Both the position numbers and the translations under genes were made by a program. Source: Macrostomum hystrix (taxonomy: Eukaryota > Animalia > Platyhelminthes). Taken from it: DNA of 64,000 bases. Position 1 is the stretch's first letter, and every line of letters begins with the position of its first letter. The stretch lies in assembly GCA_950097015.1 (NCBI GenBank), contig CATNEN010000014.1, positions 1 to 64,000 of the forward strand, written 5' to 3'. This document shows positions 1 to 64,000 of this stretch, piece by piece. The notes under the pieces were generated by a model, which had not been told where the DNA came from, did no database searches, and saw nothing but the letters and a program-made list of their open reading frames with translations.

Positions 1-1607
1 TTAAATTGGGATAAATTTTATAAAATAGAGAAAAAAATTCACTCGACAACCAGTAGAAGTAGATGGACCGGAAGCAGTGTTTCTTAAAAAATGTTTAAGG
101 GGCCTGTTTCTCGTTAAAAAGACACTACGCACTATTAATTAAAATTAAACACAGAAAATTCTATTTTTTGCGGTGAGAACCGGCCTCCGAAAACATTTTT
201 CTAAGAAACATGGTTTCCGATCTTTCTACACTCAGGCTGTGTACAACTGTTCGGTCCATGGACTGGGAAGGTGACTAGTGTTTTACTTATTGAAAACTTA
301 TTTAATATGGCTTCAAAATGAAAAGTCTGTGTGCCAACTGATTTCTAATTATCAAATGATTTCACATTCGCATGCCCAATATTTATCCCGCATTGGTGCT
401 TCATCACTATATAAATATCATTTGCTTTCTCCAATTTTGAGGAGAATTTTCACACTCTCCGTGTTGTTGCCATGTCGATTTCATTTCAATATCCGAATAA
501 ATTCAATCCTTCCTAGGAAGGAAGGAAATGGGTTTTTAGTTTCTGTTTTACGCGGGTATTAGCCACTGCATGGCTTCTTTCTTCGCACCAATACCCTCTC
601 AGCCATCGCTTGATTGGGCTAGATTTTTGGAAGGCTCAATTTTTTCCTCGTCAGAAAGCGATTATGATGAAGCAACAATATTCTGCCATTATATTCCATC
701 TGCAGTGCAGCCATGCGGTAATTATCTCGCAAGAATTAAGAATATAATATACTAGCTTAATAATAGAAATCGTACACCTAGCTATAGCCCCACTGGGCCA
801 GATGTGACGCAGTCACAGCTTCCTGCTGTGTACAGCTTGCTGTACAGTCCATGGTTTGGGCAGGCCGTTACAAACACCTTAATTTCTACCCCTAAGCTGA
901 TGCTAAAACCTATTTTAGAGCCTTGTGGAAGTTTAAGGAACTTTGGTCTCAGGGAAGGACCTGAGCTGAGTTGTTATTGAAAAAATTGACTGCAATTTGA
1001 GAAGAACTCGTGAAGGTCGTCGCTGCAACTGAGACCGCCAGCTGCGAATAGGCAATCCAATAATACACTTGTGTCGAAGGGTGCACCGGCTGCTGGCAAT
1101 TGTCGATTGAGTAAATATGCTTAGAAACGAGGCGGCAGCTATGCTCTATTTGTGTATGCATAAGATGCGGCCATGCTGCAGACTCCATGGCTATATAGTC
1201 AGTGCATGCTGCTATGGTTGGCAAATACTTTCCAAAACTGGTTCTGGCCAGTCTTGCATAGCTGAATCCTGGACGCATTGCTGCTTTCCCTGCTTTCTGC
1301 AGTTTCTCTGCTAGCCAGATGCAGACAGCAGCATTCACCAATCCCCGAGCAAGTCTTTCTCACCTAGCAGATCCGTTTCAAAAAATGGATGTGTTTAGCT
1401 TGGCTCTGATTGGCTGGCTCAGTTTTAAGTGGACTGCCTACAAATGGCAGCAAAAAATAATAAATTGACCTTAATGCAGGGACAAATGCGATTGTGCGAC
1501 TAGCAGCAATTCAACCTGATAGCGAGGCGACTTTCAAGCTGTATTGCAACGCAAGCACAATGAGTAAGTCAGGTTTCCAAATTAAATTTAAAATAACGAT
1601 TTTGTTT

Positions 1608-1870
1608 GGGGCTGGGGGCAGAGCGGGTTGACGTGTTTACCTCTCGCATCGAAGTCCCTGAGCTCGATTCCGCGGCAAGGCTACTTAATTTGGGGCGCAG
1701 CCGGGAAGAGGCTTTGGGGGCTTGTCGCGTGCAATTGACGCCCTTGAGGCCCAACCTTCTGCACTGTCTGACAATGAGAAAGTCAGGGCAGATGTACACA
1801 CCTGTGTGAGTGTGTGCCTGCGTACAGTATCTGTGTGCGTGCGTGTGTGCTCAGGAGTCAGCGGAATAGG
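1608..1870 (+). mobile_element. tRNA-derived SINE (family A), 3'-truncated at the telomeric array
   Basis: A-box-like GGGGCAGAGCGG and B-box-like GCTCGATTCC. The body matches the reverse complement of 37920-38221 and also 44888-45160 and 56401-56495. It stops where the other copy continues. Confidence 0.8.
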
Positions 1871-1871
1871 C

Positions 1872-2143
1872 CCCTAACCCTAACCCTAACCCTAACCCTA
1901 ACCCTAACCCTAACCCTAACCCTAACCCTAACCCTAACCCTAACCCTAACCCTAACCCTAACCCTAACCCTAACCCTAACCCTAACCCTAACCCTAACCC
2001 TAACCCTAACCCTAACCCTAACCCTAACCCTAACCCTAACCCTAACCCTAACCCTAACCCTAACCCTAACCCTAACCCTAACCCTAACCCTAACCCTAAC
2101 CCTAACCCTAACCCTAACCCTAACCCTAACCCTAACCCTAACC

Positions 2144-2184
<41 letters not shown>

Positions 2185-5100
2185 CCCTAACCCTAACCCT
2201 AACCCTAACCCTAACCCTAACCCTAACCCTAACCCTAACCCTAACCCTAACCCTAACCCTAACCCTAACCCTAACCCTAACCCTAACCCTAACCCTAACC
2301 CTAACCCTAACCCTAACCCTAACCCTAACCCTAACCCTAACCCTAACCCTAACCCTAACCCTAACCCTAACCCTAACCCTAACCCTAACCCTAACCCTAA
2401 CCCTAACCCTAACCCTAACCCTAACCCTAACCCTAACCCTAACCCTAACCCTAACCCTAACCCTAACCCTAACCCTAACCCTAACCCTAACCCTAACCCT
2501 AACCCTAACCCTAACCCTAACCCTAACCCTAACCCTAACCCTAACCCTAACCCTAACCCTAACCCTAACCCTAACCCTAACCCTAACCCTAACCCTAACC
2601 CTAACCCTAACCCTAACCCTAACCCTAACCCTAACCCTAACCCTAACCCTAACCCTAACCCTAACCCTAACCCTAACCCTAACCCTAACCCTAACCCTAA
2701 CCCTAACCCTAACCCTAACCCTAACCCTAACCCTAACCCTAACCCTAACCCTAACCCTAACCCTAACCCTAACCCTAACCCTAACCCTAACCCTAACCCT
2801 AACCCTAACCCTAACCCTAACCCTAACCCTAACCCTAACCCTAACCCTAACCCTAACCCTAACCCTAACCCTAACCCTAACCCTAACCCTAACCCTAACC
2901 CTAACCCTAACCCTAACCCTAACCCTAACCCTAACCCTAACCCTAACCCTAACCCTAACCCTAACCCTAACCCTAACCCTAACCCTAACCCTAACCCTAA
3001 CCCTAACCCTAACCCTAACCCTAACCCTAACCCTAACCCTAACCCTAACCCTAACCCTAACCCTAACCCTAACCCTAACCCTAACCCTAACCCTAACCCT
3101 AACCCTAACCCTAACCCTAACCCTAACCCTAACCCTAACCCTAACCCTAACCCTAACCCTAACCCTAACCCTAACCCTAACCCTAACCCTAACCCTAACC
3201 CTAACCCTAACCCTAACCCTAACCCTAACCCTAACCCTAACCCTAACCCTAACCCTAACCCTAACCCTAACCCTAACCCTAACCCTAACCCTAACCCTAA
3301 CCCTAACCCTAACCCTAACCCTAACCCTAACCCTAACCCTAACCCTAACCCTAACCCTAACCCTAACCCTAACCCTAACCCTAACCCTAACCCTAACCCT
3401 AACCCTAACCCTAACCCTAACCCTAACCCTAACCCTAACCCTAACCCTAACCCTAACCCTAACCCTAACCCTAACCCTAACCCTAACCCTAACCCTAACC
3501 CTAACCCTAACCCTAACCCTAACCCTAACCCTAACCCTAACCCTAACCCTAACCCTAACCCTAACCCTAACCCTAACCCTAACCCTAACCCTAACCCTAA
3601 CCCTAACCCTAACCCTAACCCTAACCCTAACCCTAACCCTAACCCTAACCCTAACCCTAACCCTAACCCTAACCCTAACCCTAACCCTAACCCTAACCCT
3701 AACCCTAACCCTAACCCTAACCCTAACCCTAACCCTAACCCTAACCCTAACCCTAACCCTAACCCTAACCCTAACCCTAACCCTAACCCTAACCCTAACC
3801 CTAACCCTAACCCTAACCCTAACCCTAACCCTAACCCTAACCCTAACCCTAACCCTAACCCTAACCCTAACCCTAACCCTAACCCTAACCCTAACCCTAA
3901 CCCTAACCCTAACCCTAACCCTAACCCTAACCCTAACCCTAACCCTAACCCTAACCCTAACCCTAACCCTAACCCTAACCCTAACCCTAACCCTAACCCT
4001 AACCCTAACCCTAACCCTAACCCTAACCCTAACCCTAACCCTAACCCTAACCCTAACCCTAACCCTAACCCTAACCCTAACCCTAACCCTAACCCTAACC
4101 CTAACCCTAACCCTAACCCTAACCCTAACCCTAACCCTAACCCTAACCCTAACCCTAACCCTAACCCTAACCCTAACCCTAACCCTAACCCTAACCCTAA
4201 CCCTAACCCTAACCCTAACCCTAACCCTAACCCTAACCCTAACCCTAACCCTAACCCTAACCCTAACCCTAACCCTAACCCTAACCCTAACCCTAACCCT
4301 AACCCTAACCCTAACCCTAACCCTAACCCTAACCCTAACCCTAACCCTAACCCTAACCCTAACCCTAACCCTAACCCTAACCCTAACCCTAACCCTAACC
4401 CTAACCCTAACCCTAACCCTAACCCTAACCCTAACCCTAACCCTAACCCTAACCCTAACCCTAACCCTAACCCTAACCCTAACCCTAACCCTAACCCTAA
4501 CCCTAACCCTAACCCTAACCCTAACCCTAACCCTAACCCTAACCCTAACCCTAACCCTAACCCTAACCCTAACCCTAACCCTAACCCTAACCCTAACCCT
4601 AACCCTAACCCTAACCCTAACCCTAACCCTAACCCTAACCCTAACCCTAACCCTAACCCTAACCCTAACCCTAACCCTAACCCTAACCCTAACCCTAACC
4701 CTAACCCTAACCCTAACCCTAACCCTAACCCTAACCCTAACCCTAACCCTAACCCTAACCCTAACCCTAACCCTAACCCTAACCCTAACCCTAACCCTAA
4801 CCCTAACCCTAACCCTAACCCTAACCCTAACCCTAACCCTAACCCTAACCCTAACCCTAACCCTAACCCTAACCCTAACCCTAACCCTAACCCTAACCCT
4901 AACCCTAACCCTAACCCTAACCCTAACCCTAACCCTAACCCTAACCCTAACCCTAACCCTAACCCTAACCCTAACCCTAACCCTAACCCTAACCCTAACC
5001 CTAACCCTAACCCTAACCCTAACCCTAACCCTAACCCTAACCCTAACCCTAACCCTAACCCTAACCCTAACCCTAACCCTAACCCTAACCCTAACCCTAA

Positions 5101-6874
5101 CCCTAACCCTAACCCTAACCCTAACCCTAACCCTAACCCTAACCCTAACCCTAACCCTAACCCTAACCCTAACCCTAACCCTAACCCTAACCCTAACCCT
5201 AACCCTAACCCTAACCCTAACCCTAACCCTAACCCTAACCCTAACCCTAACCCTAACCCTAACCCTAACCCTAACCCTAACCCTAACCCTAACCCTAACC
5301 CTAACCCTAACCCTAACCCTAACCCTAACCCTAACCCTAACCCTAACCCTAACCCTAACCCTAACCCTAACCCTAACCCTAACCCTAACCCTAACCCTAA
5401 CCCTAACCCTAACCCTAACCCTAACCCTAACCCTAACCCTAACCCTAACCCTAACCCTAACCCTAACCCTAACCCTAACCCTAACCCTAACCCTAACCCT
5501 AACCCTAACCCTAACCCTAACCCTAACCCTAACCCTAACCCTAACCCTAACCCTAACCCTAACCCTAACCCTAACCCTAACCCTAACCCTAACCCTAACC
5601 CTAACCCTAACCCTAACCCTAACCCTAACCCTAACCCTAACCCTAACCCTAACCCTAACCCTAACCCTAACCCTAACCCTAACCCTAACCCTAACCCTAA
5701 CCCTAACCCTAACCCTAACCCTAACCCTAACCCTAACCCTAACCCTAACCCTAACCCTAACCCTAACCCTAACCCTAACCCTAACCCTAACCCTAACCCT
5801 AACCCTAACCCTAACCCTAACCCTAACCCTAACCCTAACCCTAACCCTAACCCTAACCCTAACCCTAACCCTAACCCTAACCCTAACCCTAACCCTAACC
5901 CTAACCCTAACCCTAACCCTAACCCTAACCCTAACCCTAACCCTAACCCTAACCCTAACCCTAACCCTAACCCTAACCCTAACCCTAACCCTAACCCTAA
6001 CCCTAACCCTAACCCTAACCCTAACCCTAACCCTAACCCTAACCCTAACCCTAACCCTAACCCTAACCCTAACCCTAACCCTAACCCTAACCCTAACCCT
6101 AACCCTAACCCTAACCCTAACCCTAACCCTAACCCTAACCCTAACCCTAACCCTAACCCTAACCCTAACCCTAACCCTAACCCTAACCCTAACCCTAACC
6201 CTAACCCTAACCCTAACCCTAACCCTAACCCTAACCCTAACCCTAACCCTAACCCTAACCCTAACCCTAACCCTAACCCTAACCCTAACCCTAACCCTAA
6301 CCCTAACCCTAACCCTAACCCTAACCCTAACCCTAACCCTAACCCTAACCCTAACCCTAACCCTAACCCTAACCCTAACCCTAACCCTAACCCTAACCCT
6401 AACCCTAACCCTAACCCTAACCCTAACCCTAACCCTAACCCTAACCCTAACCCTAACCCTAACCCTAACCCTAACCCTAACCCTAACCCTAACCCTAACC
6501 CTAACCCTAACCCTAACCCTAACCCTAACCCTAACCCTAACCCTAACCCTAACCCTAACCCTAACCCTAACCCTAACCCTAACCCTAACCCTAACCCTAA
6601 CCCTAACCCTAACCCTAACCCTAACCCTAACCCTAACCCTAACCCTAACCCTAACCCTAACCCTAACCCTAACCCTAACCCTAACCCTAACCCTAACCCT
6701 AACCCTAACCCTAACCCTAACCCTAACCCTAACCCTAACCCTAACCCTAACCCTAACCCTAACCCTAACCCTAACCCTAACCCTAACCCTAACCCTAACC
6801 CTAACCCTAACCCTAACCCTAACCCTAACCCTAACCCTAACCCTAACCCTAACCCTAACCCTAACCCTAACCCT
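1872..6874. repeat. Telomeric repeat array (CCCTAA)n, about 833 units, internal to the window
   Basis: 49 perfect units (1872-2165), one extra A at 2166, 784 perfect units (2167-6870), then CCCT. Confidence 0.99.
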
Positions 6875-6987
6875 CTCTTCCTTTCTCTCCCTTCCTCGCC
6901 ACTAGAGGGGGCCGCAACCTCCAGGGCCTGATCGCCCCGACTAAACTCCGTACTCCACTCCCCTCTATCCCGGAATACGACCCTGTC

Positions 6988-7195
6988 GCTAACCCTAACC
7001 CTGACCCTACCTAACCCTAACCCTATTTAACCCTAACCCTAAATAACCCTAACCCTAAATAACCCTAACCCTATATTACCCTAACCCTAGCCAACCCTAA
7101 CCCTAAATAACCCTAACCCTAGCTAACCCTAACCCTAAATAACCCTAACCCTAAATAACCCTAACCCTAACTAACCCTAATCCCTATTTAAACCT
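6988..7195. repeat. Degenerate telomere-derived minisatellite (about 16-bp unit CCCTAACCCTAnnTAA)
   Basis: CCCTAA alternates with CCCTAAATAA, CCCTAGCTAA or CCCTATTTAA. Confidence 0.85.
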
Positions 7196-7739
7196 CTTTA
7201 GATCCCTTTGTTTCACCTATAGACAATTTTCCCATATTACCACGATACTACTCTTCTATATGACTGCTCTCCCACCCTTGTAAAGTCCTTAATCTCTATG
7301 CTACGAGTTTTAACGTGTTTTACGGTGTTTTAAAGCTAACCCTAACCCCTAGCCTATGTCTAACTCTAGCCTTCTGCATTTTTATCCTCTATTTCTTCTC
7401 TTATTCTCCTATCTTTAATCTGCTTCATTGTTTTATTCTTTACCTACTTTTCTACCCCCCGATATGTAGTGAAATTTGTATTTTTTAATTTTTAATTCTT
7501 ACTTTCTACCCACAATGTATTACTCGTATTTCATTAGTAGTATTCATAGCGCTAATTGATATTTTACACTTTTAAAATTTAGTCAACACGTATTTTTTAG
7601 GTATTTTCTAGGTTATTATTATTGCACCCGAGTGAGCCCATTTTTCTTATATGTAAACCAATGCAACTCTTTTTTAACCCACTTTTTCACTGCCAATATC
7701 TACAATATTTACAATATTTACAATATTTACAATACATTC

Positions 7740-7779
7740 GCTCCTGAAGAAGGCTGAAGACAGCCGAAACGCGTCGAGC
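7740..7779 (+). ncRNA. Minimal type I hammerhead ribozyme (Penelope-like-element type)
   Basis: GCTC-CTGAAGA-A-GGCTG(AAGA)CAGCC-GAAA-C-GC-G-TC/GAGC. Core CUGANGA at 7744-7750, 5-bp stem II, GAAA at 7766-7769, palindromic stem III ACGCGT, GUC cleavage after 7775, 4-bp stem I GCTC/GAGC. Confidence 0.8.
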
Positions 7780-7860
7780 ATACCCTATTTATTTTGTTCC
7801 CCGTCTTGCTTAATTATTTCTCGTCTGTTGATTGGCTGCCGGCCTCGGAACCCTCCTAGT

Positions 7861-7897
7861 CCTAACCCTAACCCTAACCCTAACCCTAACCCTAACC

Positions 7898-7938
<41 letters not shown>

Positions 7939-7984
7939 CCCTAACCCTAACCCTAACCCTAACCCTAACCCTAACCCTAACCCT
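7861..7984. repeat. Short telomeric tract, about 20 CCCTAA units
   Basis: Perfect units with one extra A at 7920, ending in CCCT. Confidence 0.97.
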
Positions 7985-8065
7985 TTTTTCAAGAAATTAA
8001 GAAATGCAAGAAATTAGGGATTTTGAAGTAGGGATTTAGAATCAGGGAAGCCGTGTTCGGGAAGC

Positions 8066-8470
8066 TCACTCGGAATCAGACATGCTGTCGTAGCCTGATT
8101 CCGAGCCTAGCTGCTGCCACCACCCTGCGGGCTCTGGTAGCTCGATGCCCTGAGCTGCCAGCAAGTCCCGAACGCGCTGCTGCGTGGGCGGGCCCTGAAC
8201 TACATAATAGGCCCCTTCTTGCATCTCAACGATGCTAATGCCGGGTGTGGCTTGGATTGCCGCGTGCCGGTTATGGTAATCGGCGATCAGCTGCATGGCC
8301 TCATCGATCCCGGCCGTTGGGAGCGCCTGATAGGCCAGCCACATCAGTTCGCAGACGCCGCCGCAACCGTCTACGATGGCGGCTATACCGTCATGTATAG
8401 CCATGCGGACGGCGCTGGCGTGTCCATCATACTCGGCCATCGGAAATTGGGTCTTCCTTCTCGCAGACAT
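8066..8470 (-). CDS. Hypothetical 134-aa protein of unknown family
   Basis: GC-rich island in AT-rich flanks, ATG start, natural-looking composition and an acidic C-terminus. No motif recognised. Confidence 0.4.
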   Translation of the reverse strand: MSARRKTQFPMAEYDGHASAVRMAIHDGIAAIVDGCGGVCELMWLAYQALPTAGIDEAMQLIADYHNRHAAIQATPGISIVEMQEGAYYVVQGPPTQQRVRDLLAAQGIELPEPAGWWQQLGSESGYDSMSDSE

Positions 8471-9494
8471 GGTTTGCTGAAAAAAAAATTAATTATGAAT
8501 TTAGGCCTGTGCAAAGCACGTAATAAAGCATGCTATCTGTTTTCCTTAAACAAAGCAACCAGGGGTAATATATCATAATCTGCTCTATGACTCTACTAAT
8601 TAGTAGTATAAAATGGAAAATTTGATTTTCTGGCTTGGTAGTATTCAAATTAGAATACATCCTAATTTAGCCCTAAAACTTTTACTTTAAAAAATCTAAC
8701 GAATATGAAGAGTTGTTCCTTAACAAAGAGCTATTTGCTAAGCCCTTAAAGCATCTTTTACTTAAAAAAACGCAATGACATTATGAGATAAAAAACTGAA
8801 CAAATATTACAGCGCAGTGGCGCTTTATTGTTTAGTAGGCGCATCAATCAACGCATAAATGATATTTTAGCCTTGCATTGAAGTATTCACATGCAGCACA
8901 AACTATTTGGCAAAGAAGTTTGGAACTGTAGCACAAAGAAATGCTGTCGAACGCATAAATGCTTCATTTATTAAATTTGATAAGCAAAATGGACGCCTGA
9001 AAAAGAAGTTGAGAACTGCAAAACTCAGACGCCAAAAGTAAATACTCGTAAATCTACACTTAACTGATGCATTTAGAGTACCTGAACATGATGTAATAAA
9101 GATTTGCGCAAATGTTCACCCCTGCTGCTTGTAATACCAGTAGAAACGTGCCGTTCGGAAGTCAAATCCCTCGTTCGGTTTGAAGATCCCACAGAATCTT
9201 CGTTCGGATCGAGCACTAAAATATATTTTTTTTCGAGTTGTATTTGCTTGAAAATATGGGTTTTATGTTTTTCTGAAAGAAAAAATTGTTTTACACAACT
9301 TTTAAAAAGTTTGAATTTTACAGCTAGTAAGATAAAAAAGTTATTGCTAGTTAAGTTTTCAAAAGCACAACATTCTTGTTCGGTTGATGATGCTTTACCC
9401 TAGCTTGATTTAACATAATTATATATTTTACATTGCATTATATAATTTTTGCATTTTATATATTAGGCACTAGTGCAACTAGAAGAGGGGATAG

Positions 9495-9791
9495 CTGAGA
9501 GAATTCAATCCCCGAAAAAACTTCCCCTCTGCAACGGACCGCGAAATTACTGACTGCGTAGCAAAGACTCTGCATAATTCTCGTGACCGCGGTTCTGATT
9601 CCAGACGAATTCTGTCCTATCATCAAAGGGCAGGATATTATGCTGGCACTGCTTCCGTTGCTGCAACGCCTTCCGAGGCGGATCATTCTGGTCCTTCTGC
9701 AAAGCGCCGCAGGGCACGTTCGGCTGCAGGTGGTCAACACAAACAAGGCAGACGTGTGGCGATTGTTAGCGATAGCGACAGTGAAAACTAA
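9495..9791 (+). CDS. Probable terminal exon of a transposon-associated DUF4806-like gene
   Basis: 99-codon stop-free frame after an AG (LREFNPRKNFPSATDREITDCVAKTLHNSRDRG...SDSEN*). It resembles by eye the C-terminal helix motif of DUF4806-type proteins. Confidence 0.35.
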   Translation: MREFNPRKNFPSATDREITDCVAKTLHNSRDRGSDSRRILSYHQRAGYYAGTASVAATPSEADHSGPSAKRRRARSAAGGQHKQGRRVAIVSDSDSEN

Positions 9792-9899
9792 TATACCGAC
9801 GATGAAGTCCATACACTCTGCTTTTGCAACTTTTTCAAAAACGTTATCACTGTGAAGGGGAATTTTTTATATTTAATTTTTTCATACAAATGTGAGTCA

Positions 9900-10075
9900 T
9901 TTTGTCAAACCGGATAAATTGTGTTTAAATTCTGGGTAATTTTGGTCGAATCTGGGGTAATGTTGGTCAAACCTGATTTATTTTGTTCAGATTCGGGGGT
10001 AATGTTGGTCAAACCAGATTTATTTTGTTCAAATACGGGGTAATTTTGATCAAATGCGGTTTGTTTTGGTCAAAC
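9900..10075. repeat. Degenerate ~20-bp minisatellite (TTTGGTCAAA / GGGTAAT motifs)
   Basis: Recurrent ttggtcaaac, ggggtaat and ttttgttca blocks. Confidence 0.6.
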
Positions 10076-10299
10076 TAAAGTTTAATTCAATTCCATCAAT
10101 GAAAATATACTCGTAAAATTTAATCGGTCGTATTTATTTAAAGACACTTCGGAAAAGGAAAAATATAAATGCAATGAAGTCTCGAAATGTGCAGCTTTGA
10201 CTTTGACTGCTTCATTTGACTGCTGATTAGAAATCATTCTCTAACTTCTAATTTCTAAAATCTTCCGCTGATACAGAGTACAAATATATTGCAAAAATC

Positions 10300-10479
10300 T
10301 GCTAGGGGTTAGCCCCTATAAGCTACATTTTACTAGGGTCTTAGAAGGGGATTACCCTTAACCAACCCCTAGTTGCCCCTAGGGGTCCCCTGCCGAACCT
10401 GCTCTCATTCCCCTAGTCATCCCCTATCGTTCCCCGAGGTGTAACCCCGAGGGGTCCCCTAGTGTTTTTGCCAGTGGGG
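10300..10479. mobile_element. Probable DNA-transposon right terminus (CACTA/EnSpm-like)
   Basis: Ends in ...TTTTTGCCAGTGGG (reverse complement CCCACTGGCAAAAA), preceded by many CCCCTAG/CTAGGGG-type subterminal motifs in both orientations. Confidence 0.4.
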
Positions 10480-10521
10480 AGAACCCAGCAATAATAAGTA
10501 CCATTGAGAATATGTACTCAT

Positions 10522-11576
10522 AACCTTATAGAGAGAATTAATTTTAGAATCTGCAAGTCGATTCTGCAAGTTAGTCCAAACACTGACAGCAATGGTGCTC
10601 GGTCCGAATTAGGAAGACTACCACTATTATATAGTATTCAAAAAAGAAGCCTTCAATACTGGTCCTCAGTTCGGAGCCGACCAGACTCCATCATCGCGAA
10701 ATTGGTGGCAGACACAGAATACAGCGATGTTGGAATTGGGGAAAAATGAATAGTGAAGTAATGCGGAATTGTCAACAGACTAGAAAAACAAAGTCCATCA
10801 AATCGCTCAGAGAGAATTTTGAGTCAGAGTTTCGAAGGCACTGGACTCAGAGGATGGGAAAATCCGCCAAGCTCAGCCACTTCTATTACACGTTTAAGAA
10901 AGATTTCTCCCGAGAAAAGTACCTAACAATAATCTCTAACCCAGAAAAAAGGCGCACAATGTCCCGATTTCGTCTAGGAAACCACAAACTGGCCTGTGAG
11001 ACATTGCGCACTGTAAGACCGAAAATCGCCTATGAAAACAGAACATGCCCAAAATGTAGAGTCGAGGTAGAGAACGAAACTCATATTCTCTTTAGATGCG
11101 ATTGGTCTGTTTATGTTCCAATTAGAAATAAATTTATAGAGAAAGTAGCAGGTACTGTTCGAAATTTCGAAAGCCTAACAGCTGATGACAAAATTGTGTA
11201 TTTAATGACACAGGAAAGCATAGAATTAACAGAAAGTTTTGTGGACTTCATAGAAAGCATAATTAAAGCTAGATAAAAAGCCACTGCCCTGAGGCCCATA
11301 GTTAGAATGCGAAAACACAATAGCTATTCTCATTTCGGTCAGTTTTAATTTTTCCTTTAAATTTCAATATTTCATTTCTTGTTTTAATGCCTTTGTTTAT
11401 TTCAAAAATTTGTTTTTTTTCAAATATTTTATTAACCTAAAATTATTACGCATGCTACTGTTTTCCTATCGCCTTCTCTTAAAAAAATCGATTTGTTTAA
11501 CCTCAAACATAAAATAAACAAAAAAATCAGCACCCAATCGGCGTGCGCACCTCAATAATAATAATAATAATAATAA
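10522..11576 (+). mobile_element. 3' fragment of an L2/CR1-like LINE (ORF2 C-terminus, 3' UTR, (AAT)n tail)
   Basis: CPKC...ETHILFRC zinc-finger-like C-terminus, a 1-bp frameshift near 10746, and an (AAT)n tail at about 11555-11576. Confidence 0.85.
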
Positions 11577-12120
11577 CATAGCTAAGAAATATTTCGGATA
11601 AAAAAACATTACTACAGACATGCTATTTGGCCTCGAAGCTCAACTTTAAGCTCAAGCTCAAGCTCAGAGGTTAGGTACGATTCGGGCATTCATGTGCATT
11701 CTCTTGTTCTTAACGATAGAAGTCCATGTCATACACTTTATTATGAGTTGCGCTATGAAAGTTTAAGAGTCCCGAAGTAACTCTCACCCTCGTCAGGACC
11801 ACCGACGTATGCCTATGTCAGAGTAGTAAAATTTTCAGGGGACATGCAATATCTGCTAGGTCATGAGCATACTCTGTTTTTAATGGCTCTTATAAGAATG
11901 TTTAAAGTCAATTGTTACTCGGAGAATAATATCAAAAGAAATTATAAAAGTATTTTAGTGGAAATATTAGGGACTATTCGCCCGTTACGAGGGGCATTTC
12001 GCCCCTCATAATTATAAGCCCATCTTGACTACTAGACATCGTCGCTCAGTAGAGTGATCAACGGTTAGGTACGATTGGGGCATTTAAGTGCATTCTCTTG
12101 TTCTTAACCATAGAAGTCCA

Positions 12121-12628
12121 TGTCATACACTTTATTATGAGTTGCGTGTGGTTTAGTGTATTTGGGTAGATAGCAAAGCCCAGGTTACTACAAACGCTAG
12201 AGCCGCAAACGCTCTTAACGCGGTCCTCGCAATCAAACAGGTAGAACGAATTGTCTATGGGATATTTAGCTGCAACGGTCGAATACTAGTTTCTATATAA
12301 TGAAAGTACAACGCACATAAAAGTACAACACATCACCCCCTGATCTCCGGATCACAAGAGATCAAGGTTCGTAACGGACCGGCGCCGACTTCACCCTATT
12401 AGACCGTCGTGGTTCGGCATCCCGCTCGACAGCTCGCTCCACCCCAGGAGGCTGCGGTTGCGTGTCTGATGCCGGGTGGACGTCAGCTACGTGACGGGGA
12501 AGGCCATCGACCTCCACCGTAGACCCTTGTCTCTGGCCCGTCACGTGTCCCCTGGGCCGGTTAGAATAGAACGGTAGCAGCCAACCTCGCTGAATCCAGT
12601 CTTTTTTCTCTGACTCATACTCGCCCAC
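12121..12628 (-). mobile_element. Gypsy-like integrase C-terminus with PPT and candidate LTR (left-arm copy)
   Basis: RRSNRVKSAPVRY C-terminal motif, then AGGGGGTGA and a TG start. The LTR end is uncertain. Confidence 0.6.
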
Positions 12629-12671
12629 CAGGCACGCCTAAGTTAAAGTATCTTTCGCAAGCCTCGCTCCA

Positions 12672-12789
12672 CCTGCCGGGCAACGCACAAGTGACTCGAC
12701 CTCTCCTGCCGGGCAGCGCACAGGTGACTCCACCTCTCCTGCCGGACAGCTCACAGGTGACTCGACCTCTCCTGACGGACAGCTCACAG
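12672..12789. repeat. 33-bp tandem repeat, about 3.5 copies (mirror at 29323-29440)
   Basis: Unit CTGTGAGCTGTCCGTCAGGAGAGGTCGAGTCAC and variants, read on the right-arm copy. Confidence 0.85.
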
Positions 12790-14316
12790 CCCACTAAAAA
12801 CGGTTTCTCGGAATCCGGTCGGAGCATCTGATCGGAATTTATAGTGAAATTGTCTCGTTCAATCCGATCGGATTCTTGTCGGAATTTCCGATACTTAAAT
12901 GACGCCTAAATCCGATTGAATTGCGAATACCTAATTTTACTTCTATAGCACACGTATCAAGCTGGTGACAGGTAGGCTGCTACATCAGTCACTGAAGACA
13001 AGTTATACTCGTAGCATGAGTGAGGTATAATTAGCACTAGCCGTGATCACAAAGATACTTCGTTTTGAAGGCCGAAACAACCATTTAAATGTATAAGCAA
13101 TTTGTTAGATTGCTAGATTGCCGGATTAGACGAGATTGCAACTAGATTGCAGTTAACGTACGTAGTTTTCACTAGGCATTGTCTAAGTTCCAGAAATTTT
13201 TTAGCAATGCCTAGCAATGAATTTTTAGCAAATTCTCATCACTTTACAGAGAAAAGGGTATTCAAATAATTTTTAACTTTTGAATTTATAAGTTTAGAAA
13301 ACCAAAAGCTTAATAACTATCTATGTTGCCAAAATGTAACAGAAAGGTCACTGGCGAAATGACAAAATAGAGATTTTTGCGAAAAGGACTAAGAATCCTA
13401 ACTGACAGCAAATAAAAAACATGTAATCAACAATCATGCTTTTCTACCCTGCGAGGTCACGCTGATAAGTTCATGCTGATAAATTGATAAGTTCAAGGTC
13501 ATGCTGATAAGTTAAGCGTGAGGTACTTAAGTGTGGAAAGAGAATTTTAAAGGCCGTTAGCTTTCTAGCTAAGAAAAGAGGCATATGCCTCATGCCTCTA
13601 TAAGTATGCTCACCAAACTCAAGTGCTTATTTACTTTAAAAATCAAGCCGAGTGATAGGGGGAGAGGATGATAAACTGACCATACGCTCGTATTTATAAT
13701 GAATTTTGACAATCAATGTGTGACATTCTGATAAACTCAGAAGGGGTTTCAGTCTCGGCCGCAGCCAGAGCACTAACCGAAAACGTGCCGCGCAACTGCG
13801 CTCAAGTTGTCTATTTAAAGATGCAAAAGGGTGGTACAAATTATAAGTCGGGGCGGCGCGTGAAAACACCCGCAGCCTCTCACAACCCCCACCAAAAGAT
13901 CGAAACCTCCTCAACAAAATCCAACAGGCGCAATTGCAAGCAAATTCGAATTGAACAATTGAATTACATTAACCAACTCTTAAAATCACCGCGATGACCA
14001 AAACGCAAAACCTCTGTAAAAAGGCAGAGTTAGCTGCCAAGACAGGAACAGAAAACTATAATAGGAAACTATCACACTAAGTACACCGCGCTGTAGGTTG
14101 AGGTTGATTGTGTCTAACTGACTATGTTACATCAATGTACGCTCTTTTATCACCCCAAATCCTTGCACCAAACGTGCCATCGTCTATCGTTCAAGCTTAA
14201 AACATAAAAACCGCCGAACTCAGGAGCGTGGAGCTCTGAGAGTTGATTCGCTCTCGCACAATAAATCTGTGGTTTTCTTCATATCATAAACATGAAGCCA
14301 CGCGCTCTCCCTACCA

Positions 14317-15294
14317 TCACATATGCAATATTTGGCAGTTACTCTGAATGGCTAGCTGTAGACTCGTCGCTACCCGAGGCGCCGCCCCTGCTTTGCCGCT
14401 TTCGCTTCGCCGCTCTCTTGGGCATCGCGACTGTTGAGCCCGCGCTTCTCCGCTTTCGGACACCATCGAAAAACCCTGGATGGCCATGTTAATCCTTTCC
14501 AAAGTAAACTTGGACGACAGGGCATCTGGACAATGGTTTAATGTAAAGTGGGTTTATTAACTACAGTGGGTCTATTCACATGCAGTAAGTAACGGCTTAA
14601 CGGTACATCGCAGCAAAGAAAAGTATTTGAGCATCAGGACAGCTTTACTTATTTATTGTTTGAGTTCAGAGTTTCCATTATAAAACAAAATGTATAATTT
14701 AGAGTATTAAAATTCCTAGTTCAAGCATAATGTATAGAGGACAAACATTGTACGAACCTTTTAGGATTTCGCCAAAGTAAGTATCGAAAGAAAATTTTGC
14801 GTTTTCTTGATCGCCTCCTCTGGGATCCTTCCCGCCTGTTCTATTGAAGCGGCCTTGAAAATCCCGCGCGATCAGCTCATTGATTGCGTAGCGCACAGAT
14901 GGTTGCGCCTCGGAACAGAGACACCTTGTCTGCAGCCGTGCTACCTAAAACAAAGAGCAAACAGAAATAACTTCCAAATCATCATTATATTTGCGGCTGA
15001 CTGGAAGCTGTCGTATTTGTTTCGAAAAATGCCACTAAATTTAGGTTTGCTAAAATATAGTACAGTTTATATTCAATTTTTACAAAATCATAAAATCATA
15101 ATATCGAAATAACTCACTAACGCCTTCTTAATGTCATCGTTGGTGTAAATAGAGTCGTAAAATTTCTTCAGCTCAGCCTCCGTTCGGATGGGAATATTCA
15201 CGGGAATCGACGCTTCCGCAGAAACTCCAGCTAGATTAGGCACTCCACGCTGCAACACGTCTCTTAGCTTCAGAGTCTCTCTTAGGTTGAGCAG
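14317..15294 (-). CDS. Three in-frame spliced exons of an unknown, possibly DUF4806-like, gene (left-arm copy)
   Basis: Mirror of 26818-27795. Confidence 0.55.
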
Positions 15295-15459
15295 CTGCAG
15301 ACAGTAAAGGCCTAGTGAAACATATATATAGCATTTTGATACAGAGATTTGGAACTTATATGTTAGACAAGCAAGGGGAATCACAGCTGAATGTTGATTC
15401 TGAAGTGGGTGGGTGTTTCGCAACCGCTGACCTGCCTTCATGAGAGATGATCACCAGAT

Positions 15460-16745
15460 CACGTGACGGGGAAAGCCATCGACCTCCACCGTAGACCCTT
15501 GTCTCTGGCCCGTCACGTGTCCCCTGGGCCACGTGCCTTGCAAGTGCCATCCTTTGGAGCCATGTTGTACCAGAACACCATTTCCAGCACGTTCTTTCCG
15601 GTTCTGGCTGCCATCCGCTTAATCGTCCGATGATTGCGCTCGACTATTCCATTGCCTGACGGCCGGTGAGCGCAACGGAAGAGGAGCTGCACTCCCCAAG
15701 CCTCACAGTACGCACGGACCTCAGCGGAGCGGAAGGTCAGTGAATTGTCGAGAAGCAGCTGCCAGGGAGGGCCCCGCTGTCGGAACACCTGCACGAGTAT
15801 CCCGGCAATTGACGCTGTCCGCTCGTCGGTGAGTTTTCGCCACAGCGAGAATCTGCTCGGCCCGCAGTCAACAATGGACAGATAGCGGTCGTCCTTAAAG
15901 TGGGTCACATCGCAGGCCAAGCGCCACCAGTTTGCATCCACCTCGAGTCTGCCATGGTCCCAAATCATTGGCGCAGGGTCTACGGACTTGCATCGGATGC
16001 AGTTTGCTACGATGCGCTCAACCTCTTCACGCAGTACCTCACGTTCAGGGAAGCACAGTTTGGCCAGGTAGAGCGTCCTGTCCACCCCGAAGTGGTGCTT
16101 CTCGTGGCACGCACGGAGATCCATGTCAACGGGGCGCAGCGCCACTGCACAGAAGGGCCGCTGGCGCAGCCACTGTTGCGGTACTCGCGTCAGTGCGTCT
16201 GCCTTGTTTACGGAAAATGGCACCAGCGACGTCAGCATCTCGAGCTCGCACTCCGACGCCGTGTCTTGGATTAATGACAGCCGTTCCCGAGCCAGAGCTT
16301 CACCGAGACCTTTGACTCGGGCCATGGGCCCTGGCCCGCGCACGCCCGAAGACGAAGAAGAAGAATACCTTTGACTCGCACGGGCTTATCGCCGACAATC
16401 AAAGACTGGAGCCAGCCGTGCACGGTTGCAGAATCAGTCAACACTTCAACTTTCCTCGTACCCCAAGCAAGGGCAAGGTTGAGACCCTTAATGACCGCCT
16501 CAAATTCGGCCAGATAGATGTGCGCAGCGTCGTCTTGTTTTCGCAACCACGAGGCGTCCTCCACGATGACGCCACCAATTTCGATGACGGCTCCAATGGC
16601 GATGCTGCTGGCGTCGCATCAGACGCGACAGCTCGACGTCTCGTCAACGGTCCACACCCCAGCGACAGGATCTCGTTCCTGGACCATTTCGCTGACTTCT
16701 TGGGTACCCTTTGGACAGCGGATGAAGCGACGGAAGATGAAAGGG
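15460..16745 (-). pseudogene. Gypsy pol fragment (RNase H + integrase), degenerate
   Basis: V*CDASSIAIGAV RNase H motif with an in-frame stop, HHFGVDRT...C..C zinc finger, LACDVTH / LLLDNS / NGIVERNHRTIK DDE integrase core, and a frameshift near 16350. Confidence 0.9.
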
Positions 16746-17279
16746 TAAAAAACATATCTTGGTTTATTTTAGATCCATTTTCTGTTTTACCTAAATTGTA
16801 ATCCGTAAACTAAACATCGGCGTTTTGGTGTTGCATTGATTTAAGCGTGTATCACAATTCACAATATTGATCTAAACAACCTTGCATTCAGGATTCAAGC
16901 TCTCAGAAACGGGACGAAAATGCGCACATTGCCCTTTCAGCACCCCCAGTGGTAATTGAGCTTCCATTGCTACCGTTATCGCCTGCTACTACAATTGCTA
17001 AGGTAATTCATACATTCACGTTACTATGCAAGATATTACTACTACGCGCTGATAGCGATCGCCTGATCATAGGGATTAGGACCTATACTCGAACAAACTT
17101 GTTAAATCAGCATTATCAGTCTCTTTTTCGCCTTAATGAAAACTCTATTGTACCTTATTCTTATATTTAGCAAAAAATATTTATCTTGAGCGTGGCTTTT
17201 TAATGTTATTGAAAGAGCTATAAATACTTTATAATGTATCGAAACGCGAAAAATTTTATTTTCTAGAGCTCATCAAACA

Positions 17280-18182
17280 TTTCTTTCCAAACTCCACGGA
17301 CCACTCAAGTTCGTGGCATCCTCCAACAGTCTCAGAGTGCCAACAAGACTCCTGATCGGCCGCAACGGCAGCTTGAAGATGCGTGCGCTTCCCTGAGCAG
17401 TTTTAGCAGCCGACCGGACATCTCGATAGCAGTGCCTCAAGAGGACAGCGTGCGAGTACCACCAGTGGTAGCTACTTTCAATTCATATGCTCCTATTTAG
17501 ATCATTCTATTTTAGACTCACTTAAGTTACCCTAGCATCTGCTCTGGTACAATACATTTAGTTTTGTCTTAAAAAGAAATCTCGAGGGATTACTTGTAGC
17601 TAGTTTTTGAATGGCCAAGCGAAAAAGAATTTTTTATAGCTGCACGTGTTTACAAATGCGTTCCTTGCTTATTTCTCAGGGTGCATTTTCTGCTGTACCC
17701 CAGTTAGAGGCATATGCCAGGAGGCAAGGATCGAATCCAGCGGATACGCTTGGGGATCAATCGAAGGTAAAATCTAATTACGATTGCTGATAGTAAAGTA
17801 GTGATAGCTTTTAATTAATAAATAAGACAAATGCCCTGTATTATTTTCGTTTTTTTATTTTTGCTTAGACCCAGAATAAAATATATTTTAGAAAGCTGAT
17901 ATTTATTAGAAGCTCAAAAGTACTTAATGTATCGTGAAAGAAATGTCAGAGCTGCTAACAAGGGCTTTTGGGGGGGTAGAAGCTGCCTTAGAAGTGGCGG
18001 CAACCGCTATGTGGAATCCATCTGTTGGAATTGATGTGGAGTGTGCTGCGGGAATCGAGTGGGAATGTGAGCCAGCAGAATTTTTCAATTTTTTGGCAGT
18101 CAATAATCGCGACCCACCTAGCAGCTGGCCACGAAACAAGATCATTAATCTTAGGGCCGGGTTTGGGGCGGCGGTGAATTAA
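17280..18182 (+). other. Possible exons of an unidentified spliced gene
   Basis: GC-richer open segments, one (about 17681-17766) flanked by AG/GT. No motif recognised. Confidence 0.25.
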
Positions 18183-19426
18183 GTAGCCGTCGAATCCCCT
18201 CTCCCTGGATCTGTTTCAGCCCCCTGTAGGAATGACTGATCGCGGGCCATAACTTTATTGTATGAGCTAGTTTAGGTCATAATTCCCCTCCAAACCGCGA
18301 TCAGATATTGGGAATCACTCGGGTATTATGAGTGATCATTAATTCTTCATGTCCCCACTTCTTTACAGTATTCGAGCCCAGCTCGACTTTATGACCTCCT
18401 CTCTTAGATACATGTAAATGTCACTGTAGGCAGGTCGGCGCCTGCGCTTCCCATTGTCCTGGCGGAGTAACAATTATTGGCCGACTGCCGGCGGCTGCTC
18501 GTAAAGGAGCATCTGTCGTTTCTCGCCGCCGGTTCATTGGGTAATCGGGGTGGCCATCGCCGCTTCGATTCCTCGATGACAGGCTGGCGCGAATGTGGGT
18601 TATTTTGATGAATGTCGAGGTTGGCGTGCGGCAGGACTATTTAAGCAAGCGCGCTGCGCTGCTCCTCCCGGACCTCCCTTCGGACCCTCTCCAACCTCCC
18701 GACCTCCCCGACCGCCCAGACCGCCTTTCCGACTCCGTTCGGACCCTCCGGACTCATCTCTACCACTTAGGGCTTAGACCCTCGAGCTCAAAGCTCAGCA
18801 TAGCGCTCACAGGCCCATTGCCTGCGCCTAATCCCCTAACAGTGCAAGCCACCTCTTTAGGTGAGCCCTCAAATTGAGCCTCAGAGCTCCATTGGTGTGT
18901 TGGCCCCTGCCAGCTCATTTCCGTTTAGGAAATAATGTAAGATTTCCGTTAAGGAAAGAATGTTTATTGTTATTTATGCTGTGATTGAATTATGAGACGT
19001 AAGTCTGAGAAAGATCTTTGCTTAGTATATTTAAGTGTAGCTAGAACGATGGAGGGTACAGTAAGGGGTGTCTATGGGAGGAGCGAATGCTGAGAGAAGT
19101 ACGAGCGTAAAATTAAAGTGATATTACACTGCGGTGTGGAATTCTATGGGAATCAGAATGCTAAGTGAGCTGGAGTGCAGCATTGCGGGAACAAACAAAT
19201 GTAGAATAAATCTGGGTGAGCAAATGAAAATTAAGACATAAATTATAAATATTATGGAGAGATGTTTATCTCGACAGGTTCGGGGGCGCGAAGGCTGAGA
19301 GTGTAAGCAACGAATGGTGGAGTGAACAAGGATACTGTGTTCTGCAGTGCATGCGATGAACAAGAGCTTGTAGTAGTTATTGTAATAATTTAACAGTTTA
19401 GCGAATTGTGGCATTTAGCTGTTGAG

Positions 19427-21596
19427 TTATGGGCAGAGTTCATGGATTTCTTTGTCGTTCGACTTTCTGTCGTTCTCCGGGGGCGCGCAATGGGCTTCGT
19501 CGGCTTCCAGTGGAATCAGGTGCGAAACGGAGCGACGTGATTGCGCGCCAGAACTTGTCTGGACGGTGACATAGCGAGTTATCCCATCTGCCGCTGGGTG
19601 AATAGCGATGATGCGGCAGGTCTTCCAGCTAGAACGAGGAGATTTGTCCACAAGAAGGTAGAGATGGCCAACACGGGGTTGGTAGTAGTTACCGCGGAAT
19701 CTACGACGGTCCTGTAGGTGTATAGACTGCAGATGTTGAACATAATCGCGGCGCCAGCGGTCCCAAAAGGCGTCTAGGATTTGCTCACGTCGGCGATAAG
19801 CGGCACGAAGCTCGTCTGCCACCGTTGAGCCCGCAGGCGGTAGGAGGTGGTCTGTATGACCCGGAAAATCCAAACGCGTACCCGGCGACACCAGGCAAGC
19901 CGGAGTGAGAGGGCGTGGGTCCGCTGGATCAGCTGTGAGAGCGGTCAATGGGTGCGAGTTTAATTGCGCCTCGATTTTGCAAAGGATGGTCTGAAGTTCG
20001 TCGTCATTGATACGCCGGCGCCAGAAGGTGGGACGGAGACTGGATTTTACGAGACCGACGAGGCGTTCGACTGCACCTTGATGCCAAGGTGCGCGGACGG
20101 GAGCAAATTTAAAGCGCAGCTGGTGCATGGCTGCAAATGGCTGTAGATCGTGATAAATTTTCCGCTGGAAGACGGGTTCCAGGAGTGAGTTAATGAATTT
20201 TGCAGAGGCTTGAAATGAGGTGGCTTGATCTAGAAAAATTGTGCCTTCTGTAAGGCCACGACGCGCCCAAAAACGTTCGAATGAATGTAGCACGGCGTCT
20301 GCCGAGTAGTCGCTAAGATACTCCAAATGGACCGCACGGCTAGTTGCGCAACAAAGTACAAGGGCACATCGCTTCGTTGAAGTGCGAGTTTTGGCTTCAT
20401 ATGTATGAATTGGACCTAGCTGATCAATCAGAATCGAACAAAAGGCTGGTTGTGTGGAGTCCTATCGTTCTGGTGGTAACTGACCGTGAGGTGGGAGAGC
20501 CATAGGAGGAGCTTTAGCGTAGCGGCAAGATAGACAGTTGCGGAGAATGCTACGAACTGTGGAGAGACCGCGAACAATCCAGAAGCGCTCCCGTAAGCGG
20601 TTCAGAACGAAGCTTGGAGACGCGTGAGCACCTTGTTCATGCATGTGTAGTATGAGGAGACGAATTAGACGACAGTCCGCAGGCAACAGTAGTGGGTAAA
20701 GGGCGTCTGAATTTAAGGTCGAGTTTGCCATGCGTGATCCTAGCCGTAGGAAACCGTCCTTGTCGAGGAATAAGGCTAGCTGTTTGACTAACTGACACGA
20801 GCTAGGCTTTCGAGATTCAAGTGCTGATAGGGCCTTCTGATAATATTGCTTTTGGGTGTACTGAACCCATTTTAGTAGAGCTGCGTTCCGCTCGGATGCG
20901 TCGGGGAAGCCACGAGCGGTGCTACTGTGTGACGAAACGTAACACGTAGGCAGTCGCACCAGTTAGCGTGCTAAGACGGCGAAAGCAAGCTATATCTATG
21001 CCACCGGGCGGCTCCTGGCAATTTGTAGCGCAGTTGTCCAGCAGGCTGACAGTTGGAACACTAACGGGTGGTCGTAATGCGGCAATCGTGTTGTCATTAT
21101 TGGTTGACACAGGTTGCTCAAAGGAAGGCCACGACTCAAAGGGTCGACGAAGGAAGCATGGTCCGGTGTGAAAGTTTGATTGGAGGAGCTGGGACAGAGA
21201 CAGAGGTCTTGTACAATGGTCTGCTGGATTCTCTGTGGATGGCACATAACGACGATCGTCCGTGAGGCCGGAAGCACGAATTTCCCGAACCCGCTGACTT
21301 TCATACTGACGGATCTTGGTGTCACGTAGAATCCAGTTGAGTACAATCTGACTGTCAACGTAATGGGTGATGCTCACAATGTTGAGTATCGGTGACAGCA
21401 TGTCCCTGAGTAGCAATGCGGCCCGGTTGCCGATGAGGGCGGCCCATAGTTCGATTCGAGGGATAGTAATGAGAAGACCTTTTCTGCCAGTGGGAACGAG
21501 GCGGGCCTTAGCGTATAAAAGTGCGACGCTTGCCTTTCCGTCCTTGTATTGATGAACGTAGATCGCGAAGCCGTAAGCCGTGGGGGGATCCGTCAC
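19427..21596 (-). pseudogene. BEL/Pao RNase H and integrase region, frameshifted into 3 ORFs
   Basis: AKARLVP/TIPRIEL/NPADHCTR RNase H motifs, H-H-C-C zinc finger, FLDQATSF and PWHQGAVERLV integrase motifs. Confidence 0.88.
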
Positions 21597-24500
21597 TGAA
21601 GAGGATCATCCGGCAGGGGCAGGACCGATCTGCAATGCAGCGACGTTGCATGATGATTCGATCTACGTTGGAGAAGTCCTCACGGAGGGATTTCCAGGAC
21701 TCGACTGTGGGTGCGTCTGCTGGTTGATTCCAGGGTGCTTGAGAGTTGAATGCTCTCTGGAAGAGGAGACGACCAGCGAGCAAGAGTGGGGCGGCGTAGC
21801 CGAATGGATCATATGGCTTGGAGATTGCGCTTAGCAGACTCGCCCGAGATAGATTTAGATCTGGTGAGATGCTTGGTTTAACAAGCTGGAGGGTATCCTT
21901 GGTTGTATCCCAGGCGATTCCAAGATTTCGAACTATTGGATCATTAATGACGTCTGCCACAGGAAGCTGGCAGAGTGACGTGGGGTCGCTAGCCGCGAAC
22001 TCTCGAAGGTGGAAACAGGCCGAACGGAACAGAGCAGCAAGGCCAGCGACTAAACGCGGGCCGTCTTCTTGATGATCATAGCCCATTACTAGGTTGCCCA
22101 TATACAGGCCAGCAGGTATTGCTTTAGCCTCGTTAGGTGTGAGGCCAAATTCGCTGCTCACGGAGGCATCGTGGCACAGTTTTTGCAGTATTGCGAGTAA
22201 GATCCACGGTGATGGGCTGGCACCCATTACAATGCGAGTGAAACGCCAGAGCTGTAGATTTTCTTTGGTGAGAGGTCTGGTGATGTCCTCTGGGAGTATG
22301 ATTCTTAGAGCGTCGCGACACTCCGGATGAACTAGGATCTGATAGAATGCTGACTGAAGGTCACTCACACATACATGTCGGAAAACACGAAGACGTAGCT
22401 GCACTTGAAGCAGGGTGGTAAGTAGGTTAGGCCCAGTCTCTAGTAGATCATTCAGACAGAGGCCACCGTAGGATGTCGGAGAGGAGGCGTCTACAACTGG
22501 TCTGATCTTTGTGGTGTTAGATGACTCTTTTATCACCGGGAAGTGAGGCAGTACGTGAATGATTCGGCCGGTAGGCTGTTGTCTGTCGACTAGTTCGAGG
22601 ACACCTTCGACCTTGCGCTTGTCGAACTCAGCATAGTATTTCGTGCGCTGCTCCGGAGTCAACCGGTTGTGTACCAATTGAGCGCGACCAAAGGCTTGGC
22701 CAAAGTTTGATGGAAGATTTTCTGCTCCTGTTTTAAAAGGGAGAGCGACTGAAAACCGGCCATCCTGCTGGCGTGTGGCAGTCGCAAGAAGCTGGGTAGT
22801 CAGCTCATCGGCCGGGAAAATGGGGGGATCAGTGCTTTGCCCTAAACCGAGGACTTCAAGACTGGTCATTCGATCCACGAGCCGTTCGAGATTGTCCGAC
22901 TGTGCCTGACAAAAAAAGGAGTTGCTGAGGATGGTGTCCGAAAATAGGTTGGTGGGATCATCGAGGGAGCCCGTTAGAATGGTTCCAAAAGGAGTGAGAT
23001 GCGCAGTAAAACTTGGGCGCAGTGGTATAGCACCGACACTTGGACCAATGAGGCGTTGAGCATAGTCGTTACCAATTAGGAGATCAAGTCGCACCTCCTT
23101 GTCCTCTGTTGGAGGGGTGTTCGTTACTCCTAAGGGTAGGTGCTTCAGGGACGTCGTAATGTCCTTGGGCAGGGAAAAGGCTTGAAGGTAGATTGCTGGA
23201 GCGATGTGAGCAATGGAGAGGACTCGGATAGGCATTCGCTGGCCTGTCTGCGTTGCGAGTTCAAGTCGAACGACTTCAGCCTGAATATGACGGCGGGTGG
23301 TAACATGGCAGGCAGAGCTGACGATGTTGAACTTTGCCAGGACTGGGAGCCCAAGTTGGCGAGCGATGTCTCTCCGGATGTAGGTATAGCTGCATCCCCC
23401 ATCGATCAAAGCAGTAACGTTTACCGATTCTCCAGTTGATGGGTTCACAGCGGGAGCTGAGAATGTTGCCAGGACTGTGGGTTTCAGCCTACCATCGTGA
23501 GTCGATGAGATGCAAGCAACTGCACTGACAGGTTCAGGGTTAACCACGGTATCTGTTGGATCCGGAGACATCGCACTGAGATGTGAACTGACCTTGGGTT
23601 CGCTGGGCTCGTTGCTTCTGGTCTTGTTGGTTGCTCCTGTGTTTCTGTCCTCTACAATGCGAGAACCATGAAGGGAGGTATGGTGCTGGGCTTTGCATTC
23701 TCGGCAGCGGTTCTGTGACTGGCAGTCCCGTAGGGCATGCGTGCGTAGGCAGTTGAAGCAGTTGAAGCATAACCTCTTGCGCCTTACGATGTTCAGACGG
23801 TCGTCCGGATGGCTGACTCGCTCGCATTGGAGAGACATATGGCCACTTCTATCACAGTAGGCGCATGTTACCTCGCTCTTTCGTAAGTTGTAAGAGCTAC
23901 TGGGTTTCTGGTTGCCAGATAAGTATCGGTCGGTAGAAGGATGCGTTTTCTTTGGCGTAGAACGGTGGGAAGAGGAAGCATTTATGAGGCTGGCGCCTGC
24001 ATAGGGAATAGAAGTGGCGTGTTGCTGTGATGAGATTGCAGTTGCACGTAGAGCACGAAGCTTTGTGTCGAGATGTTCCTGTAACTCGACCATCGTAGGC
24101 ATCAGTGTTTTGCCTGTTTTTATCCGAAAGTCCTGGATGTCTGTTTGTATGCACTGGGGTAGCTTTGGCCACAACGCAAAGATGTAGGCATCCATCGCAG
24201 CAGTCGGTTCACTCAGGCGGGTTAGTTGTCCGAGAGTGAGACGTAGGGTGTCGCTGAATTCTTCCAGTGATTGTTGATTGGCATCTGACAGATGAGGCAT
24301 CACAAGAAGTCGCCTGTAGCAGGCACTCTTCTGCTCCTGAAGGTTCCCGTAGTTGAGTTCGAGGATTCGCTGTGCTTCTTCGTAGGCTCCTGGCCGGCAC
24401 GCATCCAGGCCACTGAGTTTTCTTTGAGCTGCTCCTGTTAGTAGGCCGCGGAGTATCTCGAACTTGTCCACGTCGGACAAGCCCTTGCTGCTGTCGACAC

Positions 24501-24930
24501 GATATTTGAATGAGTCCCAGAATGTCGGGAAACTGGCGAAGTCCTCACCGTCGAACTTAGGTAGTTGGACGGAACGTAGGGCATTGTCGTTGAGGTGAGT
24601 AAATGGCCGTTGAATTTGCTGTCGGGCGGAAGTGGAGTTGCTCTCTGTATTTGACTGTGAATGAGCTGTCTGCAGCTGCGAGATTAGCTGCTGATTTTGT
24701 TGCTGCATCTGCATCTGTTGCTGCATCATCGACACCATCAGACCTATTAGTTGCTGCATGCTGTCGGCACTTGCAGCTTGAGATGCGCCGGTGGGCACTG
24801 GGGCAGGTGCAGAGGATGTCGAATTTGCTGCTACGCCGCTGGTTGCCATCGTTTGGTTGGAGGATGAGTCGCTTGCAGCGGTGGCGGACTCAGAAGTCGC
24901 GCGTGTGCGTGTGTTAACCATCATAACCAC
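21508..24930 (-). CDS. BEL/Pao gag-pro-RT polyprotein (5' part), catalytic site altered
   Basis: LPKFDG (DUF1759-like), three Cys/His knuckles, LIDGGCSYTYI protease, DLQSAFYQI, YMGN in place of YMD(D/N), and a frameshift after LFSDGS. Confidence 0.88.
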   Translation of the reverse strand: MVMMVNTRTRATSESATAASDSSSNQTMATSGVAANSTSSAPAPVPTGASQAASADSMQQLIGLMVSMMQQQMQMQQQNQQLISQLQTAHSQSNTESNSTSARQQIQRPFTHLNDNALRSVQLPKFDGEDFASFPTFWDSFKYRVDSSKGLSDVDKFEILRGLLTGAAQRKLSGLDACRPGAYEEAQRILELNYGNLQEQKSACYRRLLVMPHLSDANQQSLEEFSDTLRLTLGQLTRLSEPTAAMDAYIFALWPKLPQCIQTDIQDFRIKTGKTLMPTMVELQEHLDTKLRALRATAISSQQHATSIPYAGASLINASSSHRSTPKKTHPSTDRYLSGNQKPSSSYNLRKSEVTCAYCDRSGHMSLQCERVSHPDDRLNIVRRKRLCFNCFNCLRTHALRDCQSQNRCRECKAQHHTSLHGSRIVEDRNTGATNKTRSNEPSEPKVSSHLSAMSPDPTDTVVNPEPVSAVACISSTHDGRLKPTVLATFSAPAVNPSTGESVNVTALIDGGCSYTYIRRDIARQLGLPVLAKFNIVSSACHVTTRRHIQAEVVRLELATQTGQRMPIRVLSIAHIAPAIYLQAFSLPKDITTSLKHLPLGVTNTPPTEDKEVRLDLLIGNDYAQRLIGPSVGAIPLRPSFTAHLTPFGTILTGSLDDPTNLFSDTILSNSFFCQAQSDNLERLVDRMTSLEVLGLGQSTDPPIFPADELTTQLLATATRQQDGRFSVALPFKTGAENLPSNFGQAFGRAQLVHNRLTPEQRTKYYAEFDKRKVEGVLELVDRQQPTGRIIHVLPHFPVIKESSNTTKIRPVVDASSPTSYGGLCLNDLLETGPNLLTTLLQVQLRLRVFRHVCVSDLQSAFYQILVHPECRDALRIILPEDITRPLTKENLQLWRFTRIVMGASPSPWILLAILQKLCHDASVSSEFGLTPNEAKAIPAGLYMGNLVMGYDHQEDGPRLVAGLAALFRSACFHLREFAASDPTSLCQLPVADVINDPIVRNLGIAWDTTKDTLQLVKPSISPDLNLSRASLLSAISKPYDPFGYAAPLLLAGRLLFQRAFNSQAPWNQPADAPTVESWKSLREDFSNVDRIIMQRRCIADRSCPCRMILFSDGSPHGLRLRDLRSSIQGRKGKRRTFIR

Positions 24931-24942
24931 GCTCTGCTACCA
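24925..24942 (-). promoter_or_regulatory. Primer-binding site complementary to the initiator tRNA-Met 3' end
   Basis: TGGTAGCAGAGCGTGGTT, 2 nt downstream of the 5' LTR. Confidence 0.8.
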
Positions 24943-26817
24943 ACTTTCCGTTTAGGAAATAATGTAAGATTTCCGTTAAGGAAAGAATGTTTATTGTTAT
25001 TTATGCTGTGATTGAATTATGAGACGTAAGTCTGAGAAAGATCTTTGCTTAGTATATTTAAGTGTAGCTAGAACGATGGAGGGTACAGTAAGGGGTGTCT
25101 ATGGGAGGAGCGAATGCTGAGAGAAGTACGAGCGTAAAATTAAAGTGATATTACACTGCGGTGTGGAATTCTATGGGAATCAGAATGCTAAGTGAGCTGG
25201 AGTGCAGCATTGCGGGAACAAACAAATGTAGAATAAATCTGGGTGAGCAACTGAAATTAAGACATAAATTATAAATATTATGGAGAGATGTTTATCTCGA
25301 CAGCTCATAATTAGCTTTCCCCTTCTCTGCCTTTTTTTGCCTGTCTCTGCTATTTTTGCCCTGCCCTCCCTCGAGAACGACAGGCCTGCGGCACGCGATC
25401 GGCACTCAGATAAGTAACCCGCGCAGCGGTTTCTGATTGTTACCCCAAAGGGACTGTTCTTTTAGCTAGGCGGCACTTTAGTGGGAAAGGGGACTAGGAC
25501 TTTTTGGCTTAATAAATTAGTAAGCGGTAGCCAATTAATTTCACATTAGGCAAACTTTAAAGTACAATTTAAATTCTTTCATTCTGTGTCCGCCTCCATG
25601 TTTATTTTATCTCTTAGACAGCCCTCAGAGATGAGTGGCTAATCTCCTATAGGGGGTGGGCTCTGGTGATGCCGAGCTGAAGGCTGCGGCAGGAAGGCGA
25701 CTGTACGCGCGCATAAGAGTAATAGGGAGCTAGGGATTCGCGGGCAGATGCGGAGCGTAGCATGTGCACCTCCGCTGGGGTGTGGGGGATTCCTTGGCGG
25801 GTTTTCCTCTCTCCCCGGCGGGTCAAAGGGTACGTGTCAAACTCCCTTGCCAATGGAGTTCCCCTTCTTTTCCCCCTCCTCTCGCGACTGCCGCCACAGG
25901 GGCGAGGGCGAGGATTAAATGACCTTTCGCTTGCGTAATCACTCAGCCAGAGTTCTGCTTAATCTCTCCAGCCTCTGTTTTCCTCAACTCACACAGATTC
26001 AGTTGTTAGTTACTTAATGTGTAGGCTGCAGTCTAATGTATAGAACGGGTCTGATGTCTTATGAGTAGGATTCTGGCTATGGATTCTCATTCAAGTTCTT
26101 AGTACCACCTTTCTAGACCCCTGTAGCGCGAATTCAGGAATCCCCTTTTGAGGCGTGTCTCGATCCATTCTGGGGCTCTCACCCCAGTCTAAAACGGAAG
26201 TTGCAGAATGCCCTATTTTTCGGCTTGTCTAGATCTGCGTGATAAAGTAGGAGCTGTGTACTCCGGGGACCCAAGTTCCCAAATGCCTGCGGTGGCGACG
26301 TAGGCGCATTGGGTGGTGGCGCTACCCTAGATCATCTTTCCGCTTTGCCGATAGCCTTTCCGCAGTTCTGTGACAAGAGCCTAGGCCGATTCGACCACCG
26401 CTACCAAGGTTAGGAGTCAGTCGCGCACACACTACTGCCGACAGTAGGCTGTCTAGCCCTGTCCTGTCCGATTCCGGATAGTCCGACGCCCCTCTTCTTA
26501 GACTTTTAGCCGGTTTCGAGCATTGCTTGGGGTAGGCACGGCAGCCATGCCTGTGGCCTATGGGACGAGTGGGACTGGCTAGCCTGAGGCCGATAGGACC
26601 ACCGACTTCTCGCGAGTTGCTAGGCGGATATCTAATCGACTATGTCGCCCGCCTCTGGTGATCATCTCTCATAAAGGCAGGTCAGCGGTTGCGAAACACC
26701 CACCCACTTCAGAATCAACATTCAGCTGTGATTCCCCTTGCTTGTCTAACATATAAGTTCCAAATCTCTGTATCAAAATGCTATATATATGTTTCACTAG
26801 GCCTTTACTGTCTGCAG

Positions 26818-27795
26818 CTGCTCAACCTAAGAGAGACTCTGAAGCTAAGAGACGTGTTGCAGCGTGGAGTGCCTAATCTAGCTGGAGTTTCTGCGGAAGC
26901 GTCGATTCCCGTGAATATTCCCATCCGAACGGAGGCTGAGCTGAAGAAATTTTACGACTCTATTTACACCAACGATGACATTAAGAAGGCGTTAGTGAGT
27001 TATTTCGATATTATGATTTTATGATTTTGTAAAAATTGAATATAAACTGTACTATATTTTAGCAAACCTAAATTTAGTGGCATTTTTCGAAACAAATACG
27101 ACAGCTTCCAGTCAGCCGCAAATATAATGATGATTTGGAAGTTATTTCTGTTTGCTCTTTGTTTTAGGTAGCACGGCTGCAGACAAGGTGTCTCTGTTCC
27201 GAGGCGCAACCATCTGTGCGCTACGCAATCAATGAGCTGATCGCGCGGGATTTTCAAGGCCGCTTCAATAGAACAGGCGGGAAGGATCCCAGAGGAGGCG
27301 ATCAAGAAAACGCAAAATTTTCTTTCGATACTTACTTTGGCGAAATCCTAAAAGGTTCGTACAATGTTTGTCCTCTATACATTATGCTTGAACTAGGAAT
27401 TTTAATACTCTAAATTATACATTTTGTTTTATAATGGAAACTCTGAACTCAAACAATAAATAAGTAAAGCTGTCCTGATGCTCAAATACTTTTCTTTGCT
27501 GCGATGTACCGTTAAGCCGTTACTTACTGCATGTGAATAGACCCACTGTAGTTAATAAACCCACTTTACATTAAACCATTGTCCAGATGCCCTGTCGTCC
27601 AAGTTTACTTTGGAAAGGATTAACATGGCCATCCAGGGTTTTTCGATGGTGTCCGAAAGCGGAGAAGCGCGGGCTCAACAGTCGCGATGCCCAAGAGAGC
27701 GGCGAAGCGAAAGCGGCAAAGCAGGGGCGGCGCCTCGGGTAGCGACGAGTCTACAGCTAGCCATTCAGAGTAACTGCCAAATATTGCATATGTGA
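26818..27795 (+). CDS. Three in-frame spliced exons (26818-26994, 27168-27354, 27587-27795) of an unknown, possibly DUF4806-like, gene
   Basis: GT-AG introns of phase 0 and 1 join ...DDIKKAL|VARLQ...GEILK(D)|ALSSKFTLERINMAIQGF... without a stop. The 5' exons were not found. Confidence 0.55.
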
Positions 27796-29483
27796 TGGTA
27801 GGGAGAGCGCGTGGCTTCATGTTTATGATATGAAGAAAACCACAGATTTATTGTGCGAGAGCGAATCAACTCTCAGAGCTCCACGCTCCTGAGTTCGGCG
27901 GTTTTTATGTTTTAAGCTTGAACGATAGACGATGGCACGTTTGGTGCAAGGATTTGGGGTGATAAAAGAGCGTACATTGATGTAACATAGTCAGTTAGAC
28001 ACAATCAACCTCAACCTACAGCGCGGTGTACTTAGTGTGATAGTTTCCTATTATAGTTTTCTGTTCCTGTCTTGGCAGCTAACTCTGCCTTTTTACAGAG
28101 GTTTTGCGTTTTGGTCATCGCGGTGATTTTAAGAGTTGGTTAATGTAATTCAATTGTTCAATTCGAATTTGCTTGCAATTGCGCCTGTTGGATTTTGTTG
28201 AGGAGGTTTCGATCTTTTGGTGGGGGTTGTGAGAGGCTGCGGGTGTTTTCACGCGCCGCCCCGACTTATAATTTGTACCACCCTTTTGCATCTTTAAATA
28301 GACAACTTGAGCGCAGTTGCGCGGCACGTTTTCGGTTAGTGCTCTGGCTGCGGCCGAGACTGAAACCCCTTCTGAGTTTATCAGAATGTCACACATTGAT
28401 TGTCAAAATTCATTATAAATACGAGCGTATGGTCAGTTTATCATCCTCTCCCCCTATCACTCGGCTTGATTTTTAAAGTAAATAAGCACTTGAGTTTGGT
28501 GAGCATACTTATAGAGGCATGAGGCATATGCCTCTTTTCTTAGCTAGAAAGCTAACGGCCTTTAAAATTCTCTTTCCACACTTAAGTACCTCACGCTTAA
28601 CTTATCAGCATGACCTTGAACTTATCAATTTATCAGCATGAACTTATCAGCGTGACCTCGCAGGGTAGAAAAGCATGATTGTTGATTACATGTTTTTTAT
28701 TTGCTGTCAGTTAGGATTCTTAGTCCTTTTCGCAAAAATCTCTATTTTGTCATTTCGCCAGTGACCTTTCTGTTACATTTTGGCAACATAGATAGTTATT
28801 AAGCTTTTGGTTTTCTAAACTTATAAATTCAAAAGTTAAAAATTATTTGAATACCCTTTTCTCTGTAAAGTGATGAGAATTTGCTAAAAATTCATTGCTA
28901 GGCATTGCTAAAAAATTTCTGGAACTTAGACAATGCCTAGTGAAAACTACGTACGTTAACTGCAATCTAGTTGCAATCTCGTCTAATCCGGCAATCTAGC
29001 AATCTAACAAATTGCTTATACATTTAAATGGTTGTTTCGGCCTTCAAAACGAAGTATCTTTGTGATCACGGCTAGTGCTAATTATACCTCACTCATGCTA
29101 CGAGTATAACTTGTCTTCAGTGACTGATGTAGCAGCCTACCTGTCACCAGCTTGATACGTGTGCTATAGAAGTAAAATTAGGTATTCGCAATTCAATCGG
29201 ATTTAGGCGTCATTTAAGTATCGGAAATTCCGACAAGAATCCGATCGGATTGAACGAGACAATTTCACTATAAATTCCGATCAGATGCTCCGACCGGATT
29301 CCGAGAAACCGTTTTTAGTGGGCTGTGAGCTGTCCGTCAGGAGAGGTCGAGTCACCTGTGAGCTGTCCGGCAGGAGAGGTGGAGTCACCTGTGCGCTGCC
29401 CGGCAGGAGAGGTCGAGTCACTTGTGCGTTGCCCGGCAGGTGGAGCGAGGCTTGCGAAAGATACTTTAACTTAGGCGTGCCTG

Positions 29484-29991
29484 GTGGGCGAGTATGAGTC
29501 AGAGAAAAAAGACTGGATTCAGCGAGGTTGGCTGCTACCGTTCTATTCTAACCGGCCCAGGGGACACGTGACGGGCCAGAGACAAGGGTCTACGGTGGAG
29601 GTCGATGGCCTTCCCCGTCACGTAGCTGACGTCCACCCGGCATCAGACACGCAACCGCAGCCTCCTGGGGTGGAGCGAGCTGTCGAGCGGGATGCCGAAC
29701 CACGACGGTCTAATAGGGTGAAGTCGGCGCCGGTCCGTTACGAACCTTGATCTCTTGTGATCCGGAGATCAGGGGGTGATGTGTTGTACTTTTATGTGCG
29801 TTGTACTTTCATTATATAGAAACTAGTATTCGACCGTTGCAGCTAAATATCCCATAGACAATTCGTTCTACCTGTTTGATTGCGAGGACCGCGTTAAGAG
29901 CGTTTGCGGCTCTAGCGTTTGTAGTAACCTGGGCTTTGCTATCTACCCAAATACACTAAACCACACGCAACTCATAATAAAGTGTATGACA
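29484..29991 (+). mobile_element. Gypsy-like integrase C-terminus with PPT and candidate LTR (right-arm copy)
   Basis: Mirror of 12121-12628. AGGGGGTGA at 29771-29779, then TG...AATAAA...CA. Confidence 0.6.
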
Positions 29992-30535
29992 TGGACTTCT
30001 ATGGTTAAGAACAAGAGAATGCACTTAAATGCCCCAATCGTACCTAACCGTTGATCACTCTACTGAGCGACGATGTCTAGTAGTCAAGATGGGCTTATAA
30101 TTATGAGGGGCGAAATGCCCCTCGTAACGGGCGAATAGTCCCTAATATTTCCACTAAAATACTTTTATAATTTCTTTTGATATTATTCTCCGAGTAACAA
30201 TTGACTTTAAACATTCTTATAAGAGCCATTAAAAACAGAGTATGCTCATGACCTAGCAGATATTGCATGTCCCCTGAAAATTTTACTACTCTGACATAGG
30301 CATACGTCGGTGGTCCTGACGAGGGTGAGAGTTACTTCGGGACTCTTAAACTTTCATAGCGCAACTCATAATAAAGTGTATGACATGGACTTCTATCGTT
30401 AAGAACAAGAGAATGCACATGAATGCCCGAATCGTACCTAACCTCTGAGCTTGAGCTTGAGCTTAAAGTTGAGCTTCGAGGCCAAATAGCATGTCTGTAG
30501 TAATGTTTTTTTATCCGAAATATTTCTTAGCTATG

Positions 30536-32820
30536 TTATTATTATTATTATTATTATTGAGGTGCGCACGCCGATTGGGTGCTGATTTTTTTGTTTATTT
30601 TATGTTTGAGGTTAAACAAATCGATTTTTTTAAGAGAAGGCGATAGGAAAACAGTAGCATGCGTAATAATTTTAGGTTAATAAAATATTTGAAAAAAAAC
30701 AAATTTTTGAAATAAACAAAGGCATTAAAACAAGAAATGAAATATTGAAATTTAAAGGAAAAATTAAAACTGACCGAAATGAGAATAGCTATTGTGTTTT
30801 CGCATTCTAACTATGGGCCTCAGGGCAGTGGCTTTTTATCTAGCTTTAATTATGCTTTCTATGAAGTCCACAAAACTTTCTGTTAATTCTATGCTTTCCT
30901 GTGTCATTAAATACACAATTTTGTCATCAGCTGTTAGGCTTTCGAAATTTCGAACAGTACCTGCTACTTTCTCTATGAATTAATTTCTAATTGGAACATA
31001 AACGGACCAATCGCATCTAAAGAGAATATGAGTTTCGTTCTCTACCTCGACTCTACATTTTGGGCATGTTCTGTTTTCATAGGCGATTTTCGGTCTTACA
31101 GTGCGCAATGTCTCACAGGCCAGTTTGTGGTTTCCTAGACGAAATCGGGACATTGTGCGCCTTTTTTCTGGGTTAGAGATTATTGTTAGGTACTTTTCTC
31201 GGGAGAAATCTTTCTTAAACGTGTAATAGAAGTGGCTGAGCTTGGCTGATTTTCCCATCCTCTGAGTCCAGTGCCTTCGAAACTCTGACTCAAAATTCTC
31301 TCTGTGCGTTTTGATGGACTTTGTTTTTCTAGTCTGTTGAAAATTCCGCATTACTTCACTATTCATTTTTTCCCCAATGCCAACATCACTGTATTCTGTA
31401 TCTGGCACCAATTTCGCGATGATGGAGTCTGGTCGGCTCCGAACTGAGGACCAGTATTGAAGGCTTCTTTTTTGAATACTATATAATAGTGGTAGTCTTC
31501 CTAATTCGGACCGAGCACCATTGCTGTCAGTGTTTGGACTAACTTGCAGAATCGACTTGCACATTCTAAAATTAATTCTCTCTATAAGGTTCCGATCCCA
31601 AGTACCCAGTTTCCAGGAGACAAAGGCTCCCCAGGCCTCTGATGCATAGAGAACTATGCTTTCAATCATAGTTGTGCTAAACAGGATGAGCTGTTTGTGT
31701 TTTACTCTCTGAAATCCCGCCAACTTTCTCAGAAGCATTATTGGATATCCACTTTTTTTACCTAGTTCTATGGCATGAGTATCTATTGTTCCCTTCACGT
31801 TCATGTGAAACCCAAGATATTTCGACTGCTGTACGGGTTCAACCAGTTGACCATGTAAAAACTGTCTATGTGTTGCCCTTGAGTGGAGATTGCAGCTCAG
31901 AAGCTTTGTCTTCTCAGTGTTTATTTCTAATTTATGAGTATTGCAAAAATCTGCTACTTTGTCGAGGCCTTTTTGTAATTCTGTCAGGTCTTCACAAAAA
32001 ATGACTAAATCGTCACAATAAAGCAGGTTGTTTACTTCTTCATTCAATATGGAGGTATGGCTTTGAAAGGAGTTTTTTAGGATTGTGCTTAGCGGGTCGA
32101 TGTATAAGGAGAATAGCAGTGGAGATAGGGGGCATCCTTGCCTGACGCCATTAGTGATTCGACACGCCTCAGTAGCTGTGCCTTCTGACACCTTGAGGTG
32201 AAATTTAGCGCTTGAGTACATATTCTCAATGGTAGTTATTATTGCTGGGTTCTCGCCCAACTGCTTTAATCGTGTGACTAGGGTTGGGTGGTGAACCATG
32301 TCAAAGGCGCTTTTTAAATCAAAGAAAACTAAATGGAAAGGTCTTTTCTTTTTCTTCTTTTTATGAACTAATGTCAATAGGGTTGCAATGTGATCGGAAG
32401 TCGGGCAGCCTTTTCTGTTTCTGTTTCAAAGCAAGTTCAGGGCTTTGATGTGTGCTTCTAATTTATCGTAAACAATTGATGCAAACAGTCTCGCGATGGC
32501 TGGCAGGACGCTTATTGGTCTGTAGTTTTTTGGATCACTGCGAGACCCCTTCTTGTATATTGGGCTTACCAATGCTAGTGACCATTGCTCAGGAGTATAT
32601 CCAAGCCTAAGGATTGAGTTGAATAGCTTCTGCAGAGCGGGCTTGAAAACTGTGAGGCCATAAATGATGTGCTCGTTTGTTATTCCGTCAACTCCTGCTG
32701 CCTTTTTCTTCTTTAGTTTTTTCACTGCCTTATCAATTTCCTGGGTGCTGACTGTTGTGTCTGTAAAGATTTTTGGGTTTGGTGGATGCCCTCGGAGGCA
32801 TCTGACTGAGGGTTGCTGAC
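30536..32820 (-). mobile_element. 5'-truncated L2/CR1-like LINE with RT domain, degenerate
   Basis: KAAGVDGI...NYRPISVL, FFDLKSAFD, GVRQGCPLSPLLF and YCDD motifs. Broken between 32377 and 32426, premature stop at 30980, (AAT)n tail. Confidence 0.9.
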
Positions 32821-34074
32821 TATGTAATATTATTCACAGGAAAACAGTTTTAAAGGTTATTATATATGTTTCCTTATCACTGAAAATAAATTCCAGCTTT
32901 ATTGAGCACAAAATTCAGGACTAAAAGGCTGCCAAAAGTGACACATTTGCTATGTAGAAACTTAGTAATGAAATATAGCCAGAACTTTTAATAAGTGACT
33001 GTTAGGTAGATGGCTACGACTCTCACTATCAGCTACTGAGGCACAAAGCAACTCTTGTCAAACTTAGCATAAAACCTCTATAGCAATTCCTGTCTAATCT
33101 ATATACAAAGTCCGAGCTACTTCCTGACGTCATAGACTAGCTTTTAAAGCCGCAGATTTCGACGGCGATGGCTTCTACGTTTATCATAGAGTACAGGGAC
33201 TCAAAATTCGTCGAGATCTATCAGGAATAAGGGGGTCGCGAAATCGATTCTGTGCCACCTACTGACCTAAAAGTATAGTCCTTTGTAAGGCCTAGGTATA
33301 TAGGCAACTTTGACTGGCTGCCATTTCCGAATGACTTGGCCTGAGCACGTGAGACTGGCGTCACTAGATGGCATATATAATTCTGAGTCCGATGCCATTT
33401 GTCTAGTAGATTTCAGTCCATCTAGAGCCAGTCGGCAGCCGCTAGACTGAAGCGTCAAAATCTACTCACAAGCAAGAAATCTGCCAGTAGGGGGTCCAGA
33501 CCTATAGACGCACTTTTGCGGCCTTCTAGTTGGTCTTTTTCGACGTTCTCGGTGTCGCAGGATAACTTTTTTATGATAGATAGACGTGATTCTATGGTGC
33601 AGGCACCTTATTCGAAGCCTGCAATCCAGTGCATTGCTACGAGTGTAACTATATATTCGTTTATTACCGCATTAAAAAAGTACTCGTAAAAAGCGCACAT
33701 TAACTAAAAGTGCACTGCTAATTAGACAGCTACTTGTTTTTAATGTAGATATATTATTAAGTGAAGCCGGTTCCATTCGTCGAATAATTGATTTTCTAGA
33801 TTGGTAGCGAAAAGGCAATATTAGCGACTGCGTACTCGTAAGAAGAATAGTGAGTAAAAAGGGAGTCGAGGGGATACAATCTAGACTCTAGCCATGCATT
33901 TTTGAATGAGATCGCTGGATAGCGGAATTGGTAAGCGAGTAAATTGACTGCTATCGCTACGTGACTGCAGCAGTGCCGAAGGGTCTTTCCTACATTAAAA
34001 GAGATTTTCATATTTGTGTTTATGAAAATTAAGCAGCGCAAAGTTTGGTTCAATAGCTTCGTCTGAGTTTACAA

Positions 34075-34984
34075 TCAGTCGACGATCATGCGACCTTTGC
34101 CGAAGTTCATTCCGGCCTGGCTGGCACCCTTGTTATAGCCTGCCTGTAGCCCAATAACAGCCTTGCTGGCGTTCAGCTGCTCGTCGCTGAACTCCCGCTT
34201 GTTTTCCTCGGATAGCTTTGGTCCAAGTACCGGGCCAGTAAACTCCGCGTGCACCTGGCACTGAGGGGAGTGCGTCGGACCATGCAGGGTTAGGGTGTTT
34301 CTTGTATATAGTGTTACTTTTCATTAGAGCCCAGAATACAACAAAATTCCATTTACTCACCGTGCGACCCAGTGCAAACAAGCATTGTGTGACCTGGCTA
34401 ATATCCTTCTTTTCGTACAAGTCAACAGTCTGGAAGACATCAGTTGTCGGCACACCGTAGGCCTTGATTGCGTTTTGGAAGGCACTAATGTTCTCCATGA
34501 TCTTAAAGGGCATACTGTTAGCGTCGTTGATCTTCTTCACACTGCCTGGCTTGATTTTATTGATCAACTTGCACAGAACGATTCCTGCAAGAATGTCCTT
34601 AGTGCATGTAGTTAGTTTCTTTTCAGTAAAGTTACTATTATGAAACAAGTTTCGGTAATGATATGTTAGTGAAGTTGATAGTGGGTTAGTGGCTTTGTAA
34701 AACTATGCAAAAAATGGCTTATTTTCTTTCTGGTTCTCACCATTCTGGAGAATATTCTCATAACCCTTTTCGCGATCCAGCTTCTCGCCCGTGATAGACT
34801 CGATCCAATCGAGCACCTCAGCCTCCTGCCCTGCATCGCGCTTGCCGTCGAGCTACAAAGGTAAATAAAACGTAATCGCAATTTACGCTAAGCGATTTCC
34901 CATTGCAAAGTGTAAGGTGAACTCCAAAGTTACCTTTTTCTTAATCTGAGCGCTCAGACCATAAGCCACACCCTGGTTTGCCAT
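34075..34984 (-). CDS. Myophilin / transgelin / MP20-like calponin-family protein, 190 aa, 4 exons
   Basis: Exons 34984-34934, 34852-34741, 34584-34361 and 34260-34075, all GT-AG, total 573 nt. One CH domain and one calponin repeat (VIGLQAGYNKGASQAGM). Confidence 0.95.
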
Positions 34985-36689
34985 CGCTAACTTCGCCGAA
35001 TGTGATGCACGGGGTGCCTAAAAGCAAGATACGATAGCAGCAGAGTGGCAGCAGGATTTTAGAAGGGTTGGTCGATGGGTTTTTATGCCTGCTTTGCCTT
35101 CAAGCCTTCCCATTCCTGACCTATTCCAGCAATCGTATATTCTTTCCGTGTGCTTCTGCAGCGGGAAAGATCGATAATGAATTTCCTTTCCCGTTGAAGA
35201 CCGTACGCCCATTCGTGGATCGAGCGAGCATCCAAGCATCTGTGCTAGCAATATTTTGTGAAAGTATGCATCAAGCGAAGATTGGGTGAATTGCAGGCGC
35301 AGTTTTCTATAGGCTTGAAAATCACATTTGAACTGTCCCTGCTGCATGCTTTCCTTGCCCAAAATTCCTCGTATTCCTATTTTGGCATTCGCTCATTAGA
35401 AGCGCCCATTTCGCTTTCCTTTGACCTGAATCCTAAAGTTTTCAACCCAAATCTAGTCATAAACCGTAGCATGAACGCAAGTGTAAGTAATGTTCGAAGA
35501 CTTAGCTAGATGGATTGCGCACAAGAAACCTGGCTTCGGAAGCAAATTACTGGGGCTAGTTGCTTTATCTTTCCAAGCGGATTAGCATGCATGTTGCTGG
35601 TTTGGTTTAGTCAAATCACTTTTGTACGTATACTTTATTTTGCTTTTCGCTTGGCACTCGTTATTTACACGGGGCCGTGTAAATATTTTTTCGAATTATT
35701 TGTACTTAACTTAGTGCATTTTACCCAAGCATGTTAATTAGTATGATCTAAATAGCTAAATTTTTATTTCTATTTTTTGTCACTCAATAGATTAAACACA
35801 TTGAGATTATACTCGTAGATTAATAGGCTAAACACATTAAGTAAAGACTTAAGACCCTACACTTAACTTATTAATCAGATTACCTGCTTAAACTAGTATT
35901 AATCTCAGCTAAAATAAGTACGAGTACACATTTCCACGGAAAAATGCGAAACTTATTTACAAGGTCAGTGTAAAGAAACAAGTGCCTTTTCTTGTCAATA
36001 GGTCTCATTGCCAAAGTATCAGGAAAAAGTGATCGAGATTATCGAGATTTATAATAGTGGACTGGCCGCCATGCTTGTCGCTTTATATAAGCATGTGCTT
36101 TGTATATTTTATGTGCTGCACATTTCCGAAATTTTTCATCTCTCTAGCCATGTACAATGTTCAAAAAATTCCATAGCAGTTGAGTTGATTGATATAAATT
36201 TGCTATCGGTGGGCCGCGATTCCTGCGAATCATTATATTGAGAAAATCTTGCAAAACCGTGTCGACGCTTTGCTAAAAGTACAATCTAGCGGCACTCAGT
36301 GGCGCATGACTAAAGCGTATCATCCGCTTGTAAAATTCGTACTTGTAAATTGCTGTGTCGCTTTTGAATATAAGTGCGCACTGGCATGACTGAACAATCA
36401 TGGATTTGCGTACTCTGGTGACTATCAATGGCAATAAGTTTCAGCTGTATAACTTTTGCATGGTCGAACATTTTTCAGTCGCAATGTATACAAGCTGACC
36501 TTGTACGCTGCCCTTAATAAAAAAGTGCATCATTTTTTGCAATTAAAAACTTGAACTGAAAAAATTCTAACCGAAGCAAGATAACAAATGTATAATATTT
36601 GTTTTAAGAAGCGTCCGCGTATTGTTTTTTGCCGAGTAAAAAATTTACTTTTTTGAGCATGTGAGACGGTTTAAATAACTGCTCTGTTT

Positions 36690-36950
36690 TGAGTGAAATA
36701 GCTGAATCTGGCCGGCGACACCCCCGGAGGACTAAATTGCGCGACTTCTTCCTCGGCATCGTGAACGCACCCTCTCCACCGCTGCGAGTTGATTTCGCAC
36801 AGCCACCGGACACGCTACTGCCAGCAGAGGCAGATTTTCGCACCACCCAGTCACCATGGAGGATGTGCTGCATTTCGCTCGGAGAACACCAGGCGGCAAA
36901 GCGCTCGGCCTCGATGAGGTTTCGGTCGGGCTCGGTCTCGTGCCCGGAGA
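36690..36950 (+). mobile_element. Short RTE-like LINE remnant
   Basis: IVNAPSPP...GGKALGLDEV similarity to the RTE at 61350-61540. Confidence 0.6.
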
Positions 36951-37844
36951 TACCTGGACAGAATTTTCTGTTACACCGAAACGCCTTACTCTTCCAACAT
37001 GTTGGTCGACATTCGTTCGCTGGCAGTAAAGCGTGCTATCTGACGCTGCACTCATTTTCGCTTGGATATGCGTTATTTGATTTTGTCGCTGGTCTTTTCA
37101 TAGATAGAAATACACGTACCTAGCCCAGTTGGGCCCACCGATTCTATATGCACATGATGTGCTGTAGTCTGCTGAGCAGCCTCCAGGCAATCTAGCTGTG
37201 GAGTCAGCGCTGCCCTGGTGCTGTGGGAGGGCTTGGGAGTAGGAAGTCTGCGGTTTCCCGTACACACTCACATCCGCTCGCTACCCCCTCCTCTTTCTCT
37301 CTCTCGTTCCAGCTGTCTGCGCACTGACTCATATTGCACGCCATGGTGAAATCGCTTCGGTTCGGAAGAAGACTGGCAGAACATGGCTCAAATGCTCCTA
37401 CTATAAGTAGAGCACAGTCCAACGTTCTTACGTTTACTTCACCGTTTGCCTTTGAGTTAGAAGCATATTTTGCTTGCGCTAAGCGTTGTCTCTAACTCTC
37501 ACTTTGTGTCTAGTCCTTGTGACGAAGATACACTATTTGCGGGGCTAAGTCTTGGATTCCTCAAGACTTAGTGAATTCCCAGTCCGTGAAGTTCCCCACC
37601 CTAACGAAAAACTTAGGCAACCCCAAGCCTGACTACCCAGTTGCTCCACTGCAAGGAAGCATCAGGTTGAGGCAGGTAAAACCCTCTCTGAGTACTAGCG
37701 TTCCCAGTCTTGGTTATTTTACCAATTGTGTGTGTCACGTAGCTACCACAGGTACAATACACATAAGGATCGATGTGTATATAGCTCGTAGGATATGTGG
37801 TTGGGCCAGATGGCCAGTAGCACAGAATCGGCAGCTACACGGCG

Positions 37845-38221
37845 TTATAATAATAATAATTATAATAATTGCAGGAGGGCTGCGGGCAATGGCACATTAT
37901 TTGGTGAAACTGGACCCGCAGCCAGCGATGAGGTATTTCTGACCCATTTCGCTGACTTCTGAGCACACACGCACACAGATACGGTACGCAAGCACACGCT
38001 CACACAGGTGTGTAAATCTGCACTGGCTTTCTCATCGTCAGGCATTGTAAATTTCACTGTGCCTTGCAGGTTGGCCTTAAGGGCGTAAATTGCACGACAA
38101 GCCACCAAGCCTTCTCTCCGCGACTGCGCCCCAAATGAATGTGCATGGCCTCGCCGTGGAATCTAACTTAGGGACCGTGGTGCGAGAGGCAAACGCATAA
38201 ACCGCTCTGCCACCGACCCCC
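37845..38221 (-). mobile_element. tRNA-derived SINE (family A), near full length with (TTA)n tail
   Basis: GGGGTCGGTGGCAGAGCGG head, B-box-like site, (GT)-rich body and simple-repeat tail. Confidence 0.85.
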
Positions 38222-38349
38222 GCTACACGGCGTTACCAAAGGCTGTGAACGTTTTGAATCCAGATGGACAGCGAGGCTGTGATCCCTTAGTATTGCACAT
38301 AACTAATCCTTTATGCAGCTAGCCTACTGACTCGCACTCAGGCTGCACT

Positions 38350-41300
38350 GGGTCTATGAGAATTTCCCGCAGGAATTTTTCCCGCACGAGATTCCCCAGC
38401 AGCGAGTTTTTACCGCAGCGAAAGTTTCCCGCAAGAAATTTCCCCGCCGAGATTTTCCTGCCGAGCTTTTACCGCTGAGATTTTCCCACATGAATTTTCC
38501 CCGCACAGACTTTTCCCGCAGAAAGATTTTCCCGCAGAAAGATTTTCCCGCAAGAAATTTCTCGTGATTGCCTGTTTACCTTCCTATCTGTCAGTCCGTC
38601 TGTCTGTCTGTCTGCCTGCAGCCTGCCTGCCTGGCCGGCTACCTGTGTCGAATTTATCAAAGAAAAGCGCGTCTCTGCTAATAGCTTTAATTTTTATAAT
38701 TTATTTCCTAATTCGAAGCCTCTGTATGAACCAAAACGACCCAGTCAAGACCTTTGTACTTTTTGCGTCACCAATTTGGCAATTAATCGAATCAGCAGGC
38801 TTGATTCTTTTTATTTGTTTTTTGTGGCAAGACACTAAACATGATTGTATGCTGACAATTTATCGCCATGTAACCAAATATTTTATTTTTTTAATTAAAA
38901 ACAAAATCACCATGCACGACAGATATAGTTTACAATAGACGAACTGGAAAAAGTAGTGGAAAGTGCAACAAAATGCTTACTTTGTCATAAAGATGGTCAT
39001 AAAATGGACTTTAGAAGTCCATGAATAGAATACCAATACAAATAACCAATAACAAATATAGATGGTACGTACGAGTCTGGTGATCAACCATGTCTGGTGA
39101 TCAACTTCATTCTTGAGACTGCTGATGAATTGGAATATTCGTGGATTTCTGCAGCCGAGCACCGTCTGTAGCCTCCGATGCCAGGCTTCAATGGAGTTGT
39201 TGGTTACCGAGTGTTGGATATCTCGGCTGCCTCCTGGCACCATGCGGCAGCCGGCGACCAACCCACTGGTCTTCAAAATAATCCGCGGTCGAGGCCAGCG
39301 CTTCAGGAAAGTCTTGCAGCATGATATCAGCTCATCAATAGCAGCCTCGACGGAATCAACCGAAGCAAATGCCAAAGCAGAGAAGCAGCGAAGCCACACT
39401 GAGAGCTCGCCGTCCTCAGCCTCAAGTTGCCGCTTCAGTCCATTGGTTATGGCACGTCTGTACACACTTTGGACCAGATGAAATAGGCAGCCAGTTGGTT
39501 CGATGCCGAATACATCACGAATGGCATGCACGCTGGCCCGCTGAAAGTCGCATATCTAGCGCTGGGGCTGTAAATGTGGCCGCTCGTACTTATGCAAGCG
39601 ATTGTAGACCGCTTGAGTCTTTGTTGGCAGCAGTGCATAAATTAATGGACGCAGAAATCCGTGAAGCTCTACATGGATGCTGACCATGCCAGTTGCGCAA
39701 ATAATGGTGTAGAAGCATCAAAAATGCCGTCCGAATAAAATTGAGCAGCTGCTTGCTTGCAACGCTAGCAAGTTCTCGTCGCTGCTAAAAATCAAGATTC
39801 GCTCGTTCCCGTGGCCTAAGTCGTCCAGCAGAAATCTTGACACATTGTGTACTTGCATGAAATTCATCAGGAATCACTAAATTATTCAGATTGGTCGGCT
39901 GCACACAGGTAATCGTTGGTGCACATGGCACACGTTCTGAACCACTCTCTTTAGCGAGTTCTGGCTAGGAAGGGCCACACCTGCTGCAGCTCAGGTAGAC
40001 CGCTAGCGTGCTCCATGATTATCCTTGAATGCAGTTGGATCTTGGGTCTGCCTTGCATAGGTCTTCATGCCTCGGACGGCCTCCTGGACGCTGAAGCGTG
40101 AGCCATCTGCACCATGGTTATGCTGGTTTTTCTGCTTGATGACATTTTCACCTTTTAAATGAACTCTGGCTGAGCACAAACCGGAACGGCGCTCCTCGAA
40201 CTGGCAAAAACTTATCGAGGCATCGGCTCGGCTTTATTTTTCCATGGTATAGTAGTACCCTTGGCATGCTGCTTTACGCTTGCCGCGCGTCGTAACTGAG
40301 AACTGGACTGGAGTGCGAGCTTCTGCCATGTCAGTTTAACTCGTTTTGCAGTTAATTTGCAGTTCGCACTGCCAAGAAAATTATAGGATTCAGAGCAGCA
40401 TAATCGATTTCATGATTTTCCTCTCGCTCCAACCATGTACACTGAACTATATACTAGCGCAGCGCGCTAGAGTGGTAATTCAATGTTAACTAAACTCAGT
40501 AAAAATAAAAACAAGTAATCCGTTTTAACGAGCGCTCGAGGCATATCAGAAAAATTTAAGCAGAACCAGACACTAAAAACAAAGGCCCCAAGACATTTAT
40601 GTTGTTATTGCAAAACACTTAATCGGGGACAGGGAGCAGTTCTAATTTTGTGCACTTTGTGCAAATAAACATGTATCGAAACTTAAGAAGAACGCACCGT
40701 CGGTGCGCTTAGATGTTTTACAGAAGAGCAGAACGAATCACTTTTTGGAGGAAACACTTAATCAGCAGGAAAACAAGGCGTAAAACAGCATTTCGTCAAT
40801 CCAATCCAGAGTAGAAACCTAATTACAATCCCATGACAATTACACTCCTTAAGTTATATATTTCCCCGATTGTTAAAGAACATTCTTCTTTAAACAAAGA
40901 TATCAAAAGGGATAGAAAAAATTGCAACTGATCCATAATTAGTTGCATAACGCCAGGCATTAGATTCGAGTTTCTTATAATTTTGAAGTCTATCTGAGTC
41001 GTACTTTTATGTCTTAAATCATGCTCTGAATGTAGACCAATGTGTTTATTCACACAGTTTGGAGCTTTATAGTTTCGCCGCATGCAATGTTCCATAGAGA
41101 GACAGACAGCCAGACAGGCACTGAATTAAGAAAAAACTTAAAAAAGGAAAGGCATTCGCAGAGACGCGATTTTATTTGATAAATTCGACACAGGTAGCCG
41201 GCCAGGCAGGCGGGCAGGCAGACAGACAGACAGGCAGAGAGATAGGAAGGTAAACGTACAGGCAATCACGAGAAATTTCTTGCGGGAAAAGTCTGTGCGG

Positions 41301-41465
41301 GAAAAGTTCGTGCGGGAAAATCCCAGCGGTAAAAGCTCGGCAGGAAAATCTCGGCGGGGAAATTTCCTGCGGGAAACTTTCGCTGCGGTAAAAACTCGCT
41401 GCTGGAGAATCTCGTGCGAGGAAAGCTCGGCGGGAAAAATTCCTGCGGGAAATTCTCGTGCTCCC
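38350..41465 (-). mobile_element. Mutator-like (MULE) DNA transposon, degenerate transposase, 9-bp TSD GGCTGCACT
   Basis: TSDs at 38341-38349 and 41466-41474. ~370-bp TIRs built of TTTCCCGCA-type repeats. GCLFHLVQS and TNNSIEAWH MULE motifs, plus a FLYWCH-like remnant near 40050-40250. Confidence 0.92.
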
Positions 41466-43489
41466 GGCTGCACTTTTCCAAAACCAGCATGTACAGCCAG
41501 GCTCTTCATGGCAATCTCAAATGAAATCTTAGGGGCCTGATATCTTCTGTACCTTGTACTGTGATAAGCCTGATTGTTGCAGCTTCATTTAGGATGCTAT
41601 ATAGAAAAAAAACTGATTGTACTACGATTGTATAATAACAGGAAGGGTACATTTTCTGCGAATCCAAGGCACTGAAGTTTAAATCAACTGCTACATCATG
41701 GCAGCAACCACGGAAGTAAATGTAATACACAATACAATATGCGGATAGCACAATAACGTTTCGTTGCTAAAAAAATAATGACAAAAAAGAATGAAACCGT
41801 TTTACGCTCTTGCAAAGCTTTACATATGGGTCAAAAGGTTAACATCATGCCTATGGCGAAAAAACGCTAAATCTAAATGTCTTTAATCCTAACAATAAAA
41901 ATCTCAGCAGTAATAGAAAAAGTCAAATGAAAAAATAATGTTGGTTGCATATGTGAATCAATTGTGCCATTGACGGAAGCATTCGGTGACAGACAATCCA
42001 GGCTAACCATGACACTGTTCGCAGATAAAGACACTGCCTCGTATTCTGCTAATACAGTAGCAGACTCGGCTGCGGCGTGCAGGCTACTGACTTTAATCTC
42101 AGCCTGTAAATCAGCAACATTGGAAGCTGATGAGGCAGACAAACTTGCTGGGCAGGGCCGGCAGTGAAATTGGCAGTACGAATAAGTCTCTTACCGGGTC
42201 CTGAGGTCTGATGCAGGGCGATGAACAGTCTGCTCCATGAACTGCAGAAACGGATGCTCGCCACCAGATCTACTGCAGACAATCCACGCATTGTGCGCCT
42301 GCTGCTTATGATTCTTAATCGGATTAGTAGTTTGTTCGCGTCTCTGTTTCTATACGCAGTTTAATTTCATAAAATCACTGTTTGAGTATTCTGCGTAAGT
42401 TCTGTGGGCGCAAATAGAGTTTGAAATTTTACGGTTCATTTTGCTGTTAATCAGCTGCAAAAACAAGCAAGCACTAAAAACAATACTACATATGTGAAAG
42501 CTGTTTACTTGTGAAAATAAAGATAAAAAATCTGCGAAAAATACGTAGCACGAAATAAAAATTATGTGTTTTTTCATATTATCCAACTGCGTTTCTGCCA
42601 TATTTCTCATCCAACACTCCACATAAGGCTTCGCGAAAAATCCAGTGCACGAAATCCAGGCATTTTGCGCTCCTGCATTATTGACAAAAATAATTACAAA
42701 TACTACTAACCACCACAGAACGTTCTACTCTCGATTTGTGCAAATTTAGTGTATTTTGTTGGACTACAGCAATGTGCACTTTTATTTGAGACGATGAAGC
42801 AGATTGAGAATCGTCTATGTCTACAACCTCTGCTGCTTGTATAGGATCAAGCCCAAAATACACTAGCTTTAGTAGCTTAGAGCTGCTCAACAGGAGCACT
42901 AGAGTTAGACCGTAAAAGGCCAAGCTAGAGGCTAGCCACTAAATTTGGTCGTCTCCGTCATCTGACTCAGAAGTAACATATTTAAGCATAAAAAAGGAAA
43001 AAAGAAAACATATTTGTACTCGTAAGAGAAATAAAGTAAACGAGCTGGTCATATTTTTCAGTAGTGGCTCTATTACAGGTCACCATGGTGTACTCTATTA
43101 GAGGCTAGTATTTATTTCACGACACCAAATCGGAGTATGCGACAGATTTTAAGATTAGTTAAACGTAGATAAATGTAGCTACAATCAGAAACATGTTAAA
43201 CTTCACACTCGTGTGATACTAGAACTCAACGCTGCCACTCAGTCAGCCACTGAGACAGATACTTTTATTCTCACACTGTGCTTGCGCAACAATCACTGCT
43301 GCTTGTCCCTCCAGCCCTCGATTCAAACCTACAAGCGGGCAAAAAAATGCGCAATGCGCGGTTTAACATTTTTCTGAGTGTATGTGAATAAAAGCGGGAG
43401 AGTAGCATGGTGTCAACACATAGCTTCAGTTTTCACTGCTGGATTTTGGAAGAAAGCTGGAAAGCTTCTAGTGATGAAATCCGCCTGCA

Positions 43490-46400
43490 TTAGGCAGCTT
43501 CCCCGCTGCTATTGGAGGACAGTGACCCTGCTAGGCTTCCATGCAGAGACCTCTGGCCTGGCTTCTGTGAAGTGAAGCCACCAAATTTCATTGACTTTGT
43601 CGCTTCGTCGGTCTGAGGCATGTAAAAGAGACAATAAAAATGCGTTTTAAAATCAGATAAATGTAAATCAACCCAACTTAAAAACCCCAGTCCAATGAAA
43701 ACCCAGTTCCTTTCTAGCTTGCATAAGTTTTCCTAATTTTTAGCAATTTTTGTAAATCTTTTAAATCTGCAGTAGGTCTAAGACAGTATTTTTTCTCAGC
43801 TCTCAGCTTCAGAGGGAAATAGCGACCACAAAGCTGTAAGCTAGTTGTAAACAGGTGAAACTAACCTGCAAACGAGAGATCACTGCAACATAGCAGCGAG
43901 CCTCCAGAACATCTTTCGAAACACCCTGAAATTGGAAGTCGATGTGCAGCTTCTTCACAATAAAGCTGAGGCAGGCGACTTGGTATGGGTGTAGTGAAAC
44001 AGAAATCCGCTTTGTCACCAGCCAGTCGTGTAGCTGGTAGAGCTGGTGGTTGTACCAGATCTGAGGGAAAGCCGATAGCGACGTGAAAGTACAGTAGAAT
44101 ACAAACTTGTTGTGTGCCATTCTTACTTTAGATTTTTAGCTAAAATTTTACGTAAAATTGCAGCGATTGTTCATACGAGTACAAATAACTAAATATATAC
44201 ATGGGCTGCGTGGCCATATACATGGCCATATGAACAATATATTGCTAATCTGTTTCACTAGCATGTGAAAACATTTCAGAATGTATTGAAATGTATTGAA
44301 CATCCCGCGCTACAAAAGCTTGGCGTGTGGACGCTAACTTCTAACCTGTGTAAATTATTCTCAAGCATTTCACTTACGTCAAATATGCTGAGTGCGATAA
44401 GCTTATCGTTGATGCAAAGCCGCAGCTGCTTAACGTTCTTTTGGAAGAATTCCACGTACGCCTCGCTCAGTTTGTCAGTGGGTCTCGTGATGGACAGCAA
44501 AGAAGAAAAGACAGCGCTTTCATCATAACGGGCTAGTCGGACAAGCACAGCCTTAAGTACTTCGTCAAAGTGTTCTACCATGTTGTTTATTAGTTGCGAC
44601 TGCAGTTTTTCAAGTAACTCGCCCGTTCTCGCATGGTACTCGGGCTTTAATGAAGGAGACGAAATCAGTTAAGTTAACGTATTTATCTGGGACTCAATTT
44701 TAATCTCAAATTAAAAATGCAATCTATGTTTCATTTAATAAAATTTTGTGAAATCTGCCACTCTGCTTAGGCGTTTGAGAATCAACATGCTGACCTGCTT
44801 TGTTTTTTGCTAAGCAAGGTCTATTAAAATGATACACACAGTATCGTTTAGTATATGAAAGCCATTTTAAACATGGATGAACATAAGGGGGTTGAGTGGC
44901 AGCGGTAACGCACCTCTCCGAGCCAGAATTAGCGGCGGGGCACGTCTGGGCGCTGCCGCGGAAAAGCTGAGCAATTTACGACCATGAGGGCCAACTCCTT
45001 AAGGCAAAGTGAGTGTACACTGTCTGACGATGAAAAATTCATGGCAGATGTACACACCCCTGTATGAGTGTAGCTGCGTAATGAATTTATGTTTTTATGT
45101 GCCCTAGGGTAAGTGGATTGCCTCCTCTCTGGCTGTGGGTCGACTGCTGCCATATAATACCAGTCCCTACAGTCCCATGCAAAAATTGAACCGAAAAGAT
45201 AACATTAAATGAAAACAGCTGAGTGATTGGTATATATAACTCGCCAAAAAGTACGTCACAATGTCAATAAGCGAATATCTGTGTACGCAAAAAATAAACT
45301 TACCATATTCACACCGGACGAAATCGAGCAGAGATCAAATACTCTGGATTTCATTGCGACGCAGGTGTTAAACATGACGCAGAGCTCCACAGGCAGTACA
45401 AAGTCCGTCCCCTTGCTGGCCCGCTTTAAAGCAGCATCAAATGCAAAGGCGGTCCGCCTGGCTGCAGCATCCAACATGTCAGAGGCCATGAGCTTGAGCC
45501 GGCTGTACAAGTGCTCCGCAAACACAGGCTCTGGCCAATGTAGGTCTGCGATGAATGACTGCAGCGCTTCTAGCTTCCACAACAGGTCCTCACTCGTTGC
45601 GCAGCCACCACCCTTTGGCACCCAGGTCTCTTGCTCAAATCCCTTGTGAATGGATTGGGCAATCGACGATTCCATAAGGTCAATGTAACGAACAACCTGT
45701 GGAGCGAACGTCTCATGCAGCTGCTGATGGAACTTTCCATTGCGTAGGTTTGCTGCGTAAATATAGTGGTATTGATCCAATAAAAAATTAACTTCATTTT
45801 ATCTAGCTCGATAGTCGAAACAGCAGCTAGTCATGCGTTTCAGTCATACCTTCTATTGCATGAATTTACGTGATACGTAATGTACTCGTAAAACGGAAAT
45901 ATTAAAGCAAAAGCTAAATTGCAAGCTTACACAGACTTATCACTTACACTCAGATGACTAAACTTCGAAGCAGAAATTGCCCAAACAGATGTAATGAACA
46001 GCAAATTATGGTAAGGCAATGTGGAGCATAACGGGCAAAAAATCCAAATGGCTCACCGTTACATCTGAGGTAGTCATTAAGTAGCTTAAAAACAAGAAAC
46101 GAGTCCCAGACATCAGGCGGCAGGCTCTCAAGAACTGCGAACATGTCTACGGCAAACATAGACAAAAATATCTCAGCGTGGTCGACCAGTAGATCAGAAA
46201 ACCATGTAAAGGACTGTAAAATTCAGTTAGTTTGATAAATATTTTGGTTGGTTGTTTTTACGCTGAGTTTTAGACCATGTACAGATGTAAATAAAGTTTA
46301 TTAATAAAACAAGTTACACATTCGAAATTGATTGCATCGACGTTGGGTTTGATTCATTTAAGCAAGACAGCGAGAGAATTTTTTTTAGTCAGAAAGTTTT

Positions 46401-49400
46401 GAAATTGAAATTAAAATTTTTGCTGAAGTATTTAGTTGTGCGGAAGTTTTTAGAAACAACGAAGAAACGCCAATAGAATATTTAGAAAAAAAATTTTGAA
46501 ATCTAAAACTCGGCTTAGGAAACTACTTAGTAATAGTGGGTCGTATTAGCATATACCTCAGCATAATACTCCTCGTTTTGCCGCAGGGCTTCAATGCACA
46601 TTTCTGCAACGTCAATGATGGATTGCAGCTTCCGATCAGAGGGACAGTCGGAATGCACAATCTCTGCAATGGAGTGGCGACGAAAAAGTAAAAGCGAATA
46701 TTCACTGTCGCCATAACTTCGCCGAAGAGCTGACTAATTGTTTATACCTTCAATATTAGTTAACTCGGCGATTCGGTTGTAGTTCTTATAGGCCGCCTCC
46801 TCCAGGCAGTCCCGAATCGTCAGGCGTACCTCTGCGGCGCTACTTGACTTACTTGACTTAGCGGCAGGGGGCCTCCATGACGGACGCAGCGAGGAGGCGG
46901 CTGTTGCCGCCCATATCGCTAACCCCTGGCAGCCAGACGGCCTCCAGCGAGGCGGTGCCGCTCAGGGTGGTCCGTCGGTCGGTTCCGCCGCGCGATCTTC
47001 CTCGCCATAGGCTGGGAAGAAATCAGCTCGGCCGGTATCCCGGAGGAAGTGGGCGAGCTGAGGGATGTTCTCGGGCGAGCAGGCTTCGGCAAGAGTCGGT
47101 GCCGGCCCGAGGTGTTTTAGCCTAGCCCGGGTGAAGGCCGGGCAGTGGCAAATGAAATGCTCGGCGTTTTCACGGCCGGAGCAGCAGAAAGGACACGTTT
47201 CCTCAGGCACGTGGCCTTGGAGGTAGCGGTGTCTGGTGAAGCAGCCATGTCCCGAAAGGGCCATGGTGACTGCTCTCAGGTCTCTGCGGTTTAGCCTGAG
47301 TAAGGCCTTACGCAGGTTACTAGAGGGGGTTGGCACCGCAGCCCTGGACTGGCGACAGTTCAGGGTGCTGGACCACCTCCTCCGGTGCTGGGTCTCCATC
47401 CAGTGGTTGATGCTGGAGTTGACAACGGAGGCGGGGATCGGGGATTCCGGGCCCGGGCCCATCAGGGAGCTGGCTGCTCCAGCCTTTGCAAGCTCGTCCG
47501 CCATCTCATTCCCTGTGAGCCCGGCGTGCCCAGGGATCCACATCAGCTCCACCTTGTTAGACTGCGCCAAACCGTTTAACTGGGTGTTGCAGTCCAAGGT
47601 GGTTCTGGAGCGAGAGGTGCAGCGACTGAGGGCCTTGAGGGCTGCTTGACTGTCGGAGTGAAAAAAGATCCTCCGACCAGCCAGCTGCCTCTGGCGCAGC
47701 TCAGCCGCACAGAAGCTGATGGCGAGCATTTCGTTTTGGAAAACGCTTGAGCTCTTGCCACAGTGTTGGGAGTGGGTCCAGAGGACCTCGCCACCCGAGG
47801 CGACGCACACCCCGAATCCCGATTTACCGTTCATCAGGGAGCCGTCAGTGTAACAGTGGACTGCGGGGTCATCCCAGCAGTCCTTTACCTCATTACGAGG
47901 GAAGATGCTGACTTTGTACCTGTGGCTCCGGAGTAAAGTGGCCGGGGCCCCGTCCGAAAGGATGGTGAGCCCTCCGCACTCGCCCAGAGTTTTCAGGCAG
48001 AGGTCAGAGTGGGGCAGAAGGGAGCGCTTCGAGAAGGCTCGCGAATTCTGGAAGGATACACCCGCATCAAGGAGACGACGGGTGGACTTTGCCGCTTCCC
48101 CCTTAACAAAAATGTCAATGGGTGTAGCGTTGAGGAAAGCGTTCATGCCTTCAAAGGGAGTGGAGGGTGGGGCGCCCAGCGTCATGCGACAGGCTCTGCC
48201 CTGCACCCTATAAAGCGCCTCCAGGTTTTTCTGGATGCTCATGGCACTGGCCCAGATGAGGCCAGCGTAAGCGACTGACGGTCTAATGATCGCCGTGTAA
48301 ATCCACCAAAGGTTTTTGGGGGTTAGCCCCCAAGTGGTGCCCACGGCTCGCCTGACTTGCGCCAGAATGGCCAGGGCCCTCTTGGCCTTTGTGGTAATGT
48401 GCGGGGTCCAGTTAAGCCTATGGTCTAGCAGGATACCAAGGCACCGGACCTGCTTTTCCATGGCAATATTCTTGCCATAGAGAGTCAGAGGCTCAATGGT
48501 CCAGCGCAGCCTGCTGGTAAACATAACCGCAACGGTCTTGGACTCAGAGAGTCGGAGCCCGCATTGGTCCGCCCAGCGCACCGCCCTGTTGATAAAGCCC
48601 TGAATGAGGTCCCTGGTGGTTTCCGCCGAGGGGCCCGCGCAGATGGCGGTCACATCGTCGGCATATCCCACCTTCAGGACTGGGTCAGGCCGAGTGCTTT
48701 TTAGCAGCTCATCCATGACGAGATTCCACAGCAGTGGGGTGAGGACGCCACCTTGGGGCCCTCCTTTTAGGACAGGTGCCGAGAGCACCCTGCCTTCGAG
48801 GTGGGCCACCACGTGGCGATTCCGGATCATGTACATGACCCAACGGACGAGGTGGGGGTGAGTGGCCCTGGAAACCAGGGCCTTCTCAAAGGCTTCGAAA
48901 ATAACGTTATCGAAGGCCCCCTCAATATCAAGGAAAACAGCCAGGGCAAAACCGCTGCCCAGCACTGCCTTCTCGAGAGTCTCCACAATGCAGTGGAGGG
49001 CGCTCTCCGTGGACCGGCCCGCCCGAAAGGCGTGCTGGTTTGGTGAGAGCGGGGCCCGCCCTAGCTCTACAGTAAGAAGGCGCCAGAGCACCAGTCTTTC
49101 CATGAGCTTGAGGCAGGTGGAAGTCAAGCTTATCGGGCGATAAGACTTGACCGAGCGATAGTCGCCTTTGGCGGGCTTCGGGATGAAGACGACCCGGGCT
49201 TCATGCCACCGCGCTGGTACGTAGCCCAGCACGATGCAGGCCCGTAGAAGTCTGCAGAGGAGATGGAGGAAGCGGCCATTTTTAACCGCTTCATGCAGAA
49301 AGGCCGGATATATACCATCTGGCCCAGGTGCTTTAAAAGGATTGAATGACTTAGCCGCGCGAACGATGCGGTCATTCGTAACGAGTGACTGAGCCAGGCC

Positions 49401-52400
49401 CTGACCTCCACGCGAGTGGTCGTCTGGGCCGAAGTGCGCCGGTACACTCGGGAAGAAATGCCCTAGCATAAGCTCGAGCGTTTCCTCCGGGCGCTCAGTG
49501 ATCGAGCCGTCCGGCTTTTTAATCGATGAGAGCTTGGAGAAGCGGTCGTTGGTGAGCGCCTTTACCACGCGGGCCGTGGGCCGCGAGCCCTCAAGCCCTT
49601 CGCAGTATTGTCGCCACTTGTCCGCTTTTGCCCTTCTGACCCGGCTCTTAAACTCGTGGATGGCGCGAGTATAGGCCTCTTTGTCATCAGGGTCGTGCGA
49701 GGTTTTCAGCTTCCTCTGGAGAGCCTTAGCTCGGCGTCTTAGGACTCCGAGCTCGGGGTTCCACCAGGGGGCCGATTTTTTGCCTTTGTAGGCTTTGAGC
49801 GGGCAAGCCATTTCGTAGGCCTCTGTGATGGCGCCGCCCAGCAGGGCAGCCACTCCATCCAGGTCCTGCGTGGTTTCCATGGCCATGGAGGGGTCAGAAT
49901 CCCGAAGGCCCTCATGCAGCTTTTGGCTGAACGCGGGCCAGTCGGTATTTCTGACATTACGCCTCCAAATAGGCTTTTGCTTCTTATCGGGGGTGCCGAT
50001 GTTGAAACGGATGAAACGGTGGTCCGAGAGCGAGCTTTCGGTCTCCCACACCTCCCACCCCAGCACCCTTGGGAGGATGCCGGGTGAGGCCAGGGTGACG
50101 TCAAGCACCTCAGCCCACCGCCCATTGTCGAAAGTGGGCGTGTTGCCCACATTGCAGAAGTTTAGAGGCGTGCCGCTGACGAAGGCCAGGAGCTCTTCGC
50201 CGCGGTCATTGATTTTTGAGCTACCCCAGTGGGTGTGATGCGAGTTTACATCTCCCGCGAGGAGCAGCTCGAAGTTTCGTGCCCTGGCGAATTCACAGAG
50301 GGCGACGAGGGTATCGCTAACCACGGGGGCGTCGCCTGCCAGGTAGGCGGATGCCACGAGGGTCAACTTGTTAGGCACAATGTGTGCAGATTGGATGACG
50401 CAGATGTCCCCGTTAGAGAGATCGGGTCTCATCCACGCATTTAAGGCTTTTGCGGCATAGATCAGTGATCTAGGGCGGACAGAGTCTGCCATGCAGAAGC
50501 AGTCATAGCCAGCAGGAATGTTGCTTGGCTTGTTCTTTGATAGCCAGGGCTCCTGCACAAGTACAAGGCCCGGCATCATGCGCTCTGTCGTGCGCATCAG
50601 ATTGACTGATGCTGCCACGCAGTGCTGGGTGTTAACTTGCAGACATGATATTCCGGGGATCATCATGCAGGCAGAGGTCTACTTGGAGGGGGACCCAGCC
50701 AGAAGGCGGTCCTCCTCCTCCGGGTCGATGTCGGTAGCCATGGGCTCCTCCGTGCCCAGGCCCCGAGCCGGAGACGGGAACTCGACGGCGTCAGCCGCCC
50801 AGTCCCCGCCCCCGGCCCCGAGCCCAGGCCCAGAGTCGCCCTCAACTGGAGCCGACACCGCTCCCTGGGCCGTGGGAGGGGCGCTCGAAGGGCCCTGCTC
50901 GATGGAGCTGGGCACCTCTGAGGCCTCCCCCGTAGCCCTTGGTTGCGGCGCCTGCCCCGGTGGGCCACCGCGCATCTCAGCGCGCAGCTGGGCCATCTTG
51001 GCGGTTCGCACCACCTCGGAGGCCCGCTGGAGAAGGCCCCGGCGCTTTGTGACACGCGCGGGGCGACGCTCAGAGCTGCCAGCGATGGCACGCTCTGGCC
51101 TTTTTTGGCGGGACGACTGGGCCCTGCCCCCAGTCCCAGCCTTGGGGTCCGAGGACCCTTCATTGGCCGGTACGGTGGTGGGCCCGGTCTGACCTCGGGT
51201 TTTATCCGCCTCGAAGGCGAAGATTTTGGTCTTCCACAGACCAATGCAAATGTTGGCGCCATCTGGGTAGCGGCGTGTCCATTGCTCGGACAGGCCCAGA
51301 ATGGCGGTGAAACCGGTGCCGTCGGGGCGCAGGATCGTGCGGTGCACGATCAGGCCCGCTGTCGGCAGCTCCCGGTTCATCGCGATGAGGCCCCTGCGGA
51401 GGTCCTCAGCGCTGGTGACGACACTTTTCGCCGGGACGAAGATACGGTGTCGCTTGGTCTTTGGTGGCTCGTTCTCCCGTAGGAACTCGAGGCCAGCCGC
51501 CCAGCTCTGCGTGGGCAGCAACTCGAGGAGCCGCCGCCCCGATTCCGCATCGCCGGGCCAGACGACGAAGCACGATTCCCTGGTAGCGCTTGCGCCGACC
51601 GCCAGGGGCTCGCCCTTCAGTTGAAGTTGCCACAACATAGCATCTATGTTGCGGCAAATGTCGCTGAGCTGTTCGCTGCTCAGCCTTTTCCCGTCTCTGC
51701 CGGTGATGATGACGGCAGGTTGCCTACGTGCGATGGCGGCGTAGGTAGCTTGTGGTCCCGGGCCCTGTCCGGTGGCGTCCCCACCCTCGGGATCTGCGTC
51801 GGCGGTGGGCACTGGGCCCTCCGCCTCCGCTTCTCCTTCGGGCCGGGCAGCCGTCCGGATGGGCGCCGGGCCCTCCTTGGCCCGCGACCCTGGCCTCGGG
51901 GCGTCGTGGGCTCCGCCCCGTGCAGGAGCCTGGGCAGGAGGCACAAGGCCCCCCGCCCCAGCCCCCGCCCTAGGCAGAGCCCCTTCGGCCCCTCTGGCCT
52001 GGGCCTGGTCCTTGGTCAATGGAGCCGACGTGCCGTGGGCCAGCATGCGCCTACGGCGTTTTGCCGCTCCAGAGGTGGTGGAGCGCTTAGCGCCCCGGTC
52101 ATCGCGCGAGTTGGGCAGCGCGGCATTTGTGGCGGTCGCGGGGCCAGCTAGCCCGGGCGCCGCAGCGTGTATGGCCTCAGGCACCATGGTGTCCTCGGCC
52201 GGAGCAGTTGAAGGGCTAGAAGCCATTGAAAGCTGCAATGAAGAGAGGGGCTTCCTGTAGACACAGGCAGGAATAACCCGCTCAGCCGCGATCCCAAAAC
52301 TGAGCGGGGGCAGCCAAAAAAGACAAGTTACAACCCGGGGTGGGATGCCAGGACCACCGGGAGGAACCGTAAGAGACCAGACTACTCCCTGGCCAAGCGT

Positions 52401-55400
52401 CCATCAGCACGGTCAACACTGGGACATTGGAGGGTGCCATTGAGCCGGCGCCGAGGCCTGCGGGCTGGCCGCAAACCCTGTTAAGGTCAAAGGGTGACAC
52501 CTGTCCCTCAGGGCCGTAGCCAGAGGTACCTGATCACGCACAGGTGCACGAAAATTGCGGACAAGCCACATACCCTGTTAAGGTCAAAGGGTGACACCTT
52601 TCCCTCCAGCCGGGGCTAGAGGTACCCAGTTTGGCCGGAGGCCCTGGATGGGTCATCCAGCGCTGTTGCCCATTCTGTCCGGCTGCCCTAGGGTCAGCCT
52701 TGAACACTCGCGGGACGTGTACCCATGGGTCAGCTGACGGGACAGCGTTGGAGGGATTCCTGCACCCGAAGGTACAGGTCTCCTTCCTGCCAGGCCTGCT
52801 CAAAAAACGGCTGCAGGTGTGAGGCATCGCAGACCAAAGCCCGTGGGCCTGGACTGACTCATACCTCACAGGCACTGTGTCCCGCCGGTGCGAGCTCTGC
52901 GGCGCTAACTGGGGTCACGATATCTTTCATAAGAACCTGTGACGGTCGAGACAGTGAAAATAATTGTAAGTACGGCAATTATTTTCAAGCAGTTATGGTG
53001 ATGTGCATGCTAGCTAACTATGCATGCTAACTTACTAGTATAGATTTCTCGCTTTGCCACACGACATAATCAAGGATTAATTAAACAAATAAAGTCATAC
53101 CCGCTCCAGTAGTGAAAGAGTCCCTTTTAGCGCACCCTCGGGACGGCCGAACGGAAAACAAAAGCGAAACTCGGTAACCTGATGCACCAGAAACAGCCTA
53201 AGCCTCTGCTTGATCTCCTCAAAGCGAGTTCGCTCTTCGTGCAGCACAGTTCCTATACCATCAGGCCTGGGAGTTTTTTATTGGTAAAAAACTGTAAACT
53301 GCTGCAGCTTTCTTAATATAAGTGCAAACTAAGTATTAAGTATTAAACAATCTGCATTGCACTTCGTGCAATAAATGGTTAAGCAGTTAAAAAGTATGAT
53401 TTAAAATGATTTAAGTTATATTGGACAGTAAAATGATTTTAAAGATTTTTTAAAAAATCATTTAAATTATAAAGGAACCAGGTTAAAATTATTAAGGCGT
53501 GAAATAGTCACGCTTTTAGGTCAATGGGCAACCGCGAGAGGCGTAATGTTCGCTATACTCTCGTCACCAAGTCTTAATATTCGAGCGATATATGAACTAA
53601 GATTTAACTAACTGTAACAGTTAGTTACAGTGCGATCGCATAGTTACTAATGAAAGACGAGTATCAGTATTGAACATTTATTTTTACTATATCTGATATC
53701 GATATGGTCATCGCGGAATAACATTTGGTTACCAGAACTTGCCTTTTACCGTGTACATGAGAAACACAAAAGGCAAAGCTGTAGTGCATCAGCGCTGGGT
53801 CAATAGCTAAGCAGCGGATCTCCTGGGCATCGAGAAGGTTCTCCAAGTAGTAGATGTGCCTGAGACAACCGCGCACTCCGTACCTCGCGCAGTACTCGTC
53901 TAGAACAAATAGCTGATCAGGACTAAGCCAACCAAGGCTACAGTATGGATCAGCAAACCGGTATTCGAGAGTGAGTGATTGCAGCCTGCGAAACAAGGCC
54001 GCGTGGTTATGTCGACGAGAATCTGTACGCACGATCTCTTCAATATCAGCACGCCGAGTAGCCACGACAGCAGATGACAGCGACGATGAGGCATGGGGTG
54101 CAGCGGCAGTTCCCGATGGCAGAGCATCCTGAGGCACTTCAGGTTTGTGGGTCTGATCTGTAGCCCTATAGATGGCCTGAACCCACAGCTTCCGATCTGC
54201 TTCATCATCCGAGGCGTATGTGACAGAGTCACCCTCACGAACAGTGCCGAAGAAAAAGTGGCGCGCGGAAGCCGCACTCGTCAGCAACAGTTCAGATGTT
54301 TTTTCACAAAGATAGTCCACCGTGCAGTCACTCAATGACATAACTTCATGTGGCTCGGGATTTCTGTCTTGAAATGAGGCAATCACGAAGTTGCACTGGC
54401 TAATCTGGTGAAGCCAGTGGATGGAGGGAGGGTCAGTCCGGAAATGTGCATAGCGTCAAATTAGATATTGAACGCTGAAATTATAGGCACACCTGTACTA
54501 GACAGACATAGCGCTTTTTCCACTTCTTGAAGAAATTCTTTCCGGTCATCCACAACCAGCCGCAGTGTTTCAGGTTGTACGGTTTATCCATGCGCAGAAA
54601 AATTTTTATTCTTAGGTCGTCTGAACAGTTCTTGCCTGTGACCATCTTGTACCACTCATAGCCGTTGGCTGTCGTACACGTCGGCTTAAGAATCACCTAG
54701 GGAGAAAATAATAATTATTGCTTCCATGGCGCAAGCTATTTAGGTAGTGATATTTTCAGTTTTAAATACCGAAAAATTGTCATGAGCACATTAGCATATC
54801 TGGATTCCATTCTGACAAAAATTTTATAATGAACAAGGAAGTTTAATCGATCGACAGCAACTAAGCGTATCATTCTTGAGAATGATACCATTGACCAAAG
54901 CAATGAGATTTGGTCATTGAAGTATGACCAAAGTCAAACTGGACGGTCTACCTCCACAAATTACCGTCAATGGCGAGTTGCTGTATTAATCCGGATCGTC
55001 GAAGAGTCGACTGGTGTGGTGAGAGCGGCGAAGTGCGGTGGTTGGGACCGCTTCATTCCTAGATCTATGGATCGCTGATGATCCGATTTTGTAAGTCATA
55101 GCTCGCAAAGCAGAACAGAACTTAGATTAGGAACCCATCGAGGAGAACTGTATTTGATGACATTGTTCTTTATTATGTTCCGATTCCAGTTTTTAATGAG
55201 TTTATGCTTCGCTTTATTTACGAATCATACGCTCGTATAAGCTACATTATGCCACAACTTTCTACCTTAACTTTGAACACCTTAATGCTTGCAATCAATT
55301 GATCCGTGCTACGTTTCTTTTTATCAATCGCCTTTCAAATACATACGCTAAATAGGTGCTCCCAGAACTAAACCGATTGAAACAAAACAGCAGTTTTGGC

Positions 55401-57070
55401 CAAAGAATATCTTAAGCGACAGCGAAATGCATTGGATTTCACTATAGTGGAATAAACAGATTGTTCTTAGGACCAAGTCGACGGGGAACGCTATATTTTA
55501 ATCATTATACGCTATATTCGCTATAATCATAAACGCTATATTTGTATGTTTCTACAATGCATTGAACCATATTTTCTAGAAAAAATTTATAAAATATAGT
55601 ATTAGCATACTGGGAAGTAGCAAAAGCGATCGAAGTATTTGCACAGGCAATTAACTATAGATAGCAATTTTAGCCCTCAGAAAAGCTAGTTTGAAAAATT
55701 ATCCGGCATTTCCGCTGTAGACTGAAATAAGACCATTGTAGACTGAAATACCGGTCAGATTTAGATGTTTAGTATAAGTGTGATTTTTAAGTGTACTTTA
55801 GCAGAGAATGAAGGCATCACATGAGTTGGTCCGTAAGTGCGTTTCAGGCGTTGAGTGAGCGACAATATGAAAAAAATATGATAAGGTAAAAATAATCACC
55901 TTGCCTAGTTGCTTGTCTTCGAGGCTGAGCATCCCAGCAGTCTCTGCAAAGAGCTTTACTCTGATAGTAGGTAGGGGCTGGGAGGTGCTGAAATCCCCTT
56001 GTGTATCCCACAACGGATGCGATGCCTTAGCTTTATCAGTCCGCAGCTTTTCTCCACCATCGAGCTCCATCGTGCAGTACACAACGCGGCTTCCCGACAC
56101 GCATTTTAGGTTGCGAACCTCGCAAACCATGACCTGAAAATAATCACGTGTCAAATCTTAACATTTAACTAAGTACATGGGACTTAGCAATGAGAAATGC
56201 ATACATTTAATTTTTTATCTTTACTCAAAGCCTCTGAGAAACCTAAAAGCAACATATTTATCTAACTGAAATTCACCGATAAATATTCATTATCGGCAGC
56301 ATTTTATAGGAATAAATCTAAAAAACCCCGAGACCCTTGTGTGCTAGGATTGACATTTCCAACTTTACTAACTTTACCAACTTTACTAAATTGGTGCTCC
56401 GGAGTCGGTGGCAGAGCGGTTAACGCGTTTGCCTCTTGCACCACGGTTCCTAAGTTCGATTCCACGGCGAGGCCACATGTATTTGGAGCGCAGCCTCAAA
56501 TATTATTAATTTATTAAATTATTAAATTGGTGCTCCACCTGTACATTTTATGGAAATATACATACAGATTCTCCAATTGGACCATAGATTGACCAAATTT
56601 GTCCCTCACTGCATCGTATAATTCCTAGGTGAAATATAAGCAGCCAGCCAACGACAGCGTACGTCGTACGCTACGACAGCCAATGGCTATGAGTGGTACA
56701 ATAAACAGATCATTACGCAGGCTATAATAAAAAATGCTATAATAGCTACGTATATATAATATACTAATGAAGAGGAAAACATTACCTGTATGCTGAAGTT
56801 AAGTTGTATGCTACCGAAATGTGAGGTGCTATAATTTCGTACAGATTCACCAGATACAACTTTGCTGTGCTGCTTGACATTGTGTCGAATTTTTAGCGGT
56901 GTCTGGTGGTGATGCGTAAGCCCAAGCAAATTACGACCACCGGTGTCTGAGCTACCTTTTTGCATTGGCACTGCCTCCAGGTTGTTCATGAGTTGGGACA
57001 CTGTCGCCCTGGCCTCTTCGTTGAACAGCGGCTCCATGCCCTTCACAGTAAATTTCGGGTACTTACGGTA
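43490..57070 (-). CDS. CADPS: Calcium-dependent secretion activator (CAPS/unc-31). The 5' exons lie outside the recognised region and one exon is split by a LINE.
   Basis: Exons 57070-56786, 56133-55900 (C2), 54696-54493 (PH), 54404-53743, 53266-53101, 52936-52895 + 46829-46748, 46663-46557, 46213-46057, 45752-45304 (MHD1), 44644-44378, 44060-43866 and 43612-43490. Motifs include [28 protein letters not shown] and [16 protein letters not shown]. Confidence 0.93.
44888..45160 (+). mobile_element. Diverged SINE family A copy in a CADPS intron
   Basis: CACTGTCTGACGATG...GCAGATGTACACAC matches 1760-1810. Confidence 0.7.
46962..50666 (-). CDS. LINE ORF2: AP endonuclease - RT - RNase H - CCHC, 1234 aa
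   Basis: VQEPW/GDVNSHH/SDH endonuclease motifs, [35 protein letters not shown] RNase H, and CPFC...[10 protein letters not shown]. Confidence 0.96.
50679..52238 (-). CDS. LINE ORF1, 519 aa (DUF4780-like core, low-complexity flanks)
   Basis: Long ORF immediately upstream of ORF2 on the same strand. It has no CCHC knuckles. The domain call is by eye. Confidence 0.8.
   Translation of the reverse strand: MQLSMASSPSTAPAEDTMVPEAIHAAAPGLAGPATATNAALPNSRDDRGAKRSTTSGAAKRRRRMLAHGTSAPLTKDQAQARGAEGALPRAGAGAGGLVPPAQAPARGGAHDAPRPGSRAKEGPAPIRTAARPEGEAEAEGPVPTADADPEGGDATGQGPGPQATYAAIARRQPAVIITGRDGKRLSSEQLSDICRNIDAMLWQLQLKGEPLAVGASATRESCFVVWPGDAESGRRLLELLPTQSWAAGLEFLRENEPPKTKRHRIFVPAKSVVTSAEDLRRGLIAMNRELPTAGLIVHRTILRPDGTGFTAILGLSEQWTRRYPDGANICIGLWKTKIFAFEADKTRGQTGPTTVPANEGSSDPKAGTGGRAQSSRQKRPERAIAGSSERRPARVTKRRGLLQRASEVVRTAKMAQLRAEMRGGPPGQAPQPRATGEASEVPSSIEQGPSSAPPTAQGAVSAPVEGDSGPGLGAGGGDWAADAVEFPSPARGLGTEEPMATDIDPEEEDRLLAGSPSK
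56401..56495 (+). mobile_element. SINE family A head only (tRNA-like part)
   Basis: GGAGTCGGTGGCAGAGCGG...AAGTTCGATTCC. Confidence 0.8.
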
Positions 57071-57344
57071 CTGAGGGACCAACGGAATGAAGTGAGAATT
57101 TTAATTAATCAATTGTGAGAAAAAACTAATAAATTGATTAATCAAAATCTCCAAGAAAAGAATAATCAAACAAGCCGATGAGCTGACAGTAGCACCTTTT
57201 TAGTGCACGCGATTATGGGTGACCATGAAATCTAAATCTAAAGGCAACAGTCACTGATTCACTCATTCTCCTTCTCATTCGCATTTTCAACCTGTCGATT
57301 CTAATACTCGTAAAATGCAAAATAATTTACAAATTATTTTAATA

Positions 57345-57652
57345 ATTGATTACACCTGCCCCAATTGGGTCAGATGTGCAGCCGACAGCACAGCCGCAGC
57401 TAATGCGCGGCGCATCTGAAGGCTGCGTACAGCTGTTCAGTACATGGACTGGGGGACGCCACACCCACCTTCAATTATCCTGATTGAATGATGCTGGTGC
57501 TGATGCTGGTACCCATTTAACAGCTGGGTGAACTGAAGCAATGTAGAGTTAAGTGTCTTGCTAAAGGACACAAATTGTTCAGGGGAGTCGGGAATCGAAC
57601 CCCCGACCTTCAAGTCGTGAGTCCGACGCCCTAACCACTAGGCTACAACCTC
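57345..57652 (-). mobile_element. tRNA-derived CORE-type SINE (family B)
   Basis: Head GTAGCCTAGTGGTTAGGGCG...GGTTCGATTCCCG followed by a CORE-like TGTGTCCTTTAGCAAGACACTTAAC...CCCAGCTGTTAAATGGGTACC. Confidence 0.8.
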
Positions 57653-58404
57653 TACAAATTATACTATACTCTTTTAAAGATATTTTTACTAGAGCTACAA
57701 AAGATCGGCAACATCTGGTTCTTAATTGTGTGTCTTACCTCTCCTCTGGCATAACTCTCCCTGCAATCCGGCATATCTATCCAATCAGTTTTATCTATCT
57801 GCTTTCCATCTATCGTCCTTTATTTGGCTAACTATAGTTTCCAGCTATAGCTATATATCCCTGAAACTCACGTGCATGAACTCCTAACTGAACTGTGTAT
57901 ATATAAATGCACTTACCAATATAGACTCCTCTAGCAGTTGTAGACGTCCATCTAGCTCACGGCGGATTTGAGCCGCCTGCTCGTCTGCGTTGTCCAACTA
58001 AAAAATAGGGTGAAAACAGTTTTTTAGCTTTAACCAAGCTTAGATATCTTAATTATTTGTACTCGTATATGCTAATAGAATAAATATCTCAGAACAATTC
58101 CAAGGGACAAAAATTGGACAACAAAAACTTGGTTTCGAAAGTATCGGCAGCACTTTTATAAATCATCAATAAATAATCCAAAATGAGCTATGTAGTGAAA
58201 CATGTGACGTGTACTTTAGTTTTTTTCTAGGCTGTTGTGTCAGGCCGGTTTGTTTGGCTCGCCCTCTCTTACCCCCCGTCTCTGCTCTGTTGCCCTGAGC
58301 CGTCACCTGATTGGCTGGGCGCAGGCATGGTCTCTTACCCCTCCCAGCCCTGCTTGGCTTTGCCCCTCCTGCAAATCAGCTCTGCTTAGCTATGCCCGTC
58401 CACT

Positions 58405-59395
58405 GGGAGCCCGACATTTGACTGCTGCCATTTGACTTCCACCATTTGACTGCGGAGCATTTGACTGCGGACAATTTGACTGCGGAGCATTTGACTGCGG
58501 ACAATTTGACTGCGGAGCATTTGACTGCGGACAATTTGACTGCGGAGCATTTGACTGCGGAGCATTTGACTGCGGACAATTTGACTGCCGAGCATTTGAC
58601 CGCGGACAATTTGACTGCCAGCCATTTGACCGCGGACAATTTGACTGCGGAGCATTTGACTGCGGACAATTTGACTGCGGACAATTTGACTGCGGAGCAT
58701 TTGACGGCGGGCAATTTGACTGCCGAGCATTTGACCGCGGACAATTTGACTCCCAGCCATTTGACTGCGGACAATTCCACACTTTTGGCTGCACATTTAT
58801 TGACTGCCACTTCAAAACGCATTTCGTTTAGATGTTTATAATTAGTCGCAGAGCGGTTGAAACGAGGGTCACTTTAAACCCATTGCAAATTCCCATGGCT
58901 CCGTGAGGATAATTTCAATTGCAAACAATTGTCAACAGAGGATTTTCCTTCTCTCAGAGCTCGAAATTTCCTAGATAAAAATGACTATAACAAAGTGTGA
59001 GAGCAACCGTAAAATACTCATAATTGGTTGCTGAGGCACAATTTTTCACAGACTAACTTATACTTATTTATCCGGAAATAATTATATAACTATTGCGAAG
59101 CTTTCTGGTCGTGGAGATAGAATGTTATAATGAACGAATTTACCATTTATTCTGGTTCTGGAACTGGGGAATCAGATTGTGGCAGTCAAATATCTGGCAG
59201 TCAAATTGTCCGCGGTCAAATGCTCGGCAGTCAAATTGCCCGCAGTCAAATGCTCCGCAGTCAAATTGCCCGCAGTCAAATGCTCGGCAGTCAAATTGTC
59301 CGTAGTCAAATGCTCCGCAGTCAAATTGTCCGCAGTCAAATTGTCCGCAGTCAAATGGTGGCAGTCAAATTGCAGCAGTCAAATGTCGTAGTCCC
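58405..59395. mobile_element. Non-autonomous foldback/MULE-type element with TIRs made of 15-bp tandem repeats, 9-bp TSD CCGTCCACT
   Basis: TSDs at 58396-58404 and 59396-59404. ATTTGACTGCGGA(GC/CA) arrays at about 58415-58790, inverted at about 59180-59387. GGG...CCC termini. Confidence 0.9.
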
Positions 59396-59918
59396 CCGTC
59401 CACTCGGCCAGCGCGTACAACCCTACCCCTCCTTGCGCGCTGGCGTCTTGACCTTGGTGAGCAAAACGTTTTCCTGTCTGCCCCACCCCCCAAGTAGCTG
59501 CTTTTTTGTAGTAGTATTTTTGTGGCCTGCGCTCCAGCGTGTCAATTGCGTTCTGTTCAAATTTGCTATTACAGCAAAGACTCAAATAAAAGCCCAATAA
59601 ACAAAACAGTTCTAAGCCCGCTTAGAGCAGTTACTCCGCTGACACCAGCCAGAAGTAAGTTGTGTCTCTTCGTTCTTTTATCACTTGGGGTGCGGCATGG
59701 CGACATTAGTCACCAAGGCCTGCGCGTTCGTGCGACCCCGGTCAGCACGGTCAGTGCGACAGTTGCTTGCCTGGAATGGTATCTGCACACGAAAGTTGAA
59801 CTTTTAGCGATTTCTGATTATGCTGAGAGTGGCCGAGGCTTGTATTCAGCTTTTATGCAGCGTATCGAAGGAGTCGACCCGAAACGCAGGCAGATGCTTC
59901 AGCGCGTAGACTCGCATG

Positions 59919-61600
59919 TCAGAAGACATGCTTCATGGCCTGGGCGCGAACAAAAGCAGGGCCCCCGGCAGTGTCCGGGGCGCCGGCGTCGGTAAGCAGG
60001 CAGTCGACGAAACGCCGAGTTCGCGCTTGCCCCCGCCGGTAGGGTGCCTGTGTCGTCAGCAGAAGTACCTCTTGCACGGACTGGGGGCAGTACTCCTCGG
60101 CTCGGATTAGGTGGCCTGCCAGCTGTAGCCGCCGACGGCGCAGCAGCTCGTTTGGACGGGTCAGGCCGGCGCGGCGATAGAGAGCCGCGTTGGTGGTCCG
60201 ATCATCATAGCCGAATTTGAAGGCAGCGCGCAGCAGGCCAGCGTGCGCTGCATCGACTAGACGCCCCAGCGTCTCCGTCAGCGTCCATGTCTCGGCGTTG
60301 TAAAGCAGGACGGTCTCGACCACCGCCTGGAACAACGCCGCCCTCTGACGATCAGGCAGGGCCACGGACTGCAGGACAGCTCGCACCGAGCGGAAGGCTG
60401 CCCAGGCAAGACCGCGGCGACGCCGCAGATCCTCGCGGACGTTAGGCACCAGACCGCCAAGGTAGACAAACTGCTGACAGCGCGGAAGTTCCGCCACCTG
60501 CCCGTGAGCGCCTCGGCAGAAAATTGCGGCCTCGATGTCGCCCGGCACGCAGAGCACGACGGTCTTCTGTGCGTTGACCACCAGACGGACGCTCGCCGCC
60601 GCAGCAACCAGCCTGTCCAGGTGGCGTTGGGCGCCCTGGACAGTCGAGGACAGCAGGGCGAGATCGTTGGCGTAGCTAAGCACGCTGAGCCGCCTCTCTG
60701 GTTGGCGTCGACCCACGCATCGCCGCAGCAGAAAACCGTCGTCATTAGTCGGCATGGCAGTTCGCAGCACCCAGTCTAGCACCAGAACGAACAGGAACGG
60801 CGCCAGCGTGTCCCCTTGAAGCACTCCGGAGGAAGTGTCAAAGGGATCCGATAGGCCGTCCGGTGTCATCACGGCAGCTTTGGTGTCGTGGTACATCGCC
60901 ATGACGGCGGAAACCAGCTGCTCTGGCACGTTGTAAGCGCGAAGCACCAATGGGAGCGCAGCCCTTAACACCGAGTCAAAGGCCTTCCTGAAATCTACGA
61001 AGATCAGGATCAGGATCAACTGGCGGATGTTCGCTTCCTCGATGACTCGGCGAAGAGCAAGGATCTGCGCCACTGTGCCGCGATGGGGTCGGAACCCGTT
61101 CTGCTCGGGCCGCAGGTAGAGATCCAACACGGGCTGCAACCGGGATAGCAGTATCCGGTTAAACAGCTTCGCAGCGCAGGACTGCAGGCAGATGCCTCGA
61201 TGCTCCTCTAGCTTTGTGGTGCCCGGTTTCTTCGGAATCGCGACGATGTGGGCCATGGTCAATTCGTTGGGCGCTGCCTCACCGGAAAGCACGCGATTCA
61301 TCACACTGGCGACCTCACCAGCCACACAGTGGAGCCGCAGTGCTTCGATGGGCACCTCGTCTGGACCCAGCGCTTTGCCGCCCGATGACTTTTGGGCCAG
61401 TAGTACAACATCGTCCTTGGTGACCGGTGCCACGTTGAAACTCTCTGCCGACGGTAACGGCGTCTCTGCGGCAGTCTCAGGTTGTTGGGTTGCGGAGGTG
61501 GCGGCGCGGTGACAATGGCGGCGAAGAACTCGCGCAGCTCGTTGCGGTGCTCGTCCGGAGTGTCGCCAGCCAAGTTCAGGTGGCCAAGCAGTATCAGGCA
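59919..61600 (-). mobile_element. RTE-clade LINE, 5'-truncated, RT active site altered
   Basis: KALGPDEVP, EQNGFRPHR, FVDFRKAFDS, GVLQGDTLAP, YAND instead of YADD, and LLYNAETW. Confidence 0.92.
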
Positions 61601-61779
61601 TGCATAGAGCGATATGAGAAGCAAGGCTAATTTCGCGTATTAAAAAGAGGAGTTCTCGGCTAGAAGATGTTTCCTGCCGCATTTCCCGATTTCCTGCCGC
61701 CGCTCGACAAATTGACGAAAAAAAATTCGAATCGTCTTCGACGCTGCGGCGGGGAGAGACAAAAGCTCGCTCAACTCGC

Positions 61780-63530
61780 TGATTCTCCCAGGGCCGAAGC
61801 TTCAGCGGGAGTTGTTCGACGTGCTACTTCGCTCCAGGCGACATGCGTTCGCGGTGGCTTGTGACATGTCCGAGATGTACCTCCAGATAGAAATGGCACC
61901 TGAAGACCGGCCATCAAATAGTTTTCTATGGCGTGAAATGGACACTAACAAGCCGATCCAGATGTTTGAGCTCAACCGCCTTGTCTTCGGAAACTCTAGC
62001 TCGCCGTTTCTGGCCCATTTCGTAGTCCGTGAGCACGCAGAACGACTGAAAGAGCTGCCATCAGCGGCAGACACCGTTCTAAACTCTAAACTCAAACCCT
62101 AAACTCTAAACTCTACCTACATGGACGATTGTTTGGACTTGGTTGCGTCGGAAGCTGAGGCTATCCAGCTATTTCAGGAGTTTAATACTCTCTGGGAGCC
62201 TGCAGGCATGCATCCACGCGAAGTGGATGTCCAATTCGTTTGAACTGTTGAACAGAGTACCCCCAGCAGATAGGGTAGCCGAAGGGATAACCGTAGCTGG
62301 AAGGGACGCCGATGCCATCCATCAAGACATTCGGTGTCGCATGCAGAAGCGACCAAGACGAGTACACCTTTAAGTCCGACCACACCCGGAAAGTAGCGAC
62401 AACTAAACGAGAGTTGCTCAAAACTCTAGCATCCGTAGTCGACCCGCTAGGATTTTGCACCAATCACAGTGGAGTCGAAAATCCTGCTGCAAGATCTTTG
62501 GTGTAGCGGGCGAGTGGGATGAGGAGCCGGAGCCGGAGTTGTAGGCTAGAATAACGAGATGGTGCGAAGAGCTACGGGAATTGGAACAGATCCGGGTCAA
62601 CCGCTGCCTGAAATTGTCATCGGAAACGACATCTGTCGTGCATGTCTTCGTGGAAGCATCGGAAAAAGCGTGCGGTGCTGTCAGTTTCTTCAGATGCGTT
62701 GACAACGGGACTGTTAAGTCAGTCAGCCTGGTAGCAGCCAAGTCTCGAGTAGCACCTGTGGCCACTGTCAGCATTCCTCGCCTCGAGCTCAAGGCCGCTG
62801 TGCAAGGCCGCTTGGCCGTTAAGATTGCAGCAGTACTGAAGAAAGACATCTGAGAACTTCTATTCTTGTCAGACAGCCTGAACGTTTTGTACTGGGTGAA
62901 AGGAAAAGGGCGTTTCTTCAATCCGTTTGTCGCTAACCGCATCGGAGAGATCCAGTCCATCACGGACCCAGACCAGTGGAGATATGTACCGACCGAAGTC
63001 AATCCGGCTAATGCGCTGTACCGAAGAAGTTCAGTGAAGCAGCTGATGGAGACTGAAAGCTGGTGGCATGGACCAAGTTTTTTGCAACTGGAAGAGCGTG
63101 ACTGGCCGGAGAAGGCAGAAGATGTGGAAAAAAAGCGGGCGAGTGTGCGAAGTACGTTCGTCGGCATCCAGTAGGAACCCGCTGCCGCTGTAGGTCGTCT
63201 AGACCCGACAAGATTCTCCAGCTGGATAAGACTAGTCCGGGTCTACGCCAGGGTTGCCCGATTCGCTAACAACTGTCAGCTGTCTCCAGAGGACAGAGTG
63301 CAAGGTGAACTGCTTCCAACTGAGTTTAAAGAAGCTGAGAATCTAATTATCAAGGAAGCTCAGATGGAGGGCTTCAGTGGTAAAATAATATAAGTGCTAA
63401 AGAAATGCAAGCAACTATAGGTCCAAAGTCCGTAGAGCGCGCTTAAGCCTAAATTAGACGAAGATGGCTTGATCAGGGCGGATGGCCGGTTGCAGTTATC
63501 TGAGATTCTGCCGTTTAGTGCACGAGTACC
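61780..63530 (+). pseudogene. BEL/Pao pol fragment (RT, RNase H, start of integrase region), heavily frameshifted
   Basis: CDMSEMYLQI, FGNSSSPF, YMDD, AAKSRVAP/SIPRLEL and NPANALYR. Confidence 0.88.
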
Positions 63531-64000
63531 GAGTCCCGCTGGGACCCAACTCCGACCTTTATCTTTAAACGGTCCGACACAAAGAAACAGAAAATCGGGT
63601 CGATTTATTCCCGATTTTTTAATTCTCAAAACGTCGGTATCGTCGGGTCGATTTTCGTCGGTAGAAAGTAGCAAGAAAAGAAAAAAAACTGTTTAAAATT
63701 CATCATCGTGCGATTTTTAACGGTTTTTGTCCGACAGAAACTAAAAAATCGGCCTGGAAATGTCGACCACTCATCGATTTTGTAAAAAACCTTAACGACA
63801 ACTCCCACTTTAACCCGAAATAACTTGGACTTTCATTTGTGGAGAAATGGGCCGGTGTATACCCCTCCGATTTTCATCGACATTCAACTGTGTCAATCGG
63901 ACCAACTTTTGCACGACCTCCGCACGGAATTTCCAGCCCGACTTTCACCGACATTCATCTGTCGGACCAATATGATGACGACTGTCGCATGGAATTTGAC

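Follow-up and report, generated by a model that had tools for sequence, protein, structure and literature searches.

Positions 7366–7860 of the window, i.e., the first 64 kb of contig C14 in a 220-Mb genome of 42 contigs, are probably a copy of a short (~0.5 kb), non-coding Penelope-like retroelement (PLE) whose retrotransposition is primed on telomere repeats. Its reverse transcriptase (RT) would be provided in trans or by an element that is missing from the assembly. This copy, referred to as unit B, contains a hammerhead ribozyme near its 3′ end and lies in a stack of stubs between two telomeric tracts.

The distal tract at 1872–6874 was (CCCTAA)833.7 and 99% perfect by TRF, while the proximal tract at 7861–7984 was (CCCTAA)20.5; in other copies 1 to 4.5 units were found at the latter position. 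The proximal tract may consist of 3′ repeats that belong to the element, of what remains of the older telomere, or of both. The original prediction had described the region between the tracts as a pyrimidine-rich, 1-kb segment that was the single 3′ stub of one long element. Its accounts of the 5 kb of (CCCTAA)n on the distal side, of the 20-unit tract after the hammerhead and of the composition (64% pyrimidine in 6875–7860 vs. 49% in 8000–12000) were all borne out, but the single stub was not. Judged from its sequence, 6875–7984 is a stack of three different stubs (6875–6995, 7190–7335, and 7366–7860) with telomere-like repeats between them, all read on the + strand. The outermost stub is 121 bp long, represents a third repeat type and has no hammerhead. 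Its 5′ side is pure telomere and its 3′ side is TAACCCTAA. The only other copy of this stub, at C39:106086–106209(+), was 98% identical and was likewise followed by TAACCCTAA. Next come variant telomere repeats at 6996–7186, which by TRF consist of 11.9 copies of the 16-mer TAACCCTAACCCTAAA, and the 146-bp stub of another sequence type at 7190–7335, named piece A. A genome search found piece A only in the window and at the end of contig C7, where it starts at the identical base after telomere as in the window. Approximately 30 nt of telomere-like repeats (7336–7365) then lead into unit B, which is ~495 bp long, starts with TAGCCTTCTGCATTTTT and closes with the conserved 3′ end GCCGGCCTCGGAA..CTCCTAGTCC. 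Just 5′ of the hammerhead, unit B contains a 9-mer repeat, (CAATATTTA)4.6 at 7694–7734 by TRF, which is kept in other copies. The 3′ tail (7780–7860), which separates the hammerhead from the telomere repeats, is 81 nt long, close to the 85 nt given previously, and its last ~28 nt were conserved in 8 copies, including the window's own, which was missed by the search pattern because of a 1-nt deletion.

Several other features were observed around these tracts. Non-telomeric DNA lies distal to the 5-kb tract, joined to the C-rich strand, at positions 1–1871 of the window. Such DNA was also found distal to the telomere tracts of C7 (last 2.4 kb) and C9 (1–207), i.e., on three contigs in all. Its polarity cannot be reconciled with the healing of a break, and our guess is a chimeric terminal read in the assembly. 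The junction at 1871 of the window cuts a tRNA-like SINE (1608–1870), copies of which are dispersed. The telomere tracts of C14 and C7 were of nearly equal length (833 vs. 831 units). At C9:6760–6810, the proximal telomere end turns from CCCTAA to ~30 bp of TTAGGG, which is a short head-to-head telomere junction. Further inside the window, 10522–12000 and 30112–31591 form an inverted repeat of ~1.5 kb with 99% identity. The ~18 kb between its arms holds a BEL/Pao retrotransposon with gag, protease and integrase ORFs at 15.5–25 kb. An RVT_1 ORF at 30983–32425(-) overlaps one of the arms, and the 33-bp tandem repeats at 12672–12789 and 29323–29440 mirror each other.

The hammerhead at 7740–7779(+) is of the minimal type I. 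Sequence reading placed it at the coordinates predicted, with core, helices and cleavage site all present. It is composed, in order, of helix I GCUC, the core CUGAAGA, an extra A, helix II GGCUG-AAGA-CAGCC, GAAA, CGCG, UC, and helix I GAGC. The conserved core CUGANGA … GAAA … UH is correct in both order and spacing, and cleavage is predicted between 7775 and 7776, following UC. The one additional A separates A9 from helix II; certain natural hammerheads that are active have such an insertion, as does the hammerhead of an endonuclease-bearing (EN+) PLE of this genome (L043). Helix III is the 6-nt palindrome ACGCGU. Cofolding of two copies predicted a double hammerhead at −32.3 kcal/mol vs. 2 × −12.8 kcal/mol for the monomers, with an intermolecular helix III of 6 bp. 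The short palindromic helix III, which is ACGCGU in this first family and AGCGCU in a second family described below, would allow an active dimer, and this dimer-dependent design is that known from PLE hammerheads. Rfam hammerhead covariance models found no match in the window, at either the gathering score or E ≤ 10, for which the hairpin-less helix III may be the cause.

A genome-wide search with the pattern CTCCTGAAGA-N8-30-GAAACGCGTCGAG returned 7 exact matches vs. none with the pattern read backwards as a control. Moreover, a strict structural scan of both strands of ~250 kb of fetched DNA returned the telomeric copies and one unrelated PLE hammerhead, and nothing else. A metagenome scan with the exact motif yielded one match, in a GC-rich bacterial coding contig without helix II, which was taken as chance. 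Covariation among the copies, which the original prediction had named as one test of its reading, was evident in helix II. The three helix II sequences found among the 7 exact copies (GGCUG/CAGCC, GAUC/GAUC, and GGGAA/UUCCC) are all complementary, and compensatory changes on both sides were found at four of five pairs. In the alignment, 94% of helix II cells were paired vs. 24–39% when the partner was slid by 1–3 columns, and the observed covariation score was reached by 0 of 500 shuffles. The core and helix I were invariant, and helix I thus carries no covariation information. The flanks of these hammerheads, however, diverged to 77–91%. Taken together, the invariant core, the compensatory changes in helix II and the diverged flanks suggest that the hammerhead is under purifying selection, and the sequence evidence argues for a real and conserved structure, more than chance would produce.

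All 7 exact copies were located less than 55 kb from four contig ends with telomere repeats. According to the genome motif scan, the copies near the starts of C14 (7.7 kb from the end) and C9 (52 kb) are on the + strand, while those near the ends of C7 (8.0, 8.3, and 33.7 kb) and C41 (7.0 and 7.5 kb) are on the − strand, such that the 3′ end always points inward. Since the stretches up to 55 kb from a contig end make up 2.1% of the genome, the probability for four independent loci is ~2e-7. All four ends, three besides that of C14, carry telomere tracts of 2.8–6.6 kb in the matching orientation. A few interior copies were found on C10 at 2.25 Mb and on C3 at 5.55 Mb, each beside short CCCTAA runs. 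All 7 exact copies showed the polarity predicted for a terminal element, whose 3′ end faces inward along the chromosome, and the predicted confinement to telomere-bearing ends. Dispersed homologs linked to GIY-YIG PLEs had been considered as an opposite outcome; the copies were not dispersed and no GIY-YIG ORFs were linked to them.

Every identified unit of the first family closes with one and the same tail (GGCCTCGGAA..CT.CTA.GTCC), which is followed by 1, 1.3, 2, 4.5, or 20 CCCTAA units, in agreement with the reverse-complement telomeric repeats foreseen at the 3′ end. The spacing between hammerhead and telomere repeats ranged from 81 to 85 nt across copies, with 6 nt in one copy (C7:13472260). 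The 3′ ends are constant while the 5′ ends vary: they fall at the window equivalents of ~7366, ~7575, and ~7690, inside the hammerhead, and at ~7782, and the shortest copy, on C9, retains 35 nt. Most of the 5′ ends come directly after telomere repeats or after the tail of the preceding unit, which produces head-to-tail stacking; two unit starts, U4 on C7 and U5 on C41, abut the end of a Maverick instead. In the second family, named X, ~380 nt separate the start from the hammerhead and the tail measures ~85 nt; helix III is GCGC instead of CGCG, and the end is GGATCNGTNCCTAACTCCTAACC. Family X shares no sequence similarity with the first family except the hammerhead, yet follows the same plan. 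Its units are interspersed with those of the first family in the same orientation on C7, C41, and C9, and were also found on C3 at 5.55 Mb, where two of their ends are 7.3 kb apart.

Side observations were made next to these units. One sequence (TTTGCAAACTTGTCCATGTACATTTGGGG…), at C9:52570 onward and C3:5559116 onward, comes after the telomere-repeat tail of a unit, which is of family 1 on C9 and of family 2 on C3; it is either a further element that adjoins telomere repeats or belongs to a block that was duplicated. The C7 end (11.4–15.1 kb from the end) and C9:8.5–14.2 kb have a ~178-bp subtelomeric satellite in common. The Maverick/Polinton at C7:13472677–13489168 is 16.5 kb long and contains polB, endonuclease VII, an rve integrase with a chromodomain and a TBP-like ORF. 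It has inverted ends, telomere-like flanks on both sides and a 6-bp ACCCTA direct repeat, which can be read as a target duplication but is ambiguous by 3 nt. Its sequence is that of an ordinary, independent integrase insertion at an X-unit/B-unit junction. A 99.5% identical copy at the C41 end is cut inside the element and is directly capped by telomere repeats, as expected of a Maverick that was broken internally, with chromosome healing at the break. The idea that C7 and C41 carry a Terminon with viral cargo was rejected in view of the Maverick's own inverted ends, the possible ACCCTA duplication and the healed C41 copy.

The start of unit B at ~7366 recurs in different surroundings. In the window and at the C7 end (U1 and U2), it comes after telomere-like repeats; it also follows the tail of another unit on C41 (U6) and the Maverick end on C7 (U4). 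Further samples of this organism, represented by DNA contigs only, contained this start after two kinds of unit tail, one of these junctions having no counterpart in this assembly, from which it follows that the unit arrays differ between samples; several loose ends in those contigs were Nextera adapter sequence and not biology. Unit B appears to be of full length because this 5′ start is found in four or more contexts, while random truncation would not repeat one base. It also reads as complete because family X is of equal length and no copy in the whole-genome DNA search continued further 5′; the longest copies found there were ~0.5–0.7 kb. Thus, by its sequence, unit B looks like a complete non-coding element of ~495 bp and not like a truncated long one. 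The 5′ truncation foreseen in the original prediction is seen in those copies that begin at different points, while unit B itself looks complete.

Whether the copies extend into an EN-less PLE RT had been posed as a check. The copies do adjoin (CCCTAA)n as expected, but none of those in the assembly reached an ORF on the 5′ side. No RT or other ORF was linked to any copy of the hammerhead unit, either among the listed ORFs of the four contig ends or in the whole-genome DNA search, and Pfam searches with 19 of the largest ORFs at these ends identified no PLE RT without endonuclease. These 19 ORFs included Maverick polB, integrase and others, BEL/Pao, and LINEs. The ORFs that adjoin units were of two kinds, Maverick/Polinton genes and fragments of EN+ PLEs, of which the fragments on C9 carry GIY-YIG. 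When compared with the whole genome, a PLE RT fragment from C14:121.5 kb had interior copies only, and GIY-YIG was present in all five PLE RT copies examined, one of which came from a closely related family while the other four were distant. No RT was enclosed between the two family-2 ends on C3. Overall, no EN-less PLE RT was found among the PLE RT matches examined, with a few of the 84 contig ends inspected.

These results bear on a rival explanation, in which a long, autonomous, EN-deficient PLE of the Athena/Coprina/Terminon type left the units as its true 3′ stubs, its RT-bearing copies being missing or collapsed in the assembly. Their 3′ module matches this family, 5′ truncation is the rule in it, and the inspected ends are few of 84; we nevertheless regard such a parent as unlikely, given that units in four or more contexts have one and the same 5′ start, that the second family is equally ~0.5 kb long, and that neither a copy extending further 5′ nor an EN-less PLE RT was found in the searches described above. 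A further reading, in which both families of ~0.5-kb non-coding units are "telomeric retrozymes," is possible and is put forward tentatively. In this case, the units would be complete RNAs that bear a hammerhead of the dimer type, end in a CCCUAA tail and are copied onto chromosome ends by a foreign enzyme, either telomerase or the RT of a PLE working independently of the PLE endonuclease. If so, they would be a regular component of subtelomeres and a reserve means of protecting chromosome ends.

Telomere repeats on both sides and a single orientation relative to the repeat would also be expected of elements that insert into telomeric arrays. TRAS/SART of silkworm, which nick telomere repeats, provide the model for a second rival, in which a retroelement with an endonuclease nicks CCCTAA/TTAGGG repeats and carries the units, as its non-autonomous passengers, into existing arrays, and attachment to a free end does not take place. 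The carrier in this genome would be a GIY-YIG PLE with a preference for repeats. Full-length EN+ PLEs with RT, GIY-YIG and ORFs of 712–865 amino acid residues were observed within long tetranucleotide microsatellites at C1:5.55 Mb, C37:3.2 Mb, and C24:0.58 Mb, each with a hammerhead whose helix III is AUAU or AUUU. That EN+ PLEs sit in a microsatellite (SIYL reading frames flanking L041–L043), that the hammerhead of one of them (L043) starts with CUGAAGA-A-GGCC as in the telomeric units, and that the interior unit copies lie beside short CCCTAA runs all speak for such insertion. However, several junctions have just 7–11 nt of telomere-like sequence between a unit tail and its 5′-truncated neighbor, which leaves little target for an endonuclease. 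Moreover, the units have no sequence in common with the flanks of the GIY-YIG elements beyond the hammerhead core, and neither poly(A) at the unit 3′ ends nor an adjoining APE-type ORF was detected. Site-specific insertion is therefore considered improbable, somewhat more so than the long parental element.

The ends of C14 and C7 have piece A, unit B, and the telomere boundary in common at ~85% identity, which points to shared ancestry, and part of the spread of the units can thus be attributed to duplication of chromosome ends. Despite this sharing, a unit-X arrangement common to C7 and C41, and a C3 region at 5.55 Mb that is a 96% paralog of the C9 subtelomere, it is quite unlikely that the units are merely a relic piece of a PLE pseudo-LTR spread as a subtelomeric repeat by recombination or break-induced replication without retrotransposition of its own, since duplication leaves unexplained the constant 3′ end with many 5′ ends, most of which abut telomere repeats or a unit tail, the same layout in two unrelated families, and the purifying selection on the hammerhead amid diverged flanks.

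For the short retroelement primed on telomere repeats, which remains the preferred explanation, we infer an RNA intermediate, priming on the telomeric overhang and a copying enzyme. The unit RNA would fold into the minimal hammerhead near its 3′ end, followed by the 81-nt tail and a CCCUAA run. The CCCUAA repeats would base-pair at the G-rich 3′ overhang of the telomere or at a nicked G-strand, and an RT would extend the 3′-OH there along the unit RNA, which would leave the 3′ end of the copy facing the centromere. Telomerase would then cap the 5′ end thus created, which is often truncated. The stack at 6875–7984, and similar ones at the three other chromosome ends, could have arisen from such rounds in succession, in which two or more further sequence types took part. 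The likeliest source of the RT is a PLE acting in trans or an EN-less PLE missing from the assembly.

Telomere-attaching PLEs are the closest living relatives of telomerase. Published records of them come chiefly from bdelloid rotifers, fungi, and a few protists and plants (PMC8557442; PMC6431247; PMC13159263). Here, four chromosome ends of an animal whose telomeres are of the vertebrate type have the same 3′ module, on short units without an enzyme of their own. If active, these units would provide a small, tractable RNA for studies of priming on the telomeric overhang, of the purpose of the hammerhead, and of the identity of the copying RT. In addition, the stacks of units are a dated record of past erosion and repair of chromosome ends.

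Similar to the units of this study, TRAS/SART are found in telomeres in one orientation, and they are telomere-repeat-specific LINEs. Both TRAS/SART and HeT-A/TART encode an APE-type endonuclease and an RT and end in poly(A). Different from them, no APE ORF, RT ORF, or poly(A) was seen at the units. HeT-A/TART of Drosophila are likewise telomeric retroelements in one orientation (PMC5537684).

The pseudo-LTR hammerheads of EN+ PLEs are also of the minimal type I, with a very short palindromic helix III and a need for dimers (Cervera and de la Pena, 2014, as cited in PMC8557442). In this genome, hammerheads with GAAACGCGUC numbered 152 vs. 3 in the control and were scattered inside contigs. Different from the telomeric units, they have other helix I sequences and no telomere repeats after them. 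The one examined with intact flanks adjoins an ORF with RT and GIY-YIG, and GIY-YIG was also present in more distant PLEs with a different helix III. Non-LTR retrozymes, which have been proposed to be non-autonomous derivatives of PLEs, are likewise short, non-coding and hammerhead-bearing and need an RT in trans (bioRxiv 10.64898/2026.07.22.740005). Retrozymes, however, are dispersed or form uniform tandem arrays and are thought to move via circular RNA (bioRxiv 10.64898/2026.07.22.740005), whereas the units described here are restricted to telomeres, have telomere-repeat ends, and form stacks of unequal, truncated copies split by telomere repeats.

The closest resemblance is to the EN-deficient PLEs, in which reverse-complement telomere repeats lie 3′ of a 3′ hammerhead, 5′-truncated copies are capped by telomere, and head-to-tail arrays are formed (PMC8557442; PMC6431247). 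On the basis of sequence, every DNA-level feature in this description is found in the units. Similar to the units, Athena/Terminons of bdelloid rotifers and Coprina of fungi, diatoms, and spike moss have a 3′ hammerhead followed by reverse-complement telomere repeats, and they too are located at chromosome ends with the 3′ end inward, 5′-truncated, telomere-capped, and arranged head-to-tail or interspersed (PMC8557442; PMC6431247; PMC13159263). Different from Athena/Terminons and Coprina, however, the units have no linked RT or any other ORF, are ~0.5 kb long with a recurring 5′ end, and belong to an animal with TTAGGG telomeres; the repeats, which follow the hammerhead immediately in those elements, start 81–85 nt after it in the units. 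The host is taken to be a metazoan because it has a BEL/Pao element, a type not known outside animals. The assignment to Athena/Coprina draws on the 3′ module alone, and membership of the endonuclease-deficient PLEs is putative. The telomere-attaching 3′ module of PLEs was already known; it takes a new form here, as short RT-less units in two families, and occurs in a TTAGGG animal. We read the units as an Athena/Coprina/Terminon-like 3′ module carried on short, probably non-autonomous elements.

What the first reader, a model, noticed from the sequence alone, without database searches (positions are those of the whole stretch)
7521..58067. Fourteen TACTCGTA/TACGAGTA octamers: the Minos-type excision footprint scattered across the window
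Seen: exact copies at 7521, 9043, 10108, 13006 (mirror 29099), 33681, 33833, 35810, 35919, 43017, 44174, 45883, 57305 and 58060. A rough independent-base estimate gives about 2 expected. All lie in introns or intergenic DNA, none in exons or the young LINE, BEL, MULE or RTE copies. Known: the Tc1/mariner element Minos leaves TA-CTCG-TA or TA-CGAG-TA after excision (four terminal bases plus the duplicated TA). Inference: a Minos-like family has cut and pasted so often that scars occur about every 4-5 kb, giving a readable fossil record of transposition. A dispersed protein-binding or methylation motif is the alternative.
Basis: partly seen in the sequence, partly recalled or inferred. Interest (0 to 1): 0.85.

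Follow-up and report, generated by a model that had tools for sequence, protein, structure and literature searches.

The report
Transposon excision scars littering flatworm DNA
An eight-letter string that recurs about every 4 kb in this Macrostomum flatworm DNA is the small scar left each time a cut-and-paste transposon jumped out of a TA site, so the genome keeps a readable tally of past jumps; the transposon itself was not found.

Summary
There are 14 exact TACTCGTA/TACGAGTA copies at the stated coordinates, against about 1.4 expected. Thirteen are independent, because 13006 and 29099 are mirror copies in an inverted duplication.

The window comes from a Macrostomum species other than M. lignano. 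Its own genome was out of reach, so I tested the idea on about 125 kb of M. lignano, where the octamer is also enriched (11 vs 1.1 expected).
- Two paralogue pairs show exact empty/filled sites: TA vs TA-CTCG-TA, and TA vs TA-CGAGC-TA.
- Two tandem arrays give polarity. One unit carries +6 bp at a TA that the aligned sister units lack.
- Length variants TA-G-CTCG-TA and TA-CG-CTCG-TA are also enriched, but point variants are not.
- A second scar string, TACATGTA, is abundant in M. lignano (19 vs 1.8 expected) and occurs once in the window.

A binding motif explains none of these results.

Corrections and gaps:
- Sites 33681 and 33833 lie in the 3'UTR exon of an expressed transgelin-like gene, so "none in exons" is wrong.
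- No element with TA|CGAG...CTCG|TA ends and no Tc1/mariner transposase turned up in the roughly 180 kb examined.

First-stage readers flagged the same octamer in at least five other windows of this genome; those notes are unchecked.

The parts
7521..7528 (+). TA-CTCG-TA scar, between degenerate telomeric tracts
   Evidence: tandem repeat map
9043..9050 (+). TA-CTCG-TA scar, unannotated DNA
10108..10115 (+). TA-CTCG-TA scar, next to a 41/62-bp tandem repeat
13006..13013 (+). TA-CTCG-TA scar in the left arm of the 4.9-kb inverted duplication
29099..29106 (-). Mirror copy of the 13006 scar in the right arm of the inverted duplication; not an independent event
33681..33688 (+). Scar inside the 3'UTR exon of the minus-strand transgelin-like mRNA (reads TACGAGTA in the mRNA)
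33833..33840 (+). Second scar inside the same 3'UTR exon
35810..35817 (+). Scar about 760 bp upstream of the transgelin-like gene's mRNA 5' end (about 35052)
35919..35926 (-). TA-CGAG-TA scar about 870 bp upstream of the same gene
43017..43024 (+). Scar past the 3'-most MUN exon identified in the CAPS gene; intron or intergenic, not resolved
44174..44181 (-). TA-CGAG-TA scar about 100 bp past the MUN exon 44279-44668, outside that exon's open frame; probably CAPS intron
45883..45890 (+). Scar in a CAPS intron, 85 bp outside the MUN-exon reading frame 45259-45798
57305..57312 (+). Scar 5' of the C2_CAPS exon; intron or upstream region
58060..58067 (+). Scar 5' of the C2_CAPS exon; intron or upstream region
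13683..13692 (+). 10-mer variant TA-CG-CTCG-TA in the left arm of the inverted duplication; its mirror copy is at 28420-28429
55228..55237 (+). 10-mer variant TA-CG-CTCG-TA, independent site
19100..19109 (-). 10-mer variant (TACGAGCGTA) in the BEL LTR; a duplicate sits in the other LTR at 25127-25136
37782..37790 (+). 9-mer variant TA-G-CTCG-TA

Best explanation
The octamers are excision scars of a TA-targeting cut-and-paste DNA transposon whose ends read CGAG(C)...(G)CTCG.

Proposed mechanism: the element inserts at a TA and duplicates it. When it leaves, staggered cuts leave the last four bases of each end as overhangs on the flanking DNA. The two overhangs pair at their outer bases only. 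Repair fixes either CTCG or CGAG between the two TAs, a net +6 bp. Less tidy end-joining gives TA-GCTCG-TA (+7 bp) and TA-CG-CTCG-TA (+8 bp).

Shown here: the strings are strongly enriched in two Macrostomum species; they are derived insertions at a single TA; they come as a length series on one core; and they can hit the TA of an earlier scar.

Inferred: that the agent is a Tc1/mariner-type (Minos-like) element, and the cleavage geometry. The element itself was not found.
For: Enrichment: 14 (13 independent) vs 1.4 expected in the window; 11 vs 1.10 in 123.5 kb of non-redundant M. lignano (P = 3e-8).

Empty/filled sites: alignment A1 has TA-CTCG-TA in L004-L006 against a single TA in L007, in a 3'UTR alignment with 96% mean column identity. 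It is one of 18 indels in 2.58 kb. L002:17457 has TA-CGAGC-TA against a single TA in L003, within a 99.65%-identical block.

Polarity: in the L010 26-bp tandem array, one unit carries CGAGTA at the TA and ten sister units lack it. In the L009 27-bp array, one unit has +6 bp (CTCGTA) and another has +6 bp (TACATG) at the same TA.

Variant series enriched in both species: TAGCTCGTA 6 vs 0.24 and TACGCTCGTA 4 vs 0.03 in M. lignano; TACGCTCGTA at 3 independent sites vs 0.05 in the window. No point variant exceeds 4 copies, and the commonest one is the CpG-decay form.

Compound scars: TA-GCTCG-TA-CTCG-TA at L002:19500, and two scars 10 bp apart at L002:18947-18973.

No fixed orientation to genes: the window's transgelin 3'UTR reads TACGAGTA in the mRNA, while its M. 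lignano orthologue's 3'UTR reads TACTCGTA.

Species-specific scar spectra: TACATGTA 19 vs 1.76 in M. lignano, but once in the window.

Not an assembly artefact: RNA contigs from three other samples contain the two 3'UTR sites.

[quoted passage not shown] The exact Minos strings TACTCGTA/TACGAGTA are from my memory of Arca et al. 1997, Genetics 145:267, and were not checked here.
Against: - No element with TA|CGAG...CTCG|TA termini and matching inverted repeats was found in the window or in L002-L011.
- No Tc1/mariner transposase domain appeared in 69 ORFs screened.
- The one M. lignano Tc1/mariner family whose ends I could look up (DD37E 'Mosquito') has CTGGG ends.
- No filled allele, meaning an element still sitting at a site, was seen.
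- In the window's own species, no empty allele was seen over the four sites covered by the one read-laying run. All empty/filled evidence is from M. lignano.
- The two paralogue indels have no outgroup; polarity rests on the two tandem arrays.
- The restored target context (TA followed outward by Y-A-W) is only weakly different from the AT-rich background.
Confidence: 0.78

Rival explanations
1. The same TA -> TA-CTCG-TA insertions are made by something other than an ordinary resident Tc1/mariner transposon. Candidates are a different TA-duplicating superfamily, a domesticated transposase acting on now-lost substrates, or an extinct or horizontally transient element that left only scars.
For: No parent element or transposase was seen in about 180 kb (Pfam). 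The insertion nature is shown, but the agent is only inferred.
Against: One event lies in a 99.65%-identical duplicate block, so activity is very recent and an extinct source is unlikely. TA duplication plus retained terminal bases is the specific signature of Tc1/mariner excision (PMC2874221). The DNA sampled is under 0.05% of a 500-760 Mb genome, so not finding the parent carries little weight.
Confidence: 0.12
2. TACTCGTA is a functional cis-element, such as a protein-binding site, a 3'UTR or RNA motif, or a methylation target, kept exact by selection.
For: The octamer is sharply defined and enriched in two species. Several copies lie in or just past 3'UTRs or near genes. The window shows a 10:3 strand bias.
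Against: - It is present or absent as exact 6-7-bp indels at a TA between near-identical paralogues, and within tandem arrays.
- Length variants are enriched, but substitution variants are not.
- Orientation relative to the mRNA differs between orthologous 3'UTRs.
- Sites occur in introns, UTRs, intergenic DNA and satellite units alike.
- The strand bias is not significant.
- A second, unrelated TA-flanked string behaves the same way in M. lignano.
Confidence: 0.04
3. The octamers are the conserved core of an old, degenerate dispersed repeat (MITE or SINE) whose flanks have diverged beyond recognition.
For: Three window sites share a short upstream TTATTTG-like context (43017, 44174, 58060).
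Against: BLAST of +/-250 bp around every site finds no similarity among sites except the inverted duplication. An old repeat would show many point-mutated cores, which are not enriched. Empty sites show that only 6-7 bp are inserted.
Confidence: 0.03
4. Chance or compositional bias, or an assembly or sequencing artefact.
For: None beyond the small size of the sample.
Against: 0 of 100 shuffles reach 14. Poisson P is about 3e-9 in the window and 3e-8 in M. lignano. The enrichment appears in a second species assembled independently, and in RNA contigs from other samples.
Confidence: 0.01

Closest known systems
Minos (Tc1 family, Drosophila hydei) excision footprint
   Same: A 6-bp net insertion at a TA, made of the four terminal transposon bases between two TAs. 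The two alternative strings are the same as here (TACTCGTA / TACGAGTA, from my memory of Arca et al. 1997). The 6-bp size is confirmed in PMC10992017. The fifth base inferred here (CGAGC) also matches the Minos terminus as I recall it.
   Different: Minos footprints are known from induced excisions at individual loci in flies and heterologous hosts. Here the scars are a genome-wide, naturally accumulated load (about 1 per 3-11 kb) in flatworms, and no Minos-like element or transposase has been identified. Sharing four or five terminal bases does not show family membership.
Tc1/Tc3 and Sleeping Beauty footprints (C. elegans, vertebrate cells)
   Same: The general mechanism is the same: TA target duplication, staggered cleavage that leaves terminal bases on the donor flanks, and end-joining repair that leaves a short footprint flanked by TA (PMC2874221). 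TACATGTA, abundant in M. lignano, has the form expected for CA...TG-ended elements. That reading is my inference.
   Different: Terminal bases and overhang lengths differ. PMC2874221 gives the SB scar as TAG(T/A)CTA. These footprints have been studied locus by locus, not as the top over-represented word of a genome.
DD37E 'Mosquito' Tc1/mariner elements of Macrostomum lignano (PMC10379824)
   Same: This shows that M. lignano carries intact TA-duplicating Tc1/mariner elements (35 copies, 6 intact, 24-bp TIRs).
   Different: Their termini are CTGGG/CTGGG, not CGAG, so they cannot be the source of these scars.

Membership tests
Tc1/mariner excision footprint (Minos type) | The insertion sits at a TA, and the scar is flanked by TA on both sides | tested here: met
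   All sites read TA-CTCG-TA or TA-CGAG-TA. The empty counterparts carry a single TA.
Tc1/mariner excision footprint (Minos type) | A related copy or allele with identical flanks lacks exactly the inserted bases (empty site) | tested here: met
   A1: L004-L006 vs L007, 6 bp. L002 vs L003, 7 bp. All evidence is in M. lignano. In the window's own species, one call covering four sites showed no alternative allele.
Tc1/mariner excision footprint (Minos type) | The scar is the derived state (insertion), not the ancestral one | tested here: met
   In tandem arrays in L010 (26-bp unit) and L009 (27-bp unit), one unit is +6 bp and the aligned sister units are not.
Tc1/mariner excision footprint (Minos type) | Both alternative cores (either end's bases) occur, as expected from repair of a mismatched overhang pair | tested here: met
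   Window 11:3. In M. lignano both orientations are present. Departure from 1:1 is not significant.
Tc1/mariner excision footprint (Minos type) | A spectrum of non-canonical scars sharing the terminal bases (end-joining heterogeneity) | tested here: met
   TAGCTCGTA and TACGCTCGTA are enriched 25- to over 100-fold. One TAGCTCGTA-type site is itself an empty/filled pair.
Tc1/mariner excision footprint (Minos type) | A parent element with TA-flanked CGAG...CTCG inverted termini exists in the same genome | tested here: inconclusive
   None was found in the window or in L002-L011. This is under 0.05% of the genome, and the M. lignano annotation excludes repeat-derived genes (PMC5730564), so transposases could not be reached.
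Tc1/mariner excision footprint (Minos type) | A DDE (DD34E-type) transposase able to act on those ends | not testable with these tools
   69 ORFs screened against Pfam gave no Tc1/mariner domain. No whole-genome protein search of these species was available.
Tc1/mariner excision footprint (Minos type) | Staggered cleavage four bases inside the element's 5' ends | not testable with these tools
   Biochemical feature. It is inferred only from the 4-base core and the 5-base variant.
Regulatory or binding motif | Positional or orientation constraint relative to genes, tolerance of point variants, and conservation between paralogues | tested here: not met
   Orientation differs between orthologous 3'UTRs. 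Point variants are not enriched. The string is present or absent between near-identical paralogues.

The most novel reading that the evidence does not exclude
Macrostomum flatworms host a still-active Minos-like Tc1 element, or a small non-autonomous derivative. It has low copy number but a very high excision rate, so its scars (about 1 per 3-11 kb, implying on the order of 10^5 per genome) far outnumber its copies. These scars are among the commonest small insertions in the genus, even inside 3'UTRs and satellite units. Because the inferred termini match those of Minos, the endogenous transposase might also act on Minos-based transgenes in M. lignano.
Probability: 0.3. Interest if true: 0.75.

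Novelty: new member of a known kind. Interest (0 to 1): 0.6.

Why it matters
Cut-and-paste transposons usually erase their own history, because copies move and only the survivors are counted. Here the scars form a dense, datable record of excision events in two species of a regeneration and evolution model genus. That record allows several things:
- estimating excision rates;
- comparing the activity of different transposon families between species (CTCG-type dominates in the window's species, CATG-type in M. lignano);
- measuring how much small-indel variation in UTRs, introns and satellites is transposon-made.

It also predicts an unidentified, recently active element with defined ends (TA|CGAGC...). 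If that element is found, it could serve as a native transgenesis vector for M. lignano, where heterologous Minos did not give transposase-mediated integration (PMC5730564). It could also be a source of instability for Minos-based constructs.

Tried and rejected
1. **Big inverted repeat as the parent element.** The half-sites TA|CGAGGGGC at 11986 and 30126 looked like termini 18 kb apart. The repeat continues identically past them (10522-15458 / 26654-31591), so they are internal.
2. **The 1.06-kb insertion in L003 next to an octamer.** It is an unrelated MITE with 79-bp GGGGATG... TIRs.
3. **The 38358-41457 element with TTTCCCGC subterminal repeats.** It has no CGAG ends.
4. **Read laying for empty alleles in the window's species.** Three of the four runs chosen were RNA, and the DNA run gave one identical contig.
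5. **Orthologous comparison between the window and M. lignano.** Coding identity is only 77-83%, and non-coding DNA does not align.
6. **Reaching other genome loci through the LINE ORF2.** There was no exact record, and the M. lignano relatives have no contigs on record.
7. **Literature.** No paper in the library links Macrostomum to Minos-like elements or gives the exact Minos footprint string. PMC58754 and PMC164655 are not held.
8. **Rfam.** No family reached its gathering score in the window.
9. **The spliced 190-aa transgelin protein.** I did not type it in. I reached it by reference through a stop-free stretch with a region restriction instead.
10. **TAGGCCTA.** This second scar, reported by other first readers, is not enriched here: 0 in the window, and 3 vs 2.1 expected in M. 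lignano.
Full report
**1. Observation**

The DNA search finds exactly the 14 sites listed: 11 TACTCGTA on the + strand and 3 on the - strand. Dinucleotide-preserving shuffles give 1.38 expected, and none of 100 shuffles reaches 14. Markov backgrounds of order 0 to 5 give 0.65-3.2 expected, and the octamer is the most over-represented non-satellite 8-mer in the window.

Sixty-base flanks are unrelated except for 13006(+) and 29099(-), which are identical. Those two lie in a 4.9-kb inverted duplication (10522-15458 and 26654-31591, 99.7% identical). That leaves 13 independent events (Poisson P about 3e-9).

The signal is sharp. No 1-mismatch variant exceeds 4 copies, and the commonest, TACTCATA, is the CpG-decay form. 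TA...TA is by far the commonest frame around the CTCG core.

**2. Where the sites lie**

Contigs of public runs laid on 32000-37900 showed that three of the four chosen runs are RNA. They define a minus-strand mRNA with:
- exons 33590-34260, 34361-34583, 34740-34852 and 34934 to about 35052;
- GT..AG introns;
- a poly(A) tail at 33590.

It encodes a 190-aa calponin-homology protein of the transgelin/myophilin type, with CDS 34984..34075 and a 485-nt 3'UTR. Octamers 33681 and 33833 are inside that 3'UTR and are present in RNA contigs from three samples.

The right half of the window is a minus-strand CAPS gene: a C2_CAPS exon near 55.9-56.1 kb, MUN exons at 45259-45798 and 44279-44668, and a LINE in an intron. 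45883 is intronic and 44174 lies just outside a MUN exon's open frame. 43017, 57305 and 58060 are intronic or flanking.

None of the 13 sites falls in the ORF-bearing TE bodies, which hold 32% of the window's TA dinucleotides (P = 0.007). That figure depends on where TE boundaries are drawn.

**3. Organism and access to related DNA**

Protein matches and earlier scan notes point to Macrostomum. The window is not M. lignano itself: its transgelin gene is only 77-83% identical in coding sequence to the M. lignano orthologues, and non-coding DNA does not align.

The annotated M. lignano assembly (GCA_002269645.1) could be reached through exact protein look-ups. I fetched:
- L002, L003 and L008: a transgelin paralogue in two duplicated blocks;
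- L004-L007: four copies of the orthologue;
- L009-L011: three CAPS copies, 30-57 kb each.

Wudarski et al. report 180 Mb of blocks at 95% identity or more in this assembly (PMC5730564). That is why paralogue pairs are plentiful.

**4. The enrichment generalises**

In 123.5 kb of non-redundant M. lignano DNA the octamer occurs 11 times against 1.10 expected (P = 3e-8).

**5. Empty versus filled sites**

(a) 106 bp past the stop codon of the M. lignano transgelin orthologue, three copies read CTAAGA-TA-CTCG-TA-TATAG. The fourth reads CTAAGA-TA-TATAG, in an alignment with 96% mean column identity (alignment A1). Across the 2.58-kb paralogous alignment there are 85 substitutions and 18 indels, and this is one of the 18.

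(b) L002:17457 reads GTG-TA-CGAGC-TA-CGACC, where L003 reads GTG-TA-CGACC. The surrounding block is 99.65% identical, so the event is very recent or allelic.

An unbiased scan of all 3-14-bp indels between the first six loci recovers both events. It also finds a TA-CCA-TA event of classic mariner form.

**6. Polarity**

Tandem arrays supply internal outgroups.
- In L010, a 26-bp array has ten units reading CACCTGT-TA-GACAGG..., and its first unit reads CACCTGT-TA-CGAGTA-CACAGG... (32 bp).
- In L009, and at the same place in L010 and L011, a 27-bp array has units reading ...ATTT-TA-GCGTCAGG. One unit reads ...ATTG-TA-CTCG-TA-GCGTCAGG (33 bp). Another carries TACATG at the same TA (33 bp).

The octamer is therefore a derived +6 bp insertion at a TA.

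**7. A series of scars, not one motif**

Counting every string of the form TA + left-end prefix + right-end suffix + TA shows three enriched members in both species:

| String | Reading | M. lignano (obs / exp) | Window |
|---|---|---|---|
| TACTCGTA | TA-CTCG-TA | 11 / 1.10 | 13 independent sites |
| TAGCTCGTA | TA-G-CTCG-TA | 6 / 0.24 | 1 site |
| TACGCTCGTA | TA-CG-CTCG-TA | 4 / 0.03 | 3 independent sites vs 0.05 expected |

The extra base implies termini CGAGC...GCTCG.

Compound scars also occur: TA-GCTCG-TA-CTCG-TA at L002:19500, two scars 10 bp apart at L002:18947-18973, and six scar-type strings within 2.6 kb of L007. These fit re-insertion into a scar's own TA and local hopping.

TACATGTA has the form expected for CA...TG-ended elements. 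It occurs 19 times vs 1.76 expected in M. lignano (P = 7e-14), including TACATGTACATGTA doublets, but only once in the window. The two species thus carry different scar spectra. Different transposon histories predict this; a conserved motif or a general mutational bias does not.

**8. Mechanism**

Established knowledge: Tc1/mariner elements duplicate a TA on insertion. [quoted passage not shown] Minos leaves 6 bp (PMC10992017). From memory (Arca et al. 1997, not verifiable in the library), the Minos footprints are exactly TACTCGTA and TACGAGTA. They are explained by four-base overhangs that pair at their outer bases and are mismatch-repaired either way.

The data here fit that scheme point by point. 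The cleavage geometry and the superfamily remain inferences.

**9. What is missing**

I did not find the element.
- TIR searches with exact and tolerant criteria, at up to 30 kb spacing, found nothing in the window or in L002-L011.
- 69 ORFs gave no Tc1/mariner domain.
- The M. lignano 'Mosquito' family has CTGGG ends.
- Three candidates turned out to be something else: the inverted duplication, an L003 MITE, and the 38.4-41.5 kb element.

The DNA sampled is under 0.05% of the genome. The M. lignano annotation also excludes repeat-derived genes, so this absence carries little weight. It is nonetheless the main open point.

No empty or filled allele was seen in the window's own species. The single read-laying run covered four sites and found one identical DNA contig.

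**10. Rivals**

A binding or RNA motif is contradicted by four results:
- the indel behaviour between paralogues;
- the enrichment of length variants without point variants;
- opposite mRNA orientation in orthologous 3'UTRs;
- occurrence inside satellite units.

An old dispersed repeat is contradicted by the lack of flank similarity and by the 6-7-bp size of the insertions. Chance and artefact are excluded. The live alternative is that the agent is not an ordinary resident Tc1/mariner element.

**11. Verdict**

The phenomenon is of a known kind, Minos-type excision footprints. What is unusual is its density, its presence in two species, and its visibility as the top over-represented word in the sequence.

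First-stage readers flagged the same octamer in at least five other windows of this genome (s1-258404, s1-361134, s1-310534, s1-278301, s1-351291). Those notes are unchecked, and I did not use them as evidence.

Noticed in passing
window 1872-6874 (also 6996-7186, 7861-7984): A 5-kb, 99%-pure (CCCTAA)n telomere-type array lies inside the window with 1.8 kb of other DNA to its left. It is followed by degenerate telomeric tracts. It could be an interstitial telomere, a fusion point or an assembly join.
   Followed up: no
window 10522-15458 and 26654-31591: A 4.9-kb inverted duplication (99.7% identical) encloses 11 kb that includes a BEL/Pao element with 360-bp LTRs (18918-19277, 24945-25303). 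It could be a real palindrome or a long-read assembly artefact.
   Followed up: partly
window 33590-35052 (minus strand): A highly expressed four-exon transgelin/myophilin-like gene (190 aa; introns 34261-34360, 34584-34739, 34853-34933; poly(A) site at 33590). A template-switch adaptor marks its mRNA 5' end near 35052.
   Followed up: yes
window 15.5-63 kb: Every large TE ORF (BEL, LINE ORF2, three RT fragments) and both host genes lie on the minus strand. This one-sided TE orientation is reminiscent of a unistrand piRNA cluster or of orientation selection inside a long gene.
   Followed up: no
L007, L009-L011, L002 (M. lignano): TACATGTA (the form TA-CA|TG-TA) is 11-fold enriched in M. lignano (19 vs 1.76), with tandem doublets TACATGTACATGTA. 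In a 27-bp satellite it appears as a +6 bp insertion at the same TA that elsewhere carries the CTCG scar. It occurs once in the window.
   Followed up: partly
L002:5305 vs L003: A 5-bp indel, TA vs TA-CCA-TA, which has the form of a classic mariner (CCA-ended) footprint.
   Followed up: no
L003:2762-3820: A 1.06-kb MITE-like insertion with 79-bp TIRs (GGGGATGTTAAC...) is present in L003 and absent from the duplicate block L002. This is a recent insertion polymorphism.
   Followed up: partly
window 37713-37900: An extremely high-copy repeat begins here (summed contig word depth about 266,000 in the DNA run, with hundreds of loose ends at 37847-37897).
   Followed up: no
window 38358-41457: A roughly 3.1-kb element is bounded by inverted arrays of 15-bp TTTCCCGC-type subterminal repeats. 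No Pfam domain was found in its ORFs. It is probably a non-autonomous DNA transposon.
   Followed up: partly
window 58415-58771 and 59182-59385: Two arrays of a 15-bp unit (CATTTGACTGCGGAG and its complement) sit in inverted orientation just 3' of the RT fragment at 59919-61682.
   Followed up: no
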